Shown piece after piece: positions 1 through 64,000 of a stretch of DNA of 64,000 nucleotides (the stretch's first letter is position 1; every line of letters begins with the position of its first letter). The notes under the pieces are model-generated. The model ran no database searches. It was not told the DNA's origin and was given only the letters and a program-made list of their open reading frames with translations. The DNA is taken from positions 7,362 through 71,361 of IMG/VR virus record IMGVR_UViG_3300049016_000031. The stretch is one strand, 5' to 3'. Origin of the DNA: a virus. Made by a program: the position numbers and the translations under genes.

Positions 1-425
1 GCGTTCTTCGCAATTTTTACCCCGGTCCTCCGGTTTAGGGTCGACTTCAAGTTAACCGAAACGTCCCTCCGGTCTGTGGATAATATACAAAGTTCAGCAA
101 GCATGGAATCATAAACTGCTGGTGTGAATACATCGACTCCGTAGTTATTAAGAAATAGTAGGTCGAATGCGGCAAGGTTGTGACCTATTATTAATTTTCG
201 AGTACCGATAAATTTCTTTAGGGCAGGGGACATCTTCCCGCGATTGTGAATTACGACCCCGGTTTTAGATTTCAGACCGTAGAGTGAGGTAACAGCAATC
301 TTATCCCTGAAGGGGCTAAGACCACTGGTTTCGAGATCAAGGACTATCTCATCGTCACCCTGAAGCGCGCCTAAATTATCCTCACCAAGGAGCCGAATAT
401 GTATTGATTTCTTTTTTCTTGACAT
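1..425 (-). CDS. DEDD-type 3'-5' exonuclease domain protein, N-terminal part. The ORF runs off the window start and may be the proofreading N-terminus of a family-A DNA polymerase.
   Basis: Minus-strand translation from ATG 425-423 gives MSRKKKSIHIRLLGEDNLGALQGDDEIVLDLETSGL...LIIGHNLAAFDLLFLNNYG. Exo I (DxE in VLDLETSG) and Exo II (HNxxFD) motifs are present. There is no stop before position 1. The ATG overlaps the TGA of the upstream gene (ATGA). It is absent from the ORF track because no stop lies in the window. Confidence 0.55.
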   Translation of the reverse strand, partial: MSRKKKSIHIRLLGEDNLGALQGDDEIVLDLETSGLSPFRDKIAVTSLYGLKSKTGVVIHNRGKMSPALKKFIGTRKLIIGHNLAAFDLLFLNNYGVDVFTPAVYDSMLAELCILSTDRRDVSVNLKSTLNRRTGVKIAKN

Positions 426-1186
426 CACGCCACCTCCGCAATCCACGTATCATCCTTCTTAAACCAGCATGTGTGTGTGATTCCAGAAGGTGCCGGTTTC
501 CAGCACATCTCTACAAGCTCCCTTCGCCATTCAGAGCACGCCCTGAAAAAGCCGTACTGGATGGCGTATGACATCCATTGGTGCTCTATTGGTACCATTG
601 GAGCTGTTGAGTCGTAAACATGCGCCGACCCCTGATGGATGGTTACATTCCCAAGACTGAGACCTAACTCAGTGGCAACGACTTGGGCAAGACCGCCGAA
701 CATTACCAGGTCATAAGGCAGACCAAGGACTAAGTCCTGAGAGCGCATTGAGACGATGGTAATGAGGAGACCCTGGCGGATAAGGAACTGGATAGAGGTC
801 GTACATGGCTGACGCCACATTTCTACCGGGGACCGATTTCCTATTACAAGGATCGCTTCCCGGGTATCCCTATCCCTAACCAACAGGTTGAGAACAGACT
901 CCATCTGGTTAATTATAATGGGTCCATACATGAGATCACGGTGATAGAGGGATAAGTCAGCTGAGGGCGCCGCGTACTTGATGACGTTGGGATTGTACAC
1001 CCCGGCGACCATCATCATAAGTTCGGCCCAAGCTAGCTGAAGATTAAATTTGGGTCGGTAGAAGACATACCGGGGGTCGTAAGAGAACTCAGTTCCAAGA
1101 ATTTCTCTTGTCCCAAAACCCCTCGGAGACACCGGCTCCCCTAACGTTGTAACACGATTAACAAAATCACAATACGTCGGCAACAT
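425..1186 (-). CDS. Thymidylate synthase (ThyA/PF00303) family enzyme. Predicted cytosine-specific dCMP hydroxymethylase or dCMP methylase rather than canonical dTMP synthase.
   Basis: Aligns to the ThyA core: PC(T) nucleophile Cys, QF, MRSQD (Arg166/Ser167/Asp169 in E. coli numbering), LGLPYD and GSAHVY (His207/Tyr209). The specificity Asn177 of ThyA (GLPFN) is Asp here (GLPYD), as in T4 gp42 dCMP hydroxymethylase. The folate-side motifs (TTK, ELLWF) have diverged. Confidence 0.7.
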   Translation of the reverse strand: MLPTYCDFVNRVTTLGEPVSPRGFGTREILGTEFSYDPRYVFYRPKFNLQLAWAELMMMVAGVYNPNVIKYAAPSADLSLYHRDLMYGPIIINQMESVLNLLVRDRDTREAILVIGNRSPVEMWRQPCTTSIQFLIRQGLLITIVSMRSQDLVLGLPYDLVMFGGLAQVVATELGLSLGNVTIHQGSAHVYDSTAPMVPIEHQWMSYAIQYGFFRACSEWRRELVEMCWKPAPSGITHTCWFKKDDTWIAEVA

Positions 1187-1188
1187 AA

Positions 1189-1620
1189 TTAATACTCCCT
1201 TTCCATAAACATGCTCATAATTCCAGGACCACCTTTAAGCCAAGATAGCAACCTCTCCCGGGTCGCCTGCTCCATAGCCTCACGCACCGACCCGTCATAC
1301 CCCGGGTAGTCGAAATCGAACTTAGGCATTCCAATACCTGCAGCAACTTCATACTCCGCTACCGACCCGGGGGAGTTATGCCAACCCGGTATTAACAAGA
1401 TGGCGTCGCAGCGTTTTAGAAGTTCAATGTCACCTTCAAGCCAAACCGTATCGGGGGCAGCGCCGGTAAAAAACACTGTATTTGCATGCGGACATAATGC
1501 AGCACCCCCATTATTCCACACCAGAAGGGACCACTTCATGGCTTCCATAATGTTTTGTTGAACCTCGAACATATTGCCGGTCTTTGACCTGAACGGTCCA
1601 GCGATATAGACGACTTTCAT
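1189..1620 (-). CDS. DUF4406 / nucleoside 2-deoxyribosyltransferase-like protein (Rossmann fold shared with DNPH1/Rcl and MilB)
   Basis: Starts MKVVYIAGPFRS and has a C-terminal CDAILLIPGWHNSPGSVAEYEVAAGIGMP block typical of the DUF4406 / N-deoxyribosyltransferase-like family. Its stop lies 3 nt from the start of the ThyA-like gene. Confidence 0.55.
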   Translation of the reverse strand: MKVVYIAGPFRSKTGNMFEVQQNIMEAMKWSLLVWNNGGAALCPHANTVFFTGAAPDTVWLEGDIELLKRCDAILLIPGWHNSPGSVAEYEVAAGIGMPKFDFDYPGYDGSVREAMEQATRERLLSWLKGGPGIMSMFMEREY

Positions 1621-1805
1621 AACATTTCCCTCAACTTCTCCATTTCATCAATAAATTGTTGCGCCAATAAGATAAGGCTGTTGATACATTCTCTAGCCTC
1701 CTCTAAATTTGCAATATGATGATCCTCAGTGAAATCGTAAATTACTCCACCACCTAGGGTCTCACATTCACCTGTAATTTTATCTTTTATCTGTTCTAAA
1801 GTCAA
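1617..1805 (-). CDS. small hypothetical protein (62 aa)
   Basis: ORF with 4-nt overlaps to both neighbours (operon-style coupling). No recognisable motif. Confidence 0.35.
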   Translation of the reverse strand: MTLEQIKDKITGECETLGGGVIYDFTEDHHIANLEEARECINSLILLAQQFIDEMEKLREML

Positions 1806-3910
1806 CGTTTAATTCCCCAACTCACTGACGATCTACCCCCGGACATTTCTATTCCAACAATTCGTAGATCATCTGAAATGCTATAACTACGGCGCCTGAA
1901 TTCCTCAGGAAACCAAGCACCAAACTCCCGGGTCGGATGACCCATATTCTTTGAAAATTCATTGAACGACATGTACGCTTCCCTAAGCGTCACCGACTCG
2001 TTCTTAGCTTGCCGCATTTCTTCCTTTATGAACAAATCCACGATCTCAGAGAAATCTCGGTAGCGAGCAACCGCTTGCATCGACCCCTCGGGAACTGCCC
2101 ACGCTCCCTTATTTATAAATTTCTTGACCCTCGCGTTGCCCTCAAGCGACCAGTTGAGCACGCCGGAAATCTCCCTCATAATCTTAGACCTAAGCATCAC
2201 ATCCTTATGCTTTGGCATATTCTTAAACTCAATCATCACAATCCTCGCCCACACCCCTTCAGCCTCATCAATTGTTGGAAGTGTATTTGAAGACCACATC
2301 AACTTTCCGTCGAACTCTATGTCAAAAGGCCGACCGTACGGGTGACGACCTGTTATGGGGTCCCCGCTAACCAATGCCTTGAACACCCCGGTTCGGAACC
2401 TTTGGGTCGAAAGCTCCGTGCATACAGCGAGATACGCGTCTGAAAGGGTCGCAATCTGGTACTGTGAGATGTTTTGGGATGAAATTGTAACCGCCCGAGG
2501 ACCGAACATCTTAAAGATCGTACTCAGAAAAGTAGATTTACCAGTACGTTGCTGGCCGTAGAGCCATGTCATTCGCTCGAAGAAATTTCCGGGTTGGAGG
2601 CAGTACCCGACCCACTCCTGGAGAAATTTAGCAGCGTCAGGAACAGCTTCCTCAAGAAATCGCAACCAGTTATCCGCCTTCGCCTTCGGGTCATATTCAA
2701 CAGGCATCACTCTCTTTATGTGGTCGTCTATTTCAGCGGGCCGGAACTCCTTAGTCTCTAAATTCAACACACCATTAGTGAAGCCTACAAGATTGGCGTC
2801 GGGTTTGGAGAATCCCCGGGTCGCAAGTGTGCCTTTGACCATCCTTGCAATCCCCTCCGCGTTCTTTGGCAGAGCCGGGAGACGCTTCTCTATCCCATTT
2901 TTAAGTAGGACCAACTCGTCGAGGATGTTAAAAATTCCGGAAGCAAGTGATGACAGCTCGCGAGGGTGCCAAAGTCCGTCGAAGAATTCCATCAACTGTC
3001 CCTCTTCCCAAGCCCAGCTACATTCCCCATCGACAAAGTAAGTCACAACATCCTGAATAATCGTAGCCTGCTCCCCAATGACTTCTTCCCGATACTTAAC
3101 CTCACCATCCTTGACATTGTACCTCATCAATTCAAGGAGCAATTTCTGCTTCCGACCCAGGCATTCGGAGAATTCCTTGAACGTAACCGCATCGCCGTTG
3201 ATGTGCCTCTCGTACGTCGACTTTACGACTTTAACACGATTGGAAGTCTCCTCATCCTTCATAGCGGAGCATACCAAACGGATGACCTTCTCAATCCGAA
3301 CAGGGGACCAGTCACACCTCGACGCAATCGTTGAAAACCCCAGGACAACGTTGTTGCGATTACCTGAAAACCAATACGGTATAAGGAGGCACGCCAGGAG
3401 GTGCTCCTCAATTTGCTGCGGGTCGTATCGCACGTGGTTTCCCCCGACCCATTCACAAGGAACATGCGGAACCGTTTTAATGTTCATCGACCCTGGAATG
3501 CGGAGCAAGCGGGTTATGTCTACTGCTTGCTTGTCTCCGTCTAGGCATACCTGCGCTAGACGTATAAGTCTCATAGCCTCGGGAGCCGGTATCTCCTCCT
3601 TAAGGTACATGTAGACATGAAAGCCATGCCCGGAATTTATTATAGCACTTGGCTTAAGGGCGGTCTTAGTCTCCTTAGAAATTTCAGAAATGCCGTCTAG
3701 GTCCGAAAATATTGCAGTGGCAGAGAGCACCTTGGTCGCCTCGCGTGGGCAGGCTCCGAAGTACCAATTTGATCTCGGACTCAGTTTTGGAAGTTTAGGA
3801 TTAGAACATTTAGTTTCAAATGTGCCTGTATTTTCTCCGCCGACCGACCTAATAAGTATGTTTCTTGACGAAACTGAGAACAGTTCTTTAAGAAAATCAA
3901 CTGAATTCAT
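1802..3910 (-). CDS. DNA primase-polymerase (prim-pol) / D5_N / SF3 (P4-type) helicase
   Basis: 702 aa. N-terminal prim-pol signature ...SDLDG...SGHGFHVYMYL. Central D5_N-like region. Walker A GQQRTGKSTFLS and downstream Walker B/sensor motifs typical of phage/plasmid primase-helicases. Confidence 0.8.
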   Translation of the reverse strand: MNSVDFLKELFSVSSRNILIRSVGGENTGTFETKCSNPKLPKLSPRSNWYFGACPREATKVLSATAIFSDLDGISEISKETKTALKPSAIINSGHGFHVYMYLKEEIPAPEAMRLIRLAQVCLDGDKQAVDITRLLRIPGSMNIKTVPHVPCEWVGGNHVRYDPQQIEEHLLACLLIPYWFSGNRNNVVLGFSTIASRCDWSPVRIEKVIRLVCSAMKDEETSNRVKVVKSTYERHINGDAVTFKEFSECLGRKQKLLLELMRYNVKDGEVKYREEVIGEQATIIQDVVTYFVDGECSWAWEEGQLMEFFDGLWHPRELSSLASGIFNILDELVLLKNGIEKRLPALPKNAEGIARMVKGTLATRGFSKPDANLVGFTNGVLNLETKEFRPAEIDDHIKRVMPVEYDPKAKADNWLRFLEEAVPDAAKFLQEWVGYCLQPGNFFERMTWLYGQQRTGKSTFLSTIFKMFGPRAVTISSQNISQYQIATLSDAYLAVCTELSTQRFRTGVFKALVSGDPITGRHPYGRPFDIEFDGKLMWSSNTLPTIDEAEGVWARIVMIEFKNMPKHKDVMLRSKIMREISGVLNWSLEGNARVKKFINKGAWAVPEGSMQAVARYRDFSEIVDLFIKEEMRQAKNESVTLREAYMSFNEFSKNMGHPTREFGAWFPEEFRRRSYSISDDLRIVGIEMSGGRSSVSWGIKR

Positions 3911-4002
3911 TGCTCCCCACTCTTAAGATATGTGTATAACTTTCGGCACACCAGTCAGTCGGAGGAATGATGACTGGTGCGCCGTTGAGCGACGTGGGTC
4001 GC

Positions 4003-4725
4003 CTAGAAGGAGGACATTTCAGCGGCTTGCTGAAGAACCGAGTCCTTAACTTTGATCTGCTTGATGACCGGGGTGTACCACGTATTCTTTCCGGCAACGT
4101 TCTTGTTAGAAGTTACCTCAATGGCGAAGTTCCCCATCTTCAATTTCTGGATAAGCGTGTTCAGTCCGGTTGCAGGTCGCAGGCCAGCGCCACGGACGTC
4201 CCAGGCAGCTATCGACCCGTGAGTTTCTGAGTACACGCCGTATGAGTAGTAGAAGGTGCATTGCGGTTTGATGTTGTTTCCCTTCTTATCCTTTGTCCAC
4301 TGATTGAATGGGCAACGGGCACAATTGCCGCCAGGATCTCCCTCGCCGTGAATGGAATCACCACTCTGGCAAAGAATCCCGTCGTCGTCCGTGGAATAGA
4401 TTCGCCCCTTTCCAAACACAAGGGGCACCAAGATCACACTATCTACTGGGTCGGACCCTGGGAAGATGAACTGGCCCGCTTGAGCAGCACCATCTAAAAC
4501 CTCGGGTGTGCCAGGTTGCCCGATCTTAAGGCGGGGCATCTGGAGGTCTGAGCGGTCAAATTCTGGAGTTGAACTATATCGGCGTTGACTTGCTGGTACG
4601 CCGTCCTCAGTTGTTGATAATTCACCAGAAGATTGTCGAACCAAAGCTGTGCTCCCAGCAGAGTCGGCAAGATTCGCCTTCCGGGCAGCCTTGGGAGCGG
4701 GTTTTTGTGGTACTTGTTTTCTCAT
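4003..4725 (-). CDS. hypothetical Cys-cluster protein (240 aa)
   Basis: Long ORF coupled (ATGA-type overlap) to the downstream kinase gene. Contains C...CARCPFNQW...C, which is consistent with zinc binding. No family recognised. Confidence 0.45.
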   Translation of the reverse strand: MRKQVPQKPAPKAARKANLADSAGSTALVRQSSGELSTTEDGVPASQRRYSSTPEFDRSDLQMPRLKIGQPGTPEVLDGAAQAGQFIFPGSDPVDSVILVPLVFGKGRIYSTDDDGILCQSGDSIHGEGDPGGNCARCPFNQWTKDKKGNNIKPQCTFYYSYGVYSETHGSIAAWDVRGAGLRPATGLNTLIQKLKMGNFAIEVTSNKNVAGKNTWYTPVIKQIKVKDSVLQQAAEMSSF

Positions 4726-5669
4726 ATTAAATTTTTCCTTTGCAATTCTACTTTTAGACTTGAAATAGAGCTAGCATACTTTACCGACTGCGAACCCCAG
4801 CGGTAGCCGTAGGCGGGGTGCTCAATCCGCAAAGCATGCAGCTTAAGTTTCATACAAATGTGGGCGGCTACCGCTCCCACAGCAATTATTTGCTTATTCA
4901 GGAGGAATTCAGCAAAAAAATCTATGTTTGCTGTTACGTGGTCGGAGTTGGTCCATCCCCACCTCAGTGCGGAGTCACCGAACTCTCGACCAAATCGAGT
5001 CGTATAAGAACTAGTAAAGGGAAGCCAGTTATGCGACCCGTCAGGGAGGCTCCGCCGGTCGCCGATGACAATTACCGGGGCTGGGGTCGGACCGCAATAA
5101 TTCGGTGGGAGGAGTTCTGGAACCGTTTGATTCTTAAAAATCAATCTGTTAAAAGTTGTTTCAACAAGCGCTTTTAAGCTTGATTCAGTGTGGTTGTTAT
5201 TGAACACACGCCAGCCAAATTTAATACCGTACCCCTCATACTCAGCTCTCTCATCGAACGGCTCGACTGGGTGATCAGTTGCATCCCTGTGCGACCTAAG
5301 GGACTCAACGGATGGGCCGAGGAGCATTAAGCGCTCACCAGAAGATATGAGGGCGCGGTCGTAGTGCCACGCGGCAAGCCAGGGGTCATCCCAGAACACT
5401 CGTTTTGAAGAACGGGTCTCAGGCATAAGCTTAGGGTACACATACTCCGACGCCCAGGAACGGTCCCAAATTATCGCGTCGTTTGCCTGCGATGCATAAA
5501 TTTCAGACATCGGTTTGGTGTACACAAATGAGTGATGCGAGGCGTCAGGCATCCCCCAGTGAAACGCCTTTGCTTGAACGCCATTCGCAGCGCAGTGCTG
5601 CATCAAAGCATGAATAAACGTGGTTTTTCCCGCCTTTTCACAACCGTCAACTACCAGTAATTTTGACAT
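4722..5669 (-). CDS. P-loop nucleotide kinase (thymidylate-kinase-like) fused to a C-terminal uracil-DNA-glycosylase-like domain
   Basis: Probable start is MSKLLVVDGCEKAGKTTF (RBS AGGAACGAAGGA upstream); the longest ORF would start at 5723. The DRSWASEYVY block is TMPK-like. The C-terminal ~130 aa carry PVIVIGDRRSLPDGSHNWLPFTSS and IEHPAYGYRWG, resembling UDG motif A ([21 protein letters not shown]) and motif B (HPSPLS). Confidence 0.6.
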   Translation of the reverse strand: MSKLLVVDGCEKAGKTTFIHALMQHCAANGVQAKAFHWGMPDASHHSFVYTKPMSEIYASQANDAIIWDRSWASEYVYPKLMPETRSSKRVFWDDPWLAAWHYDRALISSGERLMLLGPSVESLRSHRDATDHPVEPFDERAEYEGYGIKFGWRVFNNNHTESSLKALVETTFNRLIFKNQTVPELLPPNYCGPTPAPVIVIGDRRSLPDGSHNWLPFTSSYTTRFGREFGDSALRWGWTNSDHVTANIDFFAEFLLNKQIIAVGAVAAHICMKLKLHALRIEHPAYGYRWGSQSVKYASSISSLKVELQRKNLI

Positions 5670-6033
5670 TCTTAGTCCTTCGTTCCTCAGTTCTAATTCG
5701 ATGACAATTTGCACAAACAACATCGCAACTCTTCATTTCATTTTTTACTCTATTCAAACTTCCAGTTGAAATCAACGCTCCAACATTAGCTGTTTTTATT
5801 TCTCCCGGTCGATGATCAAACTCCATGCAGCATATTGGATACATATTTTGACAATCCATACAAGGTTGATTTCGTACAGAATTAACGTAGTCTCGTAATT
5901 TTTGAATTCTTTTTGCGTGATAAACTTTATACTGCGCAAGAGCCTTTGGAGTACGCCTATACTCCTTCTTTTTTAGAGGATTATTTTTCCACCAATCTTG
6001 TTGAGCTTTTTTATGTCTCTCATCTCTAGCCAA
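5647..6033 (-). CDS. HNH / His-Me finger endonuclease (endonuclease VII-like zinc-binding nuclease)
   Basis: CMDCQ...CCMEFDHRPGE...N...CANCH, i.e. the CxxC-DH-N-CxxCH arrangement. Confidence 0.6.
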   Translation of the reverse strand: MARDERHKKAQQDWWKNNPLKKKEYRRTPKALAQYKVYHAKRIQKLRDYVNSVRNQPCMDCQNMYPICCMEFDHRPGEIKTANVGALISTGSLNRVKNEMKSCDVVCANCHRIRTEERRTKNVKITGS

Positions 6034-6196
6034 AGTGTTTTACCTAGAGAAGTATATCACGTGTAAGAGTAAAAGTAAACTAACAAGTCCAACCGACCCT
6101 GGGACTTGGTCCCACTTCCTGGGTAGTCGTTACACATGCGCAACGAAGGTCCTGTTTTTATTACCAGCGGACTTGGAAAACTTCTGGAAAACTAAA

Positions 6197-6285
6197 TGCC
6201 CGTAGAAGGACTCGAACCTCCAAACATTGACTCTGAGCCTATTTCATATCGGCGCCAACCGCTATACCAATTTGCGTACTCGGGC
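6197..6285 (-). tRNA. tRNA-like gene, about 89 nt, type II (long variable arm); possibly tRNA-Ser(UGA)-like. The anticodon assignment is tentative.
   Basis: The minus strand carries a canonical T-arm GGAGG-TTCGAGT-CCTTC followed by a 3' acceptor strand TACGGGC + A. The 5' acceptor strand GCCCGAG pairs 5 of 7 positions. A D-loop with the TTGG (G18G19) signature is present. A candidate anticodon stem GCCGA/TAGGC has loop TATGAAA. Several features are non-canonical (A33, an A-A mismatch in the acceptor stem). Confidence 0.5.
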
Positions 6286-6324
6286 AACGAGGTGGGGGGT
6301 CCGTGAGAGGACCCCTGCCACAAA

Positions 6325-6927
6325 CTACTTATATTTTTCGAGTTTCGAAGGGTCGTGACGGAGGTAATACGCCACATTGCTGACCCAAGATACTGACTTT
6401 TTGAACTCGGGCACCTCCCTAAGGATCTGCGTATGCATATCAGCGTACGTCAGCGTGTTCTCCTCGATGAGGCGCTTGGCGACTTTGAACGCCGCCTTAT
6501 CGGTTAGCTTCTCGGCGTCCCTAGCCTGCTTGGCTGGGTCGATTGTGTTAGATTTTTGTGCGGGTAGCGGCGCAACAGCCCTGCCCTTCGATTTTTGTCT
6601 CACAGCTGTACTACTCATACTTTCTCCTTTTGGCGAAGCCAGTCTTTCCGGCTCCACGTTCTGCGTGTTCTTTTTCGGCTTTGCGATGTACGACGCTGCG
6701 TCGAACCCCTCAACCGGTTTCTTGGTCACCTTGACCACGGTAGCAAGTGATACGCGTTCGACCTTATCATAATCAATTGTCCGGTTGAACATCTTTCCTG
6801 TTTTCTGTGTACACACGACCGCCGACCCAGGTGTTTTGTAAAGCAAAATCATGACCTGATTTGTTAACTCTACAGAGACCGTGGAACCTGGTCTTACTTG
6901 CTTAATTTCAACATAACCTGGTGTCAT
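6325..6927 (-). CDS. hypothetical protein (200 aa), Lys-rich central region
   Basis: Long ORF with no competing frames. Lys/Ala-rich linker; possibly nucleic-acid binding. Confidence 0.5.
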   Translation of the reverse strand: MTPGYVEIKQVRPGSTVSVELTNQVMILLYKTPGSAVVCTQKTGKMFNRTIDYDKVERVSLATVVKVTKKPVEGFDAASYIAKPKKNTQNVEPERLASPKGESMSSTAVRQKSKGRAVAPLPAQKSNTIDPAKQARDAEKLTDKAAFKVAKRLIEENTLTYADMHTQILREVPEFKKSVSWVSNVAYYLRHDPSKLEKYK

Positions 6928-6979
6928 TTATTTTTCCTCACGTTTAGATTCTACTACGATAAATTGTCAAAGTAAACAA

Positions 6980-7333
6980 TTATTTTACCTGCTGACCCAA
7001 ATGTTTTTCTAATTCCTCGAGTGCTAAAAGTACGCGTTTAATCATACAGTACTCGAAAATTCCGGAAGTAGTTCGGTGTGTGGTAAAGGCAGACCAAACT
7101 TGGTTTAATAACTCGCTGGCCGCCTTCAAGAAAAGAACTACTTGACCATCAAGCAAGTTGCTTTCTTTCAAAAATACTTCAAGCTCAACAACAGCAACTT
7201 GAGCTGACTCTATCCTACTAAATGCTCTAATCAATTGCTGATTTATAAGCGCGCTCTCAATTGACTTTACTGCCAGAACAGTATTTCTACAGTTTATTTG
7301 CACTTTACAACTTAATTGTTGAGATTCAATCAT
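6980..7333 (-). CDS. hypothetical protein (117 aa)
   Basis: ORF with a 4-nt overlap to the upstream gene. Confidence 0.4.
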   Translation of the reverse strand: MIESQQLSCKVQINCRNTVLAVKSIESALINQQLIRAFSRIESAQVAVVELEVFLKESNLLDGQVVLFLKAASELLNQVWSAFTTHRTTSGIFEYCMIKRVLLALEELEKHLGQQVK

Positions 7334-8157
7334 AAATCCTCCAGTTCCTCGATTTCCCGAATCGACCGGCGAATAAACTCAGCCGGGTTTGTTAACAACT
7401 CATCGTGTAAGTGGATGGGAGGGATGAAGCGAAAGTGATTATCACCACCAAGGGCGACCCGCATAGCCTTGCCGTACTTCTCCCGACCCTCACCGGCCGG
7501 GTGGATTCCCCACGCCCAACCACCGGTCGTACCGGCTTTCTGATTCAAGTAGTTATACCCGAGTCCACGGCACACGCCTTGCGATGTTAAAGCATAGCAT
7601 GCCATAGCAAGGTCGAGCGGGGTGGTGCCGACGCGAATTGCATTTATCCCGGTTTTTCCACCCCAACCACTTAGTGCCGATAAAACGTAGAGTTCCATGG
7701 GTCGGATCGCCGAGATCGCCATCGCCATGGCCAACAAATTGATACCACGGGTCTGAAGAGATCGAACATCAATACCCCCTGAGGAAGTGACATCCACGGC
7801 AATGACGACAGGAGCGCGGTCAGACTCGACCTCTATTCGCCGCATCATGGAGTCTGGACGGCCCACAAGAGCGGACGGTATGCAGGGTCGAACGCCGCTG
7901 ACGGAATGACCCCACTCCATTGTGGGGGTCTCGATCTGGAGGACGAGATCCTCGAGAAGTCCCTCAGCGCGGTGGACATTGGTTGAGTCTCCAAATTGTA
8001 CCTTGCGCCGAACCTCTTGTGCGGTTTCACCGGTCCACGACCCACGGAGCTTGTCCTCGGTAATTAAAGGAATAGCGGCAGCGCCAAACTCGGTTAAGGA
8101 GTCCCACCAAAATACTTTGGTCTCGTGCTTTAGGATTTGTTTGGTCTCAGTTCTCAT
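7330..8157 (-). CDS. hypothetical protein (275 aa), possible vWA-like (MIDAS-like DxTxS) domain
   Basis: VVIAVDVTSSGG resembles the vWA MIDAS motif DxSxS. The assignment is weak. Confidence 0.45.
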   Translation of the reverse strand: MRTETKQILKHETKVFWWDSLTEFGAAAIPLITEDKLRGSWTGETAQEVRRKVQFGDSTNVHRAEGLLEDLVLQIETPTMEWGHSVSGVRPCIPSALVGRPDSMMRRIEVESDRAPVVIAVDVTSSGGIDVRSLQTRGINLLAMAMAISAIRPMELYVLSALSGWGGKTGINAIRVGTTPLDLAMACYALTSQGVCRGLGYNYLNQKAGTTGGWAWGIHPAGEGREKYGKAMRVALGGDNHFRFIPPIHLHDELLTNPAEFIRRSIREIEELEDL

Positions 8158-8411
8158 CTCGCTATCCTCTTACACGCCATTAGGACATCCCTCGGTCTCA
8201 CTACGATGACCCCTCGGTCAACCAACTGGTGAACTGTAACCGACTTAGGCTTATTGTAGTGGGGATGACCACGCTTGAGTCCCTCGAACCAGTAACGTCC
8301 GATCCCGATTCTACTCATACAAGAGTGGAGCTCGTCGAGCGACTCGGTTGATGTTATGTGAATTCCGTCCGTGATAATCATATAGATATAAGAGCAATTG
8401 GTGTGCCACAA
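8154..8411 (-). CDS. hypothetical protein (85 aa)
   Basis: ORF coupled to the upstream gene by a 4-nt overlap. Confidence 0.4.
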   Translation of the reverse strand: MWHTNCSYIYMIITDGIHITSTESLDELHSCMSRIGIGRYWFEGLKRGHPHYNKPKSVTVHQLVDRGVIVVRPRDVLMACKRIAR

Positions 8412-8454
8412 CTAAGTTGTTGATTATATTACACACCTGGGTCGGATGTGACAG

Positions 8455-8477
8455 AATTTGGCAACCACTTTGTGACA
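8455..8477. repeat. AATTTGGCAACC-NN-TTTGTGACA motif, copy 1
   Basis: AATTTGGCAACCACTTTGTGACA. Confidence 0.4.
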
Positions 8478-8709
8478 TGTTGTGTCATTGAGAACACTAG
8501 TTTGAATTCTTGGATCTCTATTATTTCAATCTCCAATATGCTTGACACGTTCTTACACCGCCTCAAAAACGTGTCTCGGTCAGACAGCGTCTCAACAGTG
8601 GATTGCATAACAATATCACCATGCTTATTCTTAGCAATAACTTTGTAAATTGTAGGCATCTTGTTTCCAACTGTTGGGTCGGTTGGCTTTCCCGACCCCC
8701 CTCTATAAA

Positions 8710-9744
8710 TTAATGCCCAGCAAATGGATTTGTTGGAACCGACCGGGGCCTTGGACCCTTGAAGAACAGGTTACTTGCAACGACATTCAGTGCTGTGCGA
8801 TCCGCGACCTCGAGGTTGTCGTTGTGTGACGCCATATCGGTTGCGTAATTGAAGATGTCGTAGGCTGGAACGCCGGTCGACGCGAGGTCTTTCCAGGTAC
8901 TGGGTTGGCTGAAGATGTCATCTAACTCAAGGTGCTCCGACTTGAGGTACGCCGCGTTTATTTTCGAGGTATTAAACTTACGGTCGAACTTCTCCAAATT
9001 AACCAGAGACCGAACAGACTGCATCTCGCCGACTGTTGCCGGGGTGTCCATGAGCCTCTTGGAGTTAGCGACGACCATGGAGGCGAGCTCACGGTCACGG
9101 AGCCTTAATTGGCGACGGACTAGAGCACCGACCCCGACCAACCAACGCTTAGCAGACTGCTCAACGGACGTCATACCGTTGGTGCAAATCATCCTCAGGA
9201 AGGAGGGGCTGTACCACCCATTCTTCTGACCGAGGTTGAGGCCGATACCGGTCTTCCAAAAGTCCTTGGCGCCGACCCTGACGTTGGTTGTCTCATCTAT
9301 AAGCAGAGCAGAGATAGTAAGCTTGTCGATATCAAAGTAGCATCGGTTGAGGGTCGTGTCCTTTTTCTCAGAGAGGTAGGCATCGATGAAGTCGAGTTGT
9401 GAGTCGAAGTTGAGGCGATTGCCGTCCGACTTCTCAGGAATAAGCACACGCTTAACAGTATCGTCCTCCCGGTCGATTACTGCAACTAGCTCCTGGCGAT
9501 TTCTGAACTTGGCAACCGCTGATGAGAATTGACGCCACTGCTGCGCAAGATCGGACTCCTCCTTCTTACCGACCGAAAGGGCACCGTATTGTAACTTGAA
9601 GATGTTGCAGAGGTCGGTCGCGGATTGACCAACAAGTTTGCGTTCCCCCATTTGGAGCCCCGAGGACTTGGAAAGTGAGAGCTGGGTCGCGTCCAGGGGT
9701 ACGACCCGGAGATTCTCGATTTCTTTACGAACTGCGTTTAACAT
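8710..9744 (-). CDS. hypothetical protein (344 aa)
   Basis: Long clean ORF. No motif recognised. Confidence 0.5.
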   Translation of the reverse strand: MLNAVRKEIENLRVVPLDATQLSLSKSSGLQMGERKLVGQSATDLCNIFKLQYGALSVGKKEESDLAQQWRQFSSAVAKFRNRQELVAVIDREDDTVKRVLIPEKSDGNRLNFDSQLDFIDAYLSEKKDTTLNRCYFDIDKLTISALLIDETTNVRVGAKDFWKTGIGLNLGQKNGWYSPSFLRMICTNGMTSVEQSAKRWLVGVGALVRRQLRLRDRELASMVVANSKRLMDTPATVGEMQSVRSLVNLEKFDRKFNTSKINAAYLKSEHLELDDIFSQPSTWKDLASTGVPAYDIFNYATDMASHNDNLEVADRTALNVVASNLFFKGPRPRSVPTNPFAGH

Positions 9745-9826
9745 TTTGTTTCCTCCTAGAATTTTTAACTACCCTATAGTACGACAAACCGGATGTCAAG
9801 TAAACATTTATTTTATCAGCTTTGGA

Positions 9827-10276
9827 TTATTTTTCTCCAATCGTTATTCCAATATTGCCATCTTGATTTTTGTATAAGACGCCCTGCCGCAGCATGTAAT
9901 GGAAAACACCCCAAACACGGTTCCTCTTAACATCTGGATGCATCTTAATTACTGAGTCAAACGCTTCTGTCATCTTTTTTGGACCATGTTGCAATTCAGT
10001 AAGAAGTTGCTGCCGGATGACCTTAGACGGCGTTTTATACTGACCAAGGGTTGGTTTTGGATCCTTGGTAGTTTTATTAGACACAAGCCTCTCCTCCCTC
10101 GGAAAGATACAGAAGGTATGATCCCAATTTCCGACCGGGAGCGAGTCGAGTCGGCAAATCAAACCCCGCTCAATTTCCGTCGCAATGCCGATTTGAATCC
10201 ACCTCTCCCGGACCTCACCATCTGGCTCGGTCCAATGAGATTTTGTTACAATATTATGAACTACACTTTTTGACAT
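9827..10276 (-). CDS. hypothetical protein, probably about 150 aa starting at MSKSVVHNIV
   Basis: A strong RBS (AAGGAGAA) lies 7 nt upstream of ATG 10276. The N-terminal 56 codons of the longest ORF (to 10444) are low-complexity and overlap the next gene. Confidence 0.45.
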   Translation of the reverse strand: MSKSVVHNIVTKSHWTEPDGEVRERWIQIGIATEIERGLICRLDSLPVGNWDHTFCIFPREERLVSNKTTKDPKPTLGQYKTPSKVIRQQLLTELQHGPKKMTEAFDSVIKMHPDVKRNRVWGVFHYMLRQGVLYKNQDGNIGITIGEK

Positions 10277-10526
10277 CTCGCTTCTCCTTATGGTCGGCAT
10301 TCTGTTCATCAATAAAGGCGGTGAGCTCCCCGAGGCACTTGGCATCAAAAATAGTGCCAGCCGAAGTTGTGCAAAAGACGTACACCCGCCAGGGAGTATA
10401 CCACCCGACACGGCCCAACTCGTTATGGCTACCAACTGAGACAATCTTCCAGACCTTAGTCTTCCCGGTGTCGTTGACCTGATGGAACTCGAGAAAACTC
10501 TGCTGAATTTTTAATTCTCTATTCAT
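10254..10526 (-). CDS. small hypothetical protein (about 90 aa)
   Basis: Starts MNRELKIQQ, preceded by a GGAGG RBS. Confidence 0.4.
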   Translation of the reverse strand: MNRELKIQQSFLEFHQVNDTGKTKVWKIVSVGSHNELGRVGWYTPWRVYVFCTTSAGTIFDAKCLGELTAFIDEQNADHKEKRDVKKCSS

Positions 10527-11034
10527 TATTAAAAACCTCCCCAAATTTCAAAGGCAATACTACTACGTGCGTTGCACCCTTGGCTTCCAAAGCCTTCCGA
10601 CATTCGTCTTCAGTTTGACCTACGACACTCGCTTGCTCAAAACCATTAATTACTGCACCTCCGAGAAAGAGGGCCGGGGGCGAAACAGGGGTCGCCACTT
10701 GAAACCACTGATCTGAAAGAAGAAGTTCAGCGGATACAGAAAGGACGCGGTGGTAGTTGCCATAGGCAAACATCTTAAGGGTACCGGTTCCACCACACGC
10801 CCGGTGTATGTACGACCCCTCCGACCAAGAGGGGTGTGACACATATCCCCCTCGGTTCATTACGTACATTGTCTGGGTCCAATCCATGTTCTGGTTCAAT
10901 GGAATGTCTTCGTTTGTGAATTTAATCATTTTTTCTCCCTTATGCCTCTCCCCGCGGCGCCCTCTGGAAGTTCTTGGCAGACGTCCAAACGCCGCGGGAG
11001 AGGGGTGTTCAGTCCCACAGGGGACCAAAATCAA
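10519..11034 (-). CDS. hypothetical protein (171 aa)
   Basis: ORF overlapping the upstream ATPase gene by 4 nt. Confidence 0.5.
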   Translation of the reverse strand: MILVPCGTEHPSPAAFGRLPRTSRGRRGERHKGEKMIKFTNEDIPLNQNMDWTQTMYVMNRGGYVSHPSWSEGSYIHRACGGTGTLKMFAYGNYHRVLSVSAELLLSDQWFQVATPVSPPALFLGGAVINGFEQASVVGQTEDECRKALEAKGATHVVVLPLKFGEVFNNE

Positions 11035-12011
11035 AAAGCCGTTACGACATATTCAGCCAACTCCTGCCAATTCTCCGGGTTAGCGTGCTGAATCTCCAAG
11101 ACTTTCAAGAAGGTGCGAATGTTGAGATCCCCGATGTTCTCCTTATGCTTGTCAATGAGGTCAAGTGCAGCGGTCTTGTCATCCGGGGCAATGTCCGGCC
11201 GGATGGCTCCGGATATTTGCTTGATGCGGTCAATCTTTTCTTGAGGGGTCATTGAGACGTCAACGAAGAGGCAGCGGGATATGACTGCTTGGTCTAACTC
11301 CGCGAGGCTAAGATTGGAGACAAAGATGATTTTCCCCTTAAACTCAAACGACATCGGCAAGTCATCATCCTTCCGAGCGAGTTCGGTGAGCCACGAAATG
11401 CGACGGGTATCGTAGGAGTCCAGGGCGCCCTTGAGGATTGATACAGTCGTGGGGTTATCCCAAACCGAGTCACAGTCATCAAATATAATGATCTTGTCCT
11501 TACAATTCCATAAAAGTCTGTAAAGACTTTTAGGGGTGGTGAAACCCTTGACGACCTTGAAGTGGCCGGGGATCTCCATTCCAAGTTCCTGCAACTCCTC
11601 GGCGCCCTCAACGTCATCAACGTTGTCGAGGCCCGCGGCGGTGAGGCGCTTGAAGACGGTGTAGGACTTTCCGAGCCCTCCCGACCCGGTAATAATTACG
11701 GATTTTGACTCACCGGTGACAACCATATCGACCACAGCTTCAATAAAGTCAAAGCGGGTATTAACGTCAAAGCGGGATTGCTTGACCTCGAGGCCGTGGT
11801 CCTTGCGCGCCGAACGCTGTTGACTGGCTCGCATACCGTCAACCGAAATGATTTTGCGATAGAGGCGCTTGGCGCCGACATAAACGACCGGCATGTTGTA
11901 CCTATCAGACCAAGAGTCGTAGGTCGCTTGGACCTCCTCACCGTCAACCTTAACGGTAACCGGCGTTCCCTGACCGGCACTCTCCAAGAGTGATTTTATC
12001 GAACTTGACAT
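11031..12011 (-). CDS. P-loop/AAA-type ATPase (replication- or recombination-associated)
   Basis: Walker A ITGSGGLGKSYT, Walker B IIIFDDCD and a sensor-like FVSN. Confidence 0.6.
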   Translation of the reverse strand: MSSSIKSLLESAGQGTPVTVKVDGEEVQATYDSWSDRYNMPVVYVGAKRLYRKIISVDGMRASQQRSARKDHGLEVKQSRFDVNTRFDFIEAVVDMVVTGESKSVIITGSGGLGKSYTVFKRLTAAGLDNVDDVEGAEELQELGMEIPGHFKVVKGFTTPKSLYRLLWNCKDKIIIFDDCDSVWDNPTTVSILKGALDSYDTRRISWLTELARKDDDLPMSFEFKGKIIFVSNLSLAELDQAVISRCLFVDVSMTPQEKIDRIKQISGAIRPDIAPDDKTAALDLIDKHKENIGDLNIRTFLKVLEIQHANPENWQELAEYVVTAF

Positions 12012-12181
12012 TGATTTCCTCCACCTATTTTAATTTTGAAAACATAAACTTGCGCACACCTATATAGATGCAAACGATGTACCACTCCTCACTTCGCTTG
12101 GACTTATTTTAAGCCCTTTGGTTGTAATAGTTAGCCGGGTTGCCCTAATGCCTAGTGCGGATCCGACCCAGAAGGTAACAC

Positions 12182-12203
12182 AATTTGGCAACCGTTTGTG
12201 ACA
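12182..12203. repeat. AATTTGGCAACC-NN-TTTGTGACA motif, copy 2
   Basis: AATTTGGCAACCGTTTGTGACA lies in the 200-nt gap upstream of the ATPase gene. A related GTGACAAAGTTTGTGACAACATG lies at about 16003-16025. Confidence 0.4.
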
Positions 12204-12210
12204 AAGTGTG

Positions 12211-13161
12211 TTACTTCTTAAACCATTCTGGAATCAGCGCCTCGTCGTCACCGCTACAGTCATCGCAGATGATGTTGAACAAATCGAGACCTAATTCTTC
12301 CATCTCGTACTTAACAAAGTGGGTATAGGTGAAGGATGATGCCACGATCACTAAGCCGTTTGGATGATTGTCAGCCCACTTAACAATCTCTCTGGCGTTG
12401 TCCTCCATCAGCGACGTACCGGGCATCATCCCACCAAAATCAAAAATGACCAACTCCGTGGTTTCCTTAATTCCATAATCCCCACCCGTCCCGGCGTGCT
12501 TTGGGGTATGGATGTCAAGTACCGCAGGTGCCAGCAATTGGCTGAACCGTTCAGTATGGTCCTCAATCTCTTCCTCCGGCGTTTGATCCATGCAACCCAT
12601 CATGTCAACAATGATCGCCGTGACGATTCGCCTCGGCTTTACGCCGGGTGGTAGCGTTGAGATTGGTTTAGATTTTGGCGTTTTCAGCCGCTTCTGTTTG
12701 TTCTTACTTTGTTTCATTTTTCTCCTTATAAGGTACACAACTTCGTGTTCGTGTCCTGCATTTTCCATTACGAATTCAACATCGTACTTAAGTTCAAGTG
12801 GTCGTATATCAAGATCAAGATTTCGATGAATTCCAACATACACAATTTCAGCCCCTCTCCTGATTGCTAGTTCAACAATTTTATCCACGCCCATTACACG
12901 ATTTGGTCGACAAATAAGAACTAGCATACCAGGTAAGAATGGAAAGTGGTGAGCATCTATTACATATGGGTTGCATTCAGGATTTTCCCTCATATACAAA
13001 TCAACACCACAAGCCTTGAGCCCGCACTCATTGAAAACCCGTACTACCCTCCCCACCCCACAACCAACATCAATCACAACTCGGTCATTGCAAATAGACT
13101 TTACCCAATCGATGAACTTGGGAAGAGGGTCAAAAAATACCTGATTTGGTAATACATCCAT
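12211..13161 (-). CDS. class I SAM-dependent methyltransferase fused to a C-terminal domain of unknown function
   Basis: Motif I VIDVGCGVGR near the N-terminus. A Lys-rich linker (KQSKNKQKRLKTPKSKP) is followed by a roughly 150-aa acidic domain. Confidence 0.6.
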   Translation of the reverse strand: MDVLPNQVFFDPLPKFIDWVKSICNDRVVIDVGCGVGRVVRVFNECGLKACGVDLYMRENPECNPYVIDAHHFPFLPGMLVLICRPNRVMGVDKIVELAIRRGAEIVYVGIHRNLDLDIRPLELKYDVEFVMENAGHEHEVVYLIRRKMKQSKNKQKRLKTPKSKPISTLPPGVKPRRIVTAIIVDMMGCMDQTPEEEIEDHTERFSQLLAPAVLDIHTPKHAGTGGDYGIKETTELVIFDFGGMMPGTSLMEDNAREIVKWADNHPNGLVIVASSFTYTHFVKYEMEELGLDLFNIICDDCSGDDEALIPEWFKK

Positions 13162-13164
13162 TTG

Positions 13165-13323
13165 TTACCTACTCCTCTCCACATTCTGCTCATTTGGTTC
13201 CCGGTCTACGACCTCCGGGACGGGTCGCTTAAGGTCTGCAAGCCGCTTGGCGGCAATTTGAACCTGCTCCCCGACCCGTTGGAGATACTCCTCCTCGGTG
13301 ATGTACGACTCTAGGGTTTTCAT
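13165..13323 (-). CDS. small hypothetical protein (52 aa), below the track cutoff
   Basis: ATGA overlap with the upstream gene's stop. Translates as MKTLESYITEEEYLQRVGEQVQIAAKRLADLKRPVPEV... It fills an otherwise 160-nt gap. Confidence 0.3.
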   Translation of the reverse strand: MKTLESYITEEEYLQRVGEQVQIAAKRLADLKRPVPEVVDREPNEQNVERSR

Positions 13324-13814
13324 TCCTGTTCCTTCTTAACTATGGAAATGTTGAAATCACTTAGAAGGATTTCTTTCACAATTTCCTTGAAACTTTTAGA
13401 GATTTGCCCATACTCAAAAACGGTTATTTTTACTAACTCAGCCACCTTATTTTGTACAAGTTTCTCCATATTAATCTGACCGACTATTTTCTCAACCTTA
13501 ATGGCAACTGCCTTCTGGGTCCATTCCTCAATATCTGCGCGTGTAATGCCAAGTTCATTCACCATATAGTTGCGAAATGTCTTGTACCTTGAGTCGCCAC
13601 CCTGGAGGTGTACCACCTTACCAATTTGTGGAACGCCGTTGAGCTGATCAAGAATAAATTGATTGCGTTCCATGTATTTGTGGTAATCCTCCTTACTACA
13701 GCTACTGGCTTGATTAGTTGTCAACACATGCTGATCACGCGCATCAACAATATACGCGCCACCCTCCTCATGTTCACCGAGGTGCGACGCAATTCTGAAT
13801 GGTTTTTGATACAT
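13320..13814 (-). CDS. hypothetical protein (164 aa)
   Basis: Clean ORF. No motif. Confidence 0.5.
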   Translation of the reverse strand: MYQKPFRIASHLGEHEEGGAYIVDARDQHVLTTNQASSCSKEDYHKYMERNQFILDQLNGVPQIGKVVHLQGGDSRYKTFRNYMVNELGITRADIEEWTQKAVAIKVEKIVGQINMEKLVQNKVAELVKITVFEYGQISKSFKEIVKEILLSDFNISIVKKEQE

Positions 13815-13840
13815 TTAAGTTTTCTCCTTTACACTTATTT

Positions 13841-14518
13841 TCATCTCACCTCCCTCGGGTCCCTTGACCCCACCTCCGCATCAATCGACCCAGGGCGATA
13901 GCCCGCAAAGTTGCCGAAGGCATTACCAATTTCCCACTCTACTATGGAGTTGAGACCGATCATGTAAGAGTTCCTCGGATCGGAATTAAACCCCGCAGCG
14001 TAGAGGCATAGGGATTTAATGTGGAGGCCATCTGCCGAGCCGGCGTAGTATGATCCCTGGGGATACCCCCGGACCTCGAATGGGCCCTCCGCAACTTCGA
14101 CGAAGAGCTGATTTGGTGAGAGTTGAGAGGCGACCTGCACACAGGTGCGCGAAGCGCCTGGAAGGCTATACGACCCGGCCTGGGTCCATTTCTGGCGTAT
14201 ATTAATCAGAGCCTGATCAATCCAAACCGGAATGTAATCCTCGACGGTCATTAGCTGTGCTAGAGTCGTAAACGGCTGCACTAAGTGCTCCGCGCGCCGG
14301 TCACGCATTCGGGCCTTAGTCTTCTTCACCCTATTCGGCCTGGGTCTATCGAATCCGCTAGACTGGTAAGGTACACCAAGTGGGGTGACCTTAGTTGGCG
14401 TGTAGGGATCCGTGGAGCCAAGGAATGGCCACAAGATTTCAGCTTGGGCGCTTGGTATTAACAGACCAACGGTCGACCCTAGTGCGGAGCCTAAAAACAC
14501 TCTGCGATTAATTTTCAT
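13841..14518 (-). CDS. secreted protein with twin-arginine (Tat)-like signal peptide
   Basis: N-terminus MKINRRVFLGSALGSTVGLLIPSAQA, i.e. RRxFLG followed by a hydrophobic core and AxA cleavage site. Confidence 0.55.
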   Translation of the reverse strand: MKINRRVFLGSALGSTVGLLIPSAQAEILWPFLGSTDPYTPTKVTPLGVPYQSSGFDRPRPNRVKKTKARMRDRRAEHLVQPFTTLAQLMTVEDYIPVWIDQALINIRQKWTQAGSYSLPGASRTCVQVASQLSPNQLFVEVAEGPFEVRGYPQGSYYAGSADGLHIKSLCLYAAGFNSDPRNSYMIGLNSIVEWEIGNAFGNFAGYRPGSIDAEVGSRDPREVR

Positions 14519-14587
14519 ACCTCATCCTCCTTTGAAGTTTTGTACTTAAATCCAAGAGACTCGAGAATCTCCATTCATACTTAGACA

Positions 14588-15871
14588 TCATCCCCCCATT
14601 AAAGCCTTGCGGCTCTCGACTGAAATTTTTGCAAAAATTGTCGCCTCTAGGGCTTCCTGGTGAGTGAACCCATTCTCAAGCATCAGGGCACCGTTCACGG
14701 TAGCCCGGGGGCTGATTACGACCTTCAGGCCACGGTTTGAGGCTCGGAGCCGGAATTGTTGGACGGACTCGACCCACTGGGGAAAATTGGGAACCAAGCG
14801 TCGCTCGAGAACCTCGTCGTACGGCCAAGCGAGCTGGACGAAACGGTCGAGGAAGGCGGCGTCCATCTTTGAGCGTCCCACGTACTCGGTACCTCCGCCG
14901 TAACCCCACGTGTTTGCCGCGGCGACGCAGCGTAAATTTTTGTGCCGAGGGGTTGGCTTTGAGCAACCGGGAAAATCAGCGACGTCACCGGCCAGAGCTG
15001 CATTGAACGCAAGGACGGCGGAGGGAAGTGAGGCGTCGACTTCATCGAAGAGGTACAAGCCGCCGTTTGTATATGCCTCCCGGAAGGCAGTGGAGACGAT
15101 GCGACCCTGGGCGTCAATGAAGCCGGACAGTTTGTACTCTGAGTCTATTGCGCCGTTAAAGTAGAAGTCTAGGCCGAGGGCATCGGCGACCTGGCGGGCG
15201 GCTGTGGTCTTACCAGAACCGGCCGGGCCTGCGACCCAGACATTGATTCCGCAGGACACCATCCGGAGGAGATGGTCGAAGCACTCGTGGACCGACCCGG
15301 ATATGACCTTGGTCTTCTTATTAATGATTACGTGGTGCTCTACGACCTGGACCTTGAGGAGTTCTTCCTTGACCGCCTCGCGGGCTAGTTCAATGAATTC
15401 TTTTCCATTAAACTCATACTGGTCCGCTACAAGTTCGCGAACTGGTTTGTCGAGCTTTTCAAGAATATCAAGAACCATCGCCTTAGTGTCCACGACTTGG
15501 AGTTTGGACTTGTCCACGTGCTCGTCTGCCGACGTCCAAGCGGACTTGAGACGCCTATCAGCTTCTTTTAATTCTGTAGCAGCAATTTGTGTTCGCACAA
15601 TTTCATACCGGAGGTCCATATCATCCTTAAATTTAGCACCGTTTAATGTATCAATTCCAAAGCGCTCAGCGCGAGACCTTAGGGAAGAACCCTTCAAAAC
15701 GCGCACGAGGCGCCACGCTTCTACAAAAGCTGGTGGAAATTTGTGCGATAAGCACTCAGTATGGATGAAGTCCCCGTCAAGGTTACCAGACCTAGAGATG
15801 GTAGAGACGTTCGGTGAGAAGCGATTGCCACACGCCGGACATATTGTTGCAAACTTAGCTATGACACTCAT
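14588..15871 (-). CDS. AAA_5 (MoxR/CbbQ/McrB-like) ATPase with N-terminal zinc ribbon
   Basis: CPACGNRF...HTEC zinc ribbon at the N-terminus. VWVAGPAGSGKTT Walker A and LYLFDEVD Walker B, typical of AAA_5. Confidence 0.7.
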   Translation of the reverse strand: MSVIAKFATICPACGNRFSPNVSTISRSGNLDGDFIHTECLSHKFPPAFVEAWRLVRVLKGSSLRSRAERFGIDTLNGAKFKDDMDLRYEIVRTQIAATELKEADRRLKSAWTSADEHVDKSKLQVVDTKAMVLDILEKLDKPVRELVADQYEFNGKEFIELAREAVKEELLKVQVVEHHVIINKKTKVISGSVHECFDHLLRMVSCGINVWVAGPAGSGKTTAARQVADALGLDFYFNGAIDSEYKLSGFIDAQGRIVSTAFREAYTNGGLYLFDEVDASLPSAVLAFNAALAGDVADFPGCSKPTPRHKNLRCVAAANTWGYGGGTEYVGRSKMDAAFLDRFVQLAWPYDEVLERRLVPNFPQWVESVQQFRLRASNRGLKVVISPRATVNGALMLENGFTHQEALEATIFAKISVESRKALMGG

Positions 15872-15911
15872 TAGTATTCCTCCGACCCTATAGATGCAAT
15901 TCCTATGCCAT

Positions 15912-16388
15912 TCAGTTTTTCTTGCGTTGAGTCTTTCGTTTCAACACCTTAGCCTTAGCTAGCTTCCCGGGTTTACCAAGGGGTTGACAAGAATTGTCAG
16001 AGGGACGTGACAAAGTTTGTGACAACATGCTTGGTGTTAAGAAGGACTGGGGGACGCAGAGAGGGTTGCCTCGGACCTTGGAGAGTTCAGCCATCCGGGT
16101 CGCCTCCCACGTCTGCTCTTTTGCTTCCTGCCTCTTTATTTTTTCATCCATTCTTCTAATTTCTTGTGCAGTTTTAGTGATGGGGTCGAAACTCCAATTT
16201 TTCCAAACAACTCCAGTATTTGCATTCAATGGGATTGGAACATGGCACCCGTGGGTACAATTCGGCTTTCGGCACGCAGTGCATTCGTTCACCTTACATC
16301 GACCCGAAATCGGGTGGCAATCACACTCGCAATTCGGATACTCACAATTCACATACTCACGCGTAGCACAATAAGATGATTTATTCAT
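15912..16388 (-). CDS. Cys-rich (zinc-finger-like) protein
   Basis: CATREYVNCEYPNCECDCHPISGRCKVNECTACRKPNCTHGCH. The ORF contains a TTTGTGACA repeat copy, so its true extent is uncertain. Confidence 0.4.
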   Translation of the reverse strand: MNKSSYCATREYVNCEYPNCECDCHPISGRCKVNECTACRKPNCTHGCHVPIPLNANTGVVWKNWSFDPITKTAQEIRRMDEKIKRQEAKEQTWEATRMAELSKVRGNPLCVPQSFLTPSMLSQTLSRPSDNSCQPLGKPGKLAKAKVLKRKTQRKKN

Positions 16389-16422
16389 AAAGGTTTCCTT
16401 CCGACTGGAGGGTCGCGGAGCG

Positions 16423-17277
16423 CTAATTTTTTACCGTTTCATCATCACTTTGGAAGTTGGACGGCATCGGGTCTTTGTCGTATTGGATCCAAAAATCGTC
16501 CTCGATGTCACCTGCAATTATTGCTTTACCTCTAGGCGCCTTACTCAAGTTATTTTTCAAATCCGCGAGTTCTGATTCAGATAACGGCCGAAAGGCTACA
16601 GGCCGGGGTGGCGGCGGGCCGAACTGCTCGAGGATGGCACAGCCCACGGCTGTAATCTCGAGGATGTTATGAATTGATTTTCTACCCGGATCTTGGGCCT
16701 CTTGAAGAAGACGCTGAAGGATGTCTAGCCATTCTGTCATCGAATGGTAGTGAACATCCAGGGTACCCCATTTGTGATCCTGGTACCGGCGCTCCTCGTT
16801 GATTGCCAAGAGGGCGGTCCGCCGAGCATCGGTAAGCCGATCGACAATTGAGGAAAGAGGTTCGACCCAGGAGGGGAACTCCTTTGAGAGGTACCGAACC
16901 CCCTTGCCGTGCCGCTTTGCGTAAGCAATCTCCGACCTGGTTGAATCGCCGATGTAGCCAGAGACGTCGAGGACGAATATCTCATCCGAGGCGCGGATTT
17001 TCTCCTTATGGATACGGTCTAATTTTTGCTTATTTCTCTCCGTTGGGTTATCATACTTATACGTTGAGACTGAATACACGAGCGCCGTCTCATCCAGCGT
17101 TAAGCGCTGATTCCAGTACTGGTAGGCGCTAGTGAAGCGGGTCGACCCACAGAGGGTGATGCGCTTAGGATGCCGCCTCATCCATGGGAGTTTGCATTTC
17201 GGTGCCACTCCAACCCACTGGAGTACGAGGCTAGTTGTAAGAGCGAGAATTCCTAAAATTAGTAGGAAGTAGATCAT
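16423..17277 (-). CDS. membrane-anchored protein: N-terminal TM helix + Rossmann-like deoxyribosyltransferase/SLOG-type domain + C-terminal helical domain
   Basis: N-terminal TM segment MIYFLLILGILALTTSLVLQW. Then ITLCGSTRF ... SDEIFVLDVSGYIGDSTRSEIAYAKRHGKGV, matching the YxAGP...D.GTA.E.G.A...GKPV pattern of this fold. Confidence 0.45.
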   Translation of the reverse strand: MIYFLLILGILALTTSLVLQWVGVAPKCKLPWMRRHPKRITLCGSTRFTSAYQYWNQRLTLDETALVYSVSTYKYDNPTERNKQKLDRIHKEKIRASDEIFVLDVSGYIGDSTRSEIAYAKRHGKGVRYLSKEFPSWVEPLSSIVDRLTDARRTALLAINEERRYQDHKWGTLDVHYHSMTEWLDILQRLLQEAQDPGRKSIHNILEITAVGCAILEQFGPPPPRPVAFRPLSESELADLKNNLSKAPRGKAIIAGDIEDDFWIQYDKDPMPSNFQSDDETVKN

Positions 17278-18251
17278 TTGGTCTCCTTTTTGCGGCCCAG
17301 GCCGGAGGCCGAGAGTCGCTTTTGAAATACTGATTGCGTATCGACGAGGACGGGGTCGTCTTGGAAGAATCCGTCAGCCTGTAACTTGGAACGCATCTCC
17401 TCATCTGTCATCTCATGGCCGGATTGCTGGTCCACAAATGTACCGTCCTCCCGGAGGCTGACGCCTACCACATCGGCTTCAGCCGGGGGCTGCGGAGTAG
17501 GCGGTTTCCGACGCTTGGAGAAGAAGATAGAGGAAATGCCGTCTTGGTGGGAGAAGGCGCAGGGCTTGAAGACGAGGTCGGAGAGGGCGGGGTCCGGGGA
17601 CCACATTCCGATGCAGAGGTATGAGTCCATACGGCTCGGGCCATACGCCTGTGCAGTGCCGCCCTGATCCTGGTGCATAAAATTGAGGCACTCTTCGACC
17701 TCGCGCTGGAAAACGTGGGTCCGACCGTTGAGGAGGCGGAGTGCGATGTAGACGTCGAGGATCTTAGAAACTTGATACTGGACCGGGGTCTGTGATTCTC
17801 CAAACTCGTTTTTGGTAATACCGGCGCGACGACCCCCAGGGGGACCGAAGAAAGCGTCGGAGAGGCCGAAATTATGGAGGAACCATGGAACACGACCGTC
17901 GGGGAGCTGAAAGAGGATACCGGGTTGAAAGCTGCGCCTTACAAGTTTTCGACCGTGGCGCATTAGGGGCCGACCCGACCCACGAAGGTTCTTGAAGGAG
18001 CCTGTGCAATCCATGAGGACGGTGAATTCCTCAGCGCGGAGCTCACCAAGCTTGGGGTCCAGGAACTTGCTCACGGACAGGATGGGTTTAGAAAACGGCT
18101 TCGACCCCTTCTGGTACGGATTCTTAAGGGGCTCGTTGTCCTGAGTGTCGAGAATTTCATCTATTGTTTTTTGACTCTTCATACTGTCTAACCCTTTCTT
18201 CATACCACTCCCGAATTGAGATGTCTGGACCGGCGTACGAGGCGTACTCAT
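17274..18251 (-). CDS. hypothetical protein (325 aa)
   Basis: Long ORF coupled by a 4-nt overlap. The internal opposite-strand ORFs look like GC-driven artefacts. Confidence 0.5.
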   Translation of the reverse strand: MSTPRTPVQTSQFGSGMKKGLDSMKSQKTIDEILDTQDNEPLKNPYQKGSKPFSKPILSVSKFLDPKLGELRAEEFTVLMDCTGSFKNLRGSGRPLMRHGRKLVRRSFQPGILFQLPDGRVPWFLHNFGLSDAFFGPPGGRRAGITKNEFGESQTPVQYQVSKILDVYIALRLLNGRTHVFQREVEECLNFMHQDQGGTAQAYGPSRMDSYLCIGMWSPDPALSDLVFKPCAFSHQDGISSIFFSKRRKPPTPQPPAEADVVGVSLREDGTFVDQQSGHEMTDEEMRSKLQADGFFQDDPVLVDTQSVFQKRLSASGLGRKKETK

Positions 18252-18591
18252 CCGGTGTCATGTAATCCCGGATCAGCGGCCAGTCTATGTCACCGTTGTC
18301 ATTAAGTTCGAGGTCGACGCCGAGGGCGTGCCCGGCGAGGTCAAACCGGAGTGGCGACCCAGAGGGGCTGAGTTTTGTTATTGGTGTCTCTATTAAAGAA
18401 TAGAGGAGGGCGGATTCAGAGATGCCGAGGCGCTTTGCGTACGCTGCGACCCGAAGTTTGAATGGGAGGCTTACACACACCTGCATTGTAGCATCTTTAA
18501 CCACAGACCTTAAGCGCTCAGAGTACGTTCTAGGCGGCTTGTTGCTTTTTCTTTTCTTCCTCATGCCTCTCCCTTTCCCGACGCAAGACAA
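18157..18591 (-). CDS. hypothetical protein (up to 144 aa; start uncertain)
   Basis: ORF overlapping the downstream gene by about 95 nt. An internal start is likely. Confidence 0.35.
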   Translation of the reverse strand: MSCVGKGRGMRKKRKSNKPPRTYSERLRSVVKDATMQVCVSLPFKLRVAAYAKRLGISESALLYSLIETPITKLSPSGSPLRFDLAGHALGVDLELNDNGDIDWPLIRDYMTPDEYASYAGPDISIREWYEERVRQYEESKNNR

Positions 18592-18775
18592 TCAGCGCCC
18601 ATGAAGAATCGGACAAGTTTGCGTCGGACGCCAATTGCTGAAAGAGTCTCTTCTCGCTCGTGGACATCAATACGACGATCCTGTTGACTCGGGTGGCGCC
18701 CTTGTTACGCCGTTGCCGAACAGCTCCAAACTCTGGTTGCAAGTCATCTGCCATGATACAGGTCTCCTTTTTCAT
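18530..18775 (-). CDS. small hypothetical basic protein (81 aa)
   Basis: First ORF downstream of the large iteron-rich intergenic region. Confidence 0.35.
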   Translation of the reverse strand: MKKETCIMADDLQPEFGAVRQRRNKGATRVNRIVVLMSTSEKRLFQQLASDANLSDSSWALIVLRRERERHEEEKKKQQAA

Positions 18776-18889
18776 TTAATTATCTAAGTGTTTTAGGTTT
18801 TCACTTTTCGATGAAATAATACCAAGCCTTTTATTAAATGTACATATTTATTTCGTCAGCATTAAAACTATTTTCATCTACGTTCTAAA

Positions 18890-19010
18890 AAAGTGAAAGC
18901 TAATAGCTAGCTAATAGCTTTCCGGGTCACTTTTTACTTATAGAAAACAAAACTACTTATTGGTGGAGGTGAAAGCTATTACATGGCTAATAGCTTTCAC
19001 TTTTGATGCG
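18890..19010. repeat. iteron-like repeats (A)GCTAATAGCTTTC, direct and inverted copies
   Basis: GTGAAAGCTAATAGCTAGCTAATAGCTTTCC, and GTGAAAGCTATTACATGGCTAATAGCTTTCAC (13-bp inverted arms). A degenerate copy AGCTAGTAGCTTTC lies at about 19306. Confidence 0.5.
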
Positions 19011-19439
19011 CAGTAAGTCGTAATTTTGTCACCTTTCGAAACAACTGTCACCTTTTTATACACCAATTGGTATCTTAACAAAAGCAAAATTTTTCTGGTG
19101 ACTTCGACGCTGTGCCTAGGTTGTGTCAAGCCCGGGTTGGTCCCGACGCCCGACGCCCGACCCGGAAATGAGTAAAAAGAGATACATACAATACTAAAAA
19201 ACTGTACTTGACAAGTTTTCACTTCTGGAGATTTGGACATTTTTATTATTTCTTAATTTTCGAAAAAAGAAAGTATGTTTGGGTGAGGTTTTTTAGTATT
19301 TCATGCATTTTAGCTAGTAGCTTTCGAAAAAGTCAGCGCGCGCCGTCGTCAGCATTCCACGATTTGCGACCCACAATTCACTCTGCAGCGAACGTTGTTC
19401 GGCATACTGAACTGTAAGTATATGTAAAGGTCGGCGCGC

Positions 19440-19545
19440 GTCTGGTGCTCCGCGATCGCAGATCAGCGTATGATGTTCCAAGATCGCTGATAATCGCTCT
19501 GCGAACGGCAATCAGCGGTCGGGGATCGGCAATCAGCGATCAATG
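19440..19545. repeat. GATC-dense block with 4x (G/C)ARTCAGCG repeats
   Basis: Six GATC sites in about 100 bp. Repeats GCAGATCAGCG, GGCAATCAGCGG, GGCAATCAGCGATC and GATAATCGC. Confidence 0.5.
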
Positions 19546-19674
19546 ATCGACCCACCGGCAAGCGGCGCGGCACAGCGCCTGGTAAAAATTGCGCCATTAT
19601 CCCCTCCGCTATGCGGTCGAGCCTGTCGGCGCTTCGGCTTGTAATTGGGTCGGAAGTGGGAGGGGCCGGAGCCC

Positions 19675-19914
19675 CTATTCGTCCTCGAGTTCAAAGCAAT
19701 CCCACGGCGGAAAGATATTCGTGCAGATTCTACGGATCCAGTCTTGTATAGGTTCTGGCTCCCCGGCTATCGGGTCGTAGTTGATGTGGGTCTCCCGGTT
19801 CAGGATTAGCCGAAACACCTTGGAGTCATCTACAGCCGTAGTATTATTTGTGATAGTGATTTCGTCGTTGTCCTCGTCTAGTTGAACGACGGTGATGTCT
19901 AGCAATTTTCTCAT
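19675..19914 (-). CDS. small early protein
   Basis: Start MRKLLDITV with an AAGGAGGAG RBS. ATGA overlap with the upstream gene. Confidence 0.45.
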   Translation of the reverse strand: MRKLLDITVVQLDEDNDEITITNNTTAVDDSKVFRLILNRETHINYDPIAGEPEPIQDWIRRICTNIFPPWDCFELEDE

Positions 19915-20201
19915 TTCTCCTCCTTTGCAATAGCGGCGCAAGCCGCGCAGGGGTCGTTACCGAGGGGGTACCCCACCCGGAATTCTTTGTAGTGGCCGCA
20001 ATCTGCGAGGATTTTGGCTCGCCGAATGGGCCACCACCTCTCCTTGGTTACGCCGACCTCAGCGTAATTATCATGAAAGACGATGTCCGCCTCCTGCTCC
20101 CGGTGGTATGCCGATTTGGCGGGCTGGTAGAAGACCTCACCGGTCTCCCGGCTCCAGACGTACCGTTTCCGGTACTGGTCAGTTTCGATCGACAAAATCA
20201 T
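19911..20201 (-). CDS. small early protein (96 aa), Cys/His-containing
   Basis: TAAGGAGATAA RBS. Contains CGHY...CAAC. Confidence 0.45.
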   Translation of the reverse strand: MILSIETDQYRKRYVWSRETGEVFYQPAKSAYHREQEADIVFHDNYAEVGVTKERWWPIRRAKILADCGHYKEFRVGYPLGNDPCAACAAIAKEEK

Positions 20202-20314
20202 TGATTATCTCCTTAGATGTCACAAGGTCACCCTACCCATAGGGCGGATGACCCGGACCGGTTAATTGTTACTTGTGACCCTACGGTTTCACCGGAGGGT
20301 GTCTCTGATGTCAT

Positions 20315-20545
20315 TTAGATGTTCCATCCTCCGTTTTGGGTGATAAGTACCCGGGTTTTTGTCCTGCGAATCACAGGACGGCGGTAGTAGGTTGAGCCGG
20401 GTCCGTTAGAGCCCACTGGCATTGTGAACTGATCAATCAATTCGCAGTCCTCGATTGATGTATCATGAATCACGGTGTAGTCAGTCCAATTTTCATCAGT
20501 CTGCCTTCTTGACATATTCAAATCTCCTTCAGTAATCCAATCCAT
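20315..20545 (-). CDS. small early protein (76 aa)
   Basis: AAGGAGGAATT RBS 4 nt from the ATG. Confidence 0.45.
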   Translation of the reverse strand: MDWITEGDLNMSRRQTDENWTDYTVIHDTSIEDCELIDQFTMPVGSNGPGSTYYRRPVIRRTKTRVLITQNGGWNI

Positions 20546-20560
20546 AATTCCTCCTTAAAT

Positions 20561-20797
20561 TTACTGCCTGCGCGGGTTCCACATTCTACGCCTCTCGAGG
20601 TCAGCGTACGCCCCCTCGACCAGTTTTGAGACTCCGGCTTCCCGAACTTCGTGGTGCGCTTTGCACCACTCCCGGATGTCCTTCAATGAGATGCGCCCGG
20701 CGCCGACCTGCTGGAGCAATTCGTGAGCGCGCTCGAGCATGAAGAGGGTCGGGGAGTCGGCGCTGAGTGCCTCCTCAGTTAGTGATTTTTTGGCCAT
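20561..20797 (-). CDS. small early protein (78 aa)
   Basis: TTAGGAGGAATC RBS, preceded by intergenic element A1. Confidence 0.5.
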   Translation of the reverse strand: MAKKSLTEEALSADSPTLFMLERAHELLQQVGAGRISLKDIREWCKAHHEVREAGVSKLVEGAYADLERRRMWNPRRQ

Positions 20798-20825
20798 GAT
20801 TCCTCCTAAGATGTTTTCCGGAACC

Positions 20826-20873
20826 TGATCCCCGGTAAGGTTGGGCCGGGATTCGCGCTCCCGGCGGGCGGCT
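20826..20873 (-). promoter_or_regulatory. intergenic element family A, copy 1 (conserved flanks GGTTGGGCC / GGCGGGCGG around a variable hairpin)
   Basis: GATCCCCGGTAAGGTTGGGCC-[GGGATTCGCGCTCCCGG]-CGGGCGGCT. Lies in the 5' leader (minus orientation) of gene 20561..20797. Confidence 0.45.
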
Positions 20874-21354
20874 ACCGGTTACTTGGGTCGGCGTGGTTGT
20901 ACGTGGTGTCCTCCAGGCTCGGGGAGTCGAGCCGGTCGTCGTTCTTTTTGGTGGAGTCCTCAATTGCCTCAGAGCAGGCTTCGAAGACCCAGTCGTAGAT
21001 TTCGTCACGATCGTTCTTTAGGTTTCCGATCGGATCGAGTTCGGCTAAGTGGTAGGCAAGGACGTCTTGATCCGGGTCGACGCCCTCAGCGATGGCTTCG
21101 GTTGCGCTGTCGACCACTGATCTATAGATTGGCTCAGATGATACATCTAGTTGACCTTCCATGTTTCTGAGTAAATCGTTCAGGTCCTGGTCGTACGGGT
21201 TGGATTTGTTGATTATCCCACGGAGATGTCCGATTGGGTACGCTTCTGCCCAGGAGTCTCCCCTGGTAATGTCCTCAAGCTTGGAGAGCAGATCCTCAAG
21301 CTCTGTTTTAATTTCCTTAACATCCTTGATGTCCTGCATTGTGTAAGTTTTCAT
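20872..21354 (-). CDS. small acidic early protein (160 aa)
   Basis: TTAGGAGGAAAT RBS, preceded by element A2. Confidence 0.5.
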   Translation of the reverse strand: MKTYTMQDIKDVKEIKTELEDLLSKLEDITRGDSWAEAYPIGHLRGIINKSNPYDQDLNDLLRNMEGQLDVSSEPIYRSVVDSATEAIAEGVDPDQDVLAYHLAELDPIGNLKNDRDEIYDWVFEACSEAIEDSTKKNDDRLDSPSLEDTTYNHADPSNR

Positions 21355-21392
21355 TATTTGATTTCCTCCTAAGATTTTAGTATTACCGGCGC

Positions 21393-21436
21393 TGATCCCC
21401 GGTTGAGTTGGGCCTGTTGACGCACAGGCGGGCGGT
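21393..21436 (-). promoter_or_regulatory. intergenic element family A, copy 2
   Basis: GATCCCCGGTTGAGTTGGGCC-[TGTTGACGCACAGGC]-GGGCGGTT. The hairpin sequence differs from copy 1 but the flanks are conserved. Confidence 0.45.
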
Positions 21437-21440
21437 TGGG

Positions 21441-21683
21441 TTAGTTGTTAACCATAAATCTCATGTACATTCTTTGAGCACCTATAATTTGATTGGACAA
21501 TCCGCTACAACTACCGTTTGATAGCCGCCTGTCAGATTTGAACACCAACTGATGGGTTTTTCCGTTGTAAATAATTGGGACATATAACTTTACTTCCCAG
21601 TTATCGGACCCAAGTGCCTCGGCGATTGCCTTATACATTGGAATTTTGTCCTCACAAAATGTTGCCATTGTTGATTCTATCAT
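21441..21683 (-). CDS. small early protein (80 aa)
   Basis: AAGGAGGAAAG RBS, preceded by element B1. Confidence 0.5.
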   Translation of the reverse strand: MIESTMATFCEDKIPMYKAIAEALGSDNWEVKLYVPIIYNGKTHQLVFKSDRRLSNGSCSGLSNQIIGAQRMYMRFMVNN

Positions 21684-21686
21684 TTT

Positions 21687-21746
21687 CTTTCCTCCTTAAA
21701 TTTAGACTCAAGCCCCTGGGAGGGTGTGACCCTCCCAAATCTCATT
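21687..21746 (-). promoter_or_regulatory. intergenic element family B, copy 1
   Basis: TTTCCTCCTTAAATTTAGACTCAAGC-[CCCTGGGAGGGTGTGACCCTCCC]-AAATCTCATTT. Confidence 0.45.
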
Positions 21747-21754
21747 TAGGGGTG

Positions 21755-22129
21755 TCAGTTCAATTCAGCCTGGAGTGCCTTGACCAACTCGGTCTTGGCC
21801 TTTGACCATCTCTTGATGGGCGTCAGCCCCCGTTCCGTTCTCAGGAAGTTCAGCTCGCTGAGCATGGATCCGGTGTTGGTCCAGTCGACCTCCGCCCTTG
21901 CGGGCGCTTCCGGGAACGCCATCTTGATCAGCTTGCTGACCGTGTACGCGTGCCGTCCGCCCTCGACCTCTTTCGAAGCCAGAATTACAAACGGCGAGTT
22001 CGTATTGGGCCGGCCCCAGGCTACGATGTTGCCCTTTCTGGTGTTCCGGACACGTCCTTCACGGTTGATCTCATAGAGACTCGCGAATTCAGGAATCGGA
22101 ACTGGAACCCATTGTGATGTATTGTTCAT
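21755..22129 (-). CDS. small early protein (about 124 aa from MNNTSQW)
   Basis: GGAGGAAAATCAA RBS before ATG 22129, preceded by element A3. Confidence 0.5.
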   Translation of the reverse strand: MNNTSQWVPVPIPEFASLYEINREGRVRNTRKGNIVAWGRPNTNSPFVILASKEVEGGRHAYTVSKLIKMAFPEAPARAEVDWTNTGSMLSELNFLRTERGLTPIKRWSKAKTELVKALQAELN

Positions 22130-22152
22130 TTGATTTTCCTCCGACATGATTT

Positions 22153-22195
22153 GTGCTGCACCGATCTCAGCTACGGTTGGGCCTCGATACGCCGA
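22153..22195 (-). promoter_or_regulatory. intergenic element family A, copy 3
   Basis: GATCTCAGCTACGGTTGGGCC-[TCGATACGCCGAGGC]-GGGCGGTT. Confidence 0.45.
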
Positions 22196-22331
22196 GGCGG
22201 GCGGTTATTTTGTTGTGTAAACAACTTTGGGATTCCGGACACCCCTCGTCACGCGAACGGGGTGTCCCCTCTTTTCCAGGTCGGATACCAGATTTCGCCA
22301 TCCGAAATCTGGTATTATCGACTCGAAGACC

Positions 22332-22611
22332 TTAGACCAGCCCGTCGATGACTGGATCTCCACTCGATGTTGGACTTTCCGGCTGGTGCATGATTTCATA
22401 TTTTTCCTCCCATCCCATTTCTTGACCGACTTCTAAAATTCTAGAGAGCAGCAAGAATGTCATTCGGTTATGTTGAATCACGGATTTCCAGGATTCGGGA
22501 TACTGCTGTTTCCATTCGTACACCAGCCTCCACATTCTTTCCGATCCCTCGTAACTCGGGTCGGTCATTAGATTTTGCAGGTCGTCTGCTAATCTGTCTG
22601 TAAATGTCATA
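22332..22611 (-). CDS. small early protein (about 93 aa from MTFTDRL)
   Basis: AAGGAGGAAAACT RBS, preceded by element B2. Confidence 0.45.
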
Positions 22612-22612
22612 G

Positions 22613-22675
22613 TTTTCCTCCTTAAATTTAGACTCAGGCTGGAAGGGGACTTTGAGTCCCCAAATCTCATTTTTC
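22613..22675 (-). promoter_or_regulatory. intergenic element family B, copy 2
   Basis: TTTCCTCCTTAAATTTAGACTCAGGC-[TGGAAGGGGACTTTGAGTCCCC]-AAATCTCATTTTT. Flanks are identical to copy 1; the hairpin is different. Confidence 0.45.
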
Positions 22676-22678
22676 CAG

Positions 22679-22887
22679 TTATTCAAGTTCGGCGTCTTCA
22701 AATGCTGTTTCCCGGATTCCGTCGTCGAATTCGTCTCTCTTGAATTTTTCATCGAGATTAATTGTCAGCACTTCATGTTCTTCTTGAATGCCGATAATTG
22801 TTCCAAATTCTTCATTCCATCCTTCCTCCTGGTTTTCCGGAAGTCGGACTCGTTTTCCAATATCAGATTGTGTGAATTTCATTTTCA
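22679..22887 (-). CDS. small early protein (about 69 aa from MKMKFTQ)
   Basis: GGAATAGGAAA RBS. Confidence 0.4.
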
Positions 22888-22972
22888 TTTTCCTATTCCT
22901 CCGAATTAATTTTACTGCAAAACCTGTGATAGTCTTTGAAACTATAAATCTAAATTTCACAGGTTATTTTAA

Positions 22973-23269
22973 TTATAATTCTTGAATTTTGCGTTTGATT
23001 ATATCTAATCCATAACTGATTGCAACGTCGGTTAATACATCGCCAATTTCCTGAAGTATAATTAATCTTACTTCTTCTGAAATTTCTTGTGCAGTAGTAA
23101 ATTGCGCATCCCACTTGTAGCTTTTTGGCTGTGCATTTACTTCTTTTTGCAATTCACTGTATAAATCCAAGTCTTGCAAGATACCACCGTGTGCAAGTAT
23201 TTTAGCATCTTGCTCTTTTTGTAAATCCATTGCTGCATTTACTCTGTTGCTAAATTCTTTTTTATTCAT
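22973..23269 (-). CDS. first gene of the leftward operon (98 aa), helical
   Basis: Sits at the edge of the divergent control region. GAAGGAATAGGAAA RBS. Confidence 0.45.
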   Translation of the reverse strand: MNKKEFSNRVNAAMDLQKEQDAKILAHGGILQDLDLYSELQKEVNAQPKSYKWDAQFTTAQEISEEVRLIILQEIGDVLTDVAISYGLDIIKRKIQEL

Positions 23270-24520
23270 TTTCCTATTCCTTCAACTTAAATTTCAAACA
23301 AAGTGATTGCAACCTATGAGATTGCAAATCTAAATTTAATCACCATTTGCTATATTCTGTAGGTAGGTCATTCAACATCACTACAGGTTGATTGCGCTGA
23401 TTACGATATGCAATACACTTAGGACACATACACTTTGTTGTATTGCGTTCCGCTAAAATAATTGCACTGGTTGAATCACTAACATTTTCTATTTGCATAA
23501 TTCCTCCATTGAGTTAAAAAGTGGAAAGCACTGTTGCTAATACTTTCCTGAGTTGGCTTTTTACTAACAAGCACTATGACTACCTATGAGATAGTAAATC
23601 ATATTTCATAGTGCAATAATAAATTGAATATAATTACTTAGCGGTATGTACTCGGTTTATATAAACATACTGTACTCATAGCCTTTCATTATACCCATTA
23701 TAAAACAACTAAAAGGAAAATTAAAATCACATTATTAATCACATAATCAAGCGACATTGCCGCTTTACCTATTGCCTTACTCCGTCAAGAGTAACCAGTC
23801 TGCCTAGCTTGGATTTATTTAATAGATGCTTATTAATTAGATAAGCCTTTCGCAATACATCGTTTTGCTCAAAGGTGATTAACCTTACTTGTAGCAGTAT
23901 GACAGATTCAACATTCTAGCGTGTTACGATGGCATAGGCATTCACATTCCTATTCGCTAACCTTCACACATTGCTATTGACCGTACATTAAACTCTTGGA
24001 TATTGCAAAGCATTTAATAATTGCTTTATGTATTGCAATACTGTTCTACCCATACACTCATACTGTATTGACGTACTAACTAAGCGAGTATGTTTGATGG
24101 CAAGCAATATACCTCTGCTTGAACAAGGTGTTACAACGTCTTTGGACTTGCAACGTGCTGTATCCGTTTCGCTGTTCGCGTACAACGTGGTTGTAGTGAG
24201 TGCCATTCCTTGCGCTTGCAAGTGGCTCGCTGCACATACCTACTATATAGCAATCATTGTGCCACAGATACAATGACTGTAACTGTTGCAAACAAAGAAA
24301 GTGTATGGTTGCAATGACAAATAGTGTTAAAAGGCAGTGACAAATAGTGTTTTCCTAACAGTAATTGTTAAATTGGTCTAAAAAGAGCCTTTTCTAGTAT
24401 TACGCACCGCCGCCTTCGGTGTAAAATTTATATTTAGTGAGACTGATAAAATAAGGTGTACATCTACGCAATCCCAATATACAATATCCACGTATCGAAA
24501 TTCACGTTCAAGGAGACAAT
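23270..24520. promoter_or_regulatory. divergent AT-rich control region between the leftward and rightward operons
   Basis: 1.25 kb without credible ORFs. Two copies of ACCTATGAGAT(T/A)G(C/T)AAATC (about 23316 and 23584). Many TTGCAA/ATTGCAA hexamers. A near-palindrome TATTGCAAAGCATTTAATAATTGCTTTATGTATTGCAATA at about 24001-24045. Conserved promoter copy 1 sits at its right edge. Confidence 0.55.
24441..24485 (+). promoter_or_regulatory. conserved promoter copy 1 (A-rich UP-like tract + TGTACA -35 + 17 nt + TACAAT -10)
   Basis: GATAAAATAAGGTGTACA-tctacgcaatcccaata-TACAAT, 37 nt upstream of gene 24522. Confidence 0.5.
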
Positions 24521-24521
24521 T

Positions 24522-25067
24522 ATGCCGTATGACAAAAACAATGCCCCGCTTAAGGTCGGGGATCGATGCTCTCTCGAGCTTATCGTAACTAGCATTCAGG
24601 AGGGCGAGGAGTATTGTAACCTCGAACTCCAAACCGTTGAGGGCATGCACCCCTCCGGTGGAAAGTCGATGCTGGTCCTTAACTCCAAGCAGGTCGTCAA
24701 ACTTGCCTCGACCCAACGTATCCTCTACACAAAGAATCCGATTGCCCTAGGGGTCGGCGACGCTGGTTACACCGTCCGTAAGGGTAACAAGTGGCTGAGC
24801 GCCTCAGGCCGGGTCGAAATTCGCCAGGTGCTGCCCGGCAATCAGGGTGTCCGCGTCCCTGTTGAAGACCATCCGTGCCTAGGTCGCGGCCAAATCATCA
24901 AGACCTTCATGCTCCCCTTCTCCAAGCTTTCACCCCAGGTCGTTGAGGAGAATCACGTTGCCTCTGCCCGTACTCGGCAAGGACTCCTAGAAGCAATGCA
25001 AGAGGCGTACCCAGATTTCCGTGAAGACGATCTCTGCACCGTTATCTATTACCAGCGCCTCGACTAG
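24522..25067 (+). CDS. hypothetical protein (181 aa), first gene of the rightward operon
   Basis: AAGGAGACAATT RBS. A conserved promoter copy lies 45-80 nt upstream. Confidence 0.55.
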   Translation: MPYDKNNAPLKVGDRCSLELIVTSIQEGEEYCNLELQTVEGMHPSGGKSMLVLNSKQVVKLASTQRILYTKNPIALGVGDAGYTVRKGNKWLSASGRVEIRQVLPGNQGVRVPVEDHPCLGRGQIIKTFMLPFSKLSPQVVEENHVASARTRQGLLEAMQEAYPDFREDDLCTVIYYQRLD

Positions 25068-25089
25068 GCCGCTTCACTTGCTCAAATTT

Positions 25090-25536
25090 ATGAAGATGCT
25101 GCTCCTCACAACGCTTCTCCTAATTGCCCCGCAAACGGGTCGGCCGCCGGTTGAGTGCCTCAACTCCGCTCTCCCGGCGTCCACCCTTCGTATCCTCGAA
25201 CCCTGTGCCTTTCTTTACGCCCAACTCGTCTTCACCGCTCGCTACCCAGCGTACTCTTCCTCGGTCAAAAAAATTCCGCTCCCCGGAGGGGTCGAATACG
25301 TCCATAAAAAATTCAAGGTTCTGGGTACCCTGAGCGTTGGGGAGACGTCACCGGATAATAGAATTAAAGTTTGCCTGACTGGTGACTTGGAGTATGACAT
25401 CGACACTCTGGTGCATGAATATCTTCACTACCTCGCAAATTGCCTCTACTACTCAGACCTCCTGTCCTCCTTCGAACACGACCGAATTACTGAGTGGATT
25501 GAGTCAGTTGAACGCCACTATAAAAGGAACAAATAA
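25090..25536 (+). CDS. secreted HExxH zinc-metallopeptidase-like protein
   Basis: Signal peptide MKMLLLTTLLLIAPQT. HEYLHY (HExxH) motif near the C-terminus. Confidence 0.5.
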   Translation: MKMLLLTTLLLIAPQTGRPPVECLNSALPASTLRILEPCAFLYAQLVFTARYPAYSSSVKKIPLPGGVEYVHKKFKVLGTLSVGETSPDNRIKVCLTGDLEYDIDTLVHEYLHYLANCLYYSDLLSSFEHDRITEWIESVERHYKRNK

Positions 25537-25920
25537 ATGGATTACACGGAACTTAAAGTTGACAAAAACGTCCCACTTCCAGAGGGAGGGGGTCGTAAGG
25601 GCTCAGGACTCGCCCACCTCCTCAAGTCCCTCGCATTCGGGGATTCGGTCTTCATCCCTTATCACGAAAACCAAAAACCTTCCTCGCTATCCAGTAATTG
25701 TCATACGGCGAGTCGCTCCGCGGGCGTTCGCCTAACAATTCGGAAGTGGAACTCTTGCCTTAATCCCGGATGCGGCTTGCCCTCAGTCGAAATCGTGGGG
25801 CACGACAAGCAACACTGTGTGTGTAAGAAACCGAAACCCCAACCTGGGGTGAGAGTTTGGCGCATTGATGGCGCACCTAACGGCTCGCCAACTCCTAAGA
25901 GTAAGAAACCGAGGGTCTGA
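25537..25920 (+). CDS. hypothetical protein (127 aa), Cys/His-containing
   Basis: ATG overlaps the upstream stop (TAAATG). Contains C..C...H..C.C. Confidence 0.45.
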   Translation: MDYTELKVDKNVPLPEGGGRKGSGLAHLLKSLAFGDSVFIPYHENQKPSSLSSNCHTASRSAGVRLTIRKWNSCLNPGCGLPSVEIVGHDKQHCVCKKPKPQPGVRVWRIDGAPNGSPTPKSKKPRV

Positions 25921-26022
25921 CCTCGTTTCACTTTCGGACCGCTTATGAACAATGCAACACTTGTTTTTGTATGCATACTTTATTTAATTCTTATTTTGTA
26001 CGCCCTGAATGATGAGGTGTGA

Positions 26023-26841
26023 ATGTTATCACTCCGCGAATTCATCCTTGAATACGACCACCTGAACACTCGGCGCCTCCTGGGTCGGCCCTCCCCGTGG
26101 TCCCAGGACATAGTCCTCCAAAGTTACCGCTTCGGTAACTTCCGCCGGGAGCTCGACCGCACGAATCGCCTCCTCACCACCTTCTTCGGGTCGTCTCGGC
26201 TCACCGGTACACTGGTCGGCAACTTGGTGTCACACCGGATGGTCTCGCAGCCCTCCTTCACCTCCGCCTACGGCATCTTTGGGTCGTACTCGGATTTTGA
26301 ACGGGTGTATAACGACGCCATGAAAAGCGGAATACCCACCCGGCCGTCATCGTTCATGTCTTGCCGGTCTGCAGACCGGTTTCTTGACGCAATTCAAGAC
26401 TCCTGGGACAACTCTCTCACACTCACAAACAAGATTCAGCAGAAGCCGACCCTCGAATCCGTGTACCGCCTCTTTGCCCCCGTCCTCGGCAAATTCACCT
26501 CGTGGCAGCTCGCCCTGGACTTCCTTATGCTCCACCTGGTCGGCAATCCAGGGGAGTGGGCGCACATCGGCCCAGGGTCGGGAACGGCCCTCCTCGCTCT
26601 TGGGCTAAAGCCTGACCTTCGGTCGATCCTTGACCTCCTCCTTATTATCAATGAGTCACCAAAGCAACTCGACCTCCGGGTCGACGAGCTGGAGGGGGCA
26701 CTCTGCGAATACTCGAAGTACATTCGCCTTTGCAACACTCAGTTCCCGGGCAAGTTCCGAAACTTCACCCCCTCCTCGGAACACTTATTCCCTGTCCCCA
26801 CGGACTCGGTCTTGAAGGAGTTTTATGCTTCGCATATTTAA
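26023..26841 (+). CDS. hypothetical protein (272 aa)
   Basis: Clean ORF. No motif recognised. Confidence 0.5.
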   Translation: MLSLREFILEYDHLNTRRLLGRPSPWSQDIVLQSYRFGNFRRELDRTNRLLTTFFGSSRLTGTLVGNLVSHRMVSQPSFTSAYGIFGSYSDFERVYNDAMKSGIPTRPSSFMSCRSADRFLDAIQDSWDNSLTLTNKIQQKPTLESVYRLFAPVLGKFTSWQLALDFLMLHLVGNPGEWAHIGPGSGTALLALGLKPDLRSILDLLLIINESPKQLDLRVDELEGALCEYSKYIRLCNTQFPGKFRNFTPSSEHLFPVPTDSVLKEFYASHI

Positions 26842-27184
26842 CATTTCATTTTTTATTTTTATTTTAGTACCTTTGGCCACGTATAATATGTGGTTAGCCT
26901 TGGATACATTTACTCATGTTGTGTGGCCGATGTCTTGGAAGGGGCACTGGGTCGGCTTTGAGTGGTCTTGGGGTGATGTTCCTGGGGATCCAGTTCGTCA
27001 CACGGCCGTCATTGCGTCGTGGCACCATCCCCAGTCGCACAATTGGCGCTGGTGCATCTTATGGTCTAAGCCATCTGGATGGAAAAAATTTTGGTACCAA
27101 TCTACACCCTCCTGCTACTATCTCAGCATGCCCTGGGTCGGGTCCTTTCAATTACAACACTTCCCCCACACCTGGAGGACTTGA
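26825..27184 (+). CDS. Trp-rich membrane/secreted protein (119 aa)
   Basis: GAAGGAG RBS 5 nt upstream. N-terminal hydrophobic segment ISFFIFILVPLA. Preferred over the overlapping frame 26916..27254, which has no RBS. Confidence 0.4.
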   Translation: MLRIFNISFFIFILVPLATYNMWLALDTFTHVVWPMSWKGHWVGFEWSWGDVPGDPVRHTAVIASWHHPQSHNWRWCILWSKPSGWKKFWYQSTPSCYYLSMPWVGSFQLQHFPHTWRT

Positions 27185-27255
27185 TGCCTCGCGCATCTCA
27201 AGATTCAAAGTTCTCGTGTTAGGAGGTAAATTTGATTACTTTAAGGAGAATTAAA

Positions 27256-27762
27256 ATGAAAAAATTTCTATTATTGCTATGCGTCGTTCTCTGCTTCGGG
27301 TTTACCCAAAAGCCTACGGATAAGAAGGTGTACGTCACCATGTACACCGAGTTGGTCGAGAAGATGTGGCTCGGCACGGTCGGTGATGCTAAGGACGCAA
27401 ATTGGATTCTCGTCCATCACCTCGTCGCTCAGCGTACCACCTATCGACCCAACAACGTTCAGGGCACCCTGGTCCTCGTTCTCGACTCCGGAGACGCCGC
27501 TCTCTGGGAATCCCTCCTCGCCAACCCGGATCTGAAGGTCTCCTCTCAGAGGCGGACTCTCCTCGACGCTAACCTTGGTGAGTCAGTTATTCACGCTCTG
27601 GGGCTCCAGCTATACCTCAACCAGCTCAACCCCTGCACATTTGAGATGAACCTCCCGGCCGGATATGACTCGGGTCGCATCGGTTGGAACTGTCCCTACT
27701 CAGCCGCCGCTCGCAAGCGAATCTTGGAGATGTGTAAAGATGGAATTCAACCGAATAATTGA
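27256..27762 (+). CDS. secreted protein with N-terminal signal peptide (168 aa)
   Basis: AGGAGAATTAAA RBS. N-terminus MKKFLLLLCVVLCFGFTQ. Confidence 0.55.
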   Translation: MKKFLLLLCVVLCFGFTQKPTDKKVYVTMYTELVEKMWLGTVGDAKDANWILVHHLVAQRTTYRPNNVQGTLVLVLDSGDAALWESLLANPDLKVSSQRRTLLDANLGESVIHALGLQLYLNQLNPCTFEMNLPAGYDSGRIGWNCPYSAAARKRILEMCKDGIQPNN

Positions 27763-27865
27763 CGCTTCTAAAACAATCACGCTCCCTGGCGCTCTCGTCC
27801 TTTGCTGCCTAATTATTTGCGTAGAGTGGATTGCCGGGGAGTGGATTAGGGGACTCTTTAAGTGA
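27740..27865 (+). CDS. small membrane protein (about 41 aa)
   Basis: Sequence MEFNRIIDASKTITLPGALVLCCLIICVEWIAGEWIRGLFK. Overlaps both neighbours. Confidence 0.3.
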   Translation: MEFNRIIDASKTITLPGALVLCCLIICVEWIAGEWIRGLFK

Positions 27866-28995
27866 AAATAATTGATTGCCAACTCCTAGCCGGTTCCGGA
27901 CTTGTGGCTGCTAAATCTCTTGATTTTCAAATACAGGGTCGGATGTCCAATGGCTTCGGCGACGACGTTGTCCAGGCCAACAAGCAACTGTTAGGGGACA
28001 TTCCAATTTGGGGTGCCAATTTCTGGAAACCTCTTAACGGTGACGTCGTCGCGGGCTGTCCGCCCTGCTCAGGTTGGTCTCAGCTCAACTTCCGGGGTCG
28101 AGGTGCGCATGCTGCAGCTCATAAGTATACCTGGGACCTGATCCGGTATGCCGCTTCCTGCAATAACGGAAAGGGTCCCAAAGTAGTTGTCTGGGAATGC
28201 GTTCAGGCCGCGTACCGCGAGGGCTCCGCCCTTATGCAAGAGTATTTCGATTACCTTTGCTCCGCGACAGGGTCGAAGTACACTCTCACTAATGTCCTGA
28301 TGTCCGGTGCCTCAGTAGGCTCGGCATCTGAACGCAAGCGCTACTTCTGGGTCGCCTCAAAGGTCCCATTCGGTGTGTCGGTCCCGGACCTCGTTCGACC
28401 AGTCACAGTCGGAGATCGCCTCTACACCGACCCGGTGTTCACCCCCGACGTTCTGGGTACCTGGCCGCATTCTACCATCCTCCACTCCGACCAGCCCTCA
28501 AAGATTCTTCAAATGGTAGTAGACACGCATAGAGCGGCGGGTTGGCACGAGGGTTGGACCCTCCGGGACGCTGCGTTCCACCTCCTCAAATCGGATAAAC
28601 TTAGTGGAGCCCAGAAGCGACGGTACTTCGACGACCATGGTTGCTGGATCGGCTTCCCAGGCCCAAAGATTCTGGATTCCTCAAAACCCTGCCCTGTAAT
28701 TACTGGAGGTGCGGCTGCGGACTTTCTTCACCCCACTGAGCATCGCTTTTTGACTGTTTATGAATTCGGGCGGCTCATGGGGTATCCAAAGGATTGGGTG
28801 TGGCCCGGGACCTCGGTCCGAAAAACGGTCGAGCTTATTGGCAAGGGAGTGCCGGTGGAAAGTTGGCACTGGGTTCTTAACAATATTAAACAGTCCCTAG
28901 AGGGAAATCCAGGCGCCCTGCGTGGGTCGGTCGTCGATGTGACGTACGCCTGGCAGGGTTTGCGTAAAATAAAAATATCAGAGCAGATAAAATAA
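27862..28995 (+). CDS. C5 pyrimidine methyltransferase-family protein (DNA cytosine-5 MTase-like)
   Basis: GTG start. Motif I-like LLAGSGL, motif IV GCPPCSGWSQ (PC catalytic Cys), motif VI WECVQ (ENV-like), motif VIII SERKRYFWVAS, motif X LIGKGVPV. Confidence 0.65.
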   Translation: MKIIDCQLLAGSGLVAAKSLDFQIQGRMSNGFGDDVVQANKQLLGDIPIWGANFWKPLNGDVVAGCPPCSGWSQLNFRGRGAHAAAHKYTWDLIRYAASCNNGKGPKVVVWECVQAAYREGSALMQEYFDYLCSATGSKYTLTNVLMSGASVGSASERKRYFWVASKVPFGVSVPDLVRPVTVGDRLYTDPVFTPDVLGTWPHSTILHSDQPSKILQMVVDTHRAAGWHEGWTLRDAAFHLLKSDKLSGAQKRRYFDDHGCWIGFPGPKILDSSKPCPVITGGAAADFLHPTEHRFLTVYEFGRLMGYPKDWVWPGTSVRKTVELIGKGVPVESWHWVLNNIKQSLEGNPGALRGSVVDVTYAWQGLRKIKISEQIK

Positions 28996-29027
28996 AGGTG
29001 TACAACCCTCTCTATTCTTAGTATAAT
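28983..29027 (+). promoter_or_regulatory. conserved promoter copy 2
   Basis: AAAATAAAGGTGTACA-accctctctattcttag-TATAAT. Overlaps the stop of the C5-MTase-like gene and precedes the HNH gene 29131. Confidence 0.55.
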
Positions 29028-29130
29028 CAAAAGGTAAGTTGGTCCTGGAATTGATCACTTGCAATAATCACTTCTATTGTTTTCTTCAAGCAGACGCAAA
29101 CCTTAGGAGCCGGGACCAACTAGAAATCTT

Positions 29131-29406
29131 ATGCAATACGATGATTGGGACCGGGACATTATCCCGGACAGCACTTCAATTTACAAACCGGTTCGGTACC
29201 CAAGGGTTGCTGACCTTAGGGACGAGCGTGGAAACAGGTGCGAGGAGTGTCAATCACCGGATAATTTGGAGTTTGCGCACGTAAAGGAAACCAGGCTCCG
29301 CTTTAAGGGTCGGGGGCAAACTCAAAGGTACTATGACATTAAGAAAAATCCGGACTCGTATAAATTGCTTTGCAAAAAGTGTCACCGAAAGTTGGATAGG
29401 AGATGA
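29131..29406 (+). CDS. HNH endonuclease (91 aa)
   Basis: CEECQ...LEFAHVKE...N...CKKCH. Preceded by conserved promoter copy 2. Confidence 0.65.
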   Translation: MQYDDWDRDIIPDSTSIYKPVRYPRVADLRDERGNRCEECQSPDNLEFAHVKETRLRFKGRGQTQRYYDIKKNPDSYKLLCKKCHRKLDRR

Positions 29407-29407
29407 A

Positions 29408-29599
29408 ATGCCTAGACGCGGTCTTAAAATTGATAAAAATAGGTACAAAAACGACCCCGTTTATCGGGTTGCTATTTTATCAGAAGTTGAGAAAAGATTG
29501 AATAAAAGATTGCTGCGCATTAAAAAACAGTGTCGCCGGTCTTTAAGGCAAGTTATTCTGATCTATTCAAAGAAGGTAAGGGATGCAAGTTCAAAATGA
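29408..29599 (+). CDS. small basic protein (63 aa)
   Basis: ATG immediately follows the HNH stop. Lys/Arg-rich. Confidence 0.35.
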   Translation: MPRRGLKIDKNRYKNDPVYRVAILSEVEKRLNKRLLRIKKQCRRSLRQVILIYSKKVRDASSK

Positions 29600-29984
29600 A
29601 AAATTTATTGTGACCTTAAATAGCAAGGGCGTTTTTGTAATGATCAAAGAAACTGCGGATGTTTTTGAAACCCTTGAGAGCCTGCAATATTTTATTTTTG
29701 CACTTGAGCAGGCTCGAGATGAAAAATTTCCACGCCGAAATAGTAGTAAATTATCTATTTTTTCATTTGATCCTGATATGAACGACCTTCTTTTGATTTC
29801 CGGAGCGCGGGTCGTAAACGGCGCTTATGATGTTACAATAAGCGATGATGGAATGCAAGCCCTGTTTGAAGACCACAGTACTCATGCTAATTGGGTTTGT
29901 GATGTAGACGGTCCAGAAGCTGAAGGAGATTATAACGCAATATTAAATCGTTTTAAGGAGAAATTTCAAAAGGAGAACAGGTAA
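29583..29984 (+). CDS. hypothetical protein (133 aa)
   Basis: Clean ORF coupled to its neighbours. Confidence 0.45.
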   Translation: MQVQNEKFIVTLNSKGVFVMIKETADVFETLESLQYFIFALEQARDEKFPRRNSSKLSIFSFDPDMNDLLLISGARVVNGAYDVTISDDGMQALFEDHSTHANWVCDVDGPEAEGDYNAILNRFKEKFQKENR

Positions 29985-29985
29985 A

Positions 29986-30519
29986 ATGCCTGGGTACTAT
30001 AGTTGGAAACCTAAAAAGAAGTTGCGTCAAGATAATTCGTCAGTTTGGGTTGTCCTTGGAACTGAATTATGCAATTCTTTGGTTGATGATGTTTTGTCTC
30101 TTTTGAATGTATGGTCTGGAATGAACGGTCGGTGTAATAAACCAAGCCAGCGAGGATACGAATTATACGGTGGCAAAGGCAAAAAACTCTGTAAAGAATG
30201 GACAGGTCGTCAAGGTCAAATTAAATTTGTAAAATGGGCTATATCTCGTGGTTGGAAGCACGGACTGGTAATAGATAGAATAAATGGAAGGTTTGGATAT
30301 TCACCGCATAATTGCAGAGTTGTTACTCAGCAGGAAAATTCTAGAAATAAGTCAAATAATGTAATGCTTACCTACGCAGGTGAGACTAAATGCTGCGCGG
30401 AGTGGGGAGATGACCCGCGATGCGTAGTTCCAAATAATCAATTCCAACAACGAATAAAATGTGGCTGGAACATTGAACGAGCATTGAGTACGCCGCTTAG
30501 ACGTTGTAAAAGGAGCTGA
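29986..30519 (+). CDS. HNH homing endonuclease (HNH_3-like)
   Basis: W..M..RCNKP...YELYGGKG...C.EW...F..W...GLVIDRINGRFGYSPHNCRVVTQQEN.RN, the characteristic phage HNH_3 pattern. Confidence 0.65.
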   Translation: MPGYYSWKPKKKLRQDNSSVWVVLGTELCNSLVDDVLSLLNVWSGMNGRCNKPSQRGYELYGGKGKKLCKEWTGRQGQIKFVKWAISRGWKHGLVIDRINGRFGYSPHNCRVVTQQENSRNKSNNVMLTYAGETKCCAEWGDDPRCVVPNNQFQQRIKCGWNIERALSTPLRRCKRS

Positions 30520-30683
30520 AATGGCTGGTAGAAAAGACAGAGAGATAGACAAAACGCATCTTTCGTTGGACCTGGCTGAGGAGCGCGGAATTATTCACCG
30601 CGATTATCTTTAGCCATTGCCATCGTTGGTCTCACGTCGTCAAACAACTCCAAAAATCCGGGTCGTATAAAAGTGCTCGGATT

Positions 30684-31403
30684 TTGGACATCGGTTGTGG
30701 CAAAGAGGTTCCCCTCGCTAAGTTGCTGTACGTTAATAAGATGTCCCCTGCCTCGTACCTCGGCATTGACGCTAACAAGCTGGAGGTTCCGGAAATGCTG
30801 ACTACGACCCCAAAGCCGTGGCTTTCGCTTATGTCAGCTGACGTTACCAAAATAAACGCAAAACAATTTTATGAGAATGTCTTAAAGCCAAACGTAATCG
30901 TTTCATTTGAAATGCTGGAGCATGTCACTCCGCGAAAAGCCACACAGACCCTCCGGTTCATTCACTCGGTTCTCGATCCGGCCGGAAGGGCGTACATTTC
31001 CACTCCGTGTTTCAACGGGTCGGCTGCGGGTAACCACATCAACGAGATGACGTACCACGCCCTCGGTGCACTTATTGAGGATTTGGGTTTCGCAATCGTG
31101 GAACACTATGGGACGTTTGCCTCCATCCGAGATTATCACACCCAGTTAGCCTTAGATAGTCATGAGGATGAAAATCCGCAGTGTATGACGGCGTATCAGG
31201 CCTTTTTGAGGCTTCGTGATTATTACGACACCAACGTCCTCGCGACGATTTTCGCACCCCTTTACCCCCAATTTTCCAGGAACTGCCTCTGGGTCCTCTC
31301 GAACCAAATTCCGGTCGGGTACCAGCGGAGGTTCCCTTCCCTCAAGAAGGTCCCAGGACCCTGGTCGTCATCTGAGCAGTGGCGGCAATTAGGAGGAAAA
31401 TAA
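30684..31403 (+). CDS. class I SAM-dependent methyltransferase
   Basis: TTG start. Motif I LDIGCGKE at the N-terminus, plus acidic motif II/III-like blocks. Confidence 0.55.
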   Translation: MDIGCGKEVPLAKLLYVNKMSPASYLGIDANKLEVPEMLTTTPKPWLSLMSADVTKINAKQFYENVLKPNVIVSFEMLEHVTPRKATQTLRFIHSVLDPAGRAYISTPCFNGSAAGNHINEMTYHALGALIEDLGFAIVEHYGTFASIRDYHTQLALDSHEDENPQCMTAYQAFLRLRDYYDTNVLATIFAPLYPQFSRNCLWVLSNQIPVGYQRRFPSLKKVPGPWSSSEQWRQLGGK

Positions 31404-31435
31404 AGGTGTACATCCCTCCCAGATTAAAGTAAGAT
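31391..31435 (+). promoter_or_regulatory. conserved promoter copy 3 (head of the morphogenesis operon)
   Basis: AAAATAAAGGTGTACA-tccctcccagattaaag-TAAGAT. Overlaps the stop of the MTase gene and lies about 125 nt upstream of TerS. Confidence 0.5.
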
Positions 31436-31561
31436 AGAAGAGTGAACAGCGTGTTGGTTTCCTTCGACAAGCCGCCCCGGCCCTGCATATCGGTCGGGGC
31501 GGTCCTCATTTCGGCCACATTTAAGTGTTCAAGCCGATAATTAAGTGATACGATAGTCCTT

Positions 31562-32329
31562 ATGGAAAGAGGACGACCCAAAAATTCCAAACATCCAATC
31601 CTTGCACCTTTCCCCACCGGAGTCTCAATTATTCACCAGGACGGCACAAAGCCATGGCTCCCCCAAGTCGATGAGCCTGTCCTCGACTACTATCGCTTCA
31701 AGTTCTACTTAGACATGGGCGTGGAACGCACCCTCTCCCGGGTCGCCTCCGAAATGCGGGTCGGTATTGTCACAATCAAGCATATTGCTAAGGACCGGGA
31801 GTGGGACCGCCGAGTAATGTCTTACGAGAAGCACCTTTTGGAGATCGAGTTCGAGGGTCGAGATTCCACTGCATCGGCCGACGGTGCTGACTGGGAGAAG
31901 CGCCGCTCTGCAATCCGCGAGGGTGCCTTCCTCCTTTCTAACAAACTTCTTTCTAAGGCTGAGAAGATGCTGGACTTCCCCCTGGAAACTATTACCGAAT
32001 CTGAGGTAGAGCAGGAGGGCGAGGAGGGTGGGACTCAAATTATTAAGACGACAGTTCGAATGCCAGCCAAGTGGACCTTTCGCGATGCGGCTGCAATTAT
32101 ACAGACCGCCAACCAACTCCAGCGTCTCGCAGCTGATATGTCGACCTCGAATACTGCCATCACTGTCCAACAGCGCAAGGTGGACTTGACGGTCCAGCTG
32201 GTCTTAGATATGACTTCCAAGGGTAAGACTATCGATGAGGCAAAGCAAAAGCTACTCGATGTCGGAATAGAGGAACAAGATTTAGAATTAGCTATTCAAA
32301 AAATCGGAACGGAGGTTAAGAATGTTTGA
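31562..32329 (+). CDS. terminase small subunit (putative), HTH-containing
   Basis: First gene after conserved promoter copy 3, immediately upstream of TerL. HTH-like TLSRVASEMRVGIVTIKHIAKDR. Confidence 0.5.
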   Translation: MERGRPKNSKHPILAPFPTGVSIIHQDGTKPWLPQVDEPVLDYYRFKFYLDMGVERTLSRVASEMRVGIVTIKHIAKDREWDRRVMSYEKHLLEIEFEGRDSTASADGADWEKRRSAIREGAFLLSNKLLSKAEKMLDFPLETITESEVEQEGEEGGTQIIKTTVRMPAKWTFRDAAAIIQTANQLQRLAADMSTSNTAITVQQRKVDLTVQLVLDMTSKGKTIDEAKQKLLDVGIEEQDLELAIQKIGTEVKNV

Positions 32330-32861
32330 TCGCCTCTTTGATTTCATTTTTGACATTCTCAAATTATTTAAGTTTTGTAAAATTTTACAACCTCAACAAC
32401 GAGGTGTTCGCGTTCGTTTGGGATTAAAAATTAAGAAAATAGGGCCGGGTTTTCACTTATATTTGCCATTTGGCTTGGATACCCTTTATTGGGAAAATGT
32501 CATGACCGAAACCATGACCACCAATCCGCAATCTTTAACTACATCTGACGGTATCTCTGTTGCAATAAGTTCAGTCATTACATTTTCTATTTTTGACGTA
32601 AAAATTTTTCTCCTCGAGGTGGAAGGTCGAAATGCAGTAATTGGCGATACCGCTTACGGTGTTACCGCTGATTTTATAAGGTCGAAGACTTGGAACGAGC
32701 TGAATGATCCTAAATTTAATTTAAGTTTTGAGATGACTCAAGCAATTCGTAATCAAGCTGAGAAGTATGGGGTTAAAATAATTTCTGTTAAGCCAGTTGA
32801 CTTTCAAAAATGTGAAGCAATTCGTATTTTAGGAAAACCGATTTGGGTGGATGTACGCTAA
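32322..32861 (+). CDS. SPFH/band-7 (HflK/C, stomatin-like) domain protein
   Basis: RGVRVRLGLKIKKIGPGFHLYLPFGLDTLYWENVMTETMTTNPQSLTTSDGISVAISSVITFSIFDVKIF matches the band-7 core (E.GVV.RFG...PG.HF.PF...V..V..R.....T.D...V.VD.VV.YRI.D). Overlaps the TerS end and the TerL start. Confidence 0.5.
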   Translation: MFDRLFDFIFDILKLFKFCKILQPQQRGVRVRLGLKIKKIGPGFHLYLPFGLDTLYWENVMTETMTTNPQSLTTSDGISVAISSVITFSIFDVKIFLLEVEGRNAVIGDTAYGVTADFIRSKTWNELNDPKFNLSFEMTQAIRNQAEKYGVKIISVKPVDFQKCEAIRILGKPIWVDVR

Positions 32862-34291
32862 TGTCAAATCCTCTTCTTGAGTATCGGGCTCTAAATGTAC
32901 AATCAGCGACAACCACTCAATGGTTTACGTTTCAGCGCGCTTATCGCCATGATCCAGTTGCTTTTTGCCACGACATTCTTGGTCTCAAGACACTGGCGCC
33001 GTACCAAGAAGAAATCATTGGGTCAAAGGCAATCCGCTTGGCGGTACGTGGTCCGCGTGGTTTGGGTAAGACGACAATGGCTGCCGTTAAGGTCCTGCAC
33101 ACGGGACTTTGCTACGACGGCGAGGATTGGAAGTGCCCCACAACTTCCGGGTCGTGGCGCCAGGTTGTAAAGTACCTCTGGCCTGAAGTACACAAGTGGG
33201 CGCGTAAGGTGCGGTGGGACCTGGTGGGCAGGGATAAGTTCAATCCAAACTCTGAACTTATGCAAACAGCCCTCAATCTTCGTACTGGTCAAGCGTTCGG
33301 AATGGCGTCAGACCAGCCGGAATTAATTGAGGGTGCTCACGCGGACGTCATGCGTTTCATATACGATGAGGCGAAATCAATTCCCGTAGCCGTGTTCGAT
33401 GCGGTAGAGGGAGCATTTTCGACCGTTGGGGACATGGGCGTCTTCGCCATTTCAACACCCGGTGCCCCTAACGGTCGATTCTTTGACATCCACTCTCGTG
33501 CTGAGGGGTATGAGGATTGGGAGATTCGCCACGTAACCCTTGAGGAAGCTATTAAAGCGGGTCGCATGGATCCAGAGTGGGTCGAAAAGCGTCGTATTCA
33601 GTGGGGTGAAACATCCTCGCTTTTCAAGAACCACGTCCTTGGCGAATTTGCTGCTTCTGAAGAGGATGGCGTAATCCCGTATGAGTGGATAAAGATAGCT
33701 AATGACAGGTGGGCTCAACTCGTTGCTGAAGACAAATTCGACCCCTTCGTTTGTGAGGGAGATGACATAGCTCGCGGCGGTCGAGATAAGACTGTGCGCG
33801 CACGCCGTCATGGTTGGGCTATAAAGGAAATAATTTATCATGACTACGCTGATACTATGGTGACAGCTGGCGTAATTGTTGCAGGTTTGAAGAATGGTGG
33901 TTATGCAGTAGTGGATGTGGCTGGGGTCGGAGCCGGCGTGTATGATAGAATTCAGGAACAGGGAATAGATGTAATCCCGTTTAACGCATCATTTAAGTCA
34001 AACCAGACGGACCAGTCCGGTGAACTTCAGTTTCTAAATTCTAGGTCGCTTGTTTGGTGGCGGTTTCGTGAGATGCTCGACCCCAACAGTGGGATACCGA
34101 TTGCTTTGCCACCAGATCAAAATCTCATAAAGGAACTAGTTGCGCCGACCTGGAGGATGAACTCCTCTGGTAAGATTCAAATTGAGTCGAAGGATGAAAT
34201 TCGAAAGCGAATTGGTAGGTCTACAGACAGTGCGGATGCTGTAATAACTTCTTACTTCGACCCAGATGGGCAGAGTATTGAGTTTTATTAG
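32843..34291 (+). CDS. terminase large subunit
   Basis: Walker A RGPRGLGKTT, ATPase and C-terminal nuclease-like regions; 482 aa. An alternative start at 32861 overlaps the upstream stop (TAATG). Confidence 0.85.
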   Translation: MGGCTLMSNPLLEYRALNVQSATTTQWFTFQRAYRHDPVAFCHDILGLKTLAPYQEEIIGSKAIRLAVRGPRGLGKTTMAAVKVLHTGLCYDGEDWKCPTTSGSWRQVVKYLWPEVHKWARKVRWDLVGRDKFNPNSELMQTALNLRTGQAFGMASDQPELIEGAHADVMRFIYDEAKSIPVAVFDAVEGAFSTVGDMGVFAISTPGAPNGRFFDIHSRAEGYEDWEIRHVTLEEAIKAGRMDPEWVEKRRIQWGETSSLFKNHVLGEFAASEEDGVIPYEWIKIANDRWAQLVAEDKFDPFVCEGDDIARGGRDKTVRARRHGWAIKEIIYHDYADTMVTAGVIVAGLKNGGYAVVDVAGVGAGVYDRIQEQGIDVIPFNASFKSNQTDQSGELQFLNSRSLVWWRFREMLDPNSGIPIALPPDQNLIKELVAPTWRMNSSGKIQIESKDEIRKRIGRSTDSADAVITSYFDPDGQSIEFY

Positions 34292-34327
34292 CTGAACTAA
34301 TAAGATATAATCAGAAAAGGTCAAATT

Positions 34328-35740
34328 ATGAAGATACGTTCGGCTATTAAAAATTTTGCACTTAAGGCTATCTCCTACTTAGGATGGAACACCTCAGAGG
34401 GTCCTATTGGTGGCTGGTTGACAAACGGAAATACTTCAGCGGATCGAAATAAGTACGCGAATGAAATAGGAAATCCTCTTAACACCCCTATGATTATGGC
34501 GGCTGTTGTCTGGCTAATGCGCACTATATACGAAGCGCCATTGTTTATTGTTACCAGAGATGATGCGGGTAAGGAGAAAAAAAGAACGTACAAGCATCAT
34601 GTCCTTAAGCTCTTAAAGAATCCCAATGAGTTTTACAACGGGATGGTAATGATGAAGGGCATTGCTGCGTCATGGGACTTAAACGGCAATGCATACATCT
34701 TAAAGTGGCGAGATCCTAACACCCTCAGGGTCGAAGCCCTGTATTACGAGCCGCATTACAGTATTCGGCCTAGATATTGGAACGATGGTGTGTATTCAAC
34801 AAACAAGGTCGAGAGGGATGGTAAGTTTATTTCTTTTTATGAAATTTACAGGCCTGATGACCGGGGGTCTTCTAATGTTTGGAAACGAATTGAGGTGGAT
34901 GACGTTATTCACTTAAAGGATGGCATGGATCCATTTAACCAGCGTCTTGGCATCAATAAACTTGCATCCTTGTTAGCAGAAATTTATACCGACCTCCAGC
35001 GCGCGCACTTTAGCGCCACTGTTTTGTCTAACATAGGAATGATTCCATTTGTTCTGTCCCCCAGGGAATCGGGGCAGGTTATAACTCAAGCGCAAGCTAC
35101 GAAGTTGAAGGAAGAACTTGAGCTCAGGTCGCAATCGGAGCGTGGTAAGGCCATTGTGGCTGGTAGGGCAATTCGAATAGATGAGCTAGGCTTCAGTCCT
35201 GCGGATATGGATTTGAGTGCTATGGCATCCATTCCGGAGGAGAGAGTCGCAGCTGTTATAGGACCGAACTCCTACGTCTTGGGATTTATTCCTGAAAACT
35301 CTCAATATACAAATTTTCTTGAGGCGCGTCGCGATGCTTATGAATCATTCTTAATACCCCTTCAGTCGTACATTGCTGCACAGCTTACTGAGGACCTCCT
35401 TCGAGAGTTTATAGATGATGAGTTTGCAAACTTGGAGTACGATTACTCAGGAGTCTACGCCATGACTGAGTGGAGGGTTAAGATATTCGATATGTGGGGA
35501 AAGGCGTTCCGAGATGGTATTGCCAGGCGGTCCGACGCGCGTTCTGCTGTTGGATTGAAGGTTGAAAAGGAAGATGATGGTTATTACGAAGATTTTAACA
35601 AAAAAGAAGAGACTCTTCCGAACCCTGGAAACCCGGGACCCAATGGGTCGCAGCCTGGAAAAGAACTGATTGATGATGGCAATGAACGGCTGAGTCAACG
35701 AGAAGATAAGGGTCCGGTTGCTGGCGGCAAAAAGAAGTAA
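34328..35740 (+). CDS. portal protein
   Basis: 470 aa, immediately after TerL. An acidic/basic C-terminal tail is typical of portals. Confidence 0.7.
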   Translation: MKIRSAIKNFALKAISYLGWNTSEGPIGGWLTNGNTSADRNKYANEIGNPLNTPMIMAAVVWLMRTIYEAPLFIVTRDDAGKEKKRTYKHHVLKLLKNPNEFYNGMVMMKGIAASWDLNGNAYILKWRDPNTLRVEALYYEPHYSIRPRYWNDGVYSTNKVERDGKFISFYEIYRPDDRGSSNVWKRIEVDDVIHLKDGMDPFNQRLGINKLASLLAEIYTDLQRAHFSATVLSNIGMIPFVLSPRESGQVITQAQATKLKEELELRSQSERGKAIVAGRAIRIDELGFSPADMDLSAMASIPEERVAAVIGPNSYVLGFIPENSQYTNFLEARRDAYESFLIPLQSYIAAQLTEDLLREFIDDEFANLEYDYSGVYAMTEWRVKIFDMWGKAFRDGIARRSDARSAVGLKVEKEDDGYYEDFNKKEETLPNPGNPGPNGSQPGKELIDDGNERLSQREDKGPVAGGKKK

Positions 35741-35795
35741 AAATTCATTGTTAATTAGCTGAACAAGCATGCTACTATTTTAAGAGAGGTTGAAA

Positions 35796-37268
35796 ATGTA
35801 TAAATTTGTCAGAAAGGATGGAATACTATCGGTCGTCAAGGCATCCGATAATTCGGTAATTGCTCAAATCCCGGAGGCCGAGCGGGTTATCTCATTCGGC
35901 GGAGAAATTAAGGCACTCAGTGACGACGGACAGATTGGTGGCTACGCCGTTATCTTTTCTGACGCTAAGACTCCCGACCTCTTTGGTGATTATTTTACTA
36001 AGTCAACAGACTTCTTCTTTGATGGGAAGAAAGAGTTTCAAATTCCCTTTGTTCTCTACCAGCATGGACAAAATCCTACGATCAAGAGTCGAATCATTGG
36101 AAAGAATGCTGTTGCCACTATTGACGATGTTGGTGTTTTTGTTAAAGCTGAATTAAATAAACGGGACAAGTATGAAAAAGCCATTCTGGATATGGTAAAA
36201 AAGAAAAAGCTTGGCTACAGCACCGGGTCGGTTCCTCACCTGGTCGCGCGCAAGGCTTTAGATGCAGATTCGGAGTCCGGTGAAATTACCTCATGGCCAA
36301 TCATTGAATTGTCATTGACTCCGACACCGGTGGAGCCACGAATTATTGCTGCGACCCTAAAGTCATATACGGATGGGTTTGAGGGTGAAGATGAATTTAA
36401 GGCACTAGTGGTTGTTCCAAGCTCTAAGTTGTTTCATGAGAGACTTAACCAATTTATTCTCGACTCCGAGGAATCCGGCCTCGCGCTTAACGCGGTTATA
36501 AAGGCTGTTTCCGAGCAATCACTTTCTACTACCGAGTCCATTGTTCAAGTTCTCTCGGGAAGTTTGCAACCAACATTGCCGCAGGTCAAGGCATTTAGTC
36601 GGGTGCTTGAAATTGACCAATCCTTGCTTATTGATATTGCAAAGCCGCAGGCGCCGACCAGTGTTAAGGGAATTTTTGAGGACGCCCTTGCTGAGGAGGA
36701 GTATAAGACGTGGGAATTGTGGTCGACCTTCAGTAAGGTAGTTTCTAAAATCGTGGCGGCGGCTAAGGCAGCCCCGCTCGCCGGCGCTTCAGATTTTGAT
36801 TATGGAAAACTTCTCAAGGAGGCCGTTGTGGAATATTCCGCGCGCCTCCTTAGTGTCGTGGATAAACAAGTTAAAACTCACCTTGAGGGTGATTGTGAGT
36901 ACAATTTTTATTTAAGGGCGCTTGCCGACCCTTCAGTCGAAGACTTTGTAAAGGCTGAGAATATGGCAATAGAAGACCACTGCTCCTTGGCGGTTAGCGC
37001 CTTTAAGAGCATTGACTCTCGCGTCCGGAAATCGCATGCCAATAGGCAGTACTCCGGGGGCGAAGTCAAGGCGGGTCGAGTGCTGTCAACAAAGTATCAG
37101 ATCGCCTTTAAGCAACTCCTTGATTCTATAACAGGAGATGTTGCAAAGGCGCATGAGTTTCTTGATTCACTCAAACCTAAAGTAGATTCGGATTCAACTG
37201 AGTCGATAAAGGCAGTTCATGAGCGAACTCAACAACGTGTTCGCAGGTTGAAACTTGAGCTAACCTAA
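35796..37268 (+). CDS. prohead protease fused to scaffold domain (HK97-type prohead serine protease, S78-like)
   Basis: N-terminal GGYAVIFSD...DLFGDYF protease block, followed by a long coiled-coil C-terminus. Confidence 0.65.
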   Translation: MYKFVRKDGILSVVKASDNSVIAQIPEAERVISFGGEIKALSDDGQIGGYAVIFSDAKTPDLFGDYFTKSTDFFFDGKKEFQIPFVLYQHGQNPTIKSRIIGKNAVATIDDVGVFVKAELNKRDKYEKAILDMVKKKKLGYSTGSVPHLVARKALDADSESGEITSWPIIELSLTPTPVEPRIIAATLKSYTDGFEGEDEFKALVVVPSSKLFHERLNQFILDSEESGLALNAVIKAVSEQSLSTTESIVQVLSGSLQPTLPQVKAFSRVLEIDQSLLIDIAKPQAPTSVKGIFEDALAEEEYKTWELWSTFSKVVSKIVAAAKAAPLAGASDFDYGKLLKEAVVEYSARLLSVVDKQVKTHLEGDCEYNFYLRALADPSVEDFVKAENMAIEDHCSLAVSAFKSIDSRVRKSHANRQYSGGEVKAGRVLSTKYQIAFKQLLDSITGDVAKAHEFLDSLKPKVDSDSTESIKAVHERTQQRVRRLKLELT

Positions 37269-37279
37269 GAGGTAGATAT

Positions 37280-38605
37280 ATGGCAGATAAGAGACGTGTT
37301 CGTTTGAATACGCTGCTTGACGAGATTGCTACTAATGACAATACTGTGAAGTCAATCTTTGATGCGGCGGATGCGCGAGATGGCGTAGAAACGCCAGATG
37401 AGAAAGCGCAATTGAAGGCATTGAGTATTAAAAATAATGATCTTTTGAACGAGGCCGAAGAATTGAAGGCGGTCCTCAAAATCCGTGAGGAATCCGAGGG
37501 GCGCGGAACACCGCAAGCTTCTGGACAAGGTCACGCAGGTGCATCAGCATCACAGCAACGCAACGGCGCCTATAAGTCACTTGGTGAGGTCTTCGTAGAG
37601 GATCCTGAATTGAAGGCGTGGTTGGATTCCAAGGGTCACGGGCTCTCTGGCACAGGTCGCAAAAAGATTGAATCCCCGGCAGTTGAGGTCAAGAGCTTTT
37701 TCGGTCGCCACTTGAGAGGTTTGCTTACGTCCAGCGGGGATAACACCGGAGAAGCTGCTGCAAGCGCTGGAGCATTCGTGTTTCCAGAGTTCAAGCCGAT
37801 TGTCGATCAGTTCTATCAGCGACCGCTTACAATTCGTGACCTCATCACCATAGGTGAGACAGGGTCGGATACGATTGAGTATGTTCGGGTGACTGGCGTA
37901 ACGAATGCAGCTGCAGGAGTTGCAGAAGCTGCGAATACAACTGATGGCAATGCATCAGGTCGCAAACCCGAGTCTGATATGGACTTCGAGCGTGTGGTTG
38001 AGAATGTCAAGACTATAGCGCATTGGATTCCAGCGACTTCTCGTGCGCTTCAAGATGCTCCGCAATTGCGTTCTTACATCGACGCATTCTTGAGATATGG
38101 CATAGATGAGCAGCTTGAAGACCAGCTTGTAAATGGTGCTGGCGGTGACGACCTTACGGGTATATTTGAAACCCCAAATATTTTGTCACAAGCATTTTCG
38201 ACAGACATTTTGGAGACAACTAGAAAAGCCCGCACCAAGGTGCGTGTTCAGGGTCGCACAATTCCTACGGCATTTGTTTTGCATCCCAACGATTGGGAAA
38301 TCATTGACTTGACTAAGGATGGTGAGGACCGGTACTACTTCGGAGGCCCCCTTGCTATGGGTACCAAGACCCTTTGGGGGCTGCCAGTGATCGAGTCTGA
38401 GGCGGTTGCAGAAGGCCAGGGACTTTGTGCTAATTTTAAGATGGCAATCCTTTGGGATCGGATGCAATCCGCAATTTCTGTGAGTAACAGTCACAATGAC
38501 TTCTTCATTCGTAATTTGGTTGCAATCCTCTGTGAAATGCGCGCGGCATTCGGCGTCATACGACCCGAGGCATTCTGCGAGATCGAAACTCAGGCAGCGA
38601 GCTAA
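37280..38605 (+). CDS. major capsid protein (HK97 fold)
   Basis: 441 aa, positioned after the protease-scaffold gene, with an N-terminal coiled-coil delta region. An intrinsic terminator follows. Confidence 0.8.
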   Translation: MADKRRVRLNTLLDEIATNDNTVKSIFDAADARDGVETPDEKAQLKALSIKNNDLLNEAEELKAVLKIREESEGRGTPQASGQGHAGASASQQRNGAYKSLGEVFVEDPELKAWLDSKGHGLSGTGRKKIESPAVEVKSFFGRHLRGLLTSSGDNTGEAAASAGAFVFPEFKPIVDQFYQRPLTIRDLITIGETGSDTIEYVRVTGVTNAAAGVAEAANTTDGNASGRKPESDMDFERVVENVKTIAHWIPATSRALQDAPQLRSYIDAFLRYGIDEQLEDQLVNGAGGDDLTGIFETPNILSQAFSTDILETTRKARTKVRVQGRTIPTAFVLHPNDWEIIDLTKDGEDRYYFGGPLAMGTKTLWGLPVIESEAVAEGQGLCANFKMAILWDRMQSAISVSNSHNDFFIRNLVAILCEMRAAFGVIRPEAFCEIETQAAS

Positions 38606-38633
38606 CTCGGTGAGTTGATGTGAAAAGGGACTT

Positions 38634-38668
38634 AGGGCGGCGGCTTATCACCGTCGCCCATTTTTGTA
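38634..38668 (+). terminator. rho-independent terminator candidate after the capsid gene
   Basis: GGGCGGCGG-cttatca-CCGTCGCCC stem-loop followed by ATTTTTG. Confidence 0.45.
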
Positions 38669-38683
38669 TGAAAGGAATCATAC

Positions 38684-40381
38684 GTGAAAACTCTTATTGG
38701 AATAGTTAATTGTCACAAGAATCAGGACCAGGCTGATAGTCAACGCCAAACTTGGATAAAGGACGTGCCTCCTGAAATTGATTATAAATTTTTCTTGGGT
38801 CGGGGGCCGAAGAGAAAGAAGGCGGCTGATGAGGTTATTCTTGATGTTGGGGATAACTACAATGATTTGCCGCTAAAGACTGTAGCAATGTGTGAGTGGG
38901 CGTTGAAGAATGGATATGATTATCTTTGCAAGGTAGATGATGATGTCTACTTACGACCTGAACGAATCTTAACCAGTGATTTTGAAGGCAAAGATTACAT
39001 AGGCCGCCTCCGTGGACCATCAGGAAAATTTTCAGCTCCATATTGTTCTGGTTTTACGTACATTCTCAGTCGAAAAGCAATGGAAATCATCGTAGGATCT
39101 GTACCAACAGACAATGCTGAAGATCGATTTATAGGAAATACGTTGTATGCGGCTGGAATTGTCGCAACTCCGGATTACAGATTTGTAGTTATTAAATCAA
39201 ATAGAAATGCAAATTCCGGAACTGAGGGCCCCCGTGAGGGAAATTTAATCATCAGCGCTGGGGAGTTCGTTCCTAAAGATATGCTGAAAATTCATAATGA
39301 ATTCCTTACTCTTAAATCTAATGTTAAAAGTCTTAGTATTGATGGCAAGTTTCAAAATGTTTCAGTTCTTGTAAAAACATTTCTTCGCGACCCCCACGCG
39401 CTTTTAACAATTCAAGAAATTGAAAGTTTTCTCCCTGGGGCTAAAATTATTATTGTTGACGACGGGTATGAATCTAAGGACAAAATTGAGCTCTACTCTA
39501 AACTCCGGCTACGTGGGCACTCATGTTTATGGATGGAGTTTGATTCAGGATTTTGTGCTAAGTCTAACATAGGTGTCGCAAGCCTCGACCGTCAGTACTT
39601 GTTAATAGCAAGTGATGATTTTGAATTTAATCCCAAGGTAAGTGAGGGAGTCGCTAAGCTTATTGATGTGCTTGACAGTGACCCTTCAGTTGGTGTAGCT
39701 TCAGGAACTGTCGATGGAAATAATTACCAAGGCTTAATTGAGCGCGGGGAGGGGTATATTAAAGAAATTCCACTAGTTCCTAAAGGAGTTTGTAGGACTC
39801 CATCTGGTACTAAGTATGATTATTGTGATATAACAGTAAATTACTGCCTTGTTCGTCAAGAAGTGTTTGAATCAGGAAGGGTCGCCTGGGATGAAGAATA
39901 TAAAATTGGTGGTGACCACTTTGAATTCTTTGATCAAGTAAGGTCTGAGGGATGGAAGGTTGCAATTGTTTCAGGTGTAAACATAAACCAAAGAAAATAT
40001 AAAAGTGCAATGGAGCACCCACAGTACAGGAAGTATCGGGGTCGCGCCAGGCAATCTCTTCCGAGATTTTTTGAAAAATATAACATCACTAGATATATAG
40101 CGTTTGATGGAAGAGAGGACGTGCTTACAGAATCTGGAGAAGTGGTTTCTAAAGCGCCGACCAAGTCCTCGATTCTTATTTCTGCAACCAAACTTCACAA
40201 GTCTGTTAAAGTAACTTCTCGTGGGACATTTGTAACTACAGAGAGATTGTACAGGACACCTTCCGGTGAAATTGTTACAGCTGGACATCCAGACCGCCAA
40301 AAATTATTTGCGGCCAAGGGAATAGGAATTCCTATTGAAATGGCTGAAAAGTATGGTCTCGTAGGAGGAAAAGATGGCTAA
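38684..40381 (+). CDS. two-domain glycosyltransferase: N-terminal GT31-like (Galactosyl_T/Fringe-like) + central GT2-like GT-A domain
   Basis: GTG start with AAAGGAA RBS. Domain 1 has SQRQTWIKD, KVDDDVYL (DDD motif) and AEDRFIG (EDxxxG). Domain 2 has KIIIVDDGYESKD (DxD), DSGFCAKSNIG and LLIASDDFEF. 565 aa. Confidence 0.75.
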   Translation: MKTLIGIVNCHKNQDQADSQRQTWIKDVPPEIDYKFFLGRGPKRKKAADEVILDVGDNYNDLPLKTVAMCEWALKNGYDYLCKVDDDVYLRPERILTSDFEGKDYIGRLRGPSGKFSAPYCSGFTYILSRKAMEIIVGSVPTDNAEDRFIGNTLYAAGIVATPDYRFVVIKSNRNANSGTEGPREGNLIISAGEFVPKDMLKIHNEFLTLKSNVKSLSIDGKFQNVSVLVKTFLRDPHALLTIQEIESFLPGAKIIIVDDGYESKDKIELYSKLRLRGHSCLWMEFDSGFCAKSNIGVASLDRQYLLIASDDFEFNPKVSEGVAKLIDVLDSDPSVGVASGTVDGNNYQGLIERGEGYIKEIPLVPKGVCRTPSGTKYDYCDITVNYCLVRQEVFESGRVAWDEEYKIGGDHFEFFDQVRSEGWKVAIVSGVNINQRKYKSAMEHPQYRKYRGRARQSLPRFFEKYNITRYIAFDGREDVLTESGEVVSKAPTKSSILISATKLHKSVKVTSRGTFVTTERLYRTPSGEIVTAGHPDRQKLFAAKGIGIPIEMAEKYGLVGGKDG

Positions 40382-40913
40382 AATATACACGGATGAAACT
40401 GAAGCAATTGCTCAAGTAAAGAAGAAGTGCGCCTACGCCCATACTCCTACTATTGAGGAGCAAGATATTATTGACTCGCTTGCGGATAACAGAGTAGTGG
40501 AGGTGTGGGAACCTGAGACTAATTATGTTGTTGGCCAAATTGTAGCTCCAACAGAAGATAGCCGCGTGGGTCGATTTCTTAAATGTGTAACTTCAGGTGC
40601 AAGCGGAGCAGAAGAGCCTGATTGGCAAATAGTTGCTGACCGTTCCTCTAGGGTGCTCGGAGGTACAATAGTTGGAAATACTGGATCGGCCCGGATTGTT
40701 GTAAGTGACGGCGATACAGGATGGGTCGACGCCGGACCTGAGACTGATTTTTGGGATATGGAACAAACGTTCTATGATATTTGGATGCTTAAAGCTTCCT
40801 TGGTTGCTGATCTCCCGAATTCCAATAGGTCTGGAAATAATTACGAATTTAATAGAATTTATCAGAATTGCATAGACCAAGCAAACAGATATGGGGGTAA
40901 GTTTATAAAATGA
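40374..40913 (+). CDS. hypothetical head-associated protein (179 aa)
   Basis: Lies between the capsid/GT genes and the head-tail genes. Confidence 0.45.
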   Translation: MAKIYTDETEAIAQVKKKCAYAHTPTIEEQDIIDSLADNRVVEVWEPETNYVVGQIVAPTEDSRVGRFLKCVTSGASGAEEPDWQIVADRSSRVLGGTIVGNTGSARIVVSDGDTGWVDAGPETDFWDMEQTFYDIWMLKASLVADLPNSNRSGNNYEFNRIYQNCIDQANRYGGKFIK

Positions 40914-41266
40914 TAGACCCCACACCAATGCTTGTAAAGCAAATGAACTACACTAGGATGGTGGGAATAGGTCTTAATGCTGTTCTCTTACTCCTAACTT
41001 CAGACACCGACCGTGGTTATGCCCAACTCCTCGAAGTTGATGGTGGTTGGACCTTGGAAGATGGTACTATTGGTCAAGGACAAGTTTTGCATATAATTGA
41101 ACACGGCGATTGTTCGAGGGAAGTTTTACTTCAAACTAAACTTTTTTCTATCAATAATGTAGTTTATGAAATAACTGGTGAAATAAATTTTGAGGCAGCT
41201 CCAGCCGGGTCACGGATAAAGGAGTGGAAATTTGCAGTTAATCCTACTAGTGAGGTGTACCCCTAG
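40910..41266 (+). CDS. hypothetical structural protein (118 aa)
   Basis: Coupled by 4-nt overlaps. Confidence 0.4.
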   Translation: MIDPTPMLVKQMNYTRMVGIGLNAVLLLLTSDTDRGYAQLLEVDGGWTLEDGTIGQGQVLHIIEHGDCSREVLLQTKLFSINNVVYEITGEINFEAAPAGSRIKEWKFAVNPTSEVYP

Positions 41267-41898
41267 TGCCAACAGTAAGTACTGGAAAACAAATATTCTT
41301 CGAGTGGGATGAGGACCGGTACCGGAGAGCTCCAGTAGCTCTGGATCGGATTGTTCGCCAAGAACTAGGCGCACTAGCTAAGTACTTAGTAGAGTGGATG
41401 AAGCAACGCGGTCCTAAGGACACCGGAGTGGCGCTAGAATCACTTATAGGGTATGTAGATAAGTTTGGCGAGGGTTCCTATCAGCTTATTCTAGAGTCGC
41501 GAGTTCCATACGCTTATTGGGGGCTGGAGTACGGCCGAAAACCGGGTGCTGCCCCTCCGTTTGAAAAAATCCTTGGGTGGGTAAATCGGAAGTCATTTAA
41601 TTCTACCCAGCTTGATGACGTGCACAAGGTTGGAAAAAGTATCGGGTCATCGTACGCTGTAAGAAAGTCACCACGAAATCCTGGAAGGAGAATTCAAGAA
41701 GTCACAAGTAATTATTCATTTACGACCTCTGAGAAAGTAAGGGCAGCGTTTATGATTATGAGAAAGATTGCTCTTAGAGGTACAAATGAACAGAGAATTT
41801 TTCTCAGAGCAATTTCCCAAACTAACACAGAACAAAAACTTGCAATTCTAGCGATCGAGAGAAGATTTTTCAGGGCAGTAAACGAAGGAGCATTTTAA
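41266..41898 (+). CDS. putative head-tail joining / neck protein (210 aa)
   Basis: Assigned by position. No confident motif. Confidence 0.4.
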   Translation: MPTVSTGKQIFFEWDEDRYRRAPVALDRIVRQELGALAKYLVEWMKQRGPKDTGVALESLIGYVDKFGEGSYQLILESRVPYAYWGLEYGRKPGAAPPFEKILGWVNRKSFNSTQLDDVHKVGKSIGSSYAVRKSPRNPGRRIQEVTSNYSFTTSEKVRAAFMIMRKIALRGTNEQRIFLRAISQTNTEQKLAILAIERRFFRAVNEGAF

Positions 41899-42431
41899 TG
41901 CCAAACGTAACAATAGCAGATTTATTAGCCGCCCAAGCGGCGCTTGTTTCTCCAATTTCCAATATTGGGTCGGTACTTACCCGTGAGCGATATATTACTG
42001 GTGAATCATATATAAATTTATTCATGGCCTTGAATCATGACCAGAGTCCCAACGGTGTGATGATTTTATTTCAAGAATTTAGTGAACAAATGAAGGGCCC
42101 TCGTATTTGTACTGTTCAACAGCGCATTAGATTTAGCTACGAAGTATTTCATAAATTCGATGATAAACTTCCAAATGATCGTACAAGTCATGAGGAGTTT
42201 ATTGAAAAATTGCAGGCGATAAACGACGCCTTGAACACAGTTGTTGGAACAGCGCAGCCTTGGAACTTAGGGATAACGACTCCTGGGGCGGATGTTGAGC
42301 ATCAATTTCTTCAAGGCGACGGCGTTTTGGACCTACGCCTCTGGGGAACCGGATCTACTGCTATCAAGACTCACTATGTCTCAATGACTCTAGATGTGCT
42401 TGTTGTAAATTCAGTTCATGTCACAGCCTAA
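41898..42431 (+). CDS. hypothetical structural protein (177 aa)
   Basis: ATG overlaps the upstream stop. Confidence 0.45.
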   Translation: MPNVTIADLLAAQAALVSPISNIGSVLTRERYITGESYINLFMALNHDQSPNGVMILFQEFSEQMKGPRICTVQQRIRFSYEVFHKFDDKLPNDRTSHEEFIEKLQAINDALNTVVGTAQPWNLGITTPGADVEHQFLQGDGVLDLRLWGTGSTAIKTHYVSMTLDVLVVNSVHVTA

Positions 42432-42615
42432 TGTTAAATTTTCAGCAAATTGTAAAAAATATGGAGCTCCGCCATCCAGGGTCGTAATTGGAGGAGTCTT
42501 AAGAATTGAATTTAATCCAATAGAGCTGATAAAGGGTATCTATTTGCCGAATAACAAAGTAAAATTATTAGTGAATAATGTTCCTGGATTTAAGAGAATT
42601 GTGAAGAAAGGATAA
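42418..42615 (+). CDS. small hypothetical protein (65 aa)
   Basis: Short ORF bridging its neighbours. Confidence 0.3.
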   Translation: MSQPNVKFSANCKKYGAPPSRVVIGGVLRIEFNPIELIKGIYLPNNKVKLLVNNVPGFKRIVKKG

Positions 42616-42619
42616 ATGA

Positions 42620-43018
42620 ATGAAGATTACTCTTGGACAGCTAGCAGAATCATACCAGGCCTGGAAAAAACTTGGGTCGCATGTAAATCCTAGTGTCGAA
42701 ACAAGGTACCGATTAATTCGCGTTGCTAAAGTCACTGAGCCTCAAATGAAAATATTTGAGGAGCAGCAACTTATAATTTTAATGGAATGCGGGGTAGAGA
42801 CGCAAATTCCTGGAAATTATAATATTAAATTAGACTGTAAAGATAAATTTGAGTCTGAAATGAACAAGCTCAAAGCAATCGAAATAAATGTTCCAGGGGA
42901 AAAATTTTCTTTGGAGTCAATTGAGCCTGCGAAATTATCTGCTCTGGATGTTGTAGCGCTCGATTGGCTTATTATTTTGCCTGAAGATCCCGTAGTTGAA
43001 AAAACTGAAGAGGAATAA
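42620..43018 (+). CDS. hypothetical structural protein (132 aa)
   Basis: Clean ORF directly upstream of the fibre gene. Confidence 0.4.
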   Translation: MKITLGQLAESYQAWKKLGSHVNPSVETRYRLIRVAKVTEPQMKIFEEQQLIILMECGVETQIPGNYNIKLDCKDKFESEMNKLKAIEINVPGEKFSLESIEPAKLSALDVVALDWLIILPEDPVVEKTEEE

Positions 43019-45637
43019 ATGGGCGTTAGTATTGTTCCAAGAATACCTGATAGAATTCAGGACATGCAAGATTTTCAGGGCCCTCCTGTTGATGGCGGCG
43101 CCCTTGTGTACAGTGCTGCGTTGTCAAAGTACGTGTCTGAGAACGTTGCTATTGATGACGAAGTTGTGCATAACACTGGGAATGAGTCTGTAGATGGGAA
43201 TAAAAGTTTTACCGGTAGTACAGTATTTAATACAATAACTCTTGGAAATACTGTTCAGATTGCTCAGCGGTATTTGTACGCTAATGTGGTTTTCAGCAAC
43301 TCCGGTCTGACTTACGGACAAGAGAATATTTATCAAAACAATTTGGCCGCGACAGCAACTGTAGCTGGAAAATTTAATGCTATAGGCAATCATCCGTCAG
43401 GCAATATGATTTTACTGTTTGGACTCAATGGAGCCGTGAGCAATATCAACGCTGGTACAGTCACACAGCTTGTAGCTTTGAGTTATTCGGCAAATTCCAG
43501 CGGCAGCGGAGCGGTTGCTGATTTGAAAGGCGCGGACATTCAAGCTAATCAATCGAGTAGTGGAAATGTTACCCGGCTGAAAGCCGTTGATGTTCAGATC
43601 AACGTTAACACAACCGGTACACTCACTGATTTAATTATTGGTGATTTTCGCGGAGGTATCGTTGCAACCGGTGGTTTGACTAATTTCTACGGAGTTAGAA
43701 TTGGAAATATTACAGGTTCCGCGACTCCAACGAACAGCTATGGAATTTACGTTGACGCAAGCATTGATAAAGGCACTGTCCTAAAATATGCATTATATTC
43801 TCTGTCGACCTCTCCTTCACTTCTCAGCGGTTCGATTCAAGCCACTTCGTTTATTGGTGATGGTTCGAGTCTGACGGCGCTCAACGCTTCCAACATCGCA
43901 AGCGGCACTCTGGACGATGCTCGGTTGTCCTCAAACATTGCGACTAAAGCCTATGCAGATGCACTTGTGGTGGGCTTGATTGATGATCGCGGAAGTTTTG
44001 ATGCAAGTGGAAATGTCTTCCCATCATCAGGTGGTTCTGGTACGGCTGGTGTAATCTTAAAAGGTGATCTCTGGTTTATTTCGGTTGCTGGCATCTTAGG
44101 CGGTGTTGCTGTTACTGCTGGTGATTCGGTTCGAGCATTGGTCGATACACCAGGTCAGACCGCTGGCAATTGGTCGGTTTTGGAAAGCAATTTGACTTAC
44201 GTTCCTGAGAACGTCGCTAACAAAGCAACCGGTTTTGGGGTCCTAAATGATACGCTTTACCCAACCGTCCAAGCGGTTTCGAGTTACGCGCAGCCGCTTA
44301 ATGCTAACCTGACGACCTACGCGGGGATCGCACCCAGTGCTGACGTGCAAACGCTTTTGGGTGCAGCGAATTTCGCAACATTCCGTACAAGTCTTGGCGT
44401 AGCCATTGGCTCAGACGTGCAGGCGTTTTCGGCGCGGCTTGACGAAATTGCGGTGATTGGTTTGGCGCTCCAGCAAATCAGAGTAAATGCAGGTGGGACG
44501 GCTTTAGAATATTTTACGTCATCGGCAAGCGGCGCAAACACTTCGTTATCAAACTTGGCATCAGTCGCCATAAATACCGACCTGCTCCCAGCCTCAACTC
44601 AGGGGCTAGGCAATGCATCGTTTCCCTTCCTTAGCTGTTTTATTGGTAATACAACGCAATATGAAAGTGTGAGTCAAAGCGCGGGATTGATTACTCATTC
44701 AGCGTTAGGCAGCGCAACAAATATTGGGTTTACATTTACTCCTAAAGGGGTCGGTAGTTTTACTATTGGAGGAAGTCAAGCGGCAAATAGTACCGTCCCG
44801 CAACTCCAAATAGGGCCATCAGCGCAAACAGGTTTCAATACTGCTTTTGCGAACCTGGGAGCATCGGGTGGAAATATTGTTGTAATTGCAGCCGGTTCTC
44901 CGGTTATGGGATTCAGTGGTGCAACAGCAAATGCCGTTATTGCTAGCCCGCGAATGTTGGCATTTGCCAGCGGCAGTAATTTTGCTACACCCGATGTCGC
45001 AATTAAGCGAAATGGAATCGGTATTATCGAATTTAATAATGCAACGGCTGGTCAATGGGCATCAATTTTAGTCGGGGTTCGAGATGCCGGCACAACTACC
45101 GTCACCAATGGCTTGACTGTCGGACATCAATCCACAGGGACACCGGCGGCGGGGTTTGGTAGCGCGATTCTGTTCAATATAAATTCCTCGACGACCGCTG
45201 ACCAGAACGCTGGTCAAATCGCCATGCTTTGGACTACAGCGACCCACGCCAGCCGCACGGCAGACTTTGTAGTTTCTTTAGTTAACGCTGGAGCGGCTCT
45301 TGCTGAAAAATTTCGAGTTACTGCTACTGGAAACTTAAATATTGTCGAAGCAGGAAATATCGTGGTTGGAACTTCTACTGGGACAAAGGTCGCGACAGAC
45401 GTATCCCAGAAACTTGGATTTTGGAATGCTACCCCAATAGTTCAACCTTCCGGGTCAGCGCAAGCTGCATTGACGAATTCGACTGGTGGAACTGGGAATG
45501 GCACTCTTGAAGATGTTGCAACTGTTGGAGTAGCTGACCCGGCAAAGATAAATAATAATTTTACAGAGCTGTTCACTTTGCTAGATGCTATGAGAACAGC
45601 GGCAGTAAATTCTGGATTAATTAAAGGTGCAGCATAA
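43019..45637 (+). CDS. tail fibre / fibre-like protein (872 aa)
   Basis: Gly/Ser/Thr/Ala-rich repeats. Conserved fibre motif GSIQATSFIGDGSSLTALNASNIASGTLDDARL. Confidence 0.6.
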   Translation: MGVSIVPRIPDRIQDMQDFQGPPVDGGALVYSAALSKYVSENVAIDDEVVHNTGNESVDGNKSFTGSTVFNTITLGNTVQIAQRYLYANVVFSNSGLTYGQENIYQNNLAATATVAGKFNAIGNHPSGNMILLFGLNGAVSNINAGTVTQLVALSYSANSSGSGAVADLKGADIQANQSSSGNVTRLKAVDVQINVNTTGTLTDLIIGDFRGGIVATGGLTNFYGVRIGNITGSATPTNSYGIYVDASIDKGTVLKYALYSLSTSPSLLSGSIQATSFIGDGSSLTALNASNIASGTLDDARLSSNIATKAYADALVVGLIDDRGSFDASGNVFPSSGGSGTAGVILKGDLWFISVAGILGGVAVTAGDSVRALVDTPGQTAGNWSVLESNLTYVPENVANKATGFGVLNDTLYPTVQAVSSYAQPLNANLTTYAGIAPSADVQTLLGAANFATFRTSLGVAIGSDVQAFSARLDEIAVIGLALQQIRVNAGGTALEYFTSSASGANTSLSNLASVAINTDLLPASTQGLGNASFPFLSCFIGNTTQYESVSQSAGLITHSALGSATNIGFTFTPKGVGSFTIGGSQAANSTVPQLQIGPSAQTGFNTAFANLGASGGNIVVIAAGSPVMGFSGATANAVIASPRMLAFASGSNFATPDVAIKRNGIGIIEFNNATAGQWASILVGVRDAGTTTVTNGLTVGHQSTGTPAAGFGSAILFNINSSTTADQNAGQIAMLWTTATHASRTADFVVSLVNAGAALAEKFRVTATGNLNIVEAGNIVVGTSTGTKVATDVSQKLGFWNATPIVQPSGSAQAALTNSTGGTGNGTLEDVATVGVADPAKINNNFTELFTLLDAMRTAAVNSGLIKGAA

Positions 45638-45660
45638 ATAAACGAGCAAGGGAGAGGTGC

Positions 45661-45981
45661 ATGAGTGAAAAAAGAAGTAGTAAACAACTGGAGGTAAAAG
45701 CAATGGGAAAAGCGCAAGATAACAAACAGTCAGATTTCTTTTCTAATGCTAGGGCGTATTCTAAGATGATATACGACGGTGTGAATGGATTAAAAAATTT
45801 GCAGAATCAATTTAATTACGGAGGGTACGGTCCTGGCGGACCGAATCCGCTTCCTCCTGGAATTGGCGAAAATGATGGAATAACTTCTGCAGAGGTTAGC
45901 GCAGTTGTATTTGATACTGCTGATGCGTTAAGTACAACATTAAATAGTGGTCACGGCGCTAATATTGAAAAATTGTTGTAG
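45661..45981 (+). CDS. hypothetical protein (106 aa)
   Basis: GGAGAGGTGC RBS. Confidence 0.4.
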   Translation: MSEKRSSKQLEVKAMGKAQDNKQSDFFSNARAYSKMIYDGVNGLKNLQNQFNYGGYGPGGPNPLPPGIGENDGITSAEVSAVVFDTADALSTTLNSGHGANIEKLL

Positions 45982-45989
45982 GAAAATAA

Positions 45990-46706
45990 ATGCCTTACAG
46001 AATAACACTTGGTTTACCTCTTGGGACAAGTAACATCGGACTTACCTTATACGCTCGCCTATTTGAAACAGATGATGTTCAGGTAGGTGCGGATATAACA
46101 GAAGGATTCACGGAGCTTGGTCAAGGCGGGTATTCTTGGGATTACGCATCCGTGCCGACAGGATTTCGGGGTTGGATTCGATTTTACCGCGACTCTGATG
46201 ACGAGCAGGTCAGCTCTGCTGTTGTTACTCCAGAGGATGTCGAGCGCATCTTGCACCTTGACGCTGATATAAGTTCTATCTCTAGTGAGGACGTTCCAGA
46301 TCCGTGGACAGTGGACCTTCCTGGTACTTATGACCCGGGAGAAGCTGGATACATTCTCGGCCAGTTATCCGGGGCGACCCAGATTGGGTCGGTAGCGCCA
46401 ACTATAACAGATGCTGGTGATATTCTTTTGATTAAGGGAAATGATTACCTTGGGTCGAGTAAGATTGTAATCACAGATTCAGGGGACTGGCCGAGTCTTG
46501 CGAATGCCACTGTGTGGATGGAAGTATTTGGGTCGGAACTTGAGATGGAAGTTATAAGCATCGGCGACCCGCAGACAGTTGGTCTTGAGCTTGATGACGC
46601 GGTTACTCAAGACCTTCCGTTGAATCGGTACAACTTTAAGATAAGGACGCAGTTGACAAATGGTGATAAGAAGGTCCTTGGAACTGGAAGAATAATATTC
46701 TCCTAG
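45990..46706 (+). CDS. hypothetical structural protein (238 aa)
   Basis: Clean ORF. Confidence 0.45.
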   Translation: MPYRITLGLPLGTSNIGLTLYARLFETDDVQVGADITEGFTELGQGGYSWDYASVPTGFRGWIRFYRDSDDEQVSSAVVTPEDVERILHLDADISSISSEDVPDPWTVDLPGTYDPGEAGYILGQLSGATQIGSVAPTITDAGDILLIKGNDYLGSSKIVITDSGDWPSLANATVWMEVFGSELEMEVISIGDPQTVGLELDDAVTQDLPLNRYNFKIRTQLTNGDKKVLGTGRIIFS

Positions 46707-46752
46707 TGTACTTTGGCTCGGCTTTAATATAAGATTGAATTGGAGGTTTGAT

Positions 46753-47151
46753 ATGTTTACGCACACAATAACTCGAAAGTGGTCTTCTGCTGGAGCATCG
46801 CTATCAAAGGCAGAATCTCTTACAGGTAGCGGCGAGGTGAATGTTGATCAAGCAGTTGATGCAAGTGAACCTGATTTGCTTGTTTCTTACGCAGTTCTTG
46901 TTGACCAGCTTCGCTCGTTATATATCTTGTCGACGACAGATATTGTTATCACACCTCATGACTCTGGGGATTCCCCCTTGGATACTATTGAGTTATCCGC
47001 AAACATTCCATTTGAATGGACCTATACAAGCGGTCTTGATAACCCTTACAGCGATGATGTCGCATCACTTCACGTAGAAAATCTCGACGCGACAGAGGGG
47101 TTGCTTAGCATGCGAACCTTGATTGATGCATCTCCGTTAACGTTGTCGTAA
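46753..47151 (+). CDS. hypothetical structural protein (about 132 aa)
   Basis: TGGAGGTTTGAT RBS before ATG 46753. Confidence 0.4.
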   Translation: MFTHTITRKWSSAGASLSKAESLTGSGEVNVDQAVDASEPDLLVSYAVLVDQLRSLYILSTTDIVITPHDSGDSPLDTIELSANIPFEWTYTSGLDNPYSDDVASLHVENLDATEGLLSMRTLIDASPLTLS

Positions 47152-47261
47152 ATTTTATGGGCAAACCGGGCTATAACCCGTAGTCCTGGCCAGCGCCATG
47201 CGGTTTCCAGTATTTGAGAGAAACGCAGCCGCAGGCCAGGGCGCGCCCCCAAGAGGTAAAA

Positions 47262-48224
47262 ATGAGTAATAGAAGAATACAACTCCGGGTCGCGTATAGT
47301 TCAATTTGGGCTGAGCAATCCGCTTTCGGAGTACCACTTGACAACGCAGACCTTGATGCTGTTATTGTAACTCGTGAAGGTGGGCAATCGCACATTGAGC
47401 CAGTCTTTAAGACTGAGGATCTTAATGATTGTACAACACAGTATCTCTTAGATTTGATTGTCCTTCACAGACTCGGCCGACTTACCCTAGACCTCGAGGT
47501 TGATAAGGACATTCTTGCCGGTCTCTTGAAGTACGCCCTCGGGGTTGAATCCGGATCAAATAGGTTCATGCTTGGACCAACGGTCTTAATTCTTCCAGCT
47601 ACTACATTCATTGTGGGTTTTGCGGATGATGAGGATCCTGGGATTGTGTTATCTGACGCAGTGTGTGAGTCTCTTGTTATCACCGGACAGATAGAACAGA
47701 AGTTTCAGGTGCAAGCAGTATTCGTAGGTCGGGGTGACATGCCTGACGCGGATTATACATTTCCGGATTGCGAGACAATTACGCCGCTCCGATTCGACCA
47801 GAATGCTGAATTCTTTTGGGGAGCTACGGATTATATTGACGAGACCCGGCGGGTTGTGTTAACCTACAATAACAATCTTCCCCTCAACGATTTTCCCTTC
47901 TCCCTGGGGTCGGTAGATATCGCCCGACCTTTAGAACGCGGCGACAAGCGAACTGTTACGATAGACTGGACAGTCACAGGCCGTGAAAATGATACCCTGG
48001 GTCGCCAGGGACTTACGATTCCCCCGACTCATGATGATTGGTCTTTAAGAATCGGCGACCCCGGGGTCGTGTTCCAGGCAGACGATGCCATGATTCGACC
48101 TTCAAGTGGTCAGTACCAAGTATGGGACGGCGAGGTGTCATTAGCATGCTTGGCGATTCAGTTGACGCCTATTCGCGTTCCTGGAGATGTTGCAACTCCG
48201 ATGAACGCTTCTATTGATGCATAA
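47262..48224 (+). CDS. major tail protein (putative, 320 aa)
   Basis: AGAGGTAAAA RBS. Immediately upstream of the chaperone pair and tape-measure gene. Confidence 0.55.
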   Translation: MSNRRIQLRVAYSSIWAEQSAFGVPLDNADLDAVIVTREGGQSHIEPVFKTEDLNDCTTQYLLDLIVLHRLGRLTLDLEVDKDILAGLLKYALGVESGSNRFMLGPTVLILPATTFIVGFADDEDPGIVLSDAVCESLVITGQIEQKFQVQAVFVGRGDMPDADYTFPDCETITPLRFDQNAEFFWGATDYIDETRRVVLTYNNNLPLNDFPFSLGSVDIARPLERGDKRTVTIDWTVTGRENDTLGRQGLTIPPTHDDWSLRIGDPGVVFQADDAMIRPSSGQYQVWDGEVSLACLAIQLTPIRVPGDVATPMNASIDA

Positions 48225-48308
48225 AGGAGTAGTATGAAATATTTTTACGCGTCCAGGCCAAATATGAAGTCCGGCGCGCACCAACTTAAATCTTAAACGA
48301 AAGGAAAT

Positions 48309-48767
48309 TTGTGTATGAAGGATGTGCCAAAGTTTATTGAAGTCGAGCTGGATTATTCCTGGTGTGAAAATCCAATTGTTTTCGTATTCTTGCGCCGGAG
48401 AAAAAAAGATGCAGAATTAGAGGATCGGGAGCGGATGCTTGGAGATGGCAAAAAACTAAAGCCGGCGACTAAGCTTGCGAGACTTGTTGAGAATATTAAG
48501 GGATTTCCGGGTCTCGACCCCCGGGGGCTTGAGGAGGCAGAGGAAGCATATAGGACCAGAGTCGAAACGTTCTTTACCAATGAAGATGGTCAAGAGTTCG
48601 CTGAAGACGCTCTCTTGTATAAGCAGGCGGCAGTCTTCCCGAGGTTACTTTTTCGGGGCACTGAGAATCACAGCTTGGAAGTCAATCCAGTCGGCCAGAC
48701 AGCAGGAAGAGAATCCATTTTACCACTGCTCGAGGTGCCTGCGAGCGGAGAGGGATCTTCCAAATAA
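48309..48767 (+). CDS. tail assembly chaperone (gpG-like)
   Basis: Acidic 152-aa ORF directly upstream of the tape-measure gene, overlapped in the -1 frame by the next ORF. Confidence 0.5.
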   Translation: MCMKDVPKFIEVELDYSWCENPIVFVFLRRRKKDAELEDRERMLGDGKKLKPATKLARLVENIKGFPGLDPRGLEEAEEAYRTRVETFFTNEDGQEFAEDALLYKQAAVFPRLLFRGTENHSLEVNPVGQTAGRESILPLLEVPASGEGSSK

Positions 48768-49047
48768 CTGCCCTAAGTGCCCGTTTACCGATGACATAAA
48801 GCTCTTAAAGAAAAAGATTCGCGCTGAATGCGTTAAGAGATACTCAAGGGCCATGTTGTACGAAATATGGCCCTTTGATTTTGGCATCGAATTTATCCTC
48901 GACGCTTATGGCTCGGTAAGTTCTGCTCTTTCAAACAATGATGAGAAGATAAGTGGTAAGTGGGATGAGACGTTCGCTGGTATGGCAATGGTTGTATTAG
49001 GCGAAAGGGCGCAATTCAGGGCGGAAGAAAAGATATTGCAGGGATAA
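48475..49047 (+). CDS. tail assembly chaperone -1 frameshift extension (gpGT-like C-terminal part)
   Basis: -1 frame relative to 48309..48767 and open across its 3' third. Ends 1 nt before the tape-measure ATG. Confidence 0.45.
   Translation: MRDLLRILRDFRVSTPGGLRRQRKHIGPESKRSLPMKMVKSSLKTLSCISRRQSSRGYFFGALRITAWKSIQSARQQEENPFYHCSRCLRAERDLPNNCPKCPFTDDIKLLKKKIRAECVKRYSRAMLYEIWPFDFGIEFILDAYGSVSSALSNNDEKISGKWDETFAGMAMVVLGERAQFRAEEKILQG
48640..48767 (+). other. region of presumed -1 programmed ribosomal frameshift joining chaperone ORFs 48309..48767 and 48475..49047
   Basis: The second ORF is in the -1 frame and open throughout the overlap. A U-rich stretch CUUUUUC at about 48649 is a possible slip site; the exact site is not determined. 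Confidence 0.35.
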
Positions 49048-49048
49048 T

Positions 49049-51286
49049 ATGTCTTCAAGAAGTGATACAGTTCGAGTTCGGTTCGTGGTTGAGGGAGGCG
49101 CTAACGTCAATAGCGCCCTCTCCGAGCAGAAGTCCCTCATTACATCTCTTGAACAAAAGTATGCTGATGCTGATAACCGTCTTAAGACGCTGAATAAGAC
49201 GATGGAATTTCTCCAGCAAATTGGCGTAAAGGCAAATCAAGCCATAAGTTCTGAATTTATTAAGACTTCTAAGGAGACTGAAAATTTCGGCCGCCAACTT
49301 ATCAAAGCTAGGGAGGAGATGGAAAAGCTTGGTAAGGCCCAAGATAAGTTAAAAACTTCTACTCCTCAAGGAACCGCGCTTCCAATAACTGCAGCAAGTG
49401 GACAAGCTGCTATCGGCGGAAATTTCAACCAAATAATTGGGCAACAGGATCTCCTCCGAAGTCGATTTGAAAGATCCGCGCAAGCATTGACCAAAGTAAA
49501 GGAAGAAACAGATAAGGCAACCGGGTCGATGCGAAGCCTTCAGGGAGCCTCCCTCCTTACAACCTCTATACTTACTAAGGCCGGTGTGCCGGGAGCCGAG
49601 GCAATATCAGTCATCTTCAGACAGTTTGCTGAAGAGGGCTTAACTATTGATAAACTTCTAACCAGTAAAACGTTCGCTTTTGGTGTTATAAGTGCCCTCG
49701 TTATTGGGTCGACCCAAGCATTAAAGAGTGTTGCGGATGACATTAATGCTAGTGCCCAGAGTTTGTTAAAAGCGCAAGAACAATTTTCAAGGGTTAGTCG
49801 AATTGGACAACAGGGAGGGTCTGCACAAGCAGAAGCAGATCTTAGAAAATTAGAGCGCGCGCAAAGAGATGTTAATTTTGAACGCGAGCGTGGTAATGCT
49901 ATACGCGCGGCAGAAATTGCTAGAACTGAAATTGGAGGTGGTGCTAGTGAGCAAGAATTAGGCCGGCTTCAAAATGAACTAAGACGACTTCAACAACAAA
50001 AATCGTTCGCTCCTGCTATATTCGGTGGACCAACAGCAGATGATATTAGAAAAGCTCAGAATGAACTTACGGCGGCTATTGGTGGCAATAGTTCTCCACA
50101 AGTTCAGGATGCTTTACTTGCCAAAGCTCGGAGGGATTTCAGCGAGCGTCAATTAAAATTACTTAAAGATGCAGATCCAAGTAATGTATTTAATCAGACT
50201 TTCAATAGTCTTCAAGACCAAGCAAGAACTACTGGAAGAACCAAAGAGCTTAAAGAATTTATTGATACTCTTAAGCAAATGGCGGAAGCGGGTGCACTTG
50301 GGTACGAAGCACTGGCTAAGGGAACGGATAAATTTAAGCAATCCTTAGAAGATGTTGAAGATCTGCAAAAAAGAATAAGTTTTATTAACCAAAAACTTAC
50401 GAGTGATTTTGCTAAGGTCAATAAAGAATTTGATTTGGCGCGAGACTTTAATTCATCGTTAGCTGAATTACGTAAAGCTTCTTCGGATAATCCACTTGCT
50501 AGAGTGTTTGAGGTTGCCAAAGACAGACAAGATAAGTTTATGGAAAAGTTCTCAACCCTTAGTGCGGAGCGAATTCAAAAATGGAAAGAAGAAAATAAAA
50601 AAGTTTTAGAACTTGACATCTTCAAGGCCAACTTTGGTGAGCAACTCGGTATCTTCAAACTAGGGTCGGAAATTAGTAAACTCGGAGCGTTTGGAGTTTT
50701 TGGAAATACAGAAGCTATTGAGAAGGCTAACCGAGACCGCGTAAACCTTGCGAGACTTAGGGAAGCCCGAGAGACTGGAAACTCAGAAGAGGAGTTTCTA
50801 GCTAAGAATGCAATAAGCGGAGGAATTGCCGGAGAACTTCAGGCTAAGATTAGACAAGCCCGTGACGCTAGGCAATTGGTTAAGGTTGCGGAACTTGAGA
50901 ATGAGCTAGATCAGTTTACCAGGTCGGAGGCTGAGAAACGGTTTGGTCGTTCCGCTCTCGACCAAGAGTTACAATTTTTGAACCAGAGGTCGCTATTAGC
51001 AAAAGACCCGCAGGAACAGCGTCTTGTCCTTGACAAGATACTTGAATTGACCAATAATTTGCAATCGTTAAACTCTGATCAGCGAAACACTAGGCTCAAG
51101 TCACTTCAACAACGGTTAGCGCTTGGTGAGGCTGCTAGGCAGAAGGTGATCATTGAGATAAATAATAGGTCAGATCTAGCAACGACTAGGACTGAAGAAA
51201 TACTTGGACCAGAACCGACCCCACAGTCCGGATCGCAAACAAGTCCGGCGTCAAATTTTGGTGGGTCGTATAGGAATGATTATTAA
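49049..51286 (+). CDS. tape measure protein
   Basis: 745 aa, overwhelmingly helical/coiled-coil (Ala/Lys/Glu/Gln-rich), after the chaperone pair. Confidence 0.8.
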   Translation: MSSRSDTVRVRFVVEGGANVNSALSEQKSLITSLEQKYADADNRLKTLNKTMEFLQQIGVKANQAISSEFIKTSKETENFGRQLIKAREEMEKLGKAQDKLKTSTPQGTALPITAASGQAAIGGNFNQIIGQQDLLRSRFERSAQALTKVKEETDKATGSMRSLQGASLLTTSILTKAGVPGAEAISVIFRQFAEEGLTIDKLLTSKTFAFGVISALVIGSTQALKSVADDINASAQSLLKAQEQFSRVSRIGQQGGSAQAEADLRKLERAQRDVNFERERGNAIRAAEIARTEIGGGASEQELGRLQNELRRLQQQKSFAPAIFGGPTADDIRKAQNELTAAIGGNSSPQVQDALLAKARRDFSERQLKLLKDADPSNVFNQTFNSLQDQARTTGRTKELKEFIDTLKQMAEAGALGYEALAKGTDKFKQSLEDVEDLQKRISFINQKLTSDFAKVNKEFDLARDFNSSLAELRKASSDNPLARVFEVAKDRQDKFMEKFSTLSAERIQKWKEENKKVLELDIFKANFGEQLGIFKLGSEISKLGAFGVFGNTEAIEKANRDRVNLARLREARETGNSEEEFLAKNAISGGIAGELQAKIRQARDARQLVKVAELENELDQFTRSEAEKRFGRSALDQELQFLNQRSLLAKDPQEQRLVLDKILELTNNLQSLNSDQRNTRLKSLQQRLALGEAARQKVIIEINNRSDLATTRTEEILGPEPTPQSGSQTSPASNFGGSYRNDY

Positions 51287-51699
51287 TGGCAGCATTTACT
51301 TGGGCACAGGGATCAATTGAGGGAATTGAGCTAAATGTTAGCGGCGACCCTGTGCTGTGTTTTATTCTTGACGGAGCTAACCTTCAACCGCGGCGTTTTG
51401 TGAACAATAAGACTGCAGCCGATGGGTCGATATACACCCAGGGTTTTGATACCGGGGGTCGCGGGGCGAGGTTCGGTGTTCGGTTTGATAATATTCCAGT
51501 GTCCATGTTGCAGCAAATTATCGAAGCAATTAACACGGCTATTGATAATAATGAAAGCTTTCACGTTGACTTAGAAGATGACTTTCAAGTTGTTGATGCT
51601 GATTGTAAGGTGGATGGATCGGCGTGGCTGTCTTATCCAGAGCAAATAACTAACGAAAGCTTCTTAGCAGAAGTCACAATGCGATTTATTACCACTTAG
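51286..51699 (+). CDS. tail protein (137 aa)
   Basis: Start overlaps the tape-measure stop (TAATG). Confidence 0.45.
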   Translation: MAAFTWAQGSIEGIELNVSGDPVLCFILDGANLQPRRFVNNKTAADGSIYTQGFDTGGRGARFGVRFDNIPVSMLQQIIEAINTAIDNNESFHVDLEDDFQVVDADCKVDGSAWLSYPEQITNESFLAEVTMRFITT

Positions 51700-51706
51700 G
51701 AAAGTT

Positions 51707-52741
51707 ATGGCAGGATTGGTAGCAAAAATTTTAATAAACGAAGTCTGGGTAGAGGTAGGATCCAGGGAGACTGCCCTCGTCGGTACACCACTCACGTCGC
51801 ATGAAGCCGCGATAGACGCCATTGTTCTCTCTGACTCATACCGCTTGACATTCTCTAATGTAATTCCAGGAGTATCCTCTGACGTCCTAGTGACCACGGG
51901 CTCGTCTGCTAATCCATACGATCAGACTAGCATCTCTGTTAACCTAGACGCTTCTACTGAGCACCTAGACCTCATTCCTGGGGTTACTCTTATATTTTCA
52001 GACGATCCAGAGTTCGACGATACCTGGGAAGTGACCCTTCTAATTGGTGTGCCGTTCGGCCTAGTAAATGCATTTCCTCCGGAATCCGGGTCGGCCAGCA
52101 ATCAAACACGAATTCAAGTTGAGAATACCGGGTCGCGATCTGGGTCGTCCTGCTTTGTTACAATTCTAAATATTGTGAAGCGCGTTGTAAAGGTAGGATC
52201 GGTGTTCCAGAGTATGGAGCAATTTTCAGAGGATGCTGAATCAAAAATTACTCTTGGTGTGACGTCTCCGTACTTGGTAGAAGTTTCAAATGTCTCCGGG
52301 ATCGGGCCAGCTAAGACTATGGATCTAGATATTGATGGCTCTCCTGTGGACGTTACGAATTTATCTTCTGGTATTGAAACATCTTCAGTTGGCTTAAACG
52401 TTGTAGATGCGTACAGAGTAACAAGTTCTGGGGACCTAGAGGGCGTAGAATTCAAACTTTCTGAAGATGCGTCTAACGGTGACCAGGAAAACGTGCTTGT
52501 ATTCGATTCAGAGTACGTCCAAATAGCAGCAGACACTGAGGGTGATCCGAGTGACTGGGGAATTGAGGACGTCACCCTTACAGAAGTTGACCAGTCAGAT
52601 GGGGTAATAACCGCCAGTGGGGTCGCGTACTTTCACATAAGACTTGTTGTAGGCGAGTTCGGAAATAAGTTATCAAATCCGTACCCGTGTAGTGTAGCAA
52701 TAAAAGGTTCAGCTATTGCAGATGCTGGTTGGACTGCGTAG
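51707..52741 (+). CDS. tail protein (344 aa), possible distal tail protein
   Basis: Assigned by position after the tape-measure gene. Confidence 0.45.
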   Translation: MAGLVAKILINEVWVEVGSRETALVGTPLTSHEAAIDAIVLSDSYRLTFSNVIPGVSSDVLVTTGSSANPYDQTSISVNLDASTEHLDLIPGVTLIFSDDPEFDDTWEVTLLIGVPFGLVNAFPPESGSASNQTRIQVENTGSRSGSSCFVTILNIVKRVVKVGSVFQSMEQFSEDAESKITLGVTSPYLVEVSNVSGIGPAKTMDLDIDGSPVDVTNLSSGIETSSVGLNVVDAYRVTSSGDLEGVEFKLSEDASNGDQENVLVFDSEYVQIAADTEGDPSDWGIEDVTLTEVDQSDGVITASGVAYFHIRLVVGEFGNKLSNPYPCSVAIKGSAIADAGWTA

Positions 52742-52749
52742 GAGAAAAT

Positions 52750-53202
52750 ATGAATGAATTTAGTGCGGTAAACAATAAGACAAATACCCAAAGCACGACT
52801 GTACCAATGTGGTGCTTGACTGGTGGAACAACCAGGCGCCTGGCTATTTTTGAAATGATGTTTGGGTCGGATGCGACGCCAGATGACCAGGTGGCTAAGT
52901 ACCAGTTGATGAGAACATCGGCCCGTGGGACCCAATCAACTACAATTACTCCAAATCCGCTCAACCCCGCGACTCCGGCTGCTGTTGCTACATTTGACAC
53001 AGCTTGGTCTGTTGATCCAACAATCACTGCTAGCTCGCAGCAGTGGCAGCAGGCTGTTAACCAGCGCGTGTCGTATAGGTGGTTAGCTGGACCAGACGGT
53101 GAGTACATTATTCCAGCTACCGCAGGTGCCGGACTTGCCTTGATTGCTGCCGTAGTAACTACAGCATTTAACGCTGTCTTTTCAACGCATTGGAGGGAGT
53201 AG
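52750..53202 (+). CDS. tail/baseplate protein (about 150 aa)
   Basis: AGGAGAAAAT RBS before ATG 52750. Confidence 0.45.
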   Translation: MNEFSAVNNKTNTQSTTVPMWCLTGGTTRRLAIFEMMFGSDATPDDQVAKYQLMRTSARGTQSTTITPNPLNPATPAAVATFDTAWSVDPTITASSQQWQQAVNQRVSYRWLAGPDGEYIIPATAGAGLALIAAVVTTAFNAVFSTHWRE

Positions 53203-53444
53203 TGCCAAAACAAAGTGGAATACTTATTGCTACATCCATTCATGGGGTCGTAGAGACCCCTACTTACAAGTGCGTTCATTGTGGCAGGCAATTTACTGTA
53301 ATTAGGGGAAGCGGGAAAATGCGGGGATTTTGTCAGCCTTGTGGTGGGGTAACTTGTGGTCAACCACGATGCTTTGATCATTTTCCATTTGAGAAACGCC
53401 TGGACTTGGTTGAAGCGGGCAAGATGCCCTTAATAGAATTGTAG
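53190..53444 (+). CDS. zinc-ribbon protein (84 aa)
   Basis: CVHCG...CQPCGGVTCG. Confidence 0.4.
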   Translation: MEGVVPKQSGILIATSIHGVVETPTYKCVHCGRQFTVIRGSGKMRGFCQPCGGVTCGQPRCFDHFPFEKRLDLVEAGKMPLIEL

Positions 53445-53451
53445 GATATTT

Positions 53452-53934
53452 ATGTCAGATATAAAACAAAAACTTGGCACAACAAATCAAGCTTTGACGC
53501 TTACGATAGCATCACTTGCTAACAATGGGCAGCGTGAAAGCACCGTTGTGGACAACACATCGGATAAGTTTCTTAATGCTCTTGTTCAACTCAAGATCAA
53601 ATCTGGTGCAGCGTCTACCTCTGCGACTGGGTATGTTGAAGTGTATGCCTATGGCACCACAGATGACGGCACCACGTATGGCGATAACGCTACAGGGACT
53701 GATGCTGGTATTACACTTACCGACCCACCAAATCTTCGCCCAATTGGTCGCGTCAACGTGGTCGCCAATGCCACGACCTACAAGAGTAATCCAATGAGTG
53801 TTGCTGCTGCGTTTGGTGGCGTGCTTCCAGCGAAGTGGGGAATTGTTATTGTTAATAAGACTGGTGGAACGTTAGATGCTACTGGTGGTAATCATTCAGC
53901 AATTTATCAGGGAGTAAAAGCAGAGGTTGTATGA
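53452..53934 (+). CDS. tail protein (160 aa)
   Basis: Clean ORF. Confidence 0.45.
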   Translation: MSDIKQKLGTTNQALTLTIASLANNGQRESTVVDNTSDKFLNALVQLKIKSGAASTSATGYVEVYAYGTTDDGTTYGDNATGTDAGITLTDPPNLRPIGRVNVVANATTYKSNPMSVAAAFGGVLPAKWGIVIVNKTGGTLDATGGNHSAIYQGVKAEVV

Positions 53935-54770
53935 TAATCTTCCCAGAAAAAAATCACTCAATAAAACCTGTTCTGGGAGTCCAACTTGATAGAGGGCATC
54001 CATTAGCAGGTGGTCTCGTAGGTTGCTGGCTGTTTAATGAGGGCGGCGGGAATGTTGTTCAGAATCTGGCTGGCTTTTCCAGAGCAACATTTGTTGGGAC
54101 TCCTACATGGGGACAAGGTAGGTATGGACAAGGGTTGAGTTTTCCAGGCGGTTCCGGCTCCTACGTTGGGGTTCCTTTTGAGACTTTACAAAACGCCGGT
54201 CGCATCACCTTAGCAGCTTGGGTTAAGACGGCTAGCGGAGCAGCAAATACCACCATCATTGATAGGGATACAGAATCTGCACCGAATAGAATTTTTCAAT
54301 TTACACTGACCAATAGCAGTGCCAATCTTCGAATCATACCATTCTATTCAGGTGCGCCCGTTACCACCATGATCGGTTCTGCTAGCGTCAATGATGGCAA
54401 ATGGCACCATGTCGCTGCTGTGCTTGATGGCGTCAACGCCAGACTTTACGTTGATGGCGTGTTGGATTTCACGGTTGCTGAAACCCGCGCCCTGGACTCG
54501 GCAGGTACCGCAGGGTTGAGAATTGGCGCGCATTCCGACGGCTCAGCAGTAAACGGTTTTGACGGGCAAATAGATGAGGTGCTGATATGGAATCGCGGGC
54601 TGTCTTATGAAGAAATTCAATGGCTCGTTGTTAATCCATTCGACATGGTCGTAGGAACTACTGAAATAAGCGCAATGGAAGTTCCTCCAATAGTTGCACC
54701 TCCACTTGATTCTTGGCATCCAGCAATAGAACAACCATATCCTGATGTTTTGAAGGTTATACCCTACTAA
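53931..54770 (+). CDS. LamG/concanavalin-A-like lectin domain tail protein
   Basis: GGLVGCWLFNEGGGNVV...LSFPGGSGSYV...KWHHVAAVLDGVNARLYVDGVL is the typical LamG signature. Confidence 0.6.
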   Translation: MIIFPEKNHSIKPVLGVQLDRGHPLAGGLVGCWLFNEGGGNVVQNLAGFSRATFVGTPTWGQGRYGQGLSFPGGSGSYVGVPFETLQNAGRITLAAWVKTASGAANTTIIDRDTESAPNRIFQFTLTNSSANLRIIPFYSGAPVTTMIGSASVNDGKWHHVAAVLDGVNARLYVDGVLDFTVAETRALDSAGTAGLRIGAHSDGSAVNGFDGQIDEVLIWNRGLSYEEIQWLVVNPFDMVVGTTEISAMEVPPIVAPPLDSWHPAIEQPYPDVLKVIPY

Positions 54771-55090
54771 TGATAAAAAAATGGTTATACGAAGAAGCGC
54801 AAGCGCCTCCGCAGGACACTACAGTTCTGCCTCCGGCCCCTGTACCCTTCTTGCCATTTTTAGAAACCTATGTTTGGAGAAAACGCCGACCTCCCCACGA
54901 AACTTATGGTGTGGGCCCATCGGCAGCTACTTTCCAAATTAATGAGTACACCTTTTCCGTAGAGTCATCTGTTGATATTGGGTCGCAACTTGACACAAAT
55001 AATCTAGAATCCTCTGCGTCGGTGCGAGGCGGGAATGGAACAATTGCCCTTTATGATATAATTTCTGAACTATTAGACGAGGCTAGATGA
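54770..55090 (+). CDS. hypothetical tail protein (106 aa)
   Basis: TAATG overlap with the upstream gene. Confidence 0.4.
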   Translation: MIKKWLYEEAQAPPQDTTVLPPAPVPFLPFLETYVWRKRRPPHETYGVGPSAATFQINEYTFSVESSVDIGSQLDTNNLESSASVRGGNGTIALYDIISELLDEAR

Positions 55091-56877
55091 GAGATTATAA
55101 TGTCTACAGCAGAATAATTATTGATGATGTTGAAATTCCTATAACAAATTTTGACTACTCGGCCGAGGCTGGGCAACTCTCCGACCGATTGATATTTGGG
55201 TTAGCGGACATCTCACTTGACTTATCCGACACTGAAGAAATTAGTTTTGAAATTGGAATCGAAGTTGGGGGGTCTATAAATTGGGCAACAATTATTTCAG
55301 GCGGTATATTTGCCGGGGAGTCAAAAGTTATCCGTTGGCCTGGTGACGACCGGACTGTAACTATTTCTGGGTCGCTAGCCGATAAGTGGGACCTCGCCCC
55401 TGAGCAACAAATAGTATTGTACGACCCAGAGGTGGTCGACCCGATTTCCATTTTTGGGTCCGCCCCATCTGAGCTAATTGATGAGAATTACAATACAATT
55501 GAGCCGCTCTTGGTTTCAAAGACTGACTTTGATCTCCACCAGTTACTCAACTATATCTATGTTGATAAACTCGGGTTTAATAGTGTTATAACGAATATTG
55601 AAACGTACAGACTCAATTCAATAAACATAGGAGTCGAACAATCCTTTCACTCAGTAGCCGCGCAAGAAGTTGGAATATTTGAACCTAAGTATCATGTAGA
55701 TGATTTCAATAATATTTGGATAACCGACCCACAAGGAATTTTACCTCCAGCTTTGCCAATTCGCCAATTATCATCCAGTAAATACGCAGAGTTTCAAAAA
55801 TCTTCGCAGCGTTCTAGACTTGTTAATTGCGTAATTTTAGACTTCGGTGAAAATTTTGTTGCTGGGTCGCAAGAACCCACTCCTAGAACAGAGCAAGAAA
55901 CAATTGAAACTGGTACGTATGGTCAGTTAGGGTGGCAGAGAACTACAATTACTAGGTATATTTTTGATTTTTTTGAAGATTTGGACCGCCCGACCCTTGC
56001 GACTAGATCTGTTGTGTATAGGGAAGTCACCAATGTTTCTGCTAGAGCGGATGACCTGGTAAGGGTCGTATCCATTGAAGATAAGGAGGACCTCTTCAAG
56101 TATGACTACAAGCTAAAGGTCGGATACACAAAAACAACGCAATTGTACTGTAAGCTTCCCGGAACAAGTGCAAAAATGAGGTCTGTTCAGACCGAGTCGA
56201 GTAGGATTAATTGGGAATCCTTAAATACGCCCGGCGAGTTTCTTAAGAAGTCAGAGATTCTTGATGTATCAGGAATTGTATTAGAATTTGACGATGGGGA
56301 CGGTAATCTCAGGCGTCAATCATTATTTGATGCTAATAGGCTTAACGAAGTTCCTGAAACAGATGATGACGTAACACTACTTACAGGGCGAGCGATTTCG
56401 ACCAGGATAGATGTATTTAGCAACAGGGGCAGGGATCAGATAGAAGTGATGACCCAAGAAATCAATCACCTCGAGGACCAGGCACCAACAAATCAAAATG
56501 CAACATTCCAGCACACAGGAACTATACAAGTTCGCGGGTCGGGATCCAATGGTCAGAGGCGAAGAATACGAATCCCCAAAGGTGACGGGCCGTTTAGAAC
56601 GCCTGTAGTTATTAACGCAGGAAATTTACCCCTGGGTCGGGCGCGGCAAATTGCTGATCGTATCCTTGACCGCCAAGGGCAGGACCCCTCGATCGTGTCT
56701 ATAGAGCCTGCTGGATTGGACCTCTCTGCCAGGCGGGGTAGTCTTCGGCGTGTTCTGGATAGGGAAGAAGTTGAACACCTAGCAATGATTGCTGGAATTA
56801 GTATCTCAGGGAGAAGTCTTGGAACACCGGAATTTAACGTAGTTATGAGAATGACTGGAGTGATTATAAATGAGTAA
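55087..56877 (+). CDS. large tail/baseplate protein (596 aa)
   Basis: Assigned by position and size. Confidence 0.5.
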   Translation: MRDYNVYSRIIIDDVEIPITNFDYSAEAGQLSDRLIFGLADISLDLSDTEEISFEIGIEVGGSINWATIISGGIFAGESKVIRWPGDDRTVTISGSLADKWDLAPEQQIVLYDPEVVDPISIFGSAPSELIDENYNTIEPLLVSKTDFDLHQLLNYIYVDKLGFNSVITNIETYRLNSINIGVEQSFHSVAAQEVGIFEPKYHVDDFNNIWITDPQGILPPALPIRQLSSSKYAEFQKSSQRSRLVNCVILDFGENFVAGSQEPTPRTEQETIETGTYGQLGWQRTTITRYIFDFFEDLDRPTLATRSVVYREVTNVSARADDLVRVVSIEDKEDLFKYDYKLKVGYTKTTQLYCKLPGTSAKMRSVQTESSRINWESLNTPGEFLKKSEILDVSGIVLEFDDGDGNLRRQSLFDANRLNEVPETDDDVTLLTGRAISTRIDVFSNRGRDQIEVMTQEINHLEDQAPTNQNATFQHTGTIQVRGSGSNGQRRRIRIPKGDGPFRTPVVINAGNLPLGRARQIADRILDRQGQDPSIVSIEPAGLDLSARRGSLRRVLDREEVEHLAMIAGISISGRSLGTPEFNVVMRMTGVIINE

Positions 56878-58345
56878 CTCCAAAGTTACTGTCACTATAA
56901 CCAAGCCCAAAGCGGCAAATAGGTCTAAGTTGCGACCCGTGGAGGGCCGGAGGTACGGCCCATTTTCAAGACTCAGGAAAGAATCAAAGCGCCGACCCAG
57001 AGGTGACTTGCTGGTGTATTTTGTAAATTTACAGGGCAAGTTCAGTAGAACAAATCCATTTTTCGCAACTCCGAGACAGGAATTGAAGTATTTACACGAT
57101 TGGAATAGCACTCCAGCAGCGTTCCCGTTATCTGGCTTTCTTAACCTTGGAAAAGCAACAGACGTGCGCCGTTACTCTGATTCTACCAACTTCGTAGTGT
57201 ATAGACAGGCGTGGGATCGGCATCCTCTGCCATACTCAAATGCGTCGGATTACGGTATTTCATTGCAGTTGGCCGGACAAGAGAAAGTATTGGCGCCAAG
57301 TAACTCAGCCTGGAAGGAGTACTCCCCGTACTTAACTCAAGCTGATTTATTGGAGAGACAAGCCAATGGTGAAGACGTGACTGAAGAGTTGGCTGACAAT
57401 GCCCTAGAGATAGAAGAGTGGGAGGCATTGTATGATACACCGGAAACATTCTGGATAGAACCGAATGTTACATGGCATCGAAATTGGGGTTATTACTCTA
57501 AGAAAATTTCTTCAAAATTAACTTATGCTGTACTAAATACCGGACAGGCATTCGAGCCCTACGACCCTTTCGATACGGACAATTACAAGGTCACTGAGGG
57601 AAACACTTATGGGTCGGATGAAGTCGCTGCCCCAAAGTTGGACCCCTCGGTCGCCAATGACCTGAGAATAGGACTTATCCCGAGAATTTGGGAATACACT
57701 CTTAATTATACTTCATGGCACGCACAGGAGCTATTTAGTCCAAGTGAACTTCGTATTTGGAAACGTTCAGCTAGTTATAATGGGGAACTATGCAGTATAA
57801 CTACTCCATATTTTAGGTATTTAGTTCCAGGCCCGTATCAAGGAATAAATAAATTTACTGTTAATGATCCAGAATACCCTGACGGTGTATTTCATCCATC
57901 TGGTTTTCTTTCAAATGTTCAAAATAATTTTTCGTACGTAGAAACAAACGGTTTGCCAATAAATTTTGATGATGTTCACCTGTTCAACAAAGTAGGAGGT
58001 CCAGACGGCTCATCTGGAGTGTCTACTAGTGGGCTCGGCTTTGCAAATTTAGAAGATGAGGCTTTTGAGGATGATCCAGAAGAACCCGGTCAACCTCGTA
58101 TACTTTTTGAAAGGTCTGATTCAACCATTAGCGTAACAGAAAAAGATTTATCTCCAGGTGATTTGGTTGGATTTTTTAGTTTCAATAGTGCAGGGTATCA
58201 CGTATGGAAAAAAACTGCTGAGTCGAGGGGCGCGTCAATTTATTCAGGAGTTTTCGATAATTACAGCGGAAATATTTGGAAAAGTCGCCAACGAGACTTT
58301 GAAGATTACGACCCTTCAAGTCTTTATGTACATCTTAGCGCATAG
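56870..58345 (+). CDS. large tail/baseplate or receptor-binding protein (491 aa)
   Basis: Assigned by position and size. Aromatic-rich. Confidence 0.5.
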   Translation: MSNSKVTVTITKPKAANRSKLRPVEGRRYGPFSRLRKESKRRPRGDLLVYFVNLQGKFSRTNPFFATPRQELKYLHDWNSTPAAFPLSGFLNLGKATDVRRYSDSTNFVVYRQAWDRHPLPYSNASDYGISLQLAGQEKVLAPSNSAWKEYSPYLTQADLLERQANGEDVTEELADNALEIEEWEALYDTPETFWIEPNVTWHRNWGYYSKKISSKLTYAVLNTGQAFEPYDPFDTDNYKVTEGNTYGSDEVAAPKLDPSVANDLRIGLIPRIWEYTLNYTSWHAQELFSPSELRIWKRSASYNGELCSITTPYFRYLVPGPYQGINKFTVNDPEYPDGVFHPSGFLSNVQNNFSYVETNGLPINFDDVHLFNKVGGPDGSSGVSTSGLGFANLEDEAFEDDPEEPGQPRILFERSDSTISVTEKDLSPGDLVGFFSFNSAGYHVWKKTAESRGASIYSGVFDNYSGNIWKSRQRDFEDYDPSSLYVHLSA

Positions 58346-58352
58346 GTGAATT

Positions 58353-58682
58353 ATGAATTTAGAAGAAGTTGGATATATGTCGTACGACCTTGTGGCAAAT
58401 CAAGTGTCAGACATAGTGGTGCTAGGAGTAAGCATACCAGCCAATGGGTCGGGCCGCCTGGTATCTGGAACTAGTTTGAGTATTAAGATAAAGGCGAGAG
58501 AGACAGGGTCTAGTGACCCGTGGGTCGATCTCTCGGTAGGAATAGATTTGTCAAGCTACCCAGTAAGCACAGAGGTAGATTTTGACTTCAGGGCTGAAGC
58601 ACAAAGCGTAGACACACTTGTAAGAGGTGTAATTGGAATCTCAGTCATAGAGGATATTTTTTCAGCTAATTGGTTAGAATAA
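58353..58682 (+). CDS. hypothetical protein (109 aa)
   Basis: Clean ORF at the end of the tail module. Confidence 0.4.
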   Translation: MNLEEVGYMSYDLVANQVSDIVVLGVSIPANGSGRLVSGTSLSIKIKARETGSSDPWVDLSVGIDLSSYPVSTEVDFDFRAEAQSVDTLVRGVIGISVIEDIFSANWLE

Positions 58683-58744
58683 ATGTGTTAATAAACGCTG
58701 AATCAGTGTAAAATATCTATATATTAAGTAACCAAAGGAATAAG

Positions 58745-59185
58745 ATGGAAATTCAAGTTCTCAACGAATCAGTCCGCGCGCTTACTGAAAGAGTTAACCA
58801 AGAATTTGAGAAACGAAGCCAACAGTTCGGCACGGTTCATGAAAAACTTGATAGCATGGGCGCTGAAATACACAAGAATGTCGTAGAGTTAGCGATCATT
58901 AAGGAAAAAGTTGACCGCGTTCATAAGACTGTTCATGAGGATAACGGAAGACCAGCTATGACTACGCGAATTGTTCAGCTAGAGGACTCAATTAAATTTC
59001 ATGGCGAGTCTATATCATCTGTACGGAATTGGGTAGACAACGAGGGCCGGGACCTTGTAAGTAATTCGACGATTAAATTAGAGTCCATGAGGTCGAGGTG
59101 GACATTTCGCGGTCTTGTTGCTGTGGCAATAATTACTTTGATTGGAACCTTAATTGTATCACTATTAAATTACATAAAGGATTAG
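58745..59185 (+). CDS. XhlA-like / holin-associated membrane protein
   Basis: N-terminal coiled coil plus a single C-terminal TM segment (LVAVAIITLIGTLIVSLL), immediately upstream of the lysozyme gene. Confidence 0.5.
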   Translation: MEIQVLNESVRALTERVNQEFEKRSQQFGTVHEKLDSMGAEIHKNVVELAIIKEKVDRVHKTVHEDNGRPAMTTRIVQLEDSIKFHGESISSVRNWVDNEGRDLVSNSTIKLESMRSRWTFRGLVAVAIITLIGTLIVSLLNYIKD

Positions 59186-59186
59186 T

Positions 59187-60020
59187 ATGAAAAAAATAAG
59201 CCGAGTGGGAATTGAACTTCTTCATTCTAGTGAGGCATGTGTTCTTACGAGGTACAAGGACACAGCTGGTTTATGGACAATTGGTTGGGGTCATCTAATT
59301 AAACCTGGAGAGAGTTATGTTAAGATCACCAAACAGGAAGCCAATGCAATTTTTCTACGAGACCTTATTGCCTTTGAAAACGCTGTTGTTGATGGGGTTA
59401 AGGTTCCAATAGGACAAAATCAGTATGACGCCCTAGTGTCGATTGCCTTTAATATCGGGGTAGGTGCCTTCCTGAGGTCAACCCTACTCAAGAAGTTGAA
59501 CCGCGGTGACTACCTCGGAGCAGCTGACCAGTTTTTAGTTTGGAACAAGTCTGGTGGTAAACTTACAAAGGGACTAGAAAATCGACGCAAACGGGAACGC
59601 GCTCTCTTTCTAAGGTCGGAAACCGGGTCGACCCAAGTGGATGTTCCTGACACTGACGAACCAGTCATCCCCTTGGAAGCGGTAATAGAGCAGCAAAAGA
59701 GTGTTCCTGAACTATCGGCTGTTGAACCTGCCTCCATTATGAAACGACTCGAGGACGCCGCGACCCGGGTTCAAGCTTCACCGCTAACTACAGTTGTCCA
59801 AGCATCAGTAAATTCTGAAAAGCGCACTTGGGTCGTAAGGTTTTTGAGCGGCTTTGCAAGTCTTCAAACTGTAATGACTTGGATCACAGGCCACATTACT
59901 ATTTCAATCCTTATATTTACTGCCCTAGTTGTTGGAGCTGGACTTTTGATATTTTGGCTTTGGGGCAAGTCCGACTCTCAGCGCCGAGAGCTTGCTTCTA
60001 AGGAGGGGGTAATAAAATGA
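59187..60020 (+). CDS. endolysin, GH24 (T4-lysozyme-like) muramidase with C-terminal transmembrane segment
   Basis: E-8aa-D-5aa-T catalytic triad in SEACVLTRYKDTAGLWTIGWGHL. C-terminal TM segment ISILIFTALVVGAGLLIFWLW. Confidence 0.75.
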   Translation: MKKISRVGIELLHSSEACVLTRYKDTAGLWTIGWGHLIKPGESYVKITKQEANAIFLRDLIAFENAVVDGVKVPIGQNQYDALVSIAFNIGVGAFLRSTLLKKLNRGDYLGAADQFLVWNKSGGKLTKGLENRRKRERALFLRSETGSTQVDVPDTDEPVIPLEAVIEQQKSVPELSAVEPASIMKRLEDAATRVQASPLTTVVQASVNSEKRTWVVRFLSGFASLQTVMTWITGHITISILIFTALVVGAGLLIFWLWGKSDSQRRELASKEGVIK

Positions 60021-60436
60021 CGCGGTATAAGATTGCTTCCTTAATTCTTGTAGTTATTTTAGGATTTGTCTTAGCAATTTTTTTGCATAATAAAATCGAC
60101 AAGAGAAAATTAGAGCAATTAAATGATAAAATTAAATCACTTGAAGAGGATGTACTCAGGTCGGAAGCCGCCTCGAGTTCAGCCGAAGCCCAGAGGGATG
60201 AGTATAAAAAGCAAGCAGACGAAATACTTCCAAAGATTCGTGAAGTAGAATCTGGATTAATTCAAATTAATAAGAGTATCGAGAGTACAAATAATTCAAT
60301 TAAGAATGAAAGGAATCGGCATGAAAATATTAAAGTTAACAGGAATCCTAATAACTCTGTTTTGGATGAGTTCAACAGGGCTTGCGCAAGACTCAAGGAA
60401 GCCGGTCTCATCGACCCAAACAGTCCCTGTAACTAA
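60017..60436 (+). CDS. i-spanin-like protein (N-terminal TM + coiled coil)
   Basis: Sequence MTRYKIASLILVVILGFVLAIFL followed by a coiled coil. ATG overlaps the lysozyme stop. Confidence 0.5.
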   Translation: MTRYKIASLILVVILGFVLAIFLHNKIDKRKLEQLNDKIKSLEEDVLRSEAASSSAEAQRDEYKKQADEILPKIREVESGLIQINKSIESTNNSIKNERNRHENIKVNRNPNNSVLDEFNRACARLKEAGLIDPNSPCN

Positions 60437-60803
60437 GTCCTTTGTGACTGGGTGTGCTAATTGTGCAGAAGATCTAATTCATTACAAGAATGAAAATCAA
60501 CTTCTGCTTCAAAAAGTCTCTGAACTTGAATCCAAAGTTATAGGAGAAACAACAAAGACTGGACTAATAAAGTCCAGGTCGGATGCGCTAGAACGCGCAC
60601 TTGAAGCGTCTACCTTAGCCCTAAGCACGCTTAAGGAGGCACTTGCTAGTCAAAAATCAATAACTTTCGCACTAGAGAGTAAGGTCATCATCTTAGAGAA
60701 ACAAAATTCTCGCCTCAAATTCCAACGCAACCTATTCGGCATCGGTGGTTTAGCGATTGGCTTTGGGGCGGGATATTCTTTCGGCGTTCGAATACAATTT
60801 TGA
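60321..60803 (+). CDS. second envelope-disruption candidate (signal peptide + coiled coil + Gly-rich C-terminal hydrophobic segment), overlapping the spanin-like gene out of frame
   Basis: Signal peptide MKILKLTGILITLFWMSSTGLA. C-terminal segment FGIGGLAIGFGAGYSFGV. Overlaps 60017..60436 by about 115 nt in another frame, reminiscent of an Rz/Rz1 arrangement, but no lipobox Cys is present. Confidence 0.4.
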   Translation: MKILKLTGILITLFWMSSTGLAQDSRKPVSSTQTVPVTKSFVTGCANCAEDLIHYKNENQLLLQKVSELESKVIGETTKTGLIKSRSDALERALEASTLALSTLKEALASQKSITFALESKVIILEKQNSRLKFQRNLFGIGGLAIGFGAGYSFGVRIQF

Positions 60804-60813
60804 GGAAATCAAC

Positions 60814-61155
60814 ATGTGGAAATTTATCTGTTTAGTGGCTCTTCTTTTCGGTGTAGTAATAGAATCTCACGGTCAATGCCAACCCGAGCACGCACACCAG
60901 TGGCCGATGGCTGCCCGACCTGTAAAGATTTACTTGATCGATAATTGCGGATTTGATTGGGAGGATAAGTACTTTATAGGTCCGGGAAATAGAATGAACT
61001 TTAGCAAGCACTTCAAACTTTCAATCTGCACAAAAAGAGATGGAATAAATTCATGCGTAATCGCTAAAAGTAACACTCTAAAGCAGGGTGATGAAGTTCT
61101 TGTCTTATACTGTGATAAATGCATGACCGCCATATCTATGACCATTCAAAAATGA
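60814..61155 (+). CDS. secreted Cys-containing protein (113 aa)
   Basis: TGAGGAAATCAAC RBS. Signal peptide MWKFICLVALLFGVVIESHG. Confidence 0.45.
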   Translation: MWKFICLVALLFGVVIESHGQCQPEHAHQWPMAARPVKIYLIDNCGFDWEDKYFIGPGNRMNFSKHFKLSICTKRDGINSCVIAKSNTLKQGDEVLVLYCDKCMTAISMTIQK

Positions 61156-61165
61156 GGTTTCAAAT

Positions 61166-62428
61166 TTGACAAAATCAAAGTCTGACTCATTCGAGTTTAA
61201 TGAATTAGGAAACAAGGCAACTGCCATCTGTTTAACTAGGTCGCCACACACCTTGGAGCAACTAATTAAATTCTGTCAGGTGGACACCAAGGTATGGAGG
61301 GTAGGGAAGTGGAAGGCAATCATACGGGACATGGGGTCGATGCCACGTTCGACCCGGGAAAGTCAGAATGACAAATGGCTCCGACCCTCGAGTAAGCCAA
61401 TCATTACCCCGCTTTACCAGATCAACGCGGAATTTGAGCGAATATCTCCTATTGCTATTAAGTTTCCAGAGGTCCGACCCGTAGAGGTCTCTGTACCAAA
61501 GGCTCCTGCTCTAATCAAAAAGAAGTTGAATAGCGACCTTAGGACAGCACTCATAATACCGGACATGCAGGTAGGATTTCGGCGACACCACAGAACTGGT
61601 GTGCTTACCCCGTTCCACGACCGCCGATGCATGGATATAGTGTGGGCGGTAAACCGGGAGCTTCGCCCGGATAGGGTCGTGCAGCTCGGGGACAACTTCG
61701 ACTTTCCAGAATTTGGTCGCTTTCGAAAACCTCCAGAATTTTACTTCACAGCGCAGCCAGCAATTGCAGAACTCGGAGTCTGGGAAGCAATGCTTGTTAG
61801 AGACAACCCCAAAGCTGAACATGACTATATTGAAGGAAATCACGACGCCCGGTTTGTTAATTCCATTATTGAATACAACACCGCCGCTTACGACCTCCGG
61901 CCCGCAGACGACCTTGATGGTCTTTCACTCTTTTCAGTTCCGCGACTTCTAGGACTTTCAAAGCTAGGAATAAATTACTGGGGTCCCTACCCCGGTGGGG
62001 AAGTTTGGATAAATGACAACCTTATGATGTGCCATGGTCAGGTCGTCAGGTCGGAATCAGGTGCTACGACTAAGACTGTGGTCAAGGATGCGAGGGCGTC
62101 GGAGGGGCAAGGACACATTCATAGGGCTGAGATGGCTTCCAAGACGGTATGGAGTCGAAAGGGTCCTAAGATATACCAGAGCTGGTCTTACGGCACGCTG
62201 GCCAGTCTCGACCCTGGGGCAGTTCCAGGATACAAGCAGAGACAGAACTGGCAGCAAGCTTTTGGTTGGATTGAATATGAAGAAAAAAATGGATTTTTTC
62301 ATTCGCAAGCTCCAATAATTTATGGCAATGTTTCATACTTTAATGGTCGTAAGTGGTATGCTAGAAAAGAAGAACAAATAATAGAAGAAATAGAAGAAAT
62401 TATTGAAGGAAAAGTAAAAATAAGATGA
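61166..62428 (+). CDS. calcineurin-like metallophosphoesterase
   Basis: TTG start. IIPDMQVG, QLGDNFD (GDxxD), EGNHDA (GNHD), CHGQ (GH) and GHIH motifs. Confidence 0.65.
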   Translation: MTKSKSDSFEFNELGNKATAICLTRSPHTLEQLIKFCQVDTKVWRVGKWKAIIRDMGSMPRSTRESQNDKWLRPSSKPIITPLYQINAEFERISPIAIKFPEVRPVEVSVPKAPALIKKKLNSDLRTALIIPDMQVGFRRHHRTGVLTPFHDRRCMDIVWAVNRELRPDRVVQLGDNFDFPEFGRFRKPPEFYFTAQPAIAELGVWEAMLVRDNPKAEHDYIEGNHDARFVNSIIEYNTAAYDLRPADDLDGLSLFSVPRLLGLSKLGINYWGPYPGGEVWINDNLMMCHGQVVRSESGATTKTVVKDARASEGQGHIHRAEMASKTVWSRKGPKIYQSWSYGTLASLDPGAVPGYKQRQNWQQAFGWIEYEEKNGFFHSQAPIIYGNVSYFNGRKWYARKEEQIIEEIEEIIEGKVKIR

Positions 62429-62880
62429 AATTAATCTCTTTAACTCAAGGTTTGTTTGCTAAAATTAGTGACGAAGATTTTGAAATAATAAGTAAATACA
62501 AATGGAAAGCTCACAAAAGTAGAGGAATAACATACGCGTACAGCGGAGATTCTAGAATTTTTGGATCTATGCATAATTTTATTCTTAGTGGCGCTGCAGA
62601 GGTAGACCACAAAAATAGAGACGGATTAGATAATCAAAGAGAAAATATACGACCTTGTACTCATAAACAAAATATGTACAATCAAGGACCTAAAAAATCG
62701 AATTCTACGGGATTTAAGGGAGTATCACAAGATTCTAAAGGAAAATTTATTTCAATGATTAGAACAGATTCTGGAAGATTATATTTAGGTTATTACAACA
62801 CTGCAATAGAAGCAGCTGTAGCTTATGATAAGGCAGCAAAACAGCATCATGGGGATTTTGCGCATCTAAATTTTCCTTAA
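62425..62880 (+). CDS. HNH endonuclease with AP2 DNA-binding domain (homing endonuclease)
   Basis: N-terminal HNH (EVDHKNRDGLDNQRENIRPCTHKQN). C-terminal AP2 (GVSQDSKGKFISMIRTDSGRLYLGYYNTAIEAAVAYDKAAKQHHGDFAHLNF). Confidence 0.65.
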   Translation: MKLISLTQGLFAKISDEDFEIISKYKWKAHKSRGITYAYSGDSRIFGSMHNFILSGAAEVDHKNRDGLDNQRENIRPCTHKQNMYNQGPKKSNSTGFKGVSQDSKGKFISMIRTDSGRLYLGYYNTAIEAAVAYDKAAKQHHGDFAHLNFP

Positions 62881-63170
62881 ACAGTACTCCATTTCAATCC
62901 AGATGACCTGTAACAAGTAACAACTACATTTTGGATGGGGTCAAGAATAAAGATCCAGTCGCTAATTTTTAAGTACTCGTTGCTACCATACGACCTAAGA
63001 AATGCCCGGTTTACCCGATACTCTTTTTTGATCGTGACCGGAATTGCTTTAGACAAAAGTTCTTGAATTTTGGCGCTAGCTTTAACAGTATCAACATGAG
63101 TCCATCCAGCTCTCTCCATAAAGCGTTCAACGCAGTGTGCTGAAATTTCCATTAAAATTCCTCCAAACAT
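62877..63170 (-). CDS. hypothetical protein (97 aa)
   Basis: Minus-strand ORF after the strand switch, with a 19-nt overlap to its upstream neighbour. Confidence 0.4.
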   Translation of the reverse strand: MFGGILMEISAHCVERFMERAGWTHVDTVKASAKIQELLSKAIPVTIKKEYRVNRAFLRSYGSNEYLKISDWIFILDPIQNVVVTCYRSSGLKWSTV

Positions 63171-63514
63171 AGTTTTGCTATTATGACTGGGCAGTCTAAT
63201 TTATGCTCTCCGTCAACTCCATTACACAAGATACAGATTAACGTGGCTCCATGACGTGTGGACTTAATTGATAGCACAGACTGCACCAGAGAATAAAACA
63301 ACTCCCGGCTGGGCGAGCACTCTGCGGCCCTCCAGCTTTCCATTGCGCAAGCTATTTCTACAGCTTCATCAATTTTACGGAGGGGTTGGCACTTGTGAAC
63401 TTCTGAAAAGTGCGCCCACAAGCGCACAACAATAGGCCCAATCGGGTCGCGACCCAAGAGTATAAATTTTGGTTCATTTTCTTTCGCTTCAGCGTGGTAA
63501 TCTTTTCTTTTCAT
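63152..63514 (-). CDS. hypothetical Cys-containing protein (120 aa)
   Basis: ORF with a 4-nt overlap to the dCMP deaminase gene. Confidence 0.4.
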   Translation of the reverse strand: MKRKDYHAEAKENEPKFILLGRDPIGPIVVRLWAHFSEVHKCQPLRKIDEAVEIACAMESWRAAECSPSRELFYSLVQSVLSIKSTRHGATLICILCNGVDGEHKLDCPVIIAKLCLEEF

Positions 63515-63948
63515 CTTAATCCTATTAACTCGACATTTTTTTGCATCATTAGTTCTCTAGCAATTCGAAGTTCCTCTTCCCGACCATACGGAGATAAGTA
63601 GTAAACCCGGACAATCCCGTCCCGAATAAGCTGCTTAGTGCAAAGCAGGCAGGGGGTGTGGGTCGCAAGCATGTAGCACCCTGAAATATTGCCCATAAGT
63701 TTTTTAGCCCAAGCTAATGCGTTATCTTCAGCATGAATTGTGCGAACGCAATGCCCTTCAAGTAATAAATGACCTGCTTCGTCGCAATGCTCTAAGCCCG
63801 GTAGCGACCCATTGTACCCTTGAGAAATTTGCTGATAGTCTGGAGTAAATATCACCGCACCTGCGTGTAATCTGTCACACGTAGACATTTCGGCCCACGC
63901 CAGGGCATTTTTTTCTAGGGCTCTTAATTTGAGATCGCATCTCATCAT
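63511..63948 (-). CDS. dCMP deaminase (cytidine/deoxycytidylate deaminase fold)
   Basis: HAEDNA (zinc-binding H-x-E) and PCLLC (PCxxC) motifs spaced as in ComEB/T4 Cd. Confidence 0.75.
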   Translation of the reverse strand: MMRCDLKLRALEKNALAWAEMSTCDRLHAGAVIFTPDYQQISQGYNGSLPGLEHCDEAGHLLLEGHCVRTIHAEDNALAWAKKLMGNISGCYMLATHTPCLLCTKQLIRDGIVRVYYLSPYGREEELRIARELMMQKNVELIGLR

Positions 63949-64000
63949 ATTTTTCTACACTCCGTTTCGACCCCGAATCCAATTCCGTCCTTGCAGTTTT

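Follow-up and report, generated by a model that had tools for sequence, protein, structure and literature searches.

The thymidylate synthase (ThyA)-superfamily enzyme encoded by this phage has an active site that is predicted from its residues to suit dCMP rather than dUMP, and the enzyme is expected to use a cytosine deoxynucleotide as its substrate rather than to make the phage's dTMP. As follows from an active site made for dCMP, the phage DNA probably contains modified cytosine. The window, i.e. the whole stretch of DNA that was analysed, comprises 64,000 nucleotides of a viral genome (IMG/VR record IMGVR_UViG_3300049016_000031, positions 7,362 to 71,361), and its relevant features are collected in Table 1. 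The preferred explanation as a whole, namely production of 5-hydroxymethyl-dCMP (5-hm-dCMP) by the ThyA homologue, incorporation by way of a kinase and a polymerase, a separate route to dTMP and a DUF4406 protein acting on the nucleotide pool, is held with moderate confidence. Of its elements, the fold, the family, the residues of the active site and the gene contexts are shown by the analysis, while the substrate, the product and all later steps are inferred. The DUF4406 protein is a genuine nucleotide-glycosidase-like enzyme but not a general partner of ThyA enzymes carrying Asp177 (ThyA residue positions are cited in E. coli numbering).

Table 1. Coordinates of the features discussed, as positions within the window.
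Feature	Position	Strand	Description
Family-A DNA polymerase (PolA), 5' part	1..425	-	3'-5' exonuclease domain; truncated at window edge
ThyA-superfamily enzyme	425..1186	-	253 aa; MilA-like clade; predicted dCMP C5-hydroxymethylase (5-hm-dCMP synthase)
DUF4406 protein	1189..1620	-	143 aa; NDT superfamily; predicted (deoxy)nucleoside 5'-monophosphate N-glycosidase or phosphodeoxyribosyltransferase
62-aa open reading frame	1617..1805	-	no assigned function; between primase-helicase and DUF4406 genes
D5-like primase-helicase	1802..3910	-	Pfam: AEP primase N-terminus, D5_N, DUF5906; first gene of operon
Conserved 240-aa protein	4003..4725	-	no assigned function; in clade, always downstream of kinase-UDG gene
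Tmk-like P-loop kinase fused to UDG-superfamily domain	4722..5723	-	candidate kinase for modified dNMP
Stand-alone HMUDK_hel domain protein	26023..26841	+	PF18723 9.4e-21; candidate reader/processor of hydroxymethyl-pyrimidine in DNA
C5 cytosine DNA-methyltransferase-like protein	27862..28995	+	PF00145 5.3e-13; PC, ECV, SAM motifs
Methyltransf_23-type SAM methyltransferase	30684..31403	+	PF13489 8e-10
dCMP deaminase	63511..63948	-	HAE...PCxxC motif; PF00383

Both the ThyA-like and the DUF4406 open reading frames of the initial annotation were confirmed, and they lie in an operon of which the primase-helicase, ThyA and PolA genes are kept among relatives, with the primase-helicase gene upstream of ThyA in all relatives and a full PolA gene following ThyA; the PolA fragment in the window gave weak RNase_H_2/RNase_T matches. 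The DUF4406 stop and ThyA start codons are separated by 2 nt (TAA-tt-ATG) rather than the 3 nt claimed previously, and the neighbouring junctions are equally tight, the ThyA stop codon overlapping the start of the downstream PolA-exonuclease gene (TGATG) and that of the 62-aa open reading frame overlapping the DUF4406 start (ATGA), so that close spacing is an operon-wide trait rather than one specific to the pair. By analogy with the sister phage L006, the left flank of the window would contain the remainder of PolA and a probable MazG gene. The 240-aa protein had phmmer matches in L006, L008 and L009, and no match in a Pfam search. A megablast search against cultured phages returned no match to this phage, and the top identity of the ThyA-like protein to cultured-phage proteins was <=35%.

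The ThyA-like protein belongs to the ThyA superfamily by profile match, fold and catalytic residues. It matched Pfam Thymidylat_synt (PF00303; E=1e-16, 61.3 bits with the cutoff at 24.3) and the PHROG thymidylate synthase family (8e-26), and its top PDB sequence match was MilA (2.9e-14). A Foldseek search with its AlphaFold model (pLDDT 93.3) gave 396 PDB matches at E<=0.001, of which the first seven were all MilA chains (TM 0.71-0.75, identity 26-27%) and the best 50 were MilA or thymidylate synthase (TS) chains save for one designed hydrolase (4f2v). Every motif quoted earlier for the catalytic core is present and aligned as described: P127-C128 with the catalytic Cys146, M147-R148-S149-Q150-D151 with R166/S167/D169 of the Arg-Ser-x-Asp clamp, and G186-S-A-H189-V-Y191 with the H207/Y209 pair. 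Further catalytic residues also align (E55 with Glu58, Y87 with Tyr94, R22 with Arg21, R109 with Arg126'). Two departures run against the main explanation: Trp80 is not conserved (Ala here, with an uncertain alignment near position 80), and the Arg127' position is occupied by Glu.

The G155-L-P-Y-D159 segment aligns with G173-L-P-F-N177, bearing out the proposed replacement of Asn177 by Asp, and the His147 position is occupied by Thr129. Asp177 and Thr147 are invariant across 70 aligned family members, which were retrieved with a pattern that left out residue 177. Gln165 is replaced by Met, as in T4 gp42 and MilA. The ThyA homologue gp58 of phage M6, a predicted dUMP hydroxymethyltransferase from a phage with modified bases derived from 5-hmdU, keeps Asn177 and served as a control, showing that position 177 does discriminate. 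N177D and H147T are published markers of cytosine specificity (PMC8670742, PMC13326640, PMC5175136), residue 147 being the second position tied to cytosine-modified contigs, with which Asp177 enzymes are experimentally associated (PMC8670742). The original proposal of cytosine chemistry rather than dTMP synthesis is thus backed by Asp177, Thr147, Met165, MilA as the nearest structure and the M6 gp58 control, and also by a ThyX gene coupled to the dCMP deaminase gene in the same genome. Ser167 and Arg126 mark deoxy substrates, with Ala/Lys at these positions in the ribo-specific MilA and BcmA (PMC5175136). The corresponding S149 and R109 point to a deoxy substrate and, as the MilA ribose determinants Ala176/Lys133 are Ser/Arg here, dCMP would be expected rather than CMP; a ribo-specific CMP hydroxymethylase of the MilA/BcmA type was ruled out by the same two residues. 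A 5-hydroxy-dCMP synthase of the RB69 gp48 type, for which Asn at the Asp169 position is the signature (PMC13326640), was also ruled out, D151 retaining Asp169. Residue-based product calls are fallible, since N177D and an acidic residue 143 failed to foretell the product of RB69 gp48 (PMC13326640).

The dCMP deaminase gene annotated elsewhere in the window was confirmed, and a translationally coupled ThyX gene (PF02511) lies upstream of it, just past the window end, as seen in L007, which is 100% identical to window positions 62312-64000. The same deaminase-ThyX combination occurs in relatives, and its presence in the genome implies that the phage has its own dTMP route. For the kinase-UDG fusion, the kinase part of the annotation stood on weak matches (PHROG Tmk at 1e-4, and profile matches to thymidylate kinases and PPK2), while the support for the UDG part came entirely through homologues, the C-terminal domain matching PF03167 in six of seven of these (7e-6 to 0.011). 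Motifs seen by eye had suggested that the protein at 16423-17277 might be another enzyme of DNPH1-like plus MazG-like type, but Pfam, PHROG and PDB searches gave no support for this.

In the preferred explanation, Cys128 would attack C6 of dCMP, with Asp159 and Thr129 protonating and orienting the N3/N4 edge of the cytosine, the one-carbon unit of 5,10-methylene-tetrahydrofolate would be passed to C5, and water would most likely trap the exocyclic methylene to give 5-hm-dCMP. The Tmk-like kinase with its UDG-like fusion, together with host NDP kinase, would phosphorylate this product up to the triphosphate. Incorporation of the modified dCTP would fall to the family-A polymerase whose gene directly follows ThyA, and dTMP would come by a separate route, from the dCMP deaminase and ThyX of the phage itself. 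This arrangement resembles the T4 gp42 system, likewise a nucleotide module with a deaminase (Cd), a separate dTMP synthase (Td) and a kinase (gp1 dNMP kinase), and the window enzyme shares with T4 gp42 the ThyA fold, Cys nucleophile, Asp177, Thr147, Met165 and Ser167/Arg126. However, the two enzymes are ~23% identical, with a phmmer E-value of 3e-5 against about 3e-14 for MilA, and the window enzyme differs in having Arg for Asp at 143, no Trp80 and another C-terminus. The phage also has ThyX instead of Td, and neither a glucosyltransferase nor a dCTPase, gp56-type or other, was identified in the window, the lack of a dCTPase there being a point against the main explanation.

The HMUDK_hel protein hints at further base modification on DNA. 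It matched M6 gp55 (BLASTP 1e-6) and is conserved in the sister phage, with only three homologues in a large protein collection and no IMG/VR relatives; only its helical domain PF18723 gave a match, with no P-loop kinase domain or Walker A motif found. The C5-MTase-like gene reported elsewhere in the window was recovered, and the Methyltransf_23 enzyme is better conserved than ThyA. Its homologues were found in 15 further ThyA loci (E 1e-60 to 1e-17), where most lie 1-3.4 kb upstream of the ThyA gene. After replication, the late cluster formed by these three genes may elaborate the base on DNA. If all C carry a C5 substituent, the C5-MTase-like gene would be left without a substrate, an observation that runs against the main explanation. 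The thymidine hypermodification clusters of M6, ViI and PaMx11 (5-HMUDK, aGPT-Pplase, gp55) share the gp55/HMUDK_hel homologue with the window, but the one-carbon enzyme carries Asp177 here and Asn177 in M6 gp58, and no P-loop 5-HMUDK, aGPT-Pplase2, PLP or radical-SAM enzyme was found. A fuller version, in which incorporated 5-hm-dCMP would be processed by the HMUDK_hel protein, the C5-MTase-like protein (which could activate C6/C5) and the Methyltransf_23 enzyme, with the kinase-UDG and DUF4406 proteins handling nucleotides, is tentative and considered rather unlikely. If true, such an undescribed cytosine hypermodification would be the counterpart of thymidine hypermodification, carried out by a trio without a characterised counterpart.

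With respect to the product of the ThyA-like enzyme, 5-hydroxymethyl is favoured over methyl, though not firmly, as the Leu143 position is occupied by Arg125, a residue without hydrophobic or acidic character. The enzyme has the Asp177 and Thr147 of T4 gp42-type dCMP hydroxymethylases but not the acidic residue at 143, and this absence of a residue typical of hydroxymethylases is a point against the main explanation. Asp or Glu occupies the position in most of the wider family, and Arg, Gly, Leu, Thr or Asp in the closest clade. An XP12-type dCMP methylase, which would produce 5-methyl-dCMP through hydride transfer from tetrahydrofolate and virion DNA with 5-methylcytosine, would fit the non-acidic residue (Arg here, Leu in the closest homologue, P0002) and the C5-MTase-like gene in the window, and Asp177 by itself suffices to give L. 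casei TS the activity of a dCMP methylase (Liu and Santi 1992, cited in PMC13326640). However, residue 143 is Asp or Glu in the greater part of the family, a bulky hydrophobic side chain, which Arg does not have, is what is thought to keep water out, and the nearest structures are hydroxymethylases. Met165 is moreover shared with the hydroxymethylases compared, T4 gp42 and MilA, and one of the phage's proteins is homologous to a member of a hydroxymethyl-pyrimidine pathway; a methylase is considered clearly unlikely.

The DUF4406 protein has the nucleoside 2-deoxyribosyltransferase (NDT) fold originally assigned to it, on the agreement of Pfam PF14359 (5.5e-7), the PHROG 'nucleoside 2-deoxyribosyltransferase' (1.1e-19) and Foldseek matches of its model (pLDDT 90) to NDT (1.2e-4), MilB (2e-4) and DNPH1 (1e-2) at TM ~0.6. 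By sequence, the MilB match was not significant (E 0.9), and the DUF4406 family profile reached at best E ~0.07 in the PDB, to DUF1937 and NDT. The Tyr/Asp/Glu triad is intact (Y5, D64, E89), (nearly) invariant in the family and aligned with the NDT/MilB triad. In the DNPH1/MilB branch, a Ser-x-Gly phosphate site replaces the 5'-OH-binding Asp/Asn of the transferases; S83-P-G85, invariant in the DUF4406 family, aligns with Ser97/Gly99 of this site in MilB, and the protein thus combines the flavodoxin-like NDT fold, the triad and the Ser-x-Gly of that branch. It would most likely hydrolyse, or transfer the deoxyribose-5-phosphate of, some pool nucleoside monophosphate. DmtZ, an NDT-family dAMP hydrolase/phosphodeoxyribosyltransferase of Z-genome phages, is similarly a phage NDT-superfamily enzyme among non-canonical-nucleotide genes, with a Glu-nucleophile triad and a 5'-monophosphate substrate; the likeness is one of superfamily and setting rather than sequence alignment, and DmtZ, unlike the window, belongs to an adenine/2-aminoadenine system (PMC12884076).

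The initial annotation had proposed that the two neighbours form a dedicated synthesis and pool-sanitising pair. The CMP hydroxymethylase MilA and hmCMP N-glycosidase MilB of Streptomyces rimofaciens are likewise encoded by adjacent genes, MilA is the nearest solved structure to the ThyA-like protein, and the DUF4406 protein has MilB among its closest fold matches and shares with it a Phe-Arg pair and Ser-x-Gly...Glu. A true MilA/MilB-type pair, releasing 5-hydroxymethylcytosine and deoxyribose-5-phosphate from 5-hm-dCMP, or a DNPH1-like sanitiser of 5-hm-dUMP, would be in keeping with these matches, with the abutting genes, which stay side by side in just the three closest phages (window, L006, L129), with an NDT-family gene near ThyA in a fourth phage, with a unique insertion common to the three linked DUF4406 copies, and with the correspondence of Phe10-Arg11 to MilB Phe22-Arg23 (PMC4081090). 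However, P9-F10-R11 is conserved throughout the DUF4406 family in any gene context, for which reason it was rejected as a hydroxymethyl-specific marker, and the cytosine-binding Glu62 of MilB aligns with Thr48. The linked copies also diverge at otherwise invariant residues, with loss of Asp64 in L129 and of Phe10/Arg11 in L006, and the relatives P0005, P0007 and P0014 have no DUF4406 gene. Within 8 kb of 80 other viral DUF4406 loci there was no instance of ThyA, deaminase or ThyX (the last searched with a weak profile of two sequences), neighbours being heterogeneous with none recurrent, and homologues 50-60% identical to the window copy occur in many ThyA-free phage contigs. A systematic association was rejected on this count and, with DUF4406 in only 3 of 48 Asp177-ThyA loci, the pairing is lineage-specific. 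The DUF4406 protein further differs from MilB in its Pfam family and in having no family-wide ThyA linkage, the window has no antibiotic biosynthesis context, and a literature search found no paper tying DUF4406, DNPH1 or NDT enzymes to phage hydroxymethyl-pyrimidine pathways. The dedicated pair is therefore weakened to an unproven candidate limited to this phage lineage, and a MilA/MilB-type or DNPH1-like function is considered improbable.

Across the 48 Asp177-ThyA loci, the recurrent partners are dCMP deaminase (28), Tmk-like kinase (23), MazG (18), Methyltransf_23 (17, by iterative search and with the window included) and the C5-MTase-like gene (14). MetaGPA cytosine-modified contigs show the same diagnostic residues 147 and 177, and dCMP deaminase and MazG/PRA-PH pyrophosphohydrolase co-occur in their modules as they do here (PRA-PH in the sister phage), but the window lineage has no carbamoyltransferase (PMC8670742). 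The kinase-UDG fusion, DUF4406, HMUDK_hel and Methyltransf_23 proteins are additions of the window lineage, absent from the main text of PMC8670742.

In the 28 loci that have a deaminase gene nearby, it usually lies directly downstream of Asp177-ThyA, and it is fused to an Asp177-ThyA in L046, which could imply deamination of modified dCMP and in this respect runs against the main explanation. Under such a scheme, 5-hm-dCMP would be an intermediate converted by dCMP deaminase to 5-hm-dUMP, with thymidine-type hypermodification following by way of the M6 gp55-like HMUDK_hel protein. However, the deaminase here is coupled to ThyX, a dTMP maker, P-loop 5-HMUDK and aGPT-Pplase2 were not found, and M6 gp58, from a phage with 5-hmdU-derived bases, retains Asn177. 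The experimental association of Asp177 enzymes with cytosine-modified contigs (PMC8670742) also speaks against this scheme, which is considered quite improbable. An ordinary TS (EC 2.1.1.45) converting dUMP to dTMP, as the 'thymidylate synthase' label from Pfam, PHROG and source annotations would have it, is very improbable given D159, T129, R125 and Ala at the Asn177, His147, Leu143 and Trp80 positions, the substitution of Gln165, the ThyX already present in the phage and CMP hydroxymethylases as the nearest structures.

Assigning this ThyA homologue to the cytosine type follows routinely from rules already published, and the database labels 'dUMP hydroxymethyltransferase' and 'thymidylate synthase' on Asp177/Thr147 enzymes are probably wrong. 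How sensitive a phage is to restriction, CRISPR and further defences depends on the base modifications of its DNA, and these have also been a source of useful enzymes. The gene set of this lineage is unlike those of the glucosyl, arabinosyl and carbamoyl pathways characterised so far, its distinctive members being the kinase-UDG fusion, the gp55-like protein, the Methyltransf_23 enzyme and an NDT-family enzyme restricted to the lineage. Should the chemistry prove different as well, another cytosine derivative would join those described, and the lineage might yield the first function for DUF4406 and HMUDK_hel-only proteins.

The ThyA-like protein was assigned to the thymidylate synthase (TS) family by Pfam (Thymidylat_synt, 1e-16) and PHROG (8e-26) profiles, and its nearest solved relative by sequence was MilA (2.9e-14), a CMP 5-hydroxymethylase (PMC5175136), with M. 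tuberculosis ThyA a close second. A Foldseek search of the PDB with its AlphaFold model (pLDDT 93.3, built on 26 homologues) returned MilA chains as the top seven matches (TM 0.71-0.75, 26-27% identity), with ordinary TS structures coming next. The residues were then compared in an alignment with E. coli ThyA, a T4-type Td, T4 gp42, MilA, 27 homologues taken from a large protein collection and a further 44 encoded by viral loci. The catalytic cysteine (Cys146, here C128), the clamp Arg166, Ser167 and Asp169 (R148, S149, D151) and the pair His207/Tyr209 (H189/Y191) described in the initial annotation all have equivalents, as do Arg21 (R22), Glu58 (E55), Tyr94 (Y87) and Arg126' (R109). Residues that are replaced are His147 (Thr129), Gln165 (Met147), Leu143 (Arg125), Arg127' (Glu110) and Asn177, at which alignment with E. 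coli ThyA, T4 gp42 and MilA places Asp159, as had been proposed; Trp80 is also not kept, in a region that aligns poorly. Asp177 and Thr147 were invariant in 70 of 70 aligned relatives, a conservation that is not circular since the viral loci were collected with a peptide pattern (MRS[WQ]D[LMA]xxGL) that leaves out position 177.

The N177D replacement turns TS-family enzymes from dUMP to dCMP, as seen in work on T4 gp42 D179N and L. casei N229D (reviewed in PMC13326640, PMC8670742, PMC5175136), and residues 177 and 147 best separate the TS homologues of cytosine-modified and unmodified contigs (PMC8670742). The preference of MilA for ribo-CMP derives from Ala176 and Lys133', which stand in place of the Ser and Arg of deoxy-specific enzymes (PMC5175136); the ThyA-like protein has this Ser and Arg, so dCMP would be expected. 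A control, the ThyA homologue gp58 of phage M6, whose modified bases derive from 5-hmdU, carries Asn177, Asn147 and Asp143, indicating that position 177 discriminates among phage hydroxymethylases. The earlier proposal of cytosine chemistry rather than dTMP synthesis thus holds, given Asp177, Thr147 and a ThyX in the same genome, and dCMP is a well-supported predicted substrate. Two Thr147/Asp177 proteins, from Pseudoxanthomonas phage PW916 (UIS73818.1) and locus L005, are annotated as 'deoxyuridylate hydroxymethyltransferase' and 'pyrimidine hmase'; judged by these residues they are more likely dCMP enzymes and the database labels doubtful.

As to the product, a bulky hydrophobic residue at position 143 correlates with methyl and Asp/Glu with hydroxymethyl products, although RB69 gp48 warns that these residues do not always predict product (PMC13326640). 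Most of the wider family has Asp/Glu there, and the closest clade R, G, L, T or D. A hydroxymethyl product is favoured; a dCMP methylase, with which the non-acidic residue of the window protein would agree, is unlikely. The 5-hydroxy-dCMP synthases, which have Asn at the Asp169 position (PMC13326640), were considered and rejected because Asp is kept.

The gene belongs to the replication operon of an uncultured tailed phage (G+C of the window 46.8%; JGI contig of 71,361 bp) with no nucleotide-level relatives among 50,697 phage records. In the source database it is called as a 197-aa protein (P0001), with an internal Met as the start; the alignments to homologues begin at residue 1-5 of the 253-aa ORF, which is therefore preferable. 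Translational coupling to the DUF4406 gene is real, but the spacing is 2 nt (TAA-tt-ATG) and not the 3 nt first reported, and all junctions of the operon overlap or abut, including those of the 62-aa ORF with DUF4406 (ATGA) and of ThyA with the polymerase (TGATG), so that tight coupling is no special property of this pair.

Coordinates of features in the window and in the viral loci compared (window positions unless a locus is named)
Feature	Position	Strand	Remarks
ThyA-like gene	425-1186	minus	253 aa
DUF4406 gene	1189-1620	minus	
62-aa ORF	1617-1805	minus	between primase-helicase and DUF4406
D5-like primase-helicase	1802-3910	minus	first in operon order
Family-A DNA polymerase, exonuclease domain	leaves window at position 1	minus	last in operon order
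240-aa ORF	4003-4725		next to kinase-UDG gene
Tmk-like P-loop kinase + UDG-superfamily fusion	4722-5723	minus	
316-aa protein	12211-13161	minus	
AAA/MoxR-CobS-like ATPase	14588-15871	minus	
284-aa protein	16423-17277	minus	
325-aa protein	17274-18251	minus	
272-aa protein	26023-26841	plus	helical domain of 5-hmdU DNA kinases alone (PF18723, 9.4e-21)
C5 DNA-methylase-like protein			cluster upstream of terminase genes; PC, ECV and SAM motifs
Methyltransf_23	30684-31403	plus	
dCMP deaminase	63511-63948	minus	HAE...PCxxC motif
ThyX (PF02511)	L007 3659-4471		just past window 64000
Methyltransf_23 counterparts	L034 6688-7542; L040 2306-3160; L005 5987-6883; L002 934-1758		
ThyA-dCMP deaminase fusion	L046 7959-9305		IMGVR_UViG_3300031998_000142; 448 aa, ThyA residues 5-340, deaminase 324-422
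Thr147/Asp177 proteins	L002 3280-4098; L005 7983-8783		L002, phage PW916

The DUF4406 protein matched Pfam DUF4406 (5.5e-7) and DUF7768 (1.3e-5) and the PHROG 'nucleoside 2-deoxyribosyltransferase' (1.1e-19). Among its 186 homologues, many 50-60% identical across a 100-residue core, Y5, G8, P9, F10, R11, C43-P-H45-x-N47-T48, D57, W60, G63-D64, D72, S83-x-G85 and E89 are invariant or nearly so. The top folds for its model (pLDDT 90) were a cyanobacterial NDT (1.2e-4), MilB (2e-4), T. brucei NDT and BcmB, with DNPH1 lower and TM about 0.6; phmmer against MilB was not significant (E 0.9), and the family profile reached E of about 0.07 against DUF1937 and NDT structures. Individually weak but mutually consistent alignments match Y5, D64 and E89 to the Tyr-Asp-Glu triad, and S83/G85 to the 5'-phosphate-binding Ser97/Gly99 of MilB (PMC4081090). 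A credible prediction is a nucleoside-monophosphate N-glycosidase or phosphodeoxyribosyltransferase; the phage NDT-family enzyme DmtZ has both activities, on dAMP and 2-aminoadenine (2026; PMC12884076), so that a role of this enzyme type in pathways for non-canonical nucleotides has a precedent.

The dedicated synthesis and pool-sanitising pair that had been suggested was not demonstrated. A MilA/MilB-like or DNPH1-like partnership would be in keeping with the adjacency of both genes in L129 and L006, the closest phages (ThyA 61% and 53% identical, respectively), a PF05014 NDT gene separated from ThyA by a few genes in the phage carrying homologue P0010, an insertion of about 17 residues common to the three ThyA-linked copies and missing from the other homologues aligned, and the Phe-Arg pair, which in MilB packs against the base and makes contact with its hydroxymethyl group and with the phosphate (PMC4081090). 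However, P-F-R is kept throughout the family regardless of context, Thr48 aligns with the cytosine reader Glu62 of MilB, and ThyA-linked copies are eroding at otherwise invariant residues (Asp64 to Val in L129; Phe10 and Arg11 missing in L006). Further, none of 80 viral DUF4406 loci, whose neighbours are heterogeneous, had a ThyA-family, dCMP deaminase or ThyX gene within 8 kb each side (the ThyA and deaminase profiles being good and the ThyX profile weak), and DUF4406 occurs in only 3 of 48 Asp177-ThyA loci (the window, L129 and L006). Cultured phages with DUF4406 homologues mostly infect Salmonella, Klebsiella and Proteus (genomes of about 59 kb), and to our knowledge no modified pyrimidines have been reported for them. 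A specialised role is quite unlikely, and we regard DUF4406 as a nucleotide-pool enzyme of general type among phages, beside ThyA by chance of lineage.

Other neighbours of the 48 Asp177-ThyA genes recur more widely: dCMP deaminase (28, mostly directly downstream), Tmk-like kinase (23), MazG-like pyrophosphohydrolase (18), Methyltransf_23-type methyltransferase (17, mostly 1-3.4 kb upstream) and a C5-MTase-like gene (14). The window Methyltransf_23 matches its counterparts to E 1e-60, at loci whose ThyA proteins are 26-30% identical, and could target the hydroxymethyl group or a nucleotide. A 316-aa protein elsewhere has a weak N-terminal match to the same family (7.8e-5) and no homologues in any fetched locus. 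Of the kinase-UDG fusion noted initially, the N-terminal, kinase half matches thymidylate kinases and PPK2, though weakly; the UDG half is seen through homologues, six of seven of which match the superfamily (7e-6 to 0.011), while the window copy, 53% identical to a scoring homologue, gave no score and has GDRRS at the catalytic-motif position (GE.RN in relatives). The fusion, a candidate dNMP kinase or base-flipping enzyme acting on DNA, is kept with the 240-aa ORF upstream of the primase-helicase across the whole clade.

Directly upstream of the terminase genes lies a cluster of HMUDK_hel-type, C5-MTase-like and Methyltransf_23 proteins, the second confirming an earlier call; the sister phage (L006) keeps the set with an Endonuclease_7 gene inserted. 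The first has no P-loop in its sequence and resembles gp55 (BLASTP 1e-6) of the M6 thymidine-hypermodification cluster. The set is a candidate post-replicative modification module, and its target may be 5hmC, by inference from the only one-carbon enzyme of the genome being of cytosine type. Among other window genes, a 284-aa protein with a hydrophobic N-terminal helix recalls by eye DNPH1 ('ITLCGSTRF') and MazG/DUF550 pyrophosphohydrolases ('ERRYQDHKWG') and had no Pfam, PHROG or PDB match. The ATPase (PHROG 'porphyrin biosynthesis', 1.8e-49) and the nearby 325-aa protein may be a CobS/CobT-like pair as in other phages, unrelated to the ThyA finding.

The dCMP deaminase of the initial annotation is present, and its sequence is identical on the 6.1-kb contig L007, which matches window 62312-64000 at 100% identity (1,689 bp) and runs on past the window end. 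There, ThyX directly precedes the deaminase gene, the two overlapping by 4 nt, so that the phage has a route of its own from dCMP through dUMP to dTMP; upstream of ThyX is a second Methyltransf_23 gene (207 aa). The sister phage carrying ThyA homologue P0004 has the same ThyX-then-deaminase order and an Asp177-ThyA, and the P0014 phage also has ThyX. The single-ORF fusion of an Asp177/Thr147 ThyA to a deaminase domain in L046, a Rosetta-stone link, could mean that modified dCMP is a substrate of the deaminase. Deamination of 5-hm-dCMP to 5-hm-dUMP for a thymidine-type modification would accord with this fusion, the deaminase linkage and the gp55-like protein, but is very unlikely given ThyX, the Asn177 of M6 gp58 and the link between Asp177 and modified cytosine seen in experiments. 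An ordinary TS can practically be discarded in view of five active-site replacements (Asn177, His147, Leu143, Gln165 and Trp80) and ThyX.

Predicting cytosine chemistry on the basis of Asp177 is established practice, and TS homologues with this residue, accompanied by deaminase and MazG genes, have already been recognised as markers of phage contigs with modified cytosine. The window enzyme is a new, divergent MilA-like member of the ThyA-type enzymes, and its accessory set, which includes the kinase-UDG fusion, a gp55-like protein, the strongly conserved Methyltransf_23 and the lineage-specific DUF4406, matches no characterised cytosine pathway.

Follow-up and report, generated by a model that had tools for sequence, protein, structure and literature searches.

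A close described parallel comes from the cyanobacteria, in which every highly iterated palindrome is accompanied by its specific methyltransferase and one-base deviations from the palindrome cluster at its edges (PMC4390886). HIP1 and the alternate cyanobacterial palindromes (GCGATCGC and others) are short words, hyper-abundant throughout the genome and written into every reading frame by the choice of synonymous codons (PMC4390886, PMC5861425), with one copy every few hundred bp to 1 kb or so, with different words in related lineages and a cognate orphan methyltransferase for each word. Among phages, the subcluster B3 mycobacteriophages show a genome-wide, roughly 4-fold excess of GATC/GGATCC, which is absent in sister subclusters and was reported as unexplained (PMC4841201). 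In known phage hypermodification, a phage enzyme sets the sequence context (PMC8256090; doi 10.1101/2023.12.21.572611; PMC8989533), the contexts being 2-3 nt long (GpC, GCY) or 20-50% of all T being modified. Chi (RecBCD/AddAB) and KOPS (FtsK) are likewise short, G-rich, over-represented oligomers that act by their density, and both are defined by polarity relative to replication. To our knowledge, no occupancy or turnover analysis has been published for the B3 words, and we know of no description of target enrichment in the genomes of phages with known hypermodification enzymes.

We identified a comparable word in the window (the whole 64,000-nt stretch of viral DNA analysed here), where it is present in coding and non-coding DNA and in both divergent arms:

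1-64,000, no strand assigned: 197 dispersed copies of GGGTCG/CGACCC (counts, Markov models, shuffles, 185/493 occupancy and spacing)

By exact count there are 112 GGGTCG and 85 CGACCC on the plus strand, a density of 3.08 per kb, or one site per 325 bp on average. Expected numbers are 23.8 (order 0), 25.8 (order 1) and 66.4 (order 3); at order 4, the maximal Markov order, the expectation of 134.9 has the GGGTCG signal built in. The excess is about 8x relative to the base or dinucleotide expectation (~25), and no other hexamer deviates nearly as much: against the order-3 background GGGTCG has z = 16, followed by GGTCGG (z = 6.0), an overlapping word, and GTCGTA/TACGAC (z = 5.1), an unrelated one. 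The over-representation reported in a preliminary description of this DNA is thus borne out; as for the local counts given there, 26,041-26,640 does contain five copies, 55,321-55,920 contains five rather than four, and 31,741-32,340 contains two rather than three, another starting at 31,740. Compared with HIP1, GGGTCG is found in a phage instead of a cellular genome, is a non-palindromic hexamer, and has a lower excess (~8x versus 15-300x).

The enrichment is written in through synonymous codon choice. Sense-strand copies fall in the Gly-Ser frame (52), the x-Val-x frame (34) and the x-Gly-Arg frame (25), antisense copies are divided 13/28/33 by frame, and 13 copies lie outside or across called ORFs (non-coding DNA amounts to 5.1 kb). 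Within genes, synonymous-codon shuffling leaves about 39 copies in total versus 185 observed: 19.4 +/- 3.9 versus 111 for the sense copies (z ~23), and 19.4 +/- 3.7 versus 74 for the antisense copies (z ~15). Gly-Ser pairs are spelled GGG TCG in 52 of 132 cases, where codon usage predicts about 5, and every alternative spelling is reduced roughly in proportion. Overall, GGGTCG occupies 185 of its 493 synonymous opportunities (0.375, ~38%), versus 0.03-0.11 for control hexamers. The earlier statements that the motif is used in all three frames and in intergenic DNA, and that it is no codon or peptide artefact, hold, with all three frames used by sense and antisense copies alike. A compositional, codon-pair, peptide, assembly or sequencing artefact could appeal to the maximal-order Markov model, which accounts for a large part of the excess (135 copies expected), and to the tendency of G-rich words to track GC skew. 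This reading was refuted by synonymous and codon-permutation shuffles (25-39 copies versus 185), by the Gly-Ser and occupancy controls, by enrichment in all six frames and in intergenic DNA with uninformative flanks, and by the two relatives L001 and L002 (see below), and we give it practically no credence.

No position flanking the hexamer contributes more than 0.09 bit, and therefore the unit of the motif is the bare hexamer. Extension to GGGTCGG, put at about two thirds of copies in the preliminary description, is found in 68 of 197 (35%), and the context TGGGTCGG in 28 of 197 (14%). Single-mismatch variants show slight tolerance at the 5′ end (AGGTCG 3.0x, CGGTCG 2.0x); this tolerance is limited to positions 1-2, and mismatches at positions 3-6 are all at 0.6-1.2x. 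Such a pattern resembles the recognition profile of a protein and not decay, and the edge-concentrated deviations of HIP1 are similar. On the plus strand, GGGTCG outnumbers CGACCC by 78:41 in the rightward arm and is outnumbered by it, 33:44, in the leftward one; this agrees in direction with the polarity first described, but at 1.9:1 and 1.3:1 is weaker than the 3:1 and 2:1 given there. The other 29 permutations of G4TC divide between the strands in the same way, 308:173 in the rightward and 152:187 in the leftward arm (binomial p = 0.78 and 0.91, respectively), and the occupancy of available sites is 39% for sense and 35% for antisense (Fisher p = 0.40; per arm, p = 0.75 and 0.22). The strand polarity results from ordinary G/C skew and coding opportunity combined; it matches that of any G4TC word, is gone after normalising for coding opportunity, and is not a property of the motif as had been claimed. 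Sites have random (Poisson/exponential) spacing, unlike the periodic HIP1, and no paired or terminator arrangement was found among them in the window. Lack of polarity, Poisson spacing and lack of flanking context are together the prediction of a density-type, orientation-free recognition.

These properties bear on a signal imposed by the host, that is, a host Chi (RecBCD/AddAB/AdnAB) or a self-recognition or uptake word accumulated by the phage to escape degradation. Chi sites are short G-rich oligomers, and both orientations could serve a circularly permuted phage; however, the Chi-like and FtsK/KOPS-like options put forward earlier rest on polarity, and since this polarity is ordinary their main support is lost. 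The DNA-uptake-like option fares no better with a bare 6-mer that lacks context, paired or terminator arrangement and non-random spacing. In addition, a density of about 3 per kb is 10-15 times that of Chi in E. coli, and far above what Chi protection needs.

Comparison with relatives revealed that the level of the motif is kept while its positions are not. L001, an independent assembly from another sample, is identical to the window over 17.9 kb, 44 sites included. L002 shares 61% amino-acid identity with the window, with synonymous sites saturated, and has a GGGTCG occupancy of 0.38 at other positions: among 51 shared opportunity sites, 10 are co-occupied versus 9.1 expected if independent, so the positions are not conserved between the two and turn over at a constant level; for HIP1, by contrast, site conservation has been reported. 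The missing positional conservation would be expected equally under a non-adaptive drive (see below). Only one phage clade has the enrichment: the window, L001 and L002 show it strongly, L005 (occupancy 0.29) and L006 (0.23) to an intermediate degree and L007 (0.14) faintly, and it is absent (0.02-0.08) in other capsid-protein relatives and in GC-matched controls. Across the clade, density is steady at 2.5-3.3 per kb over a GC range of 46-56%.

The sister phage L003, with a capsid protein 66% identical and the same GC, contains only three GGGTCG in 15 kb; its own iterated word is CCTCGA/CTCGAG, weaker than GGGTCG in the window, and it avoids TTTAAA, CATATG and GATATC as the window does. The window's restriction-avoidance pattern is also shared by the GGATC phages described below and by Actinomycetia phage DSL-LC01, with other motifs or none. 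The signal tracks the phage lineage, not an identified host, and this, together with persistence of the motif in relatives of GC 55-56% and the composition of one receptor-type gene, makes a host-imposed word very improbable.

That gene is among several that are motif-poor, and occupancy is heterogeneous from gene to gene (p = 0.009):

43,019-45,637, plus strand: long tail/receptor-binding-type gene with a BppL_N domain, motif-poor (2/26 opportunities)
12,211-13,161, minus strand: motif-free gene (0/10 opportunities, P = 0.009)
29,986-30,519, plus strand: HNH homing-type endonuclease (PHROG HNH endonuclease, 6e-37), motif-free (0/5)
21,755-22,147, minus strand: putative homing endonuclease, NUMOD4-type (weak NUMOD4 match), motif-free (0/5)

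For the tail/receptor gene, the binomial P is 0.0007 relative to the genome mean of 0.375; its counterpart in L002 has 8 of 26 opportunities occupied, with homology that is only patchy. The gene was probably exchanged recently, from donors that probably infect similar hosts and lack the motif, and recent exchange is likely for the motif-poor genes as a group (this gene, the two homing endonucleases and others). Since the genes that were probably exchanged recently are motif-poor, the pressure would work on resident DNA over time.

The window encodes a set of genes comparable to those of phage hypermodification systems (C5-MT/TET/glycosyltransferase clusters, and the 5-hmdU kinase pathways of SP10, phiW-14, M6 and ViI):

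27,862-28,995, plus strand: divergent C5-cytosine-DNA-methyltransferase-like enzyme, 377 aa (Pfam DNA_methylase, 5e-13; PHROG DNA methyltransferase, 5e-25)
26,023-26,841, plus strand: 5-hydroxymethyl-dU DNA kinase homologue, thymidine hypermodification pathway (Pfam HMUDK_hel, 9e-21)
30,684-31,403, plus strand: class-I SAM methyltransferase, Methyltransf_23 (Pfam, 8e-10), second candidate modification enzyme
425-1,186, minus strand: divergent thymidylate-synthase-family enzyme, candidate dUMP hydroxymethylase (Pfam Thymidylat_synt, 1e-16, partial)
63,511-63,948, minus strand: dCMP deaminase (Pfam dCMP_cyt_deam_1, 5e-17)
4,722-5,723, minus strand: weak thymidylate-kinase-like protein, candidate hmdUMP kinase (Pfam, 0.006; PHROG thymidylate kinase, 1e-4)

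In the alignment of the methyltransferase-like family the motifs LAGSG, PPCSGWS, ECVQ, RKRYFWVA and GKGVP are kept, and the family profile matches M.HaeIII at 1e-17; the NCBIfam dcm score of the enzyme is 21 bits, far under the 100-bit cut-off. Its homologues in L002, L005, L006 and L007 are 63, 45, 46 and 36% identical. The kinase gene, two genes upstream, is kept in L002 (52%) and L005 (38%), and a tblastn search with its product matched SP10-group Bacillus phages only. The Methyltransf_23 protein is clade-wide (70, 56 and 53% identity in L002, L005 and L006), and the thymidylate-synthase-like protein scores 54 bits, where the NCBIfam thymidylate-synthase equivalogs have cut-offs between 108 and 576. 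Glycosyltransferases are also encoded in the window; no TET/JBP enzyme or aGPT-Pplase was detected there.

We suggest, with a probability of roughly 0.4, that the phage itself encodes the sequence-specific DNA-modification enzyme that recognises GGGTCG, and that a weak genome-wide pressure maintains the high density of this site. The sequence GGGTCG, or more loosely RGGTCG, would be read in a DNA transaction encoded by the phage lineage, most probably by the divergent C5-methyltransferase-like enzyme that sits beside the 5-hmdU DNA kinase in the thymidine replacement/hypermodification set; HIP1 has no such setting, and a hexamer is longer than the contexts of known hypermodification enzymes. 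A weak, strand-symmetric pressure would hold about 3 sites per kb while the positions used turn over freely, and may represent selection for enough modified marks on the phage DNA, for protection or self-marking; expressed as a scaled selection coefficient, the effect size would be S (2Nes) ~2-2.5 per site. The modification-target reading is favoured because the enrichment is limited to the clade with this enzyme lineage, and because the nearest other enzyme lineage goes with a different word, GGATC, at equal occupancy; it is also the favoured one of the four options raised in the preliminary description, on the grounds of the enzyme gene, the clade restriction and the GGATC parallel, with a circumstantial link between enzyme and motif. 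The asymmetry of GGGTCG counts against this reading, in that one C5 enzyme by itself would leave its mark on one strand only, unless CGACCC is also a substrate; and since TTTAAA and other palindromes are still avoided in the window genome, the protection would not be general.

Most of the nearest homologues of the methyltransferase-like enzyme, found at 31-34% identity in IMG/VR and JGI metagenomes, group together in the enzyme tree as a single clade of 13 distinct loci, with which the near-identical or short L098, L176 and L180 agree. Phages of this clade (GC 43-56%) iterate GGATC at 3.8-8.9 per kb, L177 being weakly enriched, with an occupancy of 0.38-0.39 that equals that of GGGTCG in the window and has no polarity. 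The two words share the pattern GG-R-T-C. In the sampled regions, the only genes common to the GGATC phages and the window are the methyltransferase-like gene, the thymidylate-synthase-like gene and the dCMP deaminase. By the synonymous-shuffle null, most phages with more distant members of the enzyme family have no iterated word, and therefore the enzyme alone is not sufficient; by the same null, none was found in Micrococcus phage Kurnik (cultured) or in DSL-LC01. In favour of the modification-target reading, SP10, a thymidine-hypermodifying phage that has the kinase and lacks this enzyme lineage, has no iterated word. The association of enzyme and motif is confounded with phage phylogeny, the two clades being effectively two observations, and the weaker, different word of the sister phage L003 also counts against this reading.

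An equal plateau of ~0.38 in two clades whose motifs differ is what a mechanistic equilibrium would give, and could point to a non-adaptive drive, in which the word is a methyltransferase site whose abundance is a by-product of modification-dependent, very-short-patch-type biased repair and whose density brings no benefit. In Elhai's model for HIP1, biased repair turns near-cognate sequences into the full site (PMC4390886). Site positions conserved between the window and L002 no more than by chance are compatible with such a drive, as are motif-poor genes that look newly acquired, which fits gradual conversion. However, the depletion of neighbouring words that it requires is absent (GGGTTG 1.0x, GGGCCG 1.2x, GGGTCA 1.0x), as the proportional reduction of the Gly-Ser alternatives also indicates; a scan of ~80 of the 91 ORFs turned up no mismatch endonuclease, Vsr-like or other, and the Endonuclease VII gene next to the methyltransferase-like gene in L002 is without counterpart in the window. 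We consider this drive unlikely.

The hexamer could also be a binding or initiation site of a phage protein that does not modify DNA, either an abundant protein that coats or condenses DNA and depends on a minimum density of sites, or the primase-helicase:

1,802-3,910: D5/AEP-type primase-helicase

The hexamer contains 5′-GGGTC-3′, the classical site of the T7 primase (gene 4); the spacing of about 650 nt between sites on each strand is on the order of an Okazaki fragment, a 6-nt primase requirement would select for density, and a strand-symmetric, Poisson-spaced, position-free pattern suits either protein. T7's own sites, however, are barely enriched (GGGTC 1.4x, TGGTC 1.7x, GTGTC 0.9x), the window primase is not of the GTC-reading zinc-finger DnaG type, there is no lagging-strand-template polarity on either side of the divergent junction, and the GGATC clade and the window have no common replication protein in the sampled regions, all of which renders such a site improbable.

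The B3 mycobacteriophages resemble the window in having a lineage-specific, genome-wide excess of a short word, although their words are palindromic. They gave no tblastn match to the window methyltransferase-like protein at E<=1e-8; Phaedrus (B3) carries ParB-like and PAPS-reductase-like genes instead.

By exact count the hexamer GGGTCG (complement CGACCC) occurs 197 times in the window, or 3.08 per kb (112 GGGTCG on the plus strand and 85 on the minus strand, seen as CGACCC), against 23.8 copies expected from base composition, 25.8 from dinucleotides and 66.4 from an order-3 Markov model; a maximal-order Markov model, which already holds the motif's 5-mers, gives 134.9. On the order-3 background GGGTCG is the top hexamer and shows the statistical excess of a Chi-like 5-8-mer (z = 16); GGTCGG, an overlapping word, comes second (z = 6), and among unrelated hexamers the highest z is 5.1. 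The over-representation noticed by eye in the preliminary description is thus borne out by k-mer counting (197 copies against about 25). The next most over-represented independent hexamer, noted from 3 kb to 62 kb, is GTCGTA/TACGAC (64 against 34 under order 3); of the 34 copies of GGGTCGT, 21 belong to GGGTCGTA.

The repeated unit is the bare hexamer. Its flanks hold at most 0.09 bit at any position, and the share of copies extending to GGGTCGG is 35%, not the two thirds first estimated, with TGGGTCGG making up 14% of copies. GGGTCGG was rejected as the unit, since the flanks carry no information in the window, yet the extra G is present on 55% of the copies in L002 (a metagenome locus of a related phage). 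Single substitutions at positions 3-6 occur at expectation (0.6-1.2x), and positions 1 and 2 are tolerant (AGGTCG 3.0x, CGGTCG 2.0x, GCGTCG 1.9x). A strict core with a soft edge is the profile of a protein-DNA recognition site, unlike that of mutational decay of a repeat. We also rejected the hexamer as the deamination product of a methylated site, because its sole C-to-T precursor, GGGCCG, is undepleted (1.2x), and as the outcome of VSP-like correction, because GGGTTG, GGGTCA and the other one-mismatch neighbours are undepleted.

Coding does not account for the excess. Sense copies fall in all frames (52, 34 and 25 in frames 0, 1 and 2; antisense 13, 28 and 33), and the 5.1 kb not covered by ORF calls holds 13 copies, a density similar to the genic one. 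Synonymous shuffling within each gene, which keeps proteins and codon usage, left 19.4 +/- 3.9 sense and 19.4 +/- 3.7 antisense copies, and codon permutation 14 and 11, against 111 and 74 observed. The earlier statement that the word is not a codon or peptide artefact therefore stands, and GGGTCG has the frame-independent hyper-abundance through synonymous choice that is looked for in words of the HIP type (HIP1, the highly iterated palindrome of cyanobacteria). Expressed as occupancy (copies divided by the positions where the encoded protein permits the hexamer by synonymous choice), 111 of 283 sense and 74 of 210 antisense opportunities are used; 15 control hexamers reach 3-11%, except those overlapping or resembling GGGTCG. 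For example, Gly-Ser is spelled GGG TCG in 52 of 132 cases.

The window is part of a metagenome contig of at least 71 kb (JGI 3300071358), with about 7 kb of the genome beyond it, and an independent assembly (L001, SRR35217125) contains 17.9 kb that are 100% identical to it. A near-identity search of 20 kb of the window against INPHARED (50,697 deposited phage genomes) gave no close match, so the phage is new. In the capsid protein it shares about 40% identity with Arthrobacter, Gordonia and Mycobacterium phages; scanning 185,579 species genomes for prophage relatives of the capsid returned distant or mis-binned matches only, from many phyla, none of them GGGTCG-enriched. Genes were called simply as longest ORFs, and no tRNA genes were found in the window. 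The layout is that of a tailed phage whose genes form two arms pointing away from each other. The leftward one (about 1-23,500, minus-strand genes) carries replication and nucleotide metabolism; the rightward one (24,000-62,900) starts with the kinase, methyltransferase and HNH endonuclease genes and goes on to packaging, capsid, tail and lysis genes.

425-1186 (-), divergent thymidylate-synthase-family (TS-family) enzyme, leftward arm
1802-3910 (-), P4/D5-type (AEP) primase-helicase, leftward arm
4722-5723 (-), thymidylate-kinase-like protein (weak match), leftward arm
Leftward arm, AAA ATPase
26023-26841 (+), 5-hmdU DNA kinase homologue (match 9e-21)
27862-28995 (+), C5-cytosine-methyltransferase-like gene, rightward arm
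30684-31403 (+), class-I SAM methyltransferase, rightward arm
Rightward arm, HNH endonucleases
Rightward arm, terminase small and large subunits, portal, protease and HK97-type capsid protein
Rightward arm, double glycosyltransferase, tail genes and GH24 lysozyme
63511-63948 (-), dCMP deaminase

The orientation of the word had been said to follow transcription across these arms. Raw counts by strand are 78:41 (rightward arm) and 33:44 (leftward arm); for the 29 remaining orderings of the same letters (G4TC) they are 308:173 and 152:187, and GGGTCG is no different from them (p = 0.78, 0.91). Per opportunity, sense and antisense occupancy is 0.42 and 0.39 in the left arm, 0.39 and 0.31 in the right arm, and 0.39 and 0.35 overall (p = 0.40), none of these differences being significant. 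The polarity claim is lost with these numbers, and the apparent tracking of transcription reflects G/C skew and the amino-acid content of the proteins. Inter-site gaps are exponential; no excess of a distance class, preferred orientation pair, periodicity or mod-3 effect was found in the window, and site density is fairly even along the genome, save in the AT-rich early region at 20-24 kb.

Several other readings, three of them proposed at first sight, find no support in these data. A Chi-like hotspot is similar in over-representation and differs in orientation, GGGTCG having no bias beyond base skew either by strand ratio or by occupancy. The strong polarity switch at the terminus (dif) that marks FtsK-orienting sequences (KOPS) is likewise missing, the strand ratios being those of other G4TC words. 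Uptake sequences (USS/DUS) are built on a 9-12 bp core within an extended consensus, often sit as inverted pairs in terminators and are matched by the same word in a competent host; a bare hexamer with nearly uninformative flanks, no pair geometry and exponential spacing does not resemble them. It is tempting to take the hexamer for a primase site, as it contains the classical T7 primase site (5'-GGGTC-3'), but T7's own sites reach only 0.9-1.7x, the primase of the window belongs to the P4/D5-AEP class and not to the DnaG type with its zinc finger, and the copies in the window show neither strand preference nor a bias for the lagging-strand template.

Occupancy varies among genes (chi-square 65.4, 41 d.f., p = 0.009), and the following are empty or poor in the word:

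43019-45637 (+), long tail/receptor-type gene, 2 of 26 opportunities (P = 0.0007)
HNH endonuclease, 0 of 5
Putative NUMOD4 endonuclease (weak domain match), 0 of 5
Laminin-G tail protein, 0 of 6
12211-13161 (-), gene with 0 of 10

The L002 counterpart of the long tail gene, which has only patchy homology to it, is occupied at 8 of 26 opportunities. Tail or receptor-type genes and homing endonucleases are the kinds of gene expected to move between phages, and their near-emptiness suggests that the hexamer builds up in resident DNA, with recent imports arriving without it.

Related loci were gathered through capsid homologues in metagenomes; searching IMG/VR with one capsid protein yielded nothing, and the relatives came from an alignment-based scan. 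L002 (capsid 68% identical, GC 47%) keeps the gene order of the window around the kinase and methyltransferase, and has 71 copies in 21 kb (8.4x) at an occupancy of 0.38. L005 and L006 (capsid 56-58%, GC 55-56%) have 2.5-2.6x and occupancies of 0.29 and 0.23, and L007 (GC 66%) has 1.1x and 0.14, against 0.02-0.08 in GC-matched unrelated loci. Counted per kb, there are 1.7 sites in L007, 2.5 in L006, 2.7 in L005, 3.3 in L002 and 3.1 in the window, so that density is roughly constant from L006 to the window and it is the fold excess that shifts with GC. About 70 more capsid relatives (at most 60% identity) have no GGGTCG enrichment. Neither does the sister phage L003 (1-15469; NCBI GCA_034680565.1, JAXOUH010014167.1; capsid 66% identical, GC 44%), with 3 copies in 15 kb; it has a weaker word of its own around CCTCGA/CTCGAG/CCCTCGA (32 against 6.6, synonymous-shuffle z = 7.6), including the 8-mer ACCCTCGA (7 against 0.4), on a contig that does not cover the phage's modification genes.

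Orthologues in the window and L002 share 61% protein identity and have reached saturation at synonymous sites, the codons agreeing at 32% of conserved 4- and 6-fold amino acids. Where both permit the hexamer (51 positions), occupancy is 0.41 and 0.43, and 10 positions are co-occupied against 9.1 expected under independence at this saturated divergence; similar occupancy with chance-level overlap indicates that the level is maintained and the positions are not. What acts on the hexamer is a genome-wide, strand-symmetric, position-free and lineage-specific pressure. The abundance of the word may be a by-product of modification-coupled biased repair, an explanation mildly favoured by the lack of positional conservation and mildly opposed by the absence of depleted one-mismatch neighbours and of a recognisable mismatch endonuclease.

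The gene at 27862-28995 encodes a METHYLTRANSFERASE-like enzyme in which every catalytic motif of the C5-cytosine methyltransferases is present as a variant. The motifs sought were I (FxGxG), IV (PC), VI (ENV), VIII (RxR), IX and X (GN), and the family alignment (A2) contains the full C5-methyltransferase set as LAGSG, PPCSGWS, ECVQ, RKRYFWVA, TxxExxRLMGxP and GKGVP, the window enzyme having ECV for ENV, GK for GN and PCS for PCQ. The family profile matches M.HaeIII over both lobes (1e-17); against NCBIfam dcm the enzyme scores 21 bits (cut-off 100), far from the canonical Dcm type, and a score so far under the cut-off makes a different substrate or reaction possible for this predicted enzyme.

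Homologues from IMG/VR and JGI metagenomes were placed on a neighbour-joining tree annotated with motif statistics; when metagenomes were scanned with the alignment of the methyltransferase, no relative closer than 36% emerged. The GGGTCG signal belongs to clade A (the window, L002, L005, L006 and L007). The nearest low-GC clade, clade B (13 distinct loci in the tree, 31-34% identity, GC 43-56%), has GGATC at 3.8-8.9 per kb (1.9-5.2x) in all its loci, L177 being a weak case, and the near-identical or short further loci L098, L176 and L180 agree; the phage loci with GGATC/GATCC iterated at 5-9 per kb are L090, L092, L094, L095, L097-L100, L173, L175, L176, L180, L185, L186 and L193. Occupancy of GGATC in clade B is 0.38, 0.39, 0.39, 0.39 and 0.31 (controls 0.05-0.13), sense equal to antisense, and the two words have the pattern GG-R-T-C in common. 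The strength of the pressure is quantitatively equal in two lineages with different words. Under the synonymous-shuffle null, the top hexamer of 110 loci usually has z = 3.5-6, with clade A at 12-22, clade B at 6-10 and L003 at 7.6; other outliers are GGCCGG in L095 (z = 12) and CACCGG in L161 (8.5). Besides GGATC, L095 has a second strongly iterated word (GGCCGG/CCGGCC, 24 against 3.0), and so has L186 (CGGCCG, 30 against 4.1).

In the sampled regions (+/-10 kb) clade B shares only the methyltransferase-like, TS-family and dCMP deaminase proteins with the window; L100, a clade B locus, additionally encodes thymidylate-kinase-like and dUTPase/MazG-like proteins, and such a set is typical of thymine-replacing phages. 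The corresponding set in the window (TS-family enzyme, dCMP deaminase, weakly matching dNMP-kinase-like protein, 5-hmdU kinase homologue, C5-methyltransferase-like protein and class-I SAM methyltransferase) would, judged by sequence matches, suit a phage that replaces or hypermodifies thymine, with the TS-family enzyme as candidate dUMP hydroxymethylase of a 5-hmdU pathway. The window gave no match to an aGPT-Pplase, PLP or radical-SAM enzyme, and with the known downstream transferases unrecognised the finished base may be a new one.

The simplest agent would be a reader of the hexamer encoded by the phage itself, and the candidate is the methyltransferase-like protein, which alone among sequence-specific DNA enzymes occurs in both lineages. 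Phages with more distant homologues of the enzyme, among them the cultured Micrococcus phage Kurnik, Actinomycetia phage DSL-LC01 and phages of Gordonia, have no iterated word, nor has Bacillus phage SP10, which carries the kinase and lacks this enzyme. The gene tracks the enrichment by clade, in an association of two clades that is confounded with phylogeny, and GGGTCG is a candidate specificity for its product. The kinase was rejected as determinant, given SP10 and the lack of a kinase match in the sampled regions of the GGATC phages. An Endonuclease VII beside the L002 enzyme was dismissed as partner nuclease, the window having no homologue at that position, and so was GTAC as a motif of the methyltransferase family: its excess in Kurnik and L007 is equalled in high-GC loci that lack the enzyme, and it does not persist against the synonymous-shuffle null.

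The window has no copy of TTTAAA (the DraI/AhaIII site; about 34 expected), against 75 of AAATTT (42 expected), and is further depleted in CATATG (1 observed, 12 expected), GATATC (2 and 14), AGGCCT (3 and 14) and AGATCT (5 and 17). TTTAAA avoidance was observed in the window, L001, L002, L003, L090-L100 and L171, and avoidance of TTTAAA, CATATG and GATATC extends to L002, L003, most GGATC-clade phages and DSL-LC01. This triple avoidance points to hosts whose restriction enzymes are alike, and to T-containing sites left unprotected by modification; TTTAAA avoidance was rejected as proof of a common host, being widespread among these low-GC phages, and supports similar hosts weakly. A signal imposed by the host is disfavoured as the source of the hexamer: avoidance of these three sites is common to clade A, L003, clade B and DSL-LC01, which yet differ in their word, even the sister phage has a different one, polarity is absent, and the receptor-type gene is motif-poor.

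The hexamer is a highly iterated short sequence of the phage, most likely tied to the phage's own DNA-modification machinery. If the baseline occupancy is about 0.06, the odds at the observed 0.38 are about ten-fold higher, and in a mutation-selection-drift balance the scaled coefficient per site would be about 2.3, of the order of codon-usage selection. On an adaptive reading, selection would favour a density of modified marks that protect or label phage DNA. The fuller proposal, to which we give a probability of about 0.3, is that two unrelated uncultivated phage groups, probably with actinobacterial hosts, each evolved a genome-wide "bar-code", a short asymmetric word (GGGTCG or GGATC) that fills about 38% of synonymous opportunities on either strand and has as its reader an uncharacterised C5-methyltransferase-like lineage in a 5-hydroxymethyl-dU pathway. 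This would be epigenetic self-marking by a phage whose genome co-evolves with the enzyme, a viral counterpart of HIP1 or Chi, possibly with a new base modification.

HIP1 is the closest precedent, and by analogy the window presents a HIP1-type phenomenon in a phage. In cyanobacteria each iterated palindrome co-occurs with its specific methyltransferase, and deviations fall at the word edges (PMC4390886). Two differences are that GGGTCG is non-palindromic, unlike HIP1-type words, and that the positional conservation of sites (Xu et al., 2018), a criterion for HIP1 (PMC5861425), is absent for GGGTCG between the window and L002. In the literature we found no paper on GGGTCG/CGACCC in this sense, nor any description of a phage genome in which target sites of its own methyltransferase are over-represented. 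Phages usually avoid restriction sites; the active accumulation of a word by a phage points to some sequence-specific process for which many sites are an advantage. If the methyltransferase-like enzyme reads the word, this is a directly testable predicted specificity for an uncharacterised family. It would also suggest that motif-limited modification can drive codon choice genome-wide, to a degree comparable to translational selection, and would make the phage a small model for a question that is unsolved for HIP1, namely why the targets of an orphan methyltransferase build up in the genome that encodes it. The occupancy statistic is a simple predictor, from sequence only, of modification motifs in uncultivated phages.

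Other features of the window were observed along the way. A large two-domain glycosyltransferase (Galactosyl_T + GT2; 38684-40381, plus strand) lies directly downstream of the major capsid gene, and one is found at the same position in all close relatives (L002 11396-13165; L003 5554-7428; L088 3286-4968; L089 5996-7675), which suggests glycosylation of capsid or DNA. In the leftward arm, an intergenic element of about 49 nt (…GATCCCCGG…GGTTGGGCC-hairpin-GGCGGGCGGTT) occurs in three copies between small early genes (20822-20870, 21389-21437 and 22158-22206), possibly as terminator or regulatory repeats. Near the inner end of that arm, a 34-nt inverted repeat (18889-19004; 88% complementary, 48-nt spacer, internal palindrome GAAAGCTAATAGCTAGCTAATAGCTTTC) is a candidate operator or origin element. 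Five early genes with minus-strand starts at 20543-23516 (families D2/D9) are preceded by a common sequence, TAAATTTAAGGAGGAA on the minus strand, which consists of a very strong Shine-Dalgarno sequence and a conserved AT-rich leader.

Follow-up and report, generated by a model that had tools for sequence, protein, structure and literature searches.

The minus-strand gene at 4722..5669 of the window (the whole 64,000-nucleotide stretch of viral DNA analysed here) encodes a kinase-UDG fusion protein, Kin-UDG, which is best explained as a bifunctional protein of the phage replication and nucleotide-supply module. We give about an even chance to the reading that it is a modified-dCMP kinase joined to a putative uracil-type DNA glycosylase or base-flipping module at the replisome. 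The catalytic residues of the kinase are conserved (the Walker A Lys, the P-loop Glu, the Asp-Arg of the DRS motif, and the lid Arg). The UDG-superfamily fold retains the pocket Phe, Asn, and His, the acidic motif A residue, and the Arg after motif B, and the gene is obligately linked to a ThyA homologue carrying the dCMP signature. An earlier note on this DNA had offered two options, first a kinase that acts on a base substituent in DNA and second a base-excluding accessory on a dNMP kinase; we favour the second.

4722..5669, minus strand: Kin-UDG kinase-UDG fusion gene; 315 aa plus a TGA stop, with ATG 5669 as the probable start

The open reading frame, 4722..5723 on the minus strand, was uninterrupted. 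The in-frame ATG 5723, which gives a 333-aa reading, overlaps the upstream HNH gene (5647-6033), whereas ATG 5669 (MSKLL...) is preceded by AAGGA 9-10 nt upstream and yields 315 aa; the gene was therefore better placed at 4722-5669. The 315-aa protein was 100% identical to the JGI gene call P0001. The earlier note had proposed a kinase and a UDG-like domain fused in one protein and was silent on the strand; both lie in this single minus-strand reading frame, and all the peptides that it quoted are present in the translation. A frameshift or two-gene artefact, which would have overturned that proposal, was ruled out because the same single-ORF architecture recurs in 169 representatives, and the two-domain reading is far beyond chance. 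In the AF2 model (pLDDT 95.2, pTM 0.91), Kin-UDG appears as two tightly packed domains in a rigid and compact arrangement.

The kinase half of the protein has the following features:

5124..5669, minus strand: N-terminal P-loop kinase domain of TMPK/PPK2-type fold, residues 1-182, from Foldseek, PDB profile, and hhalign comparisons
5619..5648, minus strand: Walker A / P-loop DGCEKAGKTT; E11, K12, A13, G14, and K15 invariant in 56 homologues
5436..5468, minus strand: WDRSWASEYVY, a motif of DR(S/Y) type where strand 3 ends; D69, R70, W72, and Y78 invariant

Foldseek comparison of the N-terminal domain with the PDB ranked TMPK and PPK2 highest over some 200 aligned columns (E values between 1e-5 and 1e-4), with TM scores to these structures of 0.5-0.63 when normalised to the target, which agrees with the TMPK-like P-loop kinase of the earlier note. 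When the Kin-UDG profile was compared with PDB sequences, PPK2 matched at 1.4e-4 (residues 2-70 only) and TMPK at 4e-3. The PPK2 profile alignments extended through the WDRSWASEYVY motif, and the spacing from the P-loop to the DRS was as in PPK2. The hallmarks of NMP kinases, namely the P-loop acid, the DR motif, and the lid arginine, were all present. The lid residue, R128, was found in 144/169 representatives, and the kinase triad was kept in 156/169 (92%). By hhalign, E11 falls on E12 of E. coli Tmk, whose P-loop we take to read GLEGAGKTT.

Pfam and PHROG gave weak TMPK matches. PF02223 scored 16.8-17 bits against a cut-off of 27 and covered residues 7-32 only, TIGR00041 scored 18.4 bits against 83.25, and TIGR03709 (PPK2) scored 17.1 bits against 247. 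These family thresholds rule out membership of canonical TMPK or PPK2, and past the P-loop the likeness to canonical TMPK was structural only. Kin-UDG has the overall fold, the acidic P-loop, and the DR(S/Y) motif in common with TMPK (PF02223/TIGR00041) and PPK2, whereas its sequence scores are sub-threshold and its segment between strands 2 and 3 seems shorter. In TMPK this segment covers the base and is longer. The secondary structure of the Kin-UDG model gives it about 27 residues, so that the acceptor site may be more open.

As judged from profile alignments, the closest relatives of the kinase domain are small stand-alone kinases beside ThyA homologues, whose role in modified-cytosine clusters has been described (PMC13326640). 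The domain was aligned by hhalign with RB69 gp45 (prob 96.9%, E 1.4e-10, about 107-110 columns) and with a 'thymidylate kinase' of the metagenomic podophage MW202510 (prob 96.5%), which adjoins a 'pyrimidine hmase', a dCMP deaminase, and an NTP-PPase. The DR motif reads DRLWPSELVYG and DRGYISNWVYG in the stand-alone relatives, the latter in the comparison with RB69 gp45. RB69 gp45, DLP3 gp78, and RL38J1 gp214 (PMC13326640) are TMPK-like and lie beside ThyA homologues, as Kin-UDG does. Kinases of the gp45 type and Kin-UDG both have a DGPxxAGKTT-type P-loop and a DR-x-x-x-S-x-x-VYG motif, and they follow a common genomic logic, with a neighbouring ThyA homologue that carries Asn177→Asp. Unlike Kin-UDG, the gp45-type kinases, whose activity is predicted, have about 180 aa and no C-terminal domain, and the identity between the two is about 25%. 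N-only homologues of the Kin-UDG kinase domain also exist.

Three other genes of the window bear on the substrate of the kinase and on its partners:

425..1186, minus strand: ThyA homologue of the replication/nucleotide module; catalytic Cys and Asp169 kept, Asn177→Asp, Arg at position 143
4003..4725, minus strand: partner gene downstream, coding for 240 aa that include four invariant Cys; its ATG overlaps the TGA of Kin-UDG (ATGA)
63511..63948, minus strand: dCMP deaminase (context: dUMP source); PHROG 174, 3.4e-34

The ThyA-like gene is four genes away, as the earlier note had counted, with 1189-1620, 1617-1805, 1802-3910, and 4003-4725 lying between. It matched Pfam at 1e-16 over a partial match and scored 53.6 bits in NCBIfam against a cut-off of 327. 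Diagnostic residues taken from PMC13326640 lead us to predict an enzyme of the hydroxymethylase type that modifies dCMP at C5. Cys146, Asp169, and Asn177→Asp were present in 22/22 linked ThyA homologues, and position 143 was mostly polar. Since all of them share the dCMP signature, Asn177→Asp, the pathway probably acts on cytosine rather than uracil, and the analogy with thymidine hypermodification is weaker than the earlier note assumed. Among related loci, one also encodes ThyX and another also encodes a canonical TMPK, which argues that the ThyA-like/kinase pair does not serve ordinary dTMP synthesis. Most Kin-UDG loci show no other dNMP kinase within about 10 kb on either side, so a kinase for modified dCMP would be missing without Kin-UDG. 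A dCMP deaminase was also found in several related loci. The four-Cys partner gene adjoins the kinase gene in nearly all of them; this partner had no match in PDB sequence and profile searches, cultured phages, or NCBIfam.

The weak TMPK matches, together with a module that includes a dCMP deaminase and a ThyA homologue, would also suit an ordinary thymidylate kinase fused by chance to an ordinary uracil-DNA glycosylase in a phage with normal T and C. We find this barely credible. The scores are far under the TMPK family thresholds, the linked ThyA homologues all carry Asn177→Asp and fall far under the ThyA equivalog cut-offs, and relatives additionally carry ThyX or a canonical TMPK. In addition, chance does not account for a fusion that 169 cluster representatives have in common.

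The C-terminal half of Kin-UDG has the following features:

4725..5123, minus strand: C-terminal domain, residues 183-315, a minimal member of the UDG superfamily with four parallel strands and without a Cys-rich Fe-S insert
5049..5075, minus strand: motif A equivalent VIVIGDRRS, aligning with (V/I)GE(A/G)PG of family 4 UDG
5010..5027, minus strand: WLPFTS, in which F218 aligns with the Phe of family 4 'RPFVG'
4947..4958, minus strand: GWTN, in which N241 aligns with the conserved Asn (ITN/ICN) of family 4 UDG
4800..4820, minus strand: motif B equivalent HPAYGYR, in which H284-P285 and R290 align with HP(S/A)YLLR

The earlier note had likened this region to UDG motifs A and B. The correspondence is real, but the family 4 motifs in the alignment (GE[AG]PG...PF / N / HP[AS]YLLR) fit better than the family 1 motifs that it quoted. 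In family 4 UDG, the Phe of 'RPFVG' stacks on the base and the conserved Asn contacts uracil N3/O4. The four-stranded parallel alpha/beta UDG fold is present in the C-terminal domain, and a column-by-column alignment to 4ZBX, 1L9G, and 1UI0 showed that the window protein keeps D204, F218, N241, H284, and P285. The motif A acid, D204 here and E in most homologues, was E or D in 135/169 representatives. F218 was conserved in 152/169 and N241 in 142/169, and for motif B the figures were 139/169 (H), 150/169 (P), and 140/169 (R). The domain has a pI of 9.3 in the window protein; across the family, the median pI is 8.9 for the basic C-terminal domain and 5.9 for the acidic N-terminal domain. PF03167 matched 20/56 homologues on their own (best 6.5e-6) and gave no match at E ≤ 1 to the window protein or its C-terminal domain.

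The domain departs from family 4 in its length, 133 aa against about 190-210, and in the missing insert after the Asn. Family 4 UDG, UdgX, and family 5 UDGb (1UI0, 1L9G/1VK2, 4ZBX, 6AIL, 2D3Y) have 190-220 aa, against about 130 in Kin-UDG, and a Cys-containing insert of about 25 residues after the Asn, which the Kin-UDG domain lacks. Their 'GEAPG' becomes 'GE/D-x-R'. In contrast to them, the Kin-UDG domain is nearly always fused to a kinase, and the window protein misses the Pfam UDG family. With one conserved Cys only in its consensus, at position 264, and with the Cys-containing insert absent, the domain is not expected to hold a 4Fe-4S cluster; if active, it would be the smallest UDG scaffold without an Fe-S cluster known to us. 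Its assignment as an aGPT-Pplase/ADDT protein (PF18724, PF18723) was rejected, since the fold is an alpha/beta UDG fold rather than an all-helical one and neither Pfam family matched; aGPT-Pplases have an HhH glycosylase-like fold (PMC8989533).

The full UDG pocket was kept in 69% of the 169 representatives. In the remaining 31% one or more pocket residues are missing, and the domain therefore cannot serve as a glycosylase throughout the family. Where the Phe, Asn, or His is lost (L013, L018, L021, L023, L024, and L026), the domain stays full-size. This persistence, the incomplete pocket triad in part of the family, the rigid and compact model, and the ATGA overlap with the conserved, translationally coupled four-Cys gene are consistent with a non-catalytic, UDG-derived domain. 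Such a domain would tether the protein to DNA or to a replisome partner (the four-Cys protein or PolA) or would act as a scaffold for the kinase, which alone would be enzymatic. We consider this unlikely. The window protein, like most of the family, keeps every residue that defines the uracil pocket and the motif B wedge, and this counts against a pure tether, which would not need them. Vaccinia D4, moreover, is still an active glycosylase.

In the favoured reading, a modified-dCMP kinase joined to a glycosylase or base-flipping module, the N-terminal domain would be the cognate mononucleotide kinase that converts the product of the ThyA homologue, most likely 5-hydroxymethyl-dCMP, to the diphosphate, comparable to T4 gp1 acting on hm-dCMP. 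The basic C-terminal domain would bind DNA, flip out uracil-type bases, and probably excise them. The excised base may be deaminated C or hmC, or else U drawn from a dUMP/dUTP pool to which the dCMP deaminase of the phage adds. This action would keep uracil-type bases out of the modified genome, and the fusion would hold the kinase and the glycosylase-like activity together at the replisome. In lineages with a decayed pocket, the domain may survive as a structural or DNA-tethering module. T4 gp1, of the hm-dCTP pathway (gp42, gp56, cd), has the role proposed for Kin-UDG, phosphorylating hm-dCMP from a ThyA homologue with Asp177, and both the T4 module and the Kin-UDG-type module include a dCMP deaminase and an NTP pyrophosphatase. 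T4 gp1 nevertheless shows no sequence relationship to Kin-UDG (tblastn against cultured phages gave no T4-like matches) and has no second domain.

Besides the sub-threshold kinase scores, the apparently shorter segment between strands 2 and 3, and the loss of pocket residues in part of the family, two points about the C-terminal domain count against the favoured reading. Its near-obligate fusion to the kinase has no obvious explanation in a purely independent glycosylase, and the need for a uracil-type pocket in a phage predicted to make hmC is inferred.

The DNA-level activity that the earlier note had put first, modelled on the 5-hmdU DNA kinases, would make Kin-UDG a DNA nucleobase kinase. 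The UDG-like domain would flip a 5-hydroxymethylpyrimidine (hmC/hmU) from the duplex and the fused kinase would phosphorylate the hydroxymethyl group, the phosphate serving as a leaving group for a downstream transferase. Kin-UDG would then be a functional analogue of 5-HMUDK made from different parts, and it would provide a second route to activated hydroxymethylpyrimidines in DNA, independent of 5-HMUDK. In this phage, the product would feed the following enzyme, in a route to hypermodified bases that would have its own origin and may act on cytosine:

26023..26841, plus strand: HMUDK_hel / clade-1 aGPT-Pplase-family protein; PF18723 9.4e-21, 74.8 bits against a cut-off of 25

This protein belongs to the M6 gp55 family and has an invariant LCEY motif and a conserved Cys-Glu pair. 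The HMUDK_hel family accompanies a DNA kinase in known systems (PMC8989533), and 5-HMUDK (PF18748; M6 gp54, ViI gp67) is likewise a P-loop kinase of phage base modification. The window holds a gene of its partner family, which lends some probability to a DNA-level role of the kinase in this phage. The closest relative of the HMUDK_hel protein (P0200) and that of Kin-UDG (P0002) were each reported on a 69,896 bp contig, and no second kinase-like P-loop protein was seen alongside Kin-UDG, either across the 64-kb window or over about 41 kb of the relative. Members of the C-terminal subfamily hardly ever occur apart from the kinase, the base-covering segment of the kinase seems shortened in the model, and one relative has a separate canonical TMPK. 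HMUDK_hel is encoded in the window and in the closest relative; no ADDT (PF18724) was seen.

In spite of these points we hold a DNA nucleobase kinase to be decidedly improbable. PF18748 gave no match to Kin-UDG at E ≤ 1, while M6 gp54 matches it at 7.7e-18, and the hhalign alignment of Kin-UDG with M6 gp54 was limited to 39 columns of the P-loop (prob 84%); membership of the 5-HMUDK family was rejected on these grounds. The 5-HMUDKs, furthermore, have no UDG domain, and the ThyA homologues linked to Kin-UDG look dCMP-directed. The kinase is homologous to stand-alone small kinases of mononucleotide modules beside ThyA, including N-only forms. The pocket is less conserved than the kinase residues (the full pocket in 69% of representatives against the triad in 92%), and several lineages retain the kinase although their pocket is degenerate. 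A base held in a UDG pocket has its C5 edge buried. Comparison of 17 Kin-UDG and 67 HMUDK_hel contigs from IMG/VR showed no overlap, with Kin-UDG in 0/67 HMUDK_hel loci, which rules out co-occurrence with HMUDK_hel as a rule for the Kin-UDG family. Finally, M6 gp54 consists of a kinase domain alone (187 aa), and together with gp51 it is enough for reconstitution (PMC8989533); base flipping by a second domain is thus not required.

The tight packing of the two domains and the apparently shortened base-covering region, both taken from the model, and the near-obligate fusion would also be compatible with a UDG-like pocket whose ligand is a free pyrimidine nucleotide or base instead of DNA. Such a pocket would give the kinase a site for specificity, regulation, or channelling and might, for example, sense dUMP or hm-dUMP. 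We judge this very unlikely. To our knowledge, no member of the UDG superfamily uses free nucleotides as substrate, the basic character of the domain and its conserved Arg after motif B fit DNA binding, and the stand-alone kinase homologues work without a UDG-like domain.

About 55 full-length homologues of Kin-UDG were found in the first search, and in total there were 169 full-length representatives of 50%-identity clusters. All were uncultured, with 0 from cultured phage, bacterial, or archaeal genomes. No relatives were detected in bacterial and archaeal genomes across 185,579 species, and tblastn against cultured phages gave no full homologue, with weak matches to the N-terminal half only, in Lak phages and XG4. 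The earlier note did not recognise the architecture from described systems, and we likewise found no description of the kinase-UDG fusion in Pfam, NCBIfam, PHROGs annotations, cultured phages, or the searchable literature. The architecture is apparently new, though each part belongs to a known kind.

The family marks a large group of uncultured phages that are predicted to make C5-modified cytosine, in which a kinase step is physically joined to a fold that flips bases in DNA. Phages with replaced or decorated pyrimidines are a main source of novel DNA chemistry, as well as of DNA that resists restriction and CRISPR. Whichever reading holds, Kin-UDG offers a definite target for assays and can serve as a genomic marker in searches for phages with modified DNA. 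If the C-terminal domain is an active glycosylase, the protein would be a clear case of one polypeptide that couples nucleotide-pool control with the exclusion of uracil. The UDG domains found in fusion with phage PolA (the YerA41, phiLo, and SP-15 group; bioRxiv 10.1101/2025.03.26.645540; PDB 9QHS) differ in that their partner is a polymerase rather than a kinase. The PolA-UDG phages modify thymidine, and loci related to Kin-UDG carry PolA as a separate gene of 570-630 aa.

An earlier note had described an open reading frame at 4722..5723, and we found it on the minus strand with every quoted peptide within it. Since the farthest in-frame ATG (5723) falls within the upstream HNH endonuclease gene, AAGGA precedes the ATG at 5669 (MSKLLVVDG...), and the 315-aa product from 5669 is identical to the JGI gene call P0001 on a 71,361-bp contig, the gene of this kinase-UDG protein (Kin-UDG) was placed at 4722-5669. 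Its stop codon and the start codon of the following gene overlap as ATGA. The HNH gene adjoins the Kin-UDG start and covers the upstream in-frame ATG; in the relatives examined its position is taken by Methyltransf_23 or other genes, so this gene could have come in as a mobile insertion.

5647-6033, minus strand, HNH endonuclease (PHROG 3106, 6e-23)
21755-22147, second HNH gene

A search of 5.8 billion proteins yielded 60 relatives, about 55 of which were full length (295-345 aa) and aligned with Kin-UDG end to end. The profile of the C-terminal 133 residues matched 149 proteins among 1.84 billion cluster representatives (E <= 1e-10). Nearly all were 290-345 aa long with the domain at ~170-300, that is, the same fusion, and the few short matches were fragments or degenerate stand-alone copies. 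Because this single-ORF, two-domain architecture recurs end to end in homologues, a frameshift artefact was excluded. Neither 50,697 cultured-phage records nor the genomes representing 185,579 prokaryotic species contained a homologue of the entire protein; the family is thus confined to uncultured phage contigs. The conserved fusion, a very confident AF2 model of the full-length protein (pLDDT 95.2, pTM 0.91) and the motif register of the C-terminal domain confirmed the earlier proposal of one protein joining a kinase to a UDG-like domain.

The best PDB matches of the model were thymidylate kinases and PPK2 (Foldseek E 1e-5 to 1e-4, ~200 columns), with which sequence profiles agreed weakly (PPK2 1.4e-4, TMPK 4e-3). 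The curated thresholds were missed for thymidylate kinase (Pfam, 17 vs 27 bits; TIGR00041, 18 vs 83) and for PPK2 (17 vs 247 bits), and alignment with bona fide TMPKs was limited to the P-loop. Walker A GPEKAGKT, WDRSW-SE--Y, the lid R-(D/T)-x-x-D and E140 were invariant or nearly so, and the K15/D69/R70 triad was intact in 156 of 169 representatives (full-length members, one per 50%-identity cluster); judged by its sequence, the N-terminal domain looks like an active kinase. The family profile also aligned over ~110 columns, including DRxWxSExVYG, with two stand-alone kinases of 180-190 aa, both adjoining ThyA homologues. One was the 'thymidylate kinase' of metagenomic podophage MW202510 (probability 96.5%), whose gene is flanked by that of an NTP-PPase on one side and those of a 'pyrimidine hmase' and a dCMP deaminase on the other; the other kinase was RB69 gp45 (probability 96.9%), a TMPK-like 'nucleotide kinase' of the 5-hydroxycytosine/arabinose cluster. 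The proteins P0056, P0059 and P0060 were homologous to the N-terminal domain only. The suggested likeness to 5-hmdU DNA kinases did not extend to family membership: the window protein had no match at all to PF18748, which M6 gp54 matched at 7.7e-18, and it aligned with gp54 over only 39 columns, at the P-loop. Kin-UDG was therefore rejected as a 5-hmdU DNA kinase.

The four best PDB matches of the C-domain profile were all family 4 UDGs (E 0.008-0.12), and the motifs fell into register: VGE/D with GE(A/G)PG, LPF with RPF, WTN with ITN, ACG aligned, and HPAxLYR with HP(S/A)YLLR. The UDG-like character claimed for this region was thus upheld, and Pfam UDG was matched individually by 20 of 56 homologues. 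The window protein carries D204, F218, N241, H284, P285 and R290. We take D204 to be the motif A acid, F218 the stacking Phe, N241 the Asn reading N3/O4, H284 the His stabilising O2, and R290 the motif B loop Arg. The ~130-aa domain is a minimal UDG; in contrast to family 4 UDG it has no Cys-rich insert and hence is not expected to bind an Fe-S cluster. With a median pI of 8.9 it is basic, in contrast with the acidic kinase domain (5.9). That the pocket binds a free nucleotide is very unlikely. Among the 169 representatives, the pocket Phe was present in 152, the Asn in 142, the His in 139, and the three together in 116. In several lineages the C-domain has retained its full size although the pocket has decayed, as would befit a non-catalytic tether or scaffold, a role that we consider unlikely for the domain.

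Degenerate UDG-like domains, in which another residue stands in for the pocket Asn, His or Phe (metagenomic proteins P0177, P0178; loci L013, L018, L021, L023, L024, L026), occurred as rare stand-alone proteins of ~148 aa and in full-length fusions with the kinase motifs kept.

Each domain is from a known superfamily, and there are precedents for UDG fusions in phages and for small kinases encoded next to ThyA. No description appears to exist of the two domains together, of a minimal UDG lacking an Fe-S cluster, or of its near-obligate fusion to the kinase; our literature search found no description of a kinase-UDG fusion, in agreement with the first reading, which had not recognised the architecture.

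In every related locus, the Kin-UDG gene lay within an early replication module. Around it lay genes for a primase-helicase of the D5/VapE type, a ThyA homologue, a family-A polymerase, often a dCMP deaminase, a MazG/PRA-PH or dUTPase_2 pyrophosphatase, and a Methyltransf_23 protein. The window carries the following genes, those between 7330 and 15871 lying in the early region:

425-1186, minus strand, ThyA homologue (Asn177→Asp, Asp169 kept, Arg at 143)
1189-1620, minus strand, DUF4406 / nucleoside 2-deoxyribosyltransferase-like protein (PHROG 355, 1e-19)
7330-8157, minus strand, DUF7192 protein
8710-9744, minus strand, 344-aa protein, homologous to one from the same module in the closest relative, L008
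11031-12011, minus strand, second P-loop ATPase (PHROG 1250)
14588-15871, minus strand, AAA/MoxR-like ATPase (PHROG 249 'porphyrin biosynthesis')
63511-63948, minus strand, dCMP deaminase at the far end of the window (PHROG 174, 3e-34)

If the contig is circularly permuted, the deaminase and ThyA-homologue genes would lie in one minus-strand early block. The DUF4406 gene, directly downstream of the ThyA homologue, was present only in the window phage and L008; its product could be a dNMP N-hydrolase removing a canonical nucleotide. A Pfam DUF932 protein was encoded at a similar early-region place in the relatives examined.

The window ThyA homologue scored far below the ThyA equivalog cut-offs. 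Catalytic Cys146 and Asp169 were kept, and Asn177 was replaced by Asp, in all 22 Kin-UDG-linked ThyA homologues, and position 143 was polar in all but one. Under published residue diagnostics (PMC13326640), such a combination predicts that the enzyme acts on dCMP and yields a hydroxymethyl product rather than a methyl or hydroxy one. The window enzyme is thus predicted to be of the dCMP hydroxymethylase type and not a thymidylate synthase. Its earlier designation as a hydroxymethylase was sensible, though cytosine rather than uracil is the probable substrate, given Asn177→Asp in 22/22. One Kin-UDG phage (L009) encodes both ThyX and an Asp177 ThyA homologue (8953-9753 and 19199-19966), and another (L011) also encodes a canonical thymidylate kinase (15062-15703). 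Since relatives carry these enzymes, the ThyA-like/kinase pair does not serve ordinary thymidylate synthesis. A pairing of ordinary TMPK with ordinary UDG is very unlikely.

A T4-like pathway for modified cytosine is the parsimonious interpretation, with substrates that we infer from the conserved fold and residues. The ThyA homologue would convert dCMP to 5-hm-dCMP, which the Kin-UDG kinase domain would phosphorylate to 5-hm-dCDP, leading to the dNTP and PolA; the pyrophosphatase would clear dCTP/dUTP and the deaminase supply dUMP. In most loci the pathway would have no monophosphate kinase if this one were absent. The C-domain is basic and its uracil-type pocket is complete. Most likely it binds DNA, flips out U-type bases and probably excises them; these bases would arise from an enlarged dUMP/dUTP pool or from deamination. 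Such a role would mirror the PolA-fused UDG domains of T-modified phages (YerA41, phiLo and SP-15 group; bioRxiv 10.1101/2025.03.26.645540), which are active there. We give about an even chance to Kin-UDG being an hm-dCMP kinase joined to a DNA-binding, U-flipping and probably excising UDG domain.

Just before the terminase, an HMUDK_hel gene is followed by genes for a C5-cytosine DNA methylase and a Methyltransf_23 protein, in what looks like a late DNA-modification cassette:

26023-26841, plus strand, HMUDK_hel, 272 aa (PF18723, 9.4e-21, 74.8 bits vs cut-off 25)
27862-28995, plus strand, C5-cytosine DNA methylase
30684-31403, plus strand, Methyltransf_23 protein

The gene order matches that of the closest relative (L029, 10001-13627): HMUDK_hel, Endonuclease_7, DNA_methylase and Methyltransf_23. 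The HMUDK_hel protein and M6 gp55, the 'clade 1 aGPT-Pplase', are of one family. The former lacks a P-loop, and its LCEY (Cys-Glu) motif is invariant. The window showed neither a canonical 5-HMUDK gene nor an ADDT gene. The presence of this clade-1 aGPT-Pplase family protein, with Kin-UDG as the only kinase-like P-loop protein of the window, would fit phosphorylation of a base substituent in DNA. However, the link was restricted to one lineage: the 17 IMG/VR Kin-UDG contigs and the 67 HMUDK_hel contigs had no contig in common, and Kin-UDG was found in 0/67 HMUDK_hel loci. The UDG pocket was also less conserved than the kinase residues, and we regard a DNA-substituent kinase as improbable.

The gene after Kin-UDG encodes a four-cysteine (Cys4) partner:

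4003-4725, minus strand, Cys4 partner, 240 aa, translationally coupled to Kin-UDG by ATGA

Nearly all related loci have this partner, 230-290 aa long, after Kin-UDG, and the stop and start codons of the two genes usually overlap. No matches were found in the PDB, cultured phages or NCBIfam, and the only Pfam match was a faint one to Pam3_Gp34. Its four Cys are invariant in the motif C..S...G.G.PGG.C..CP...C..Y.Y.
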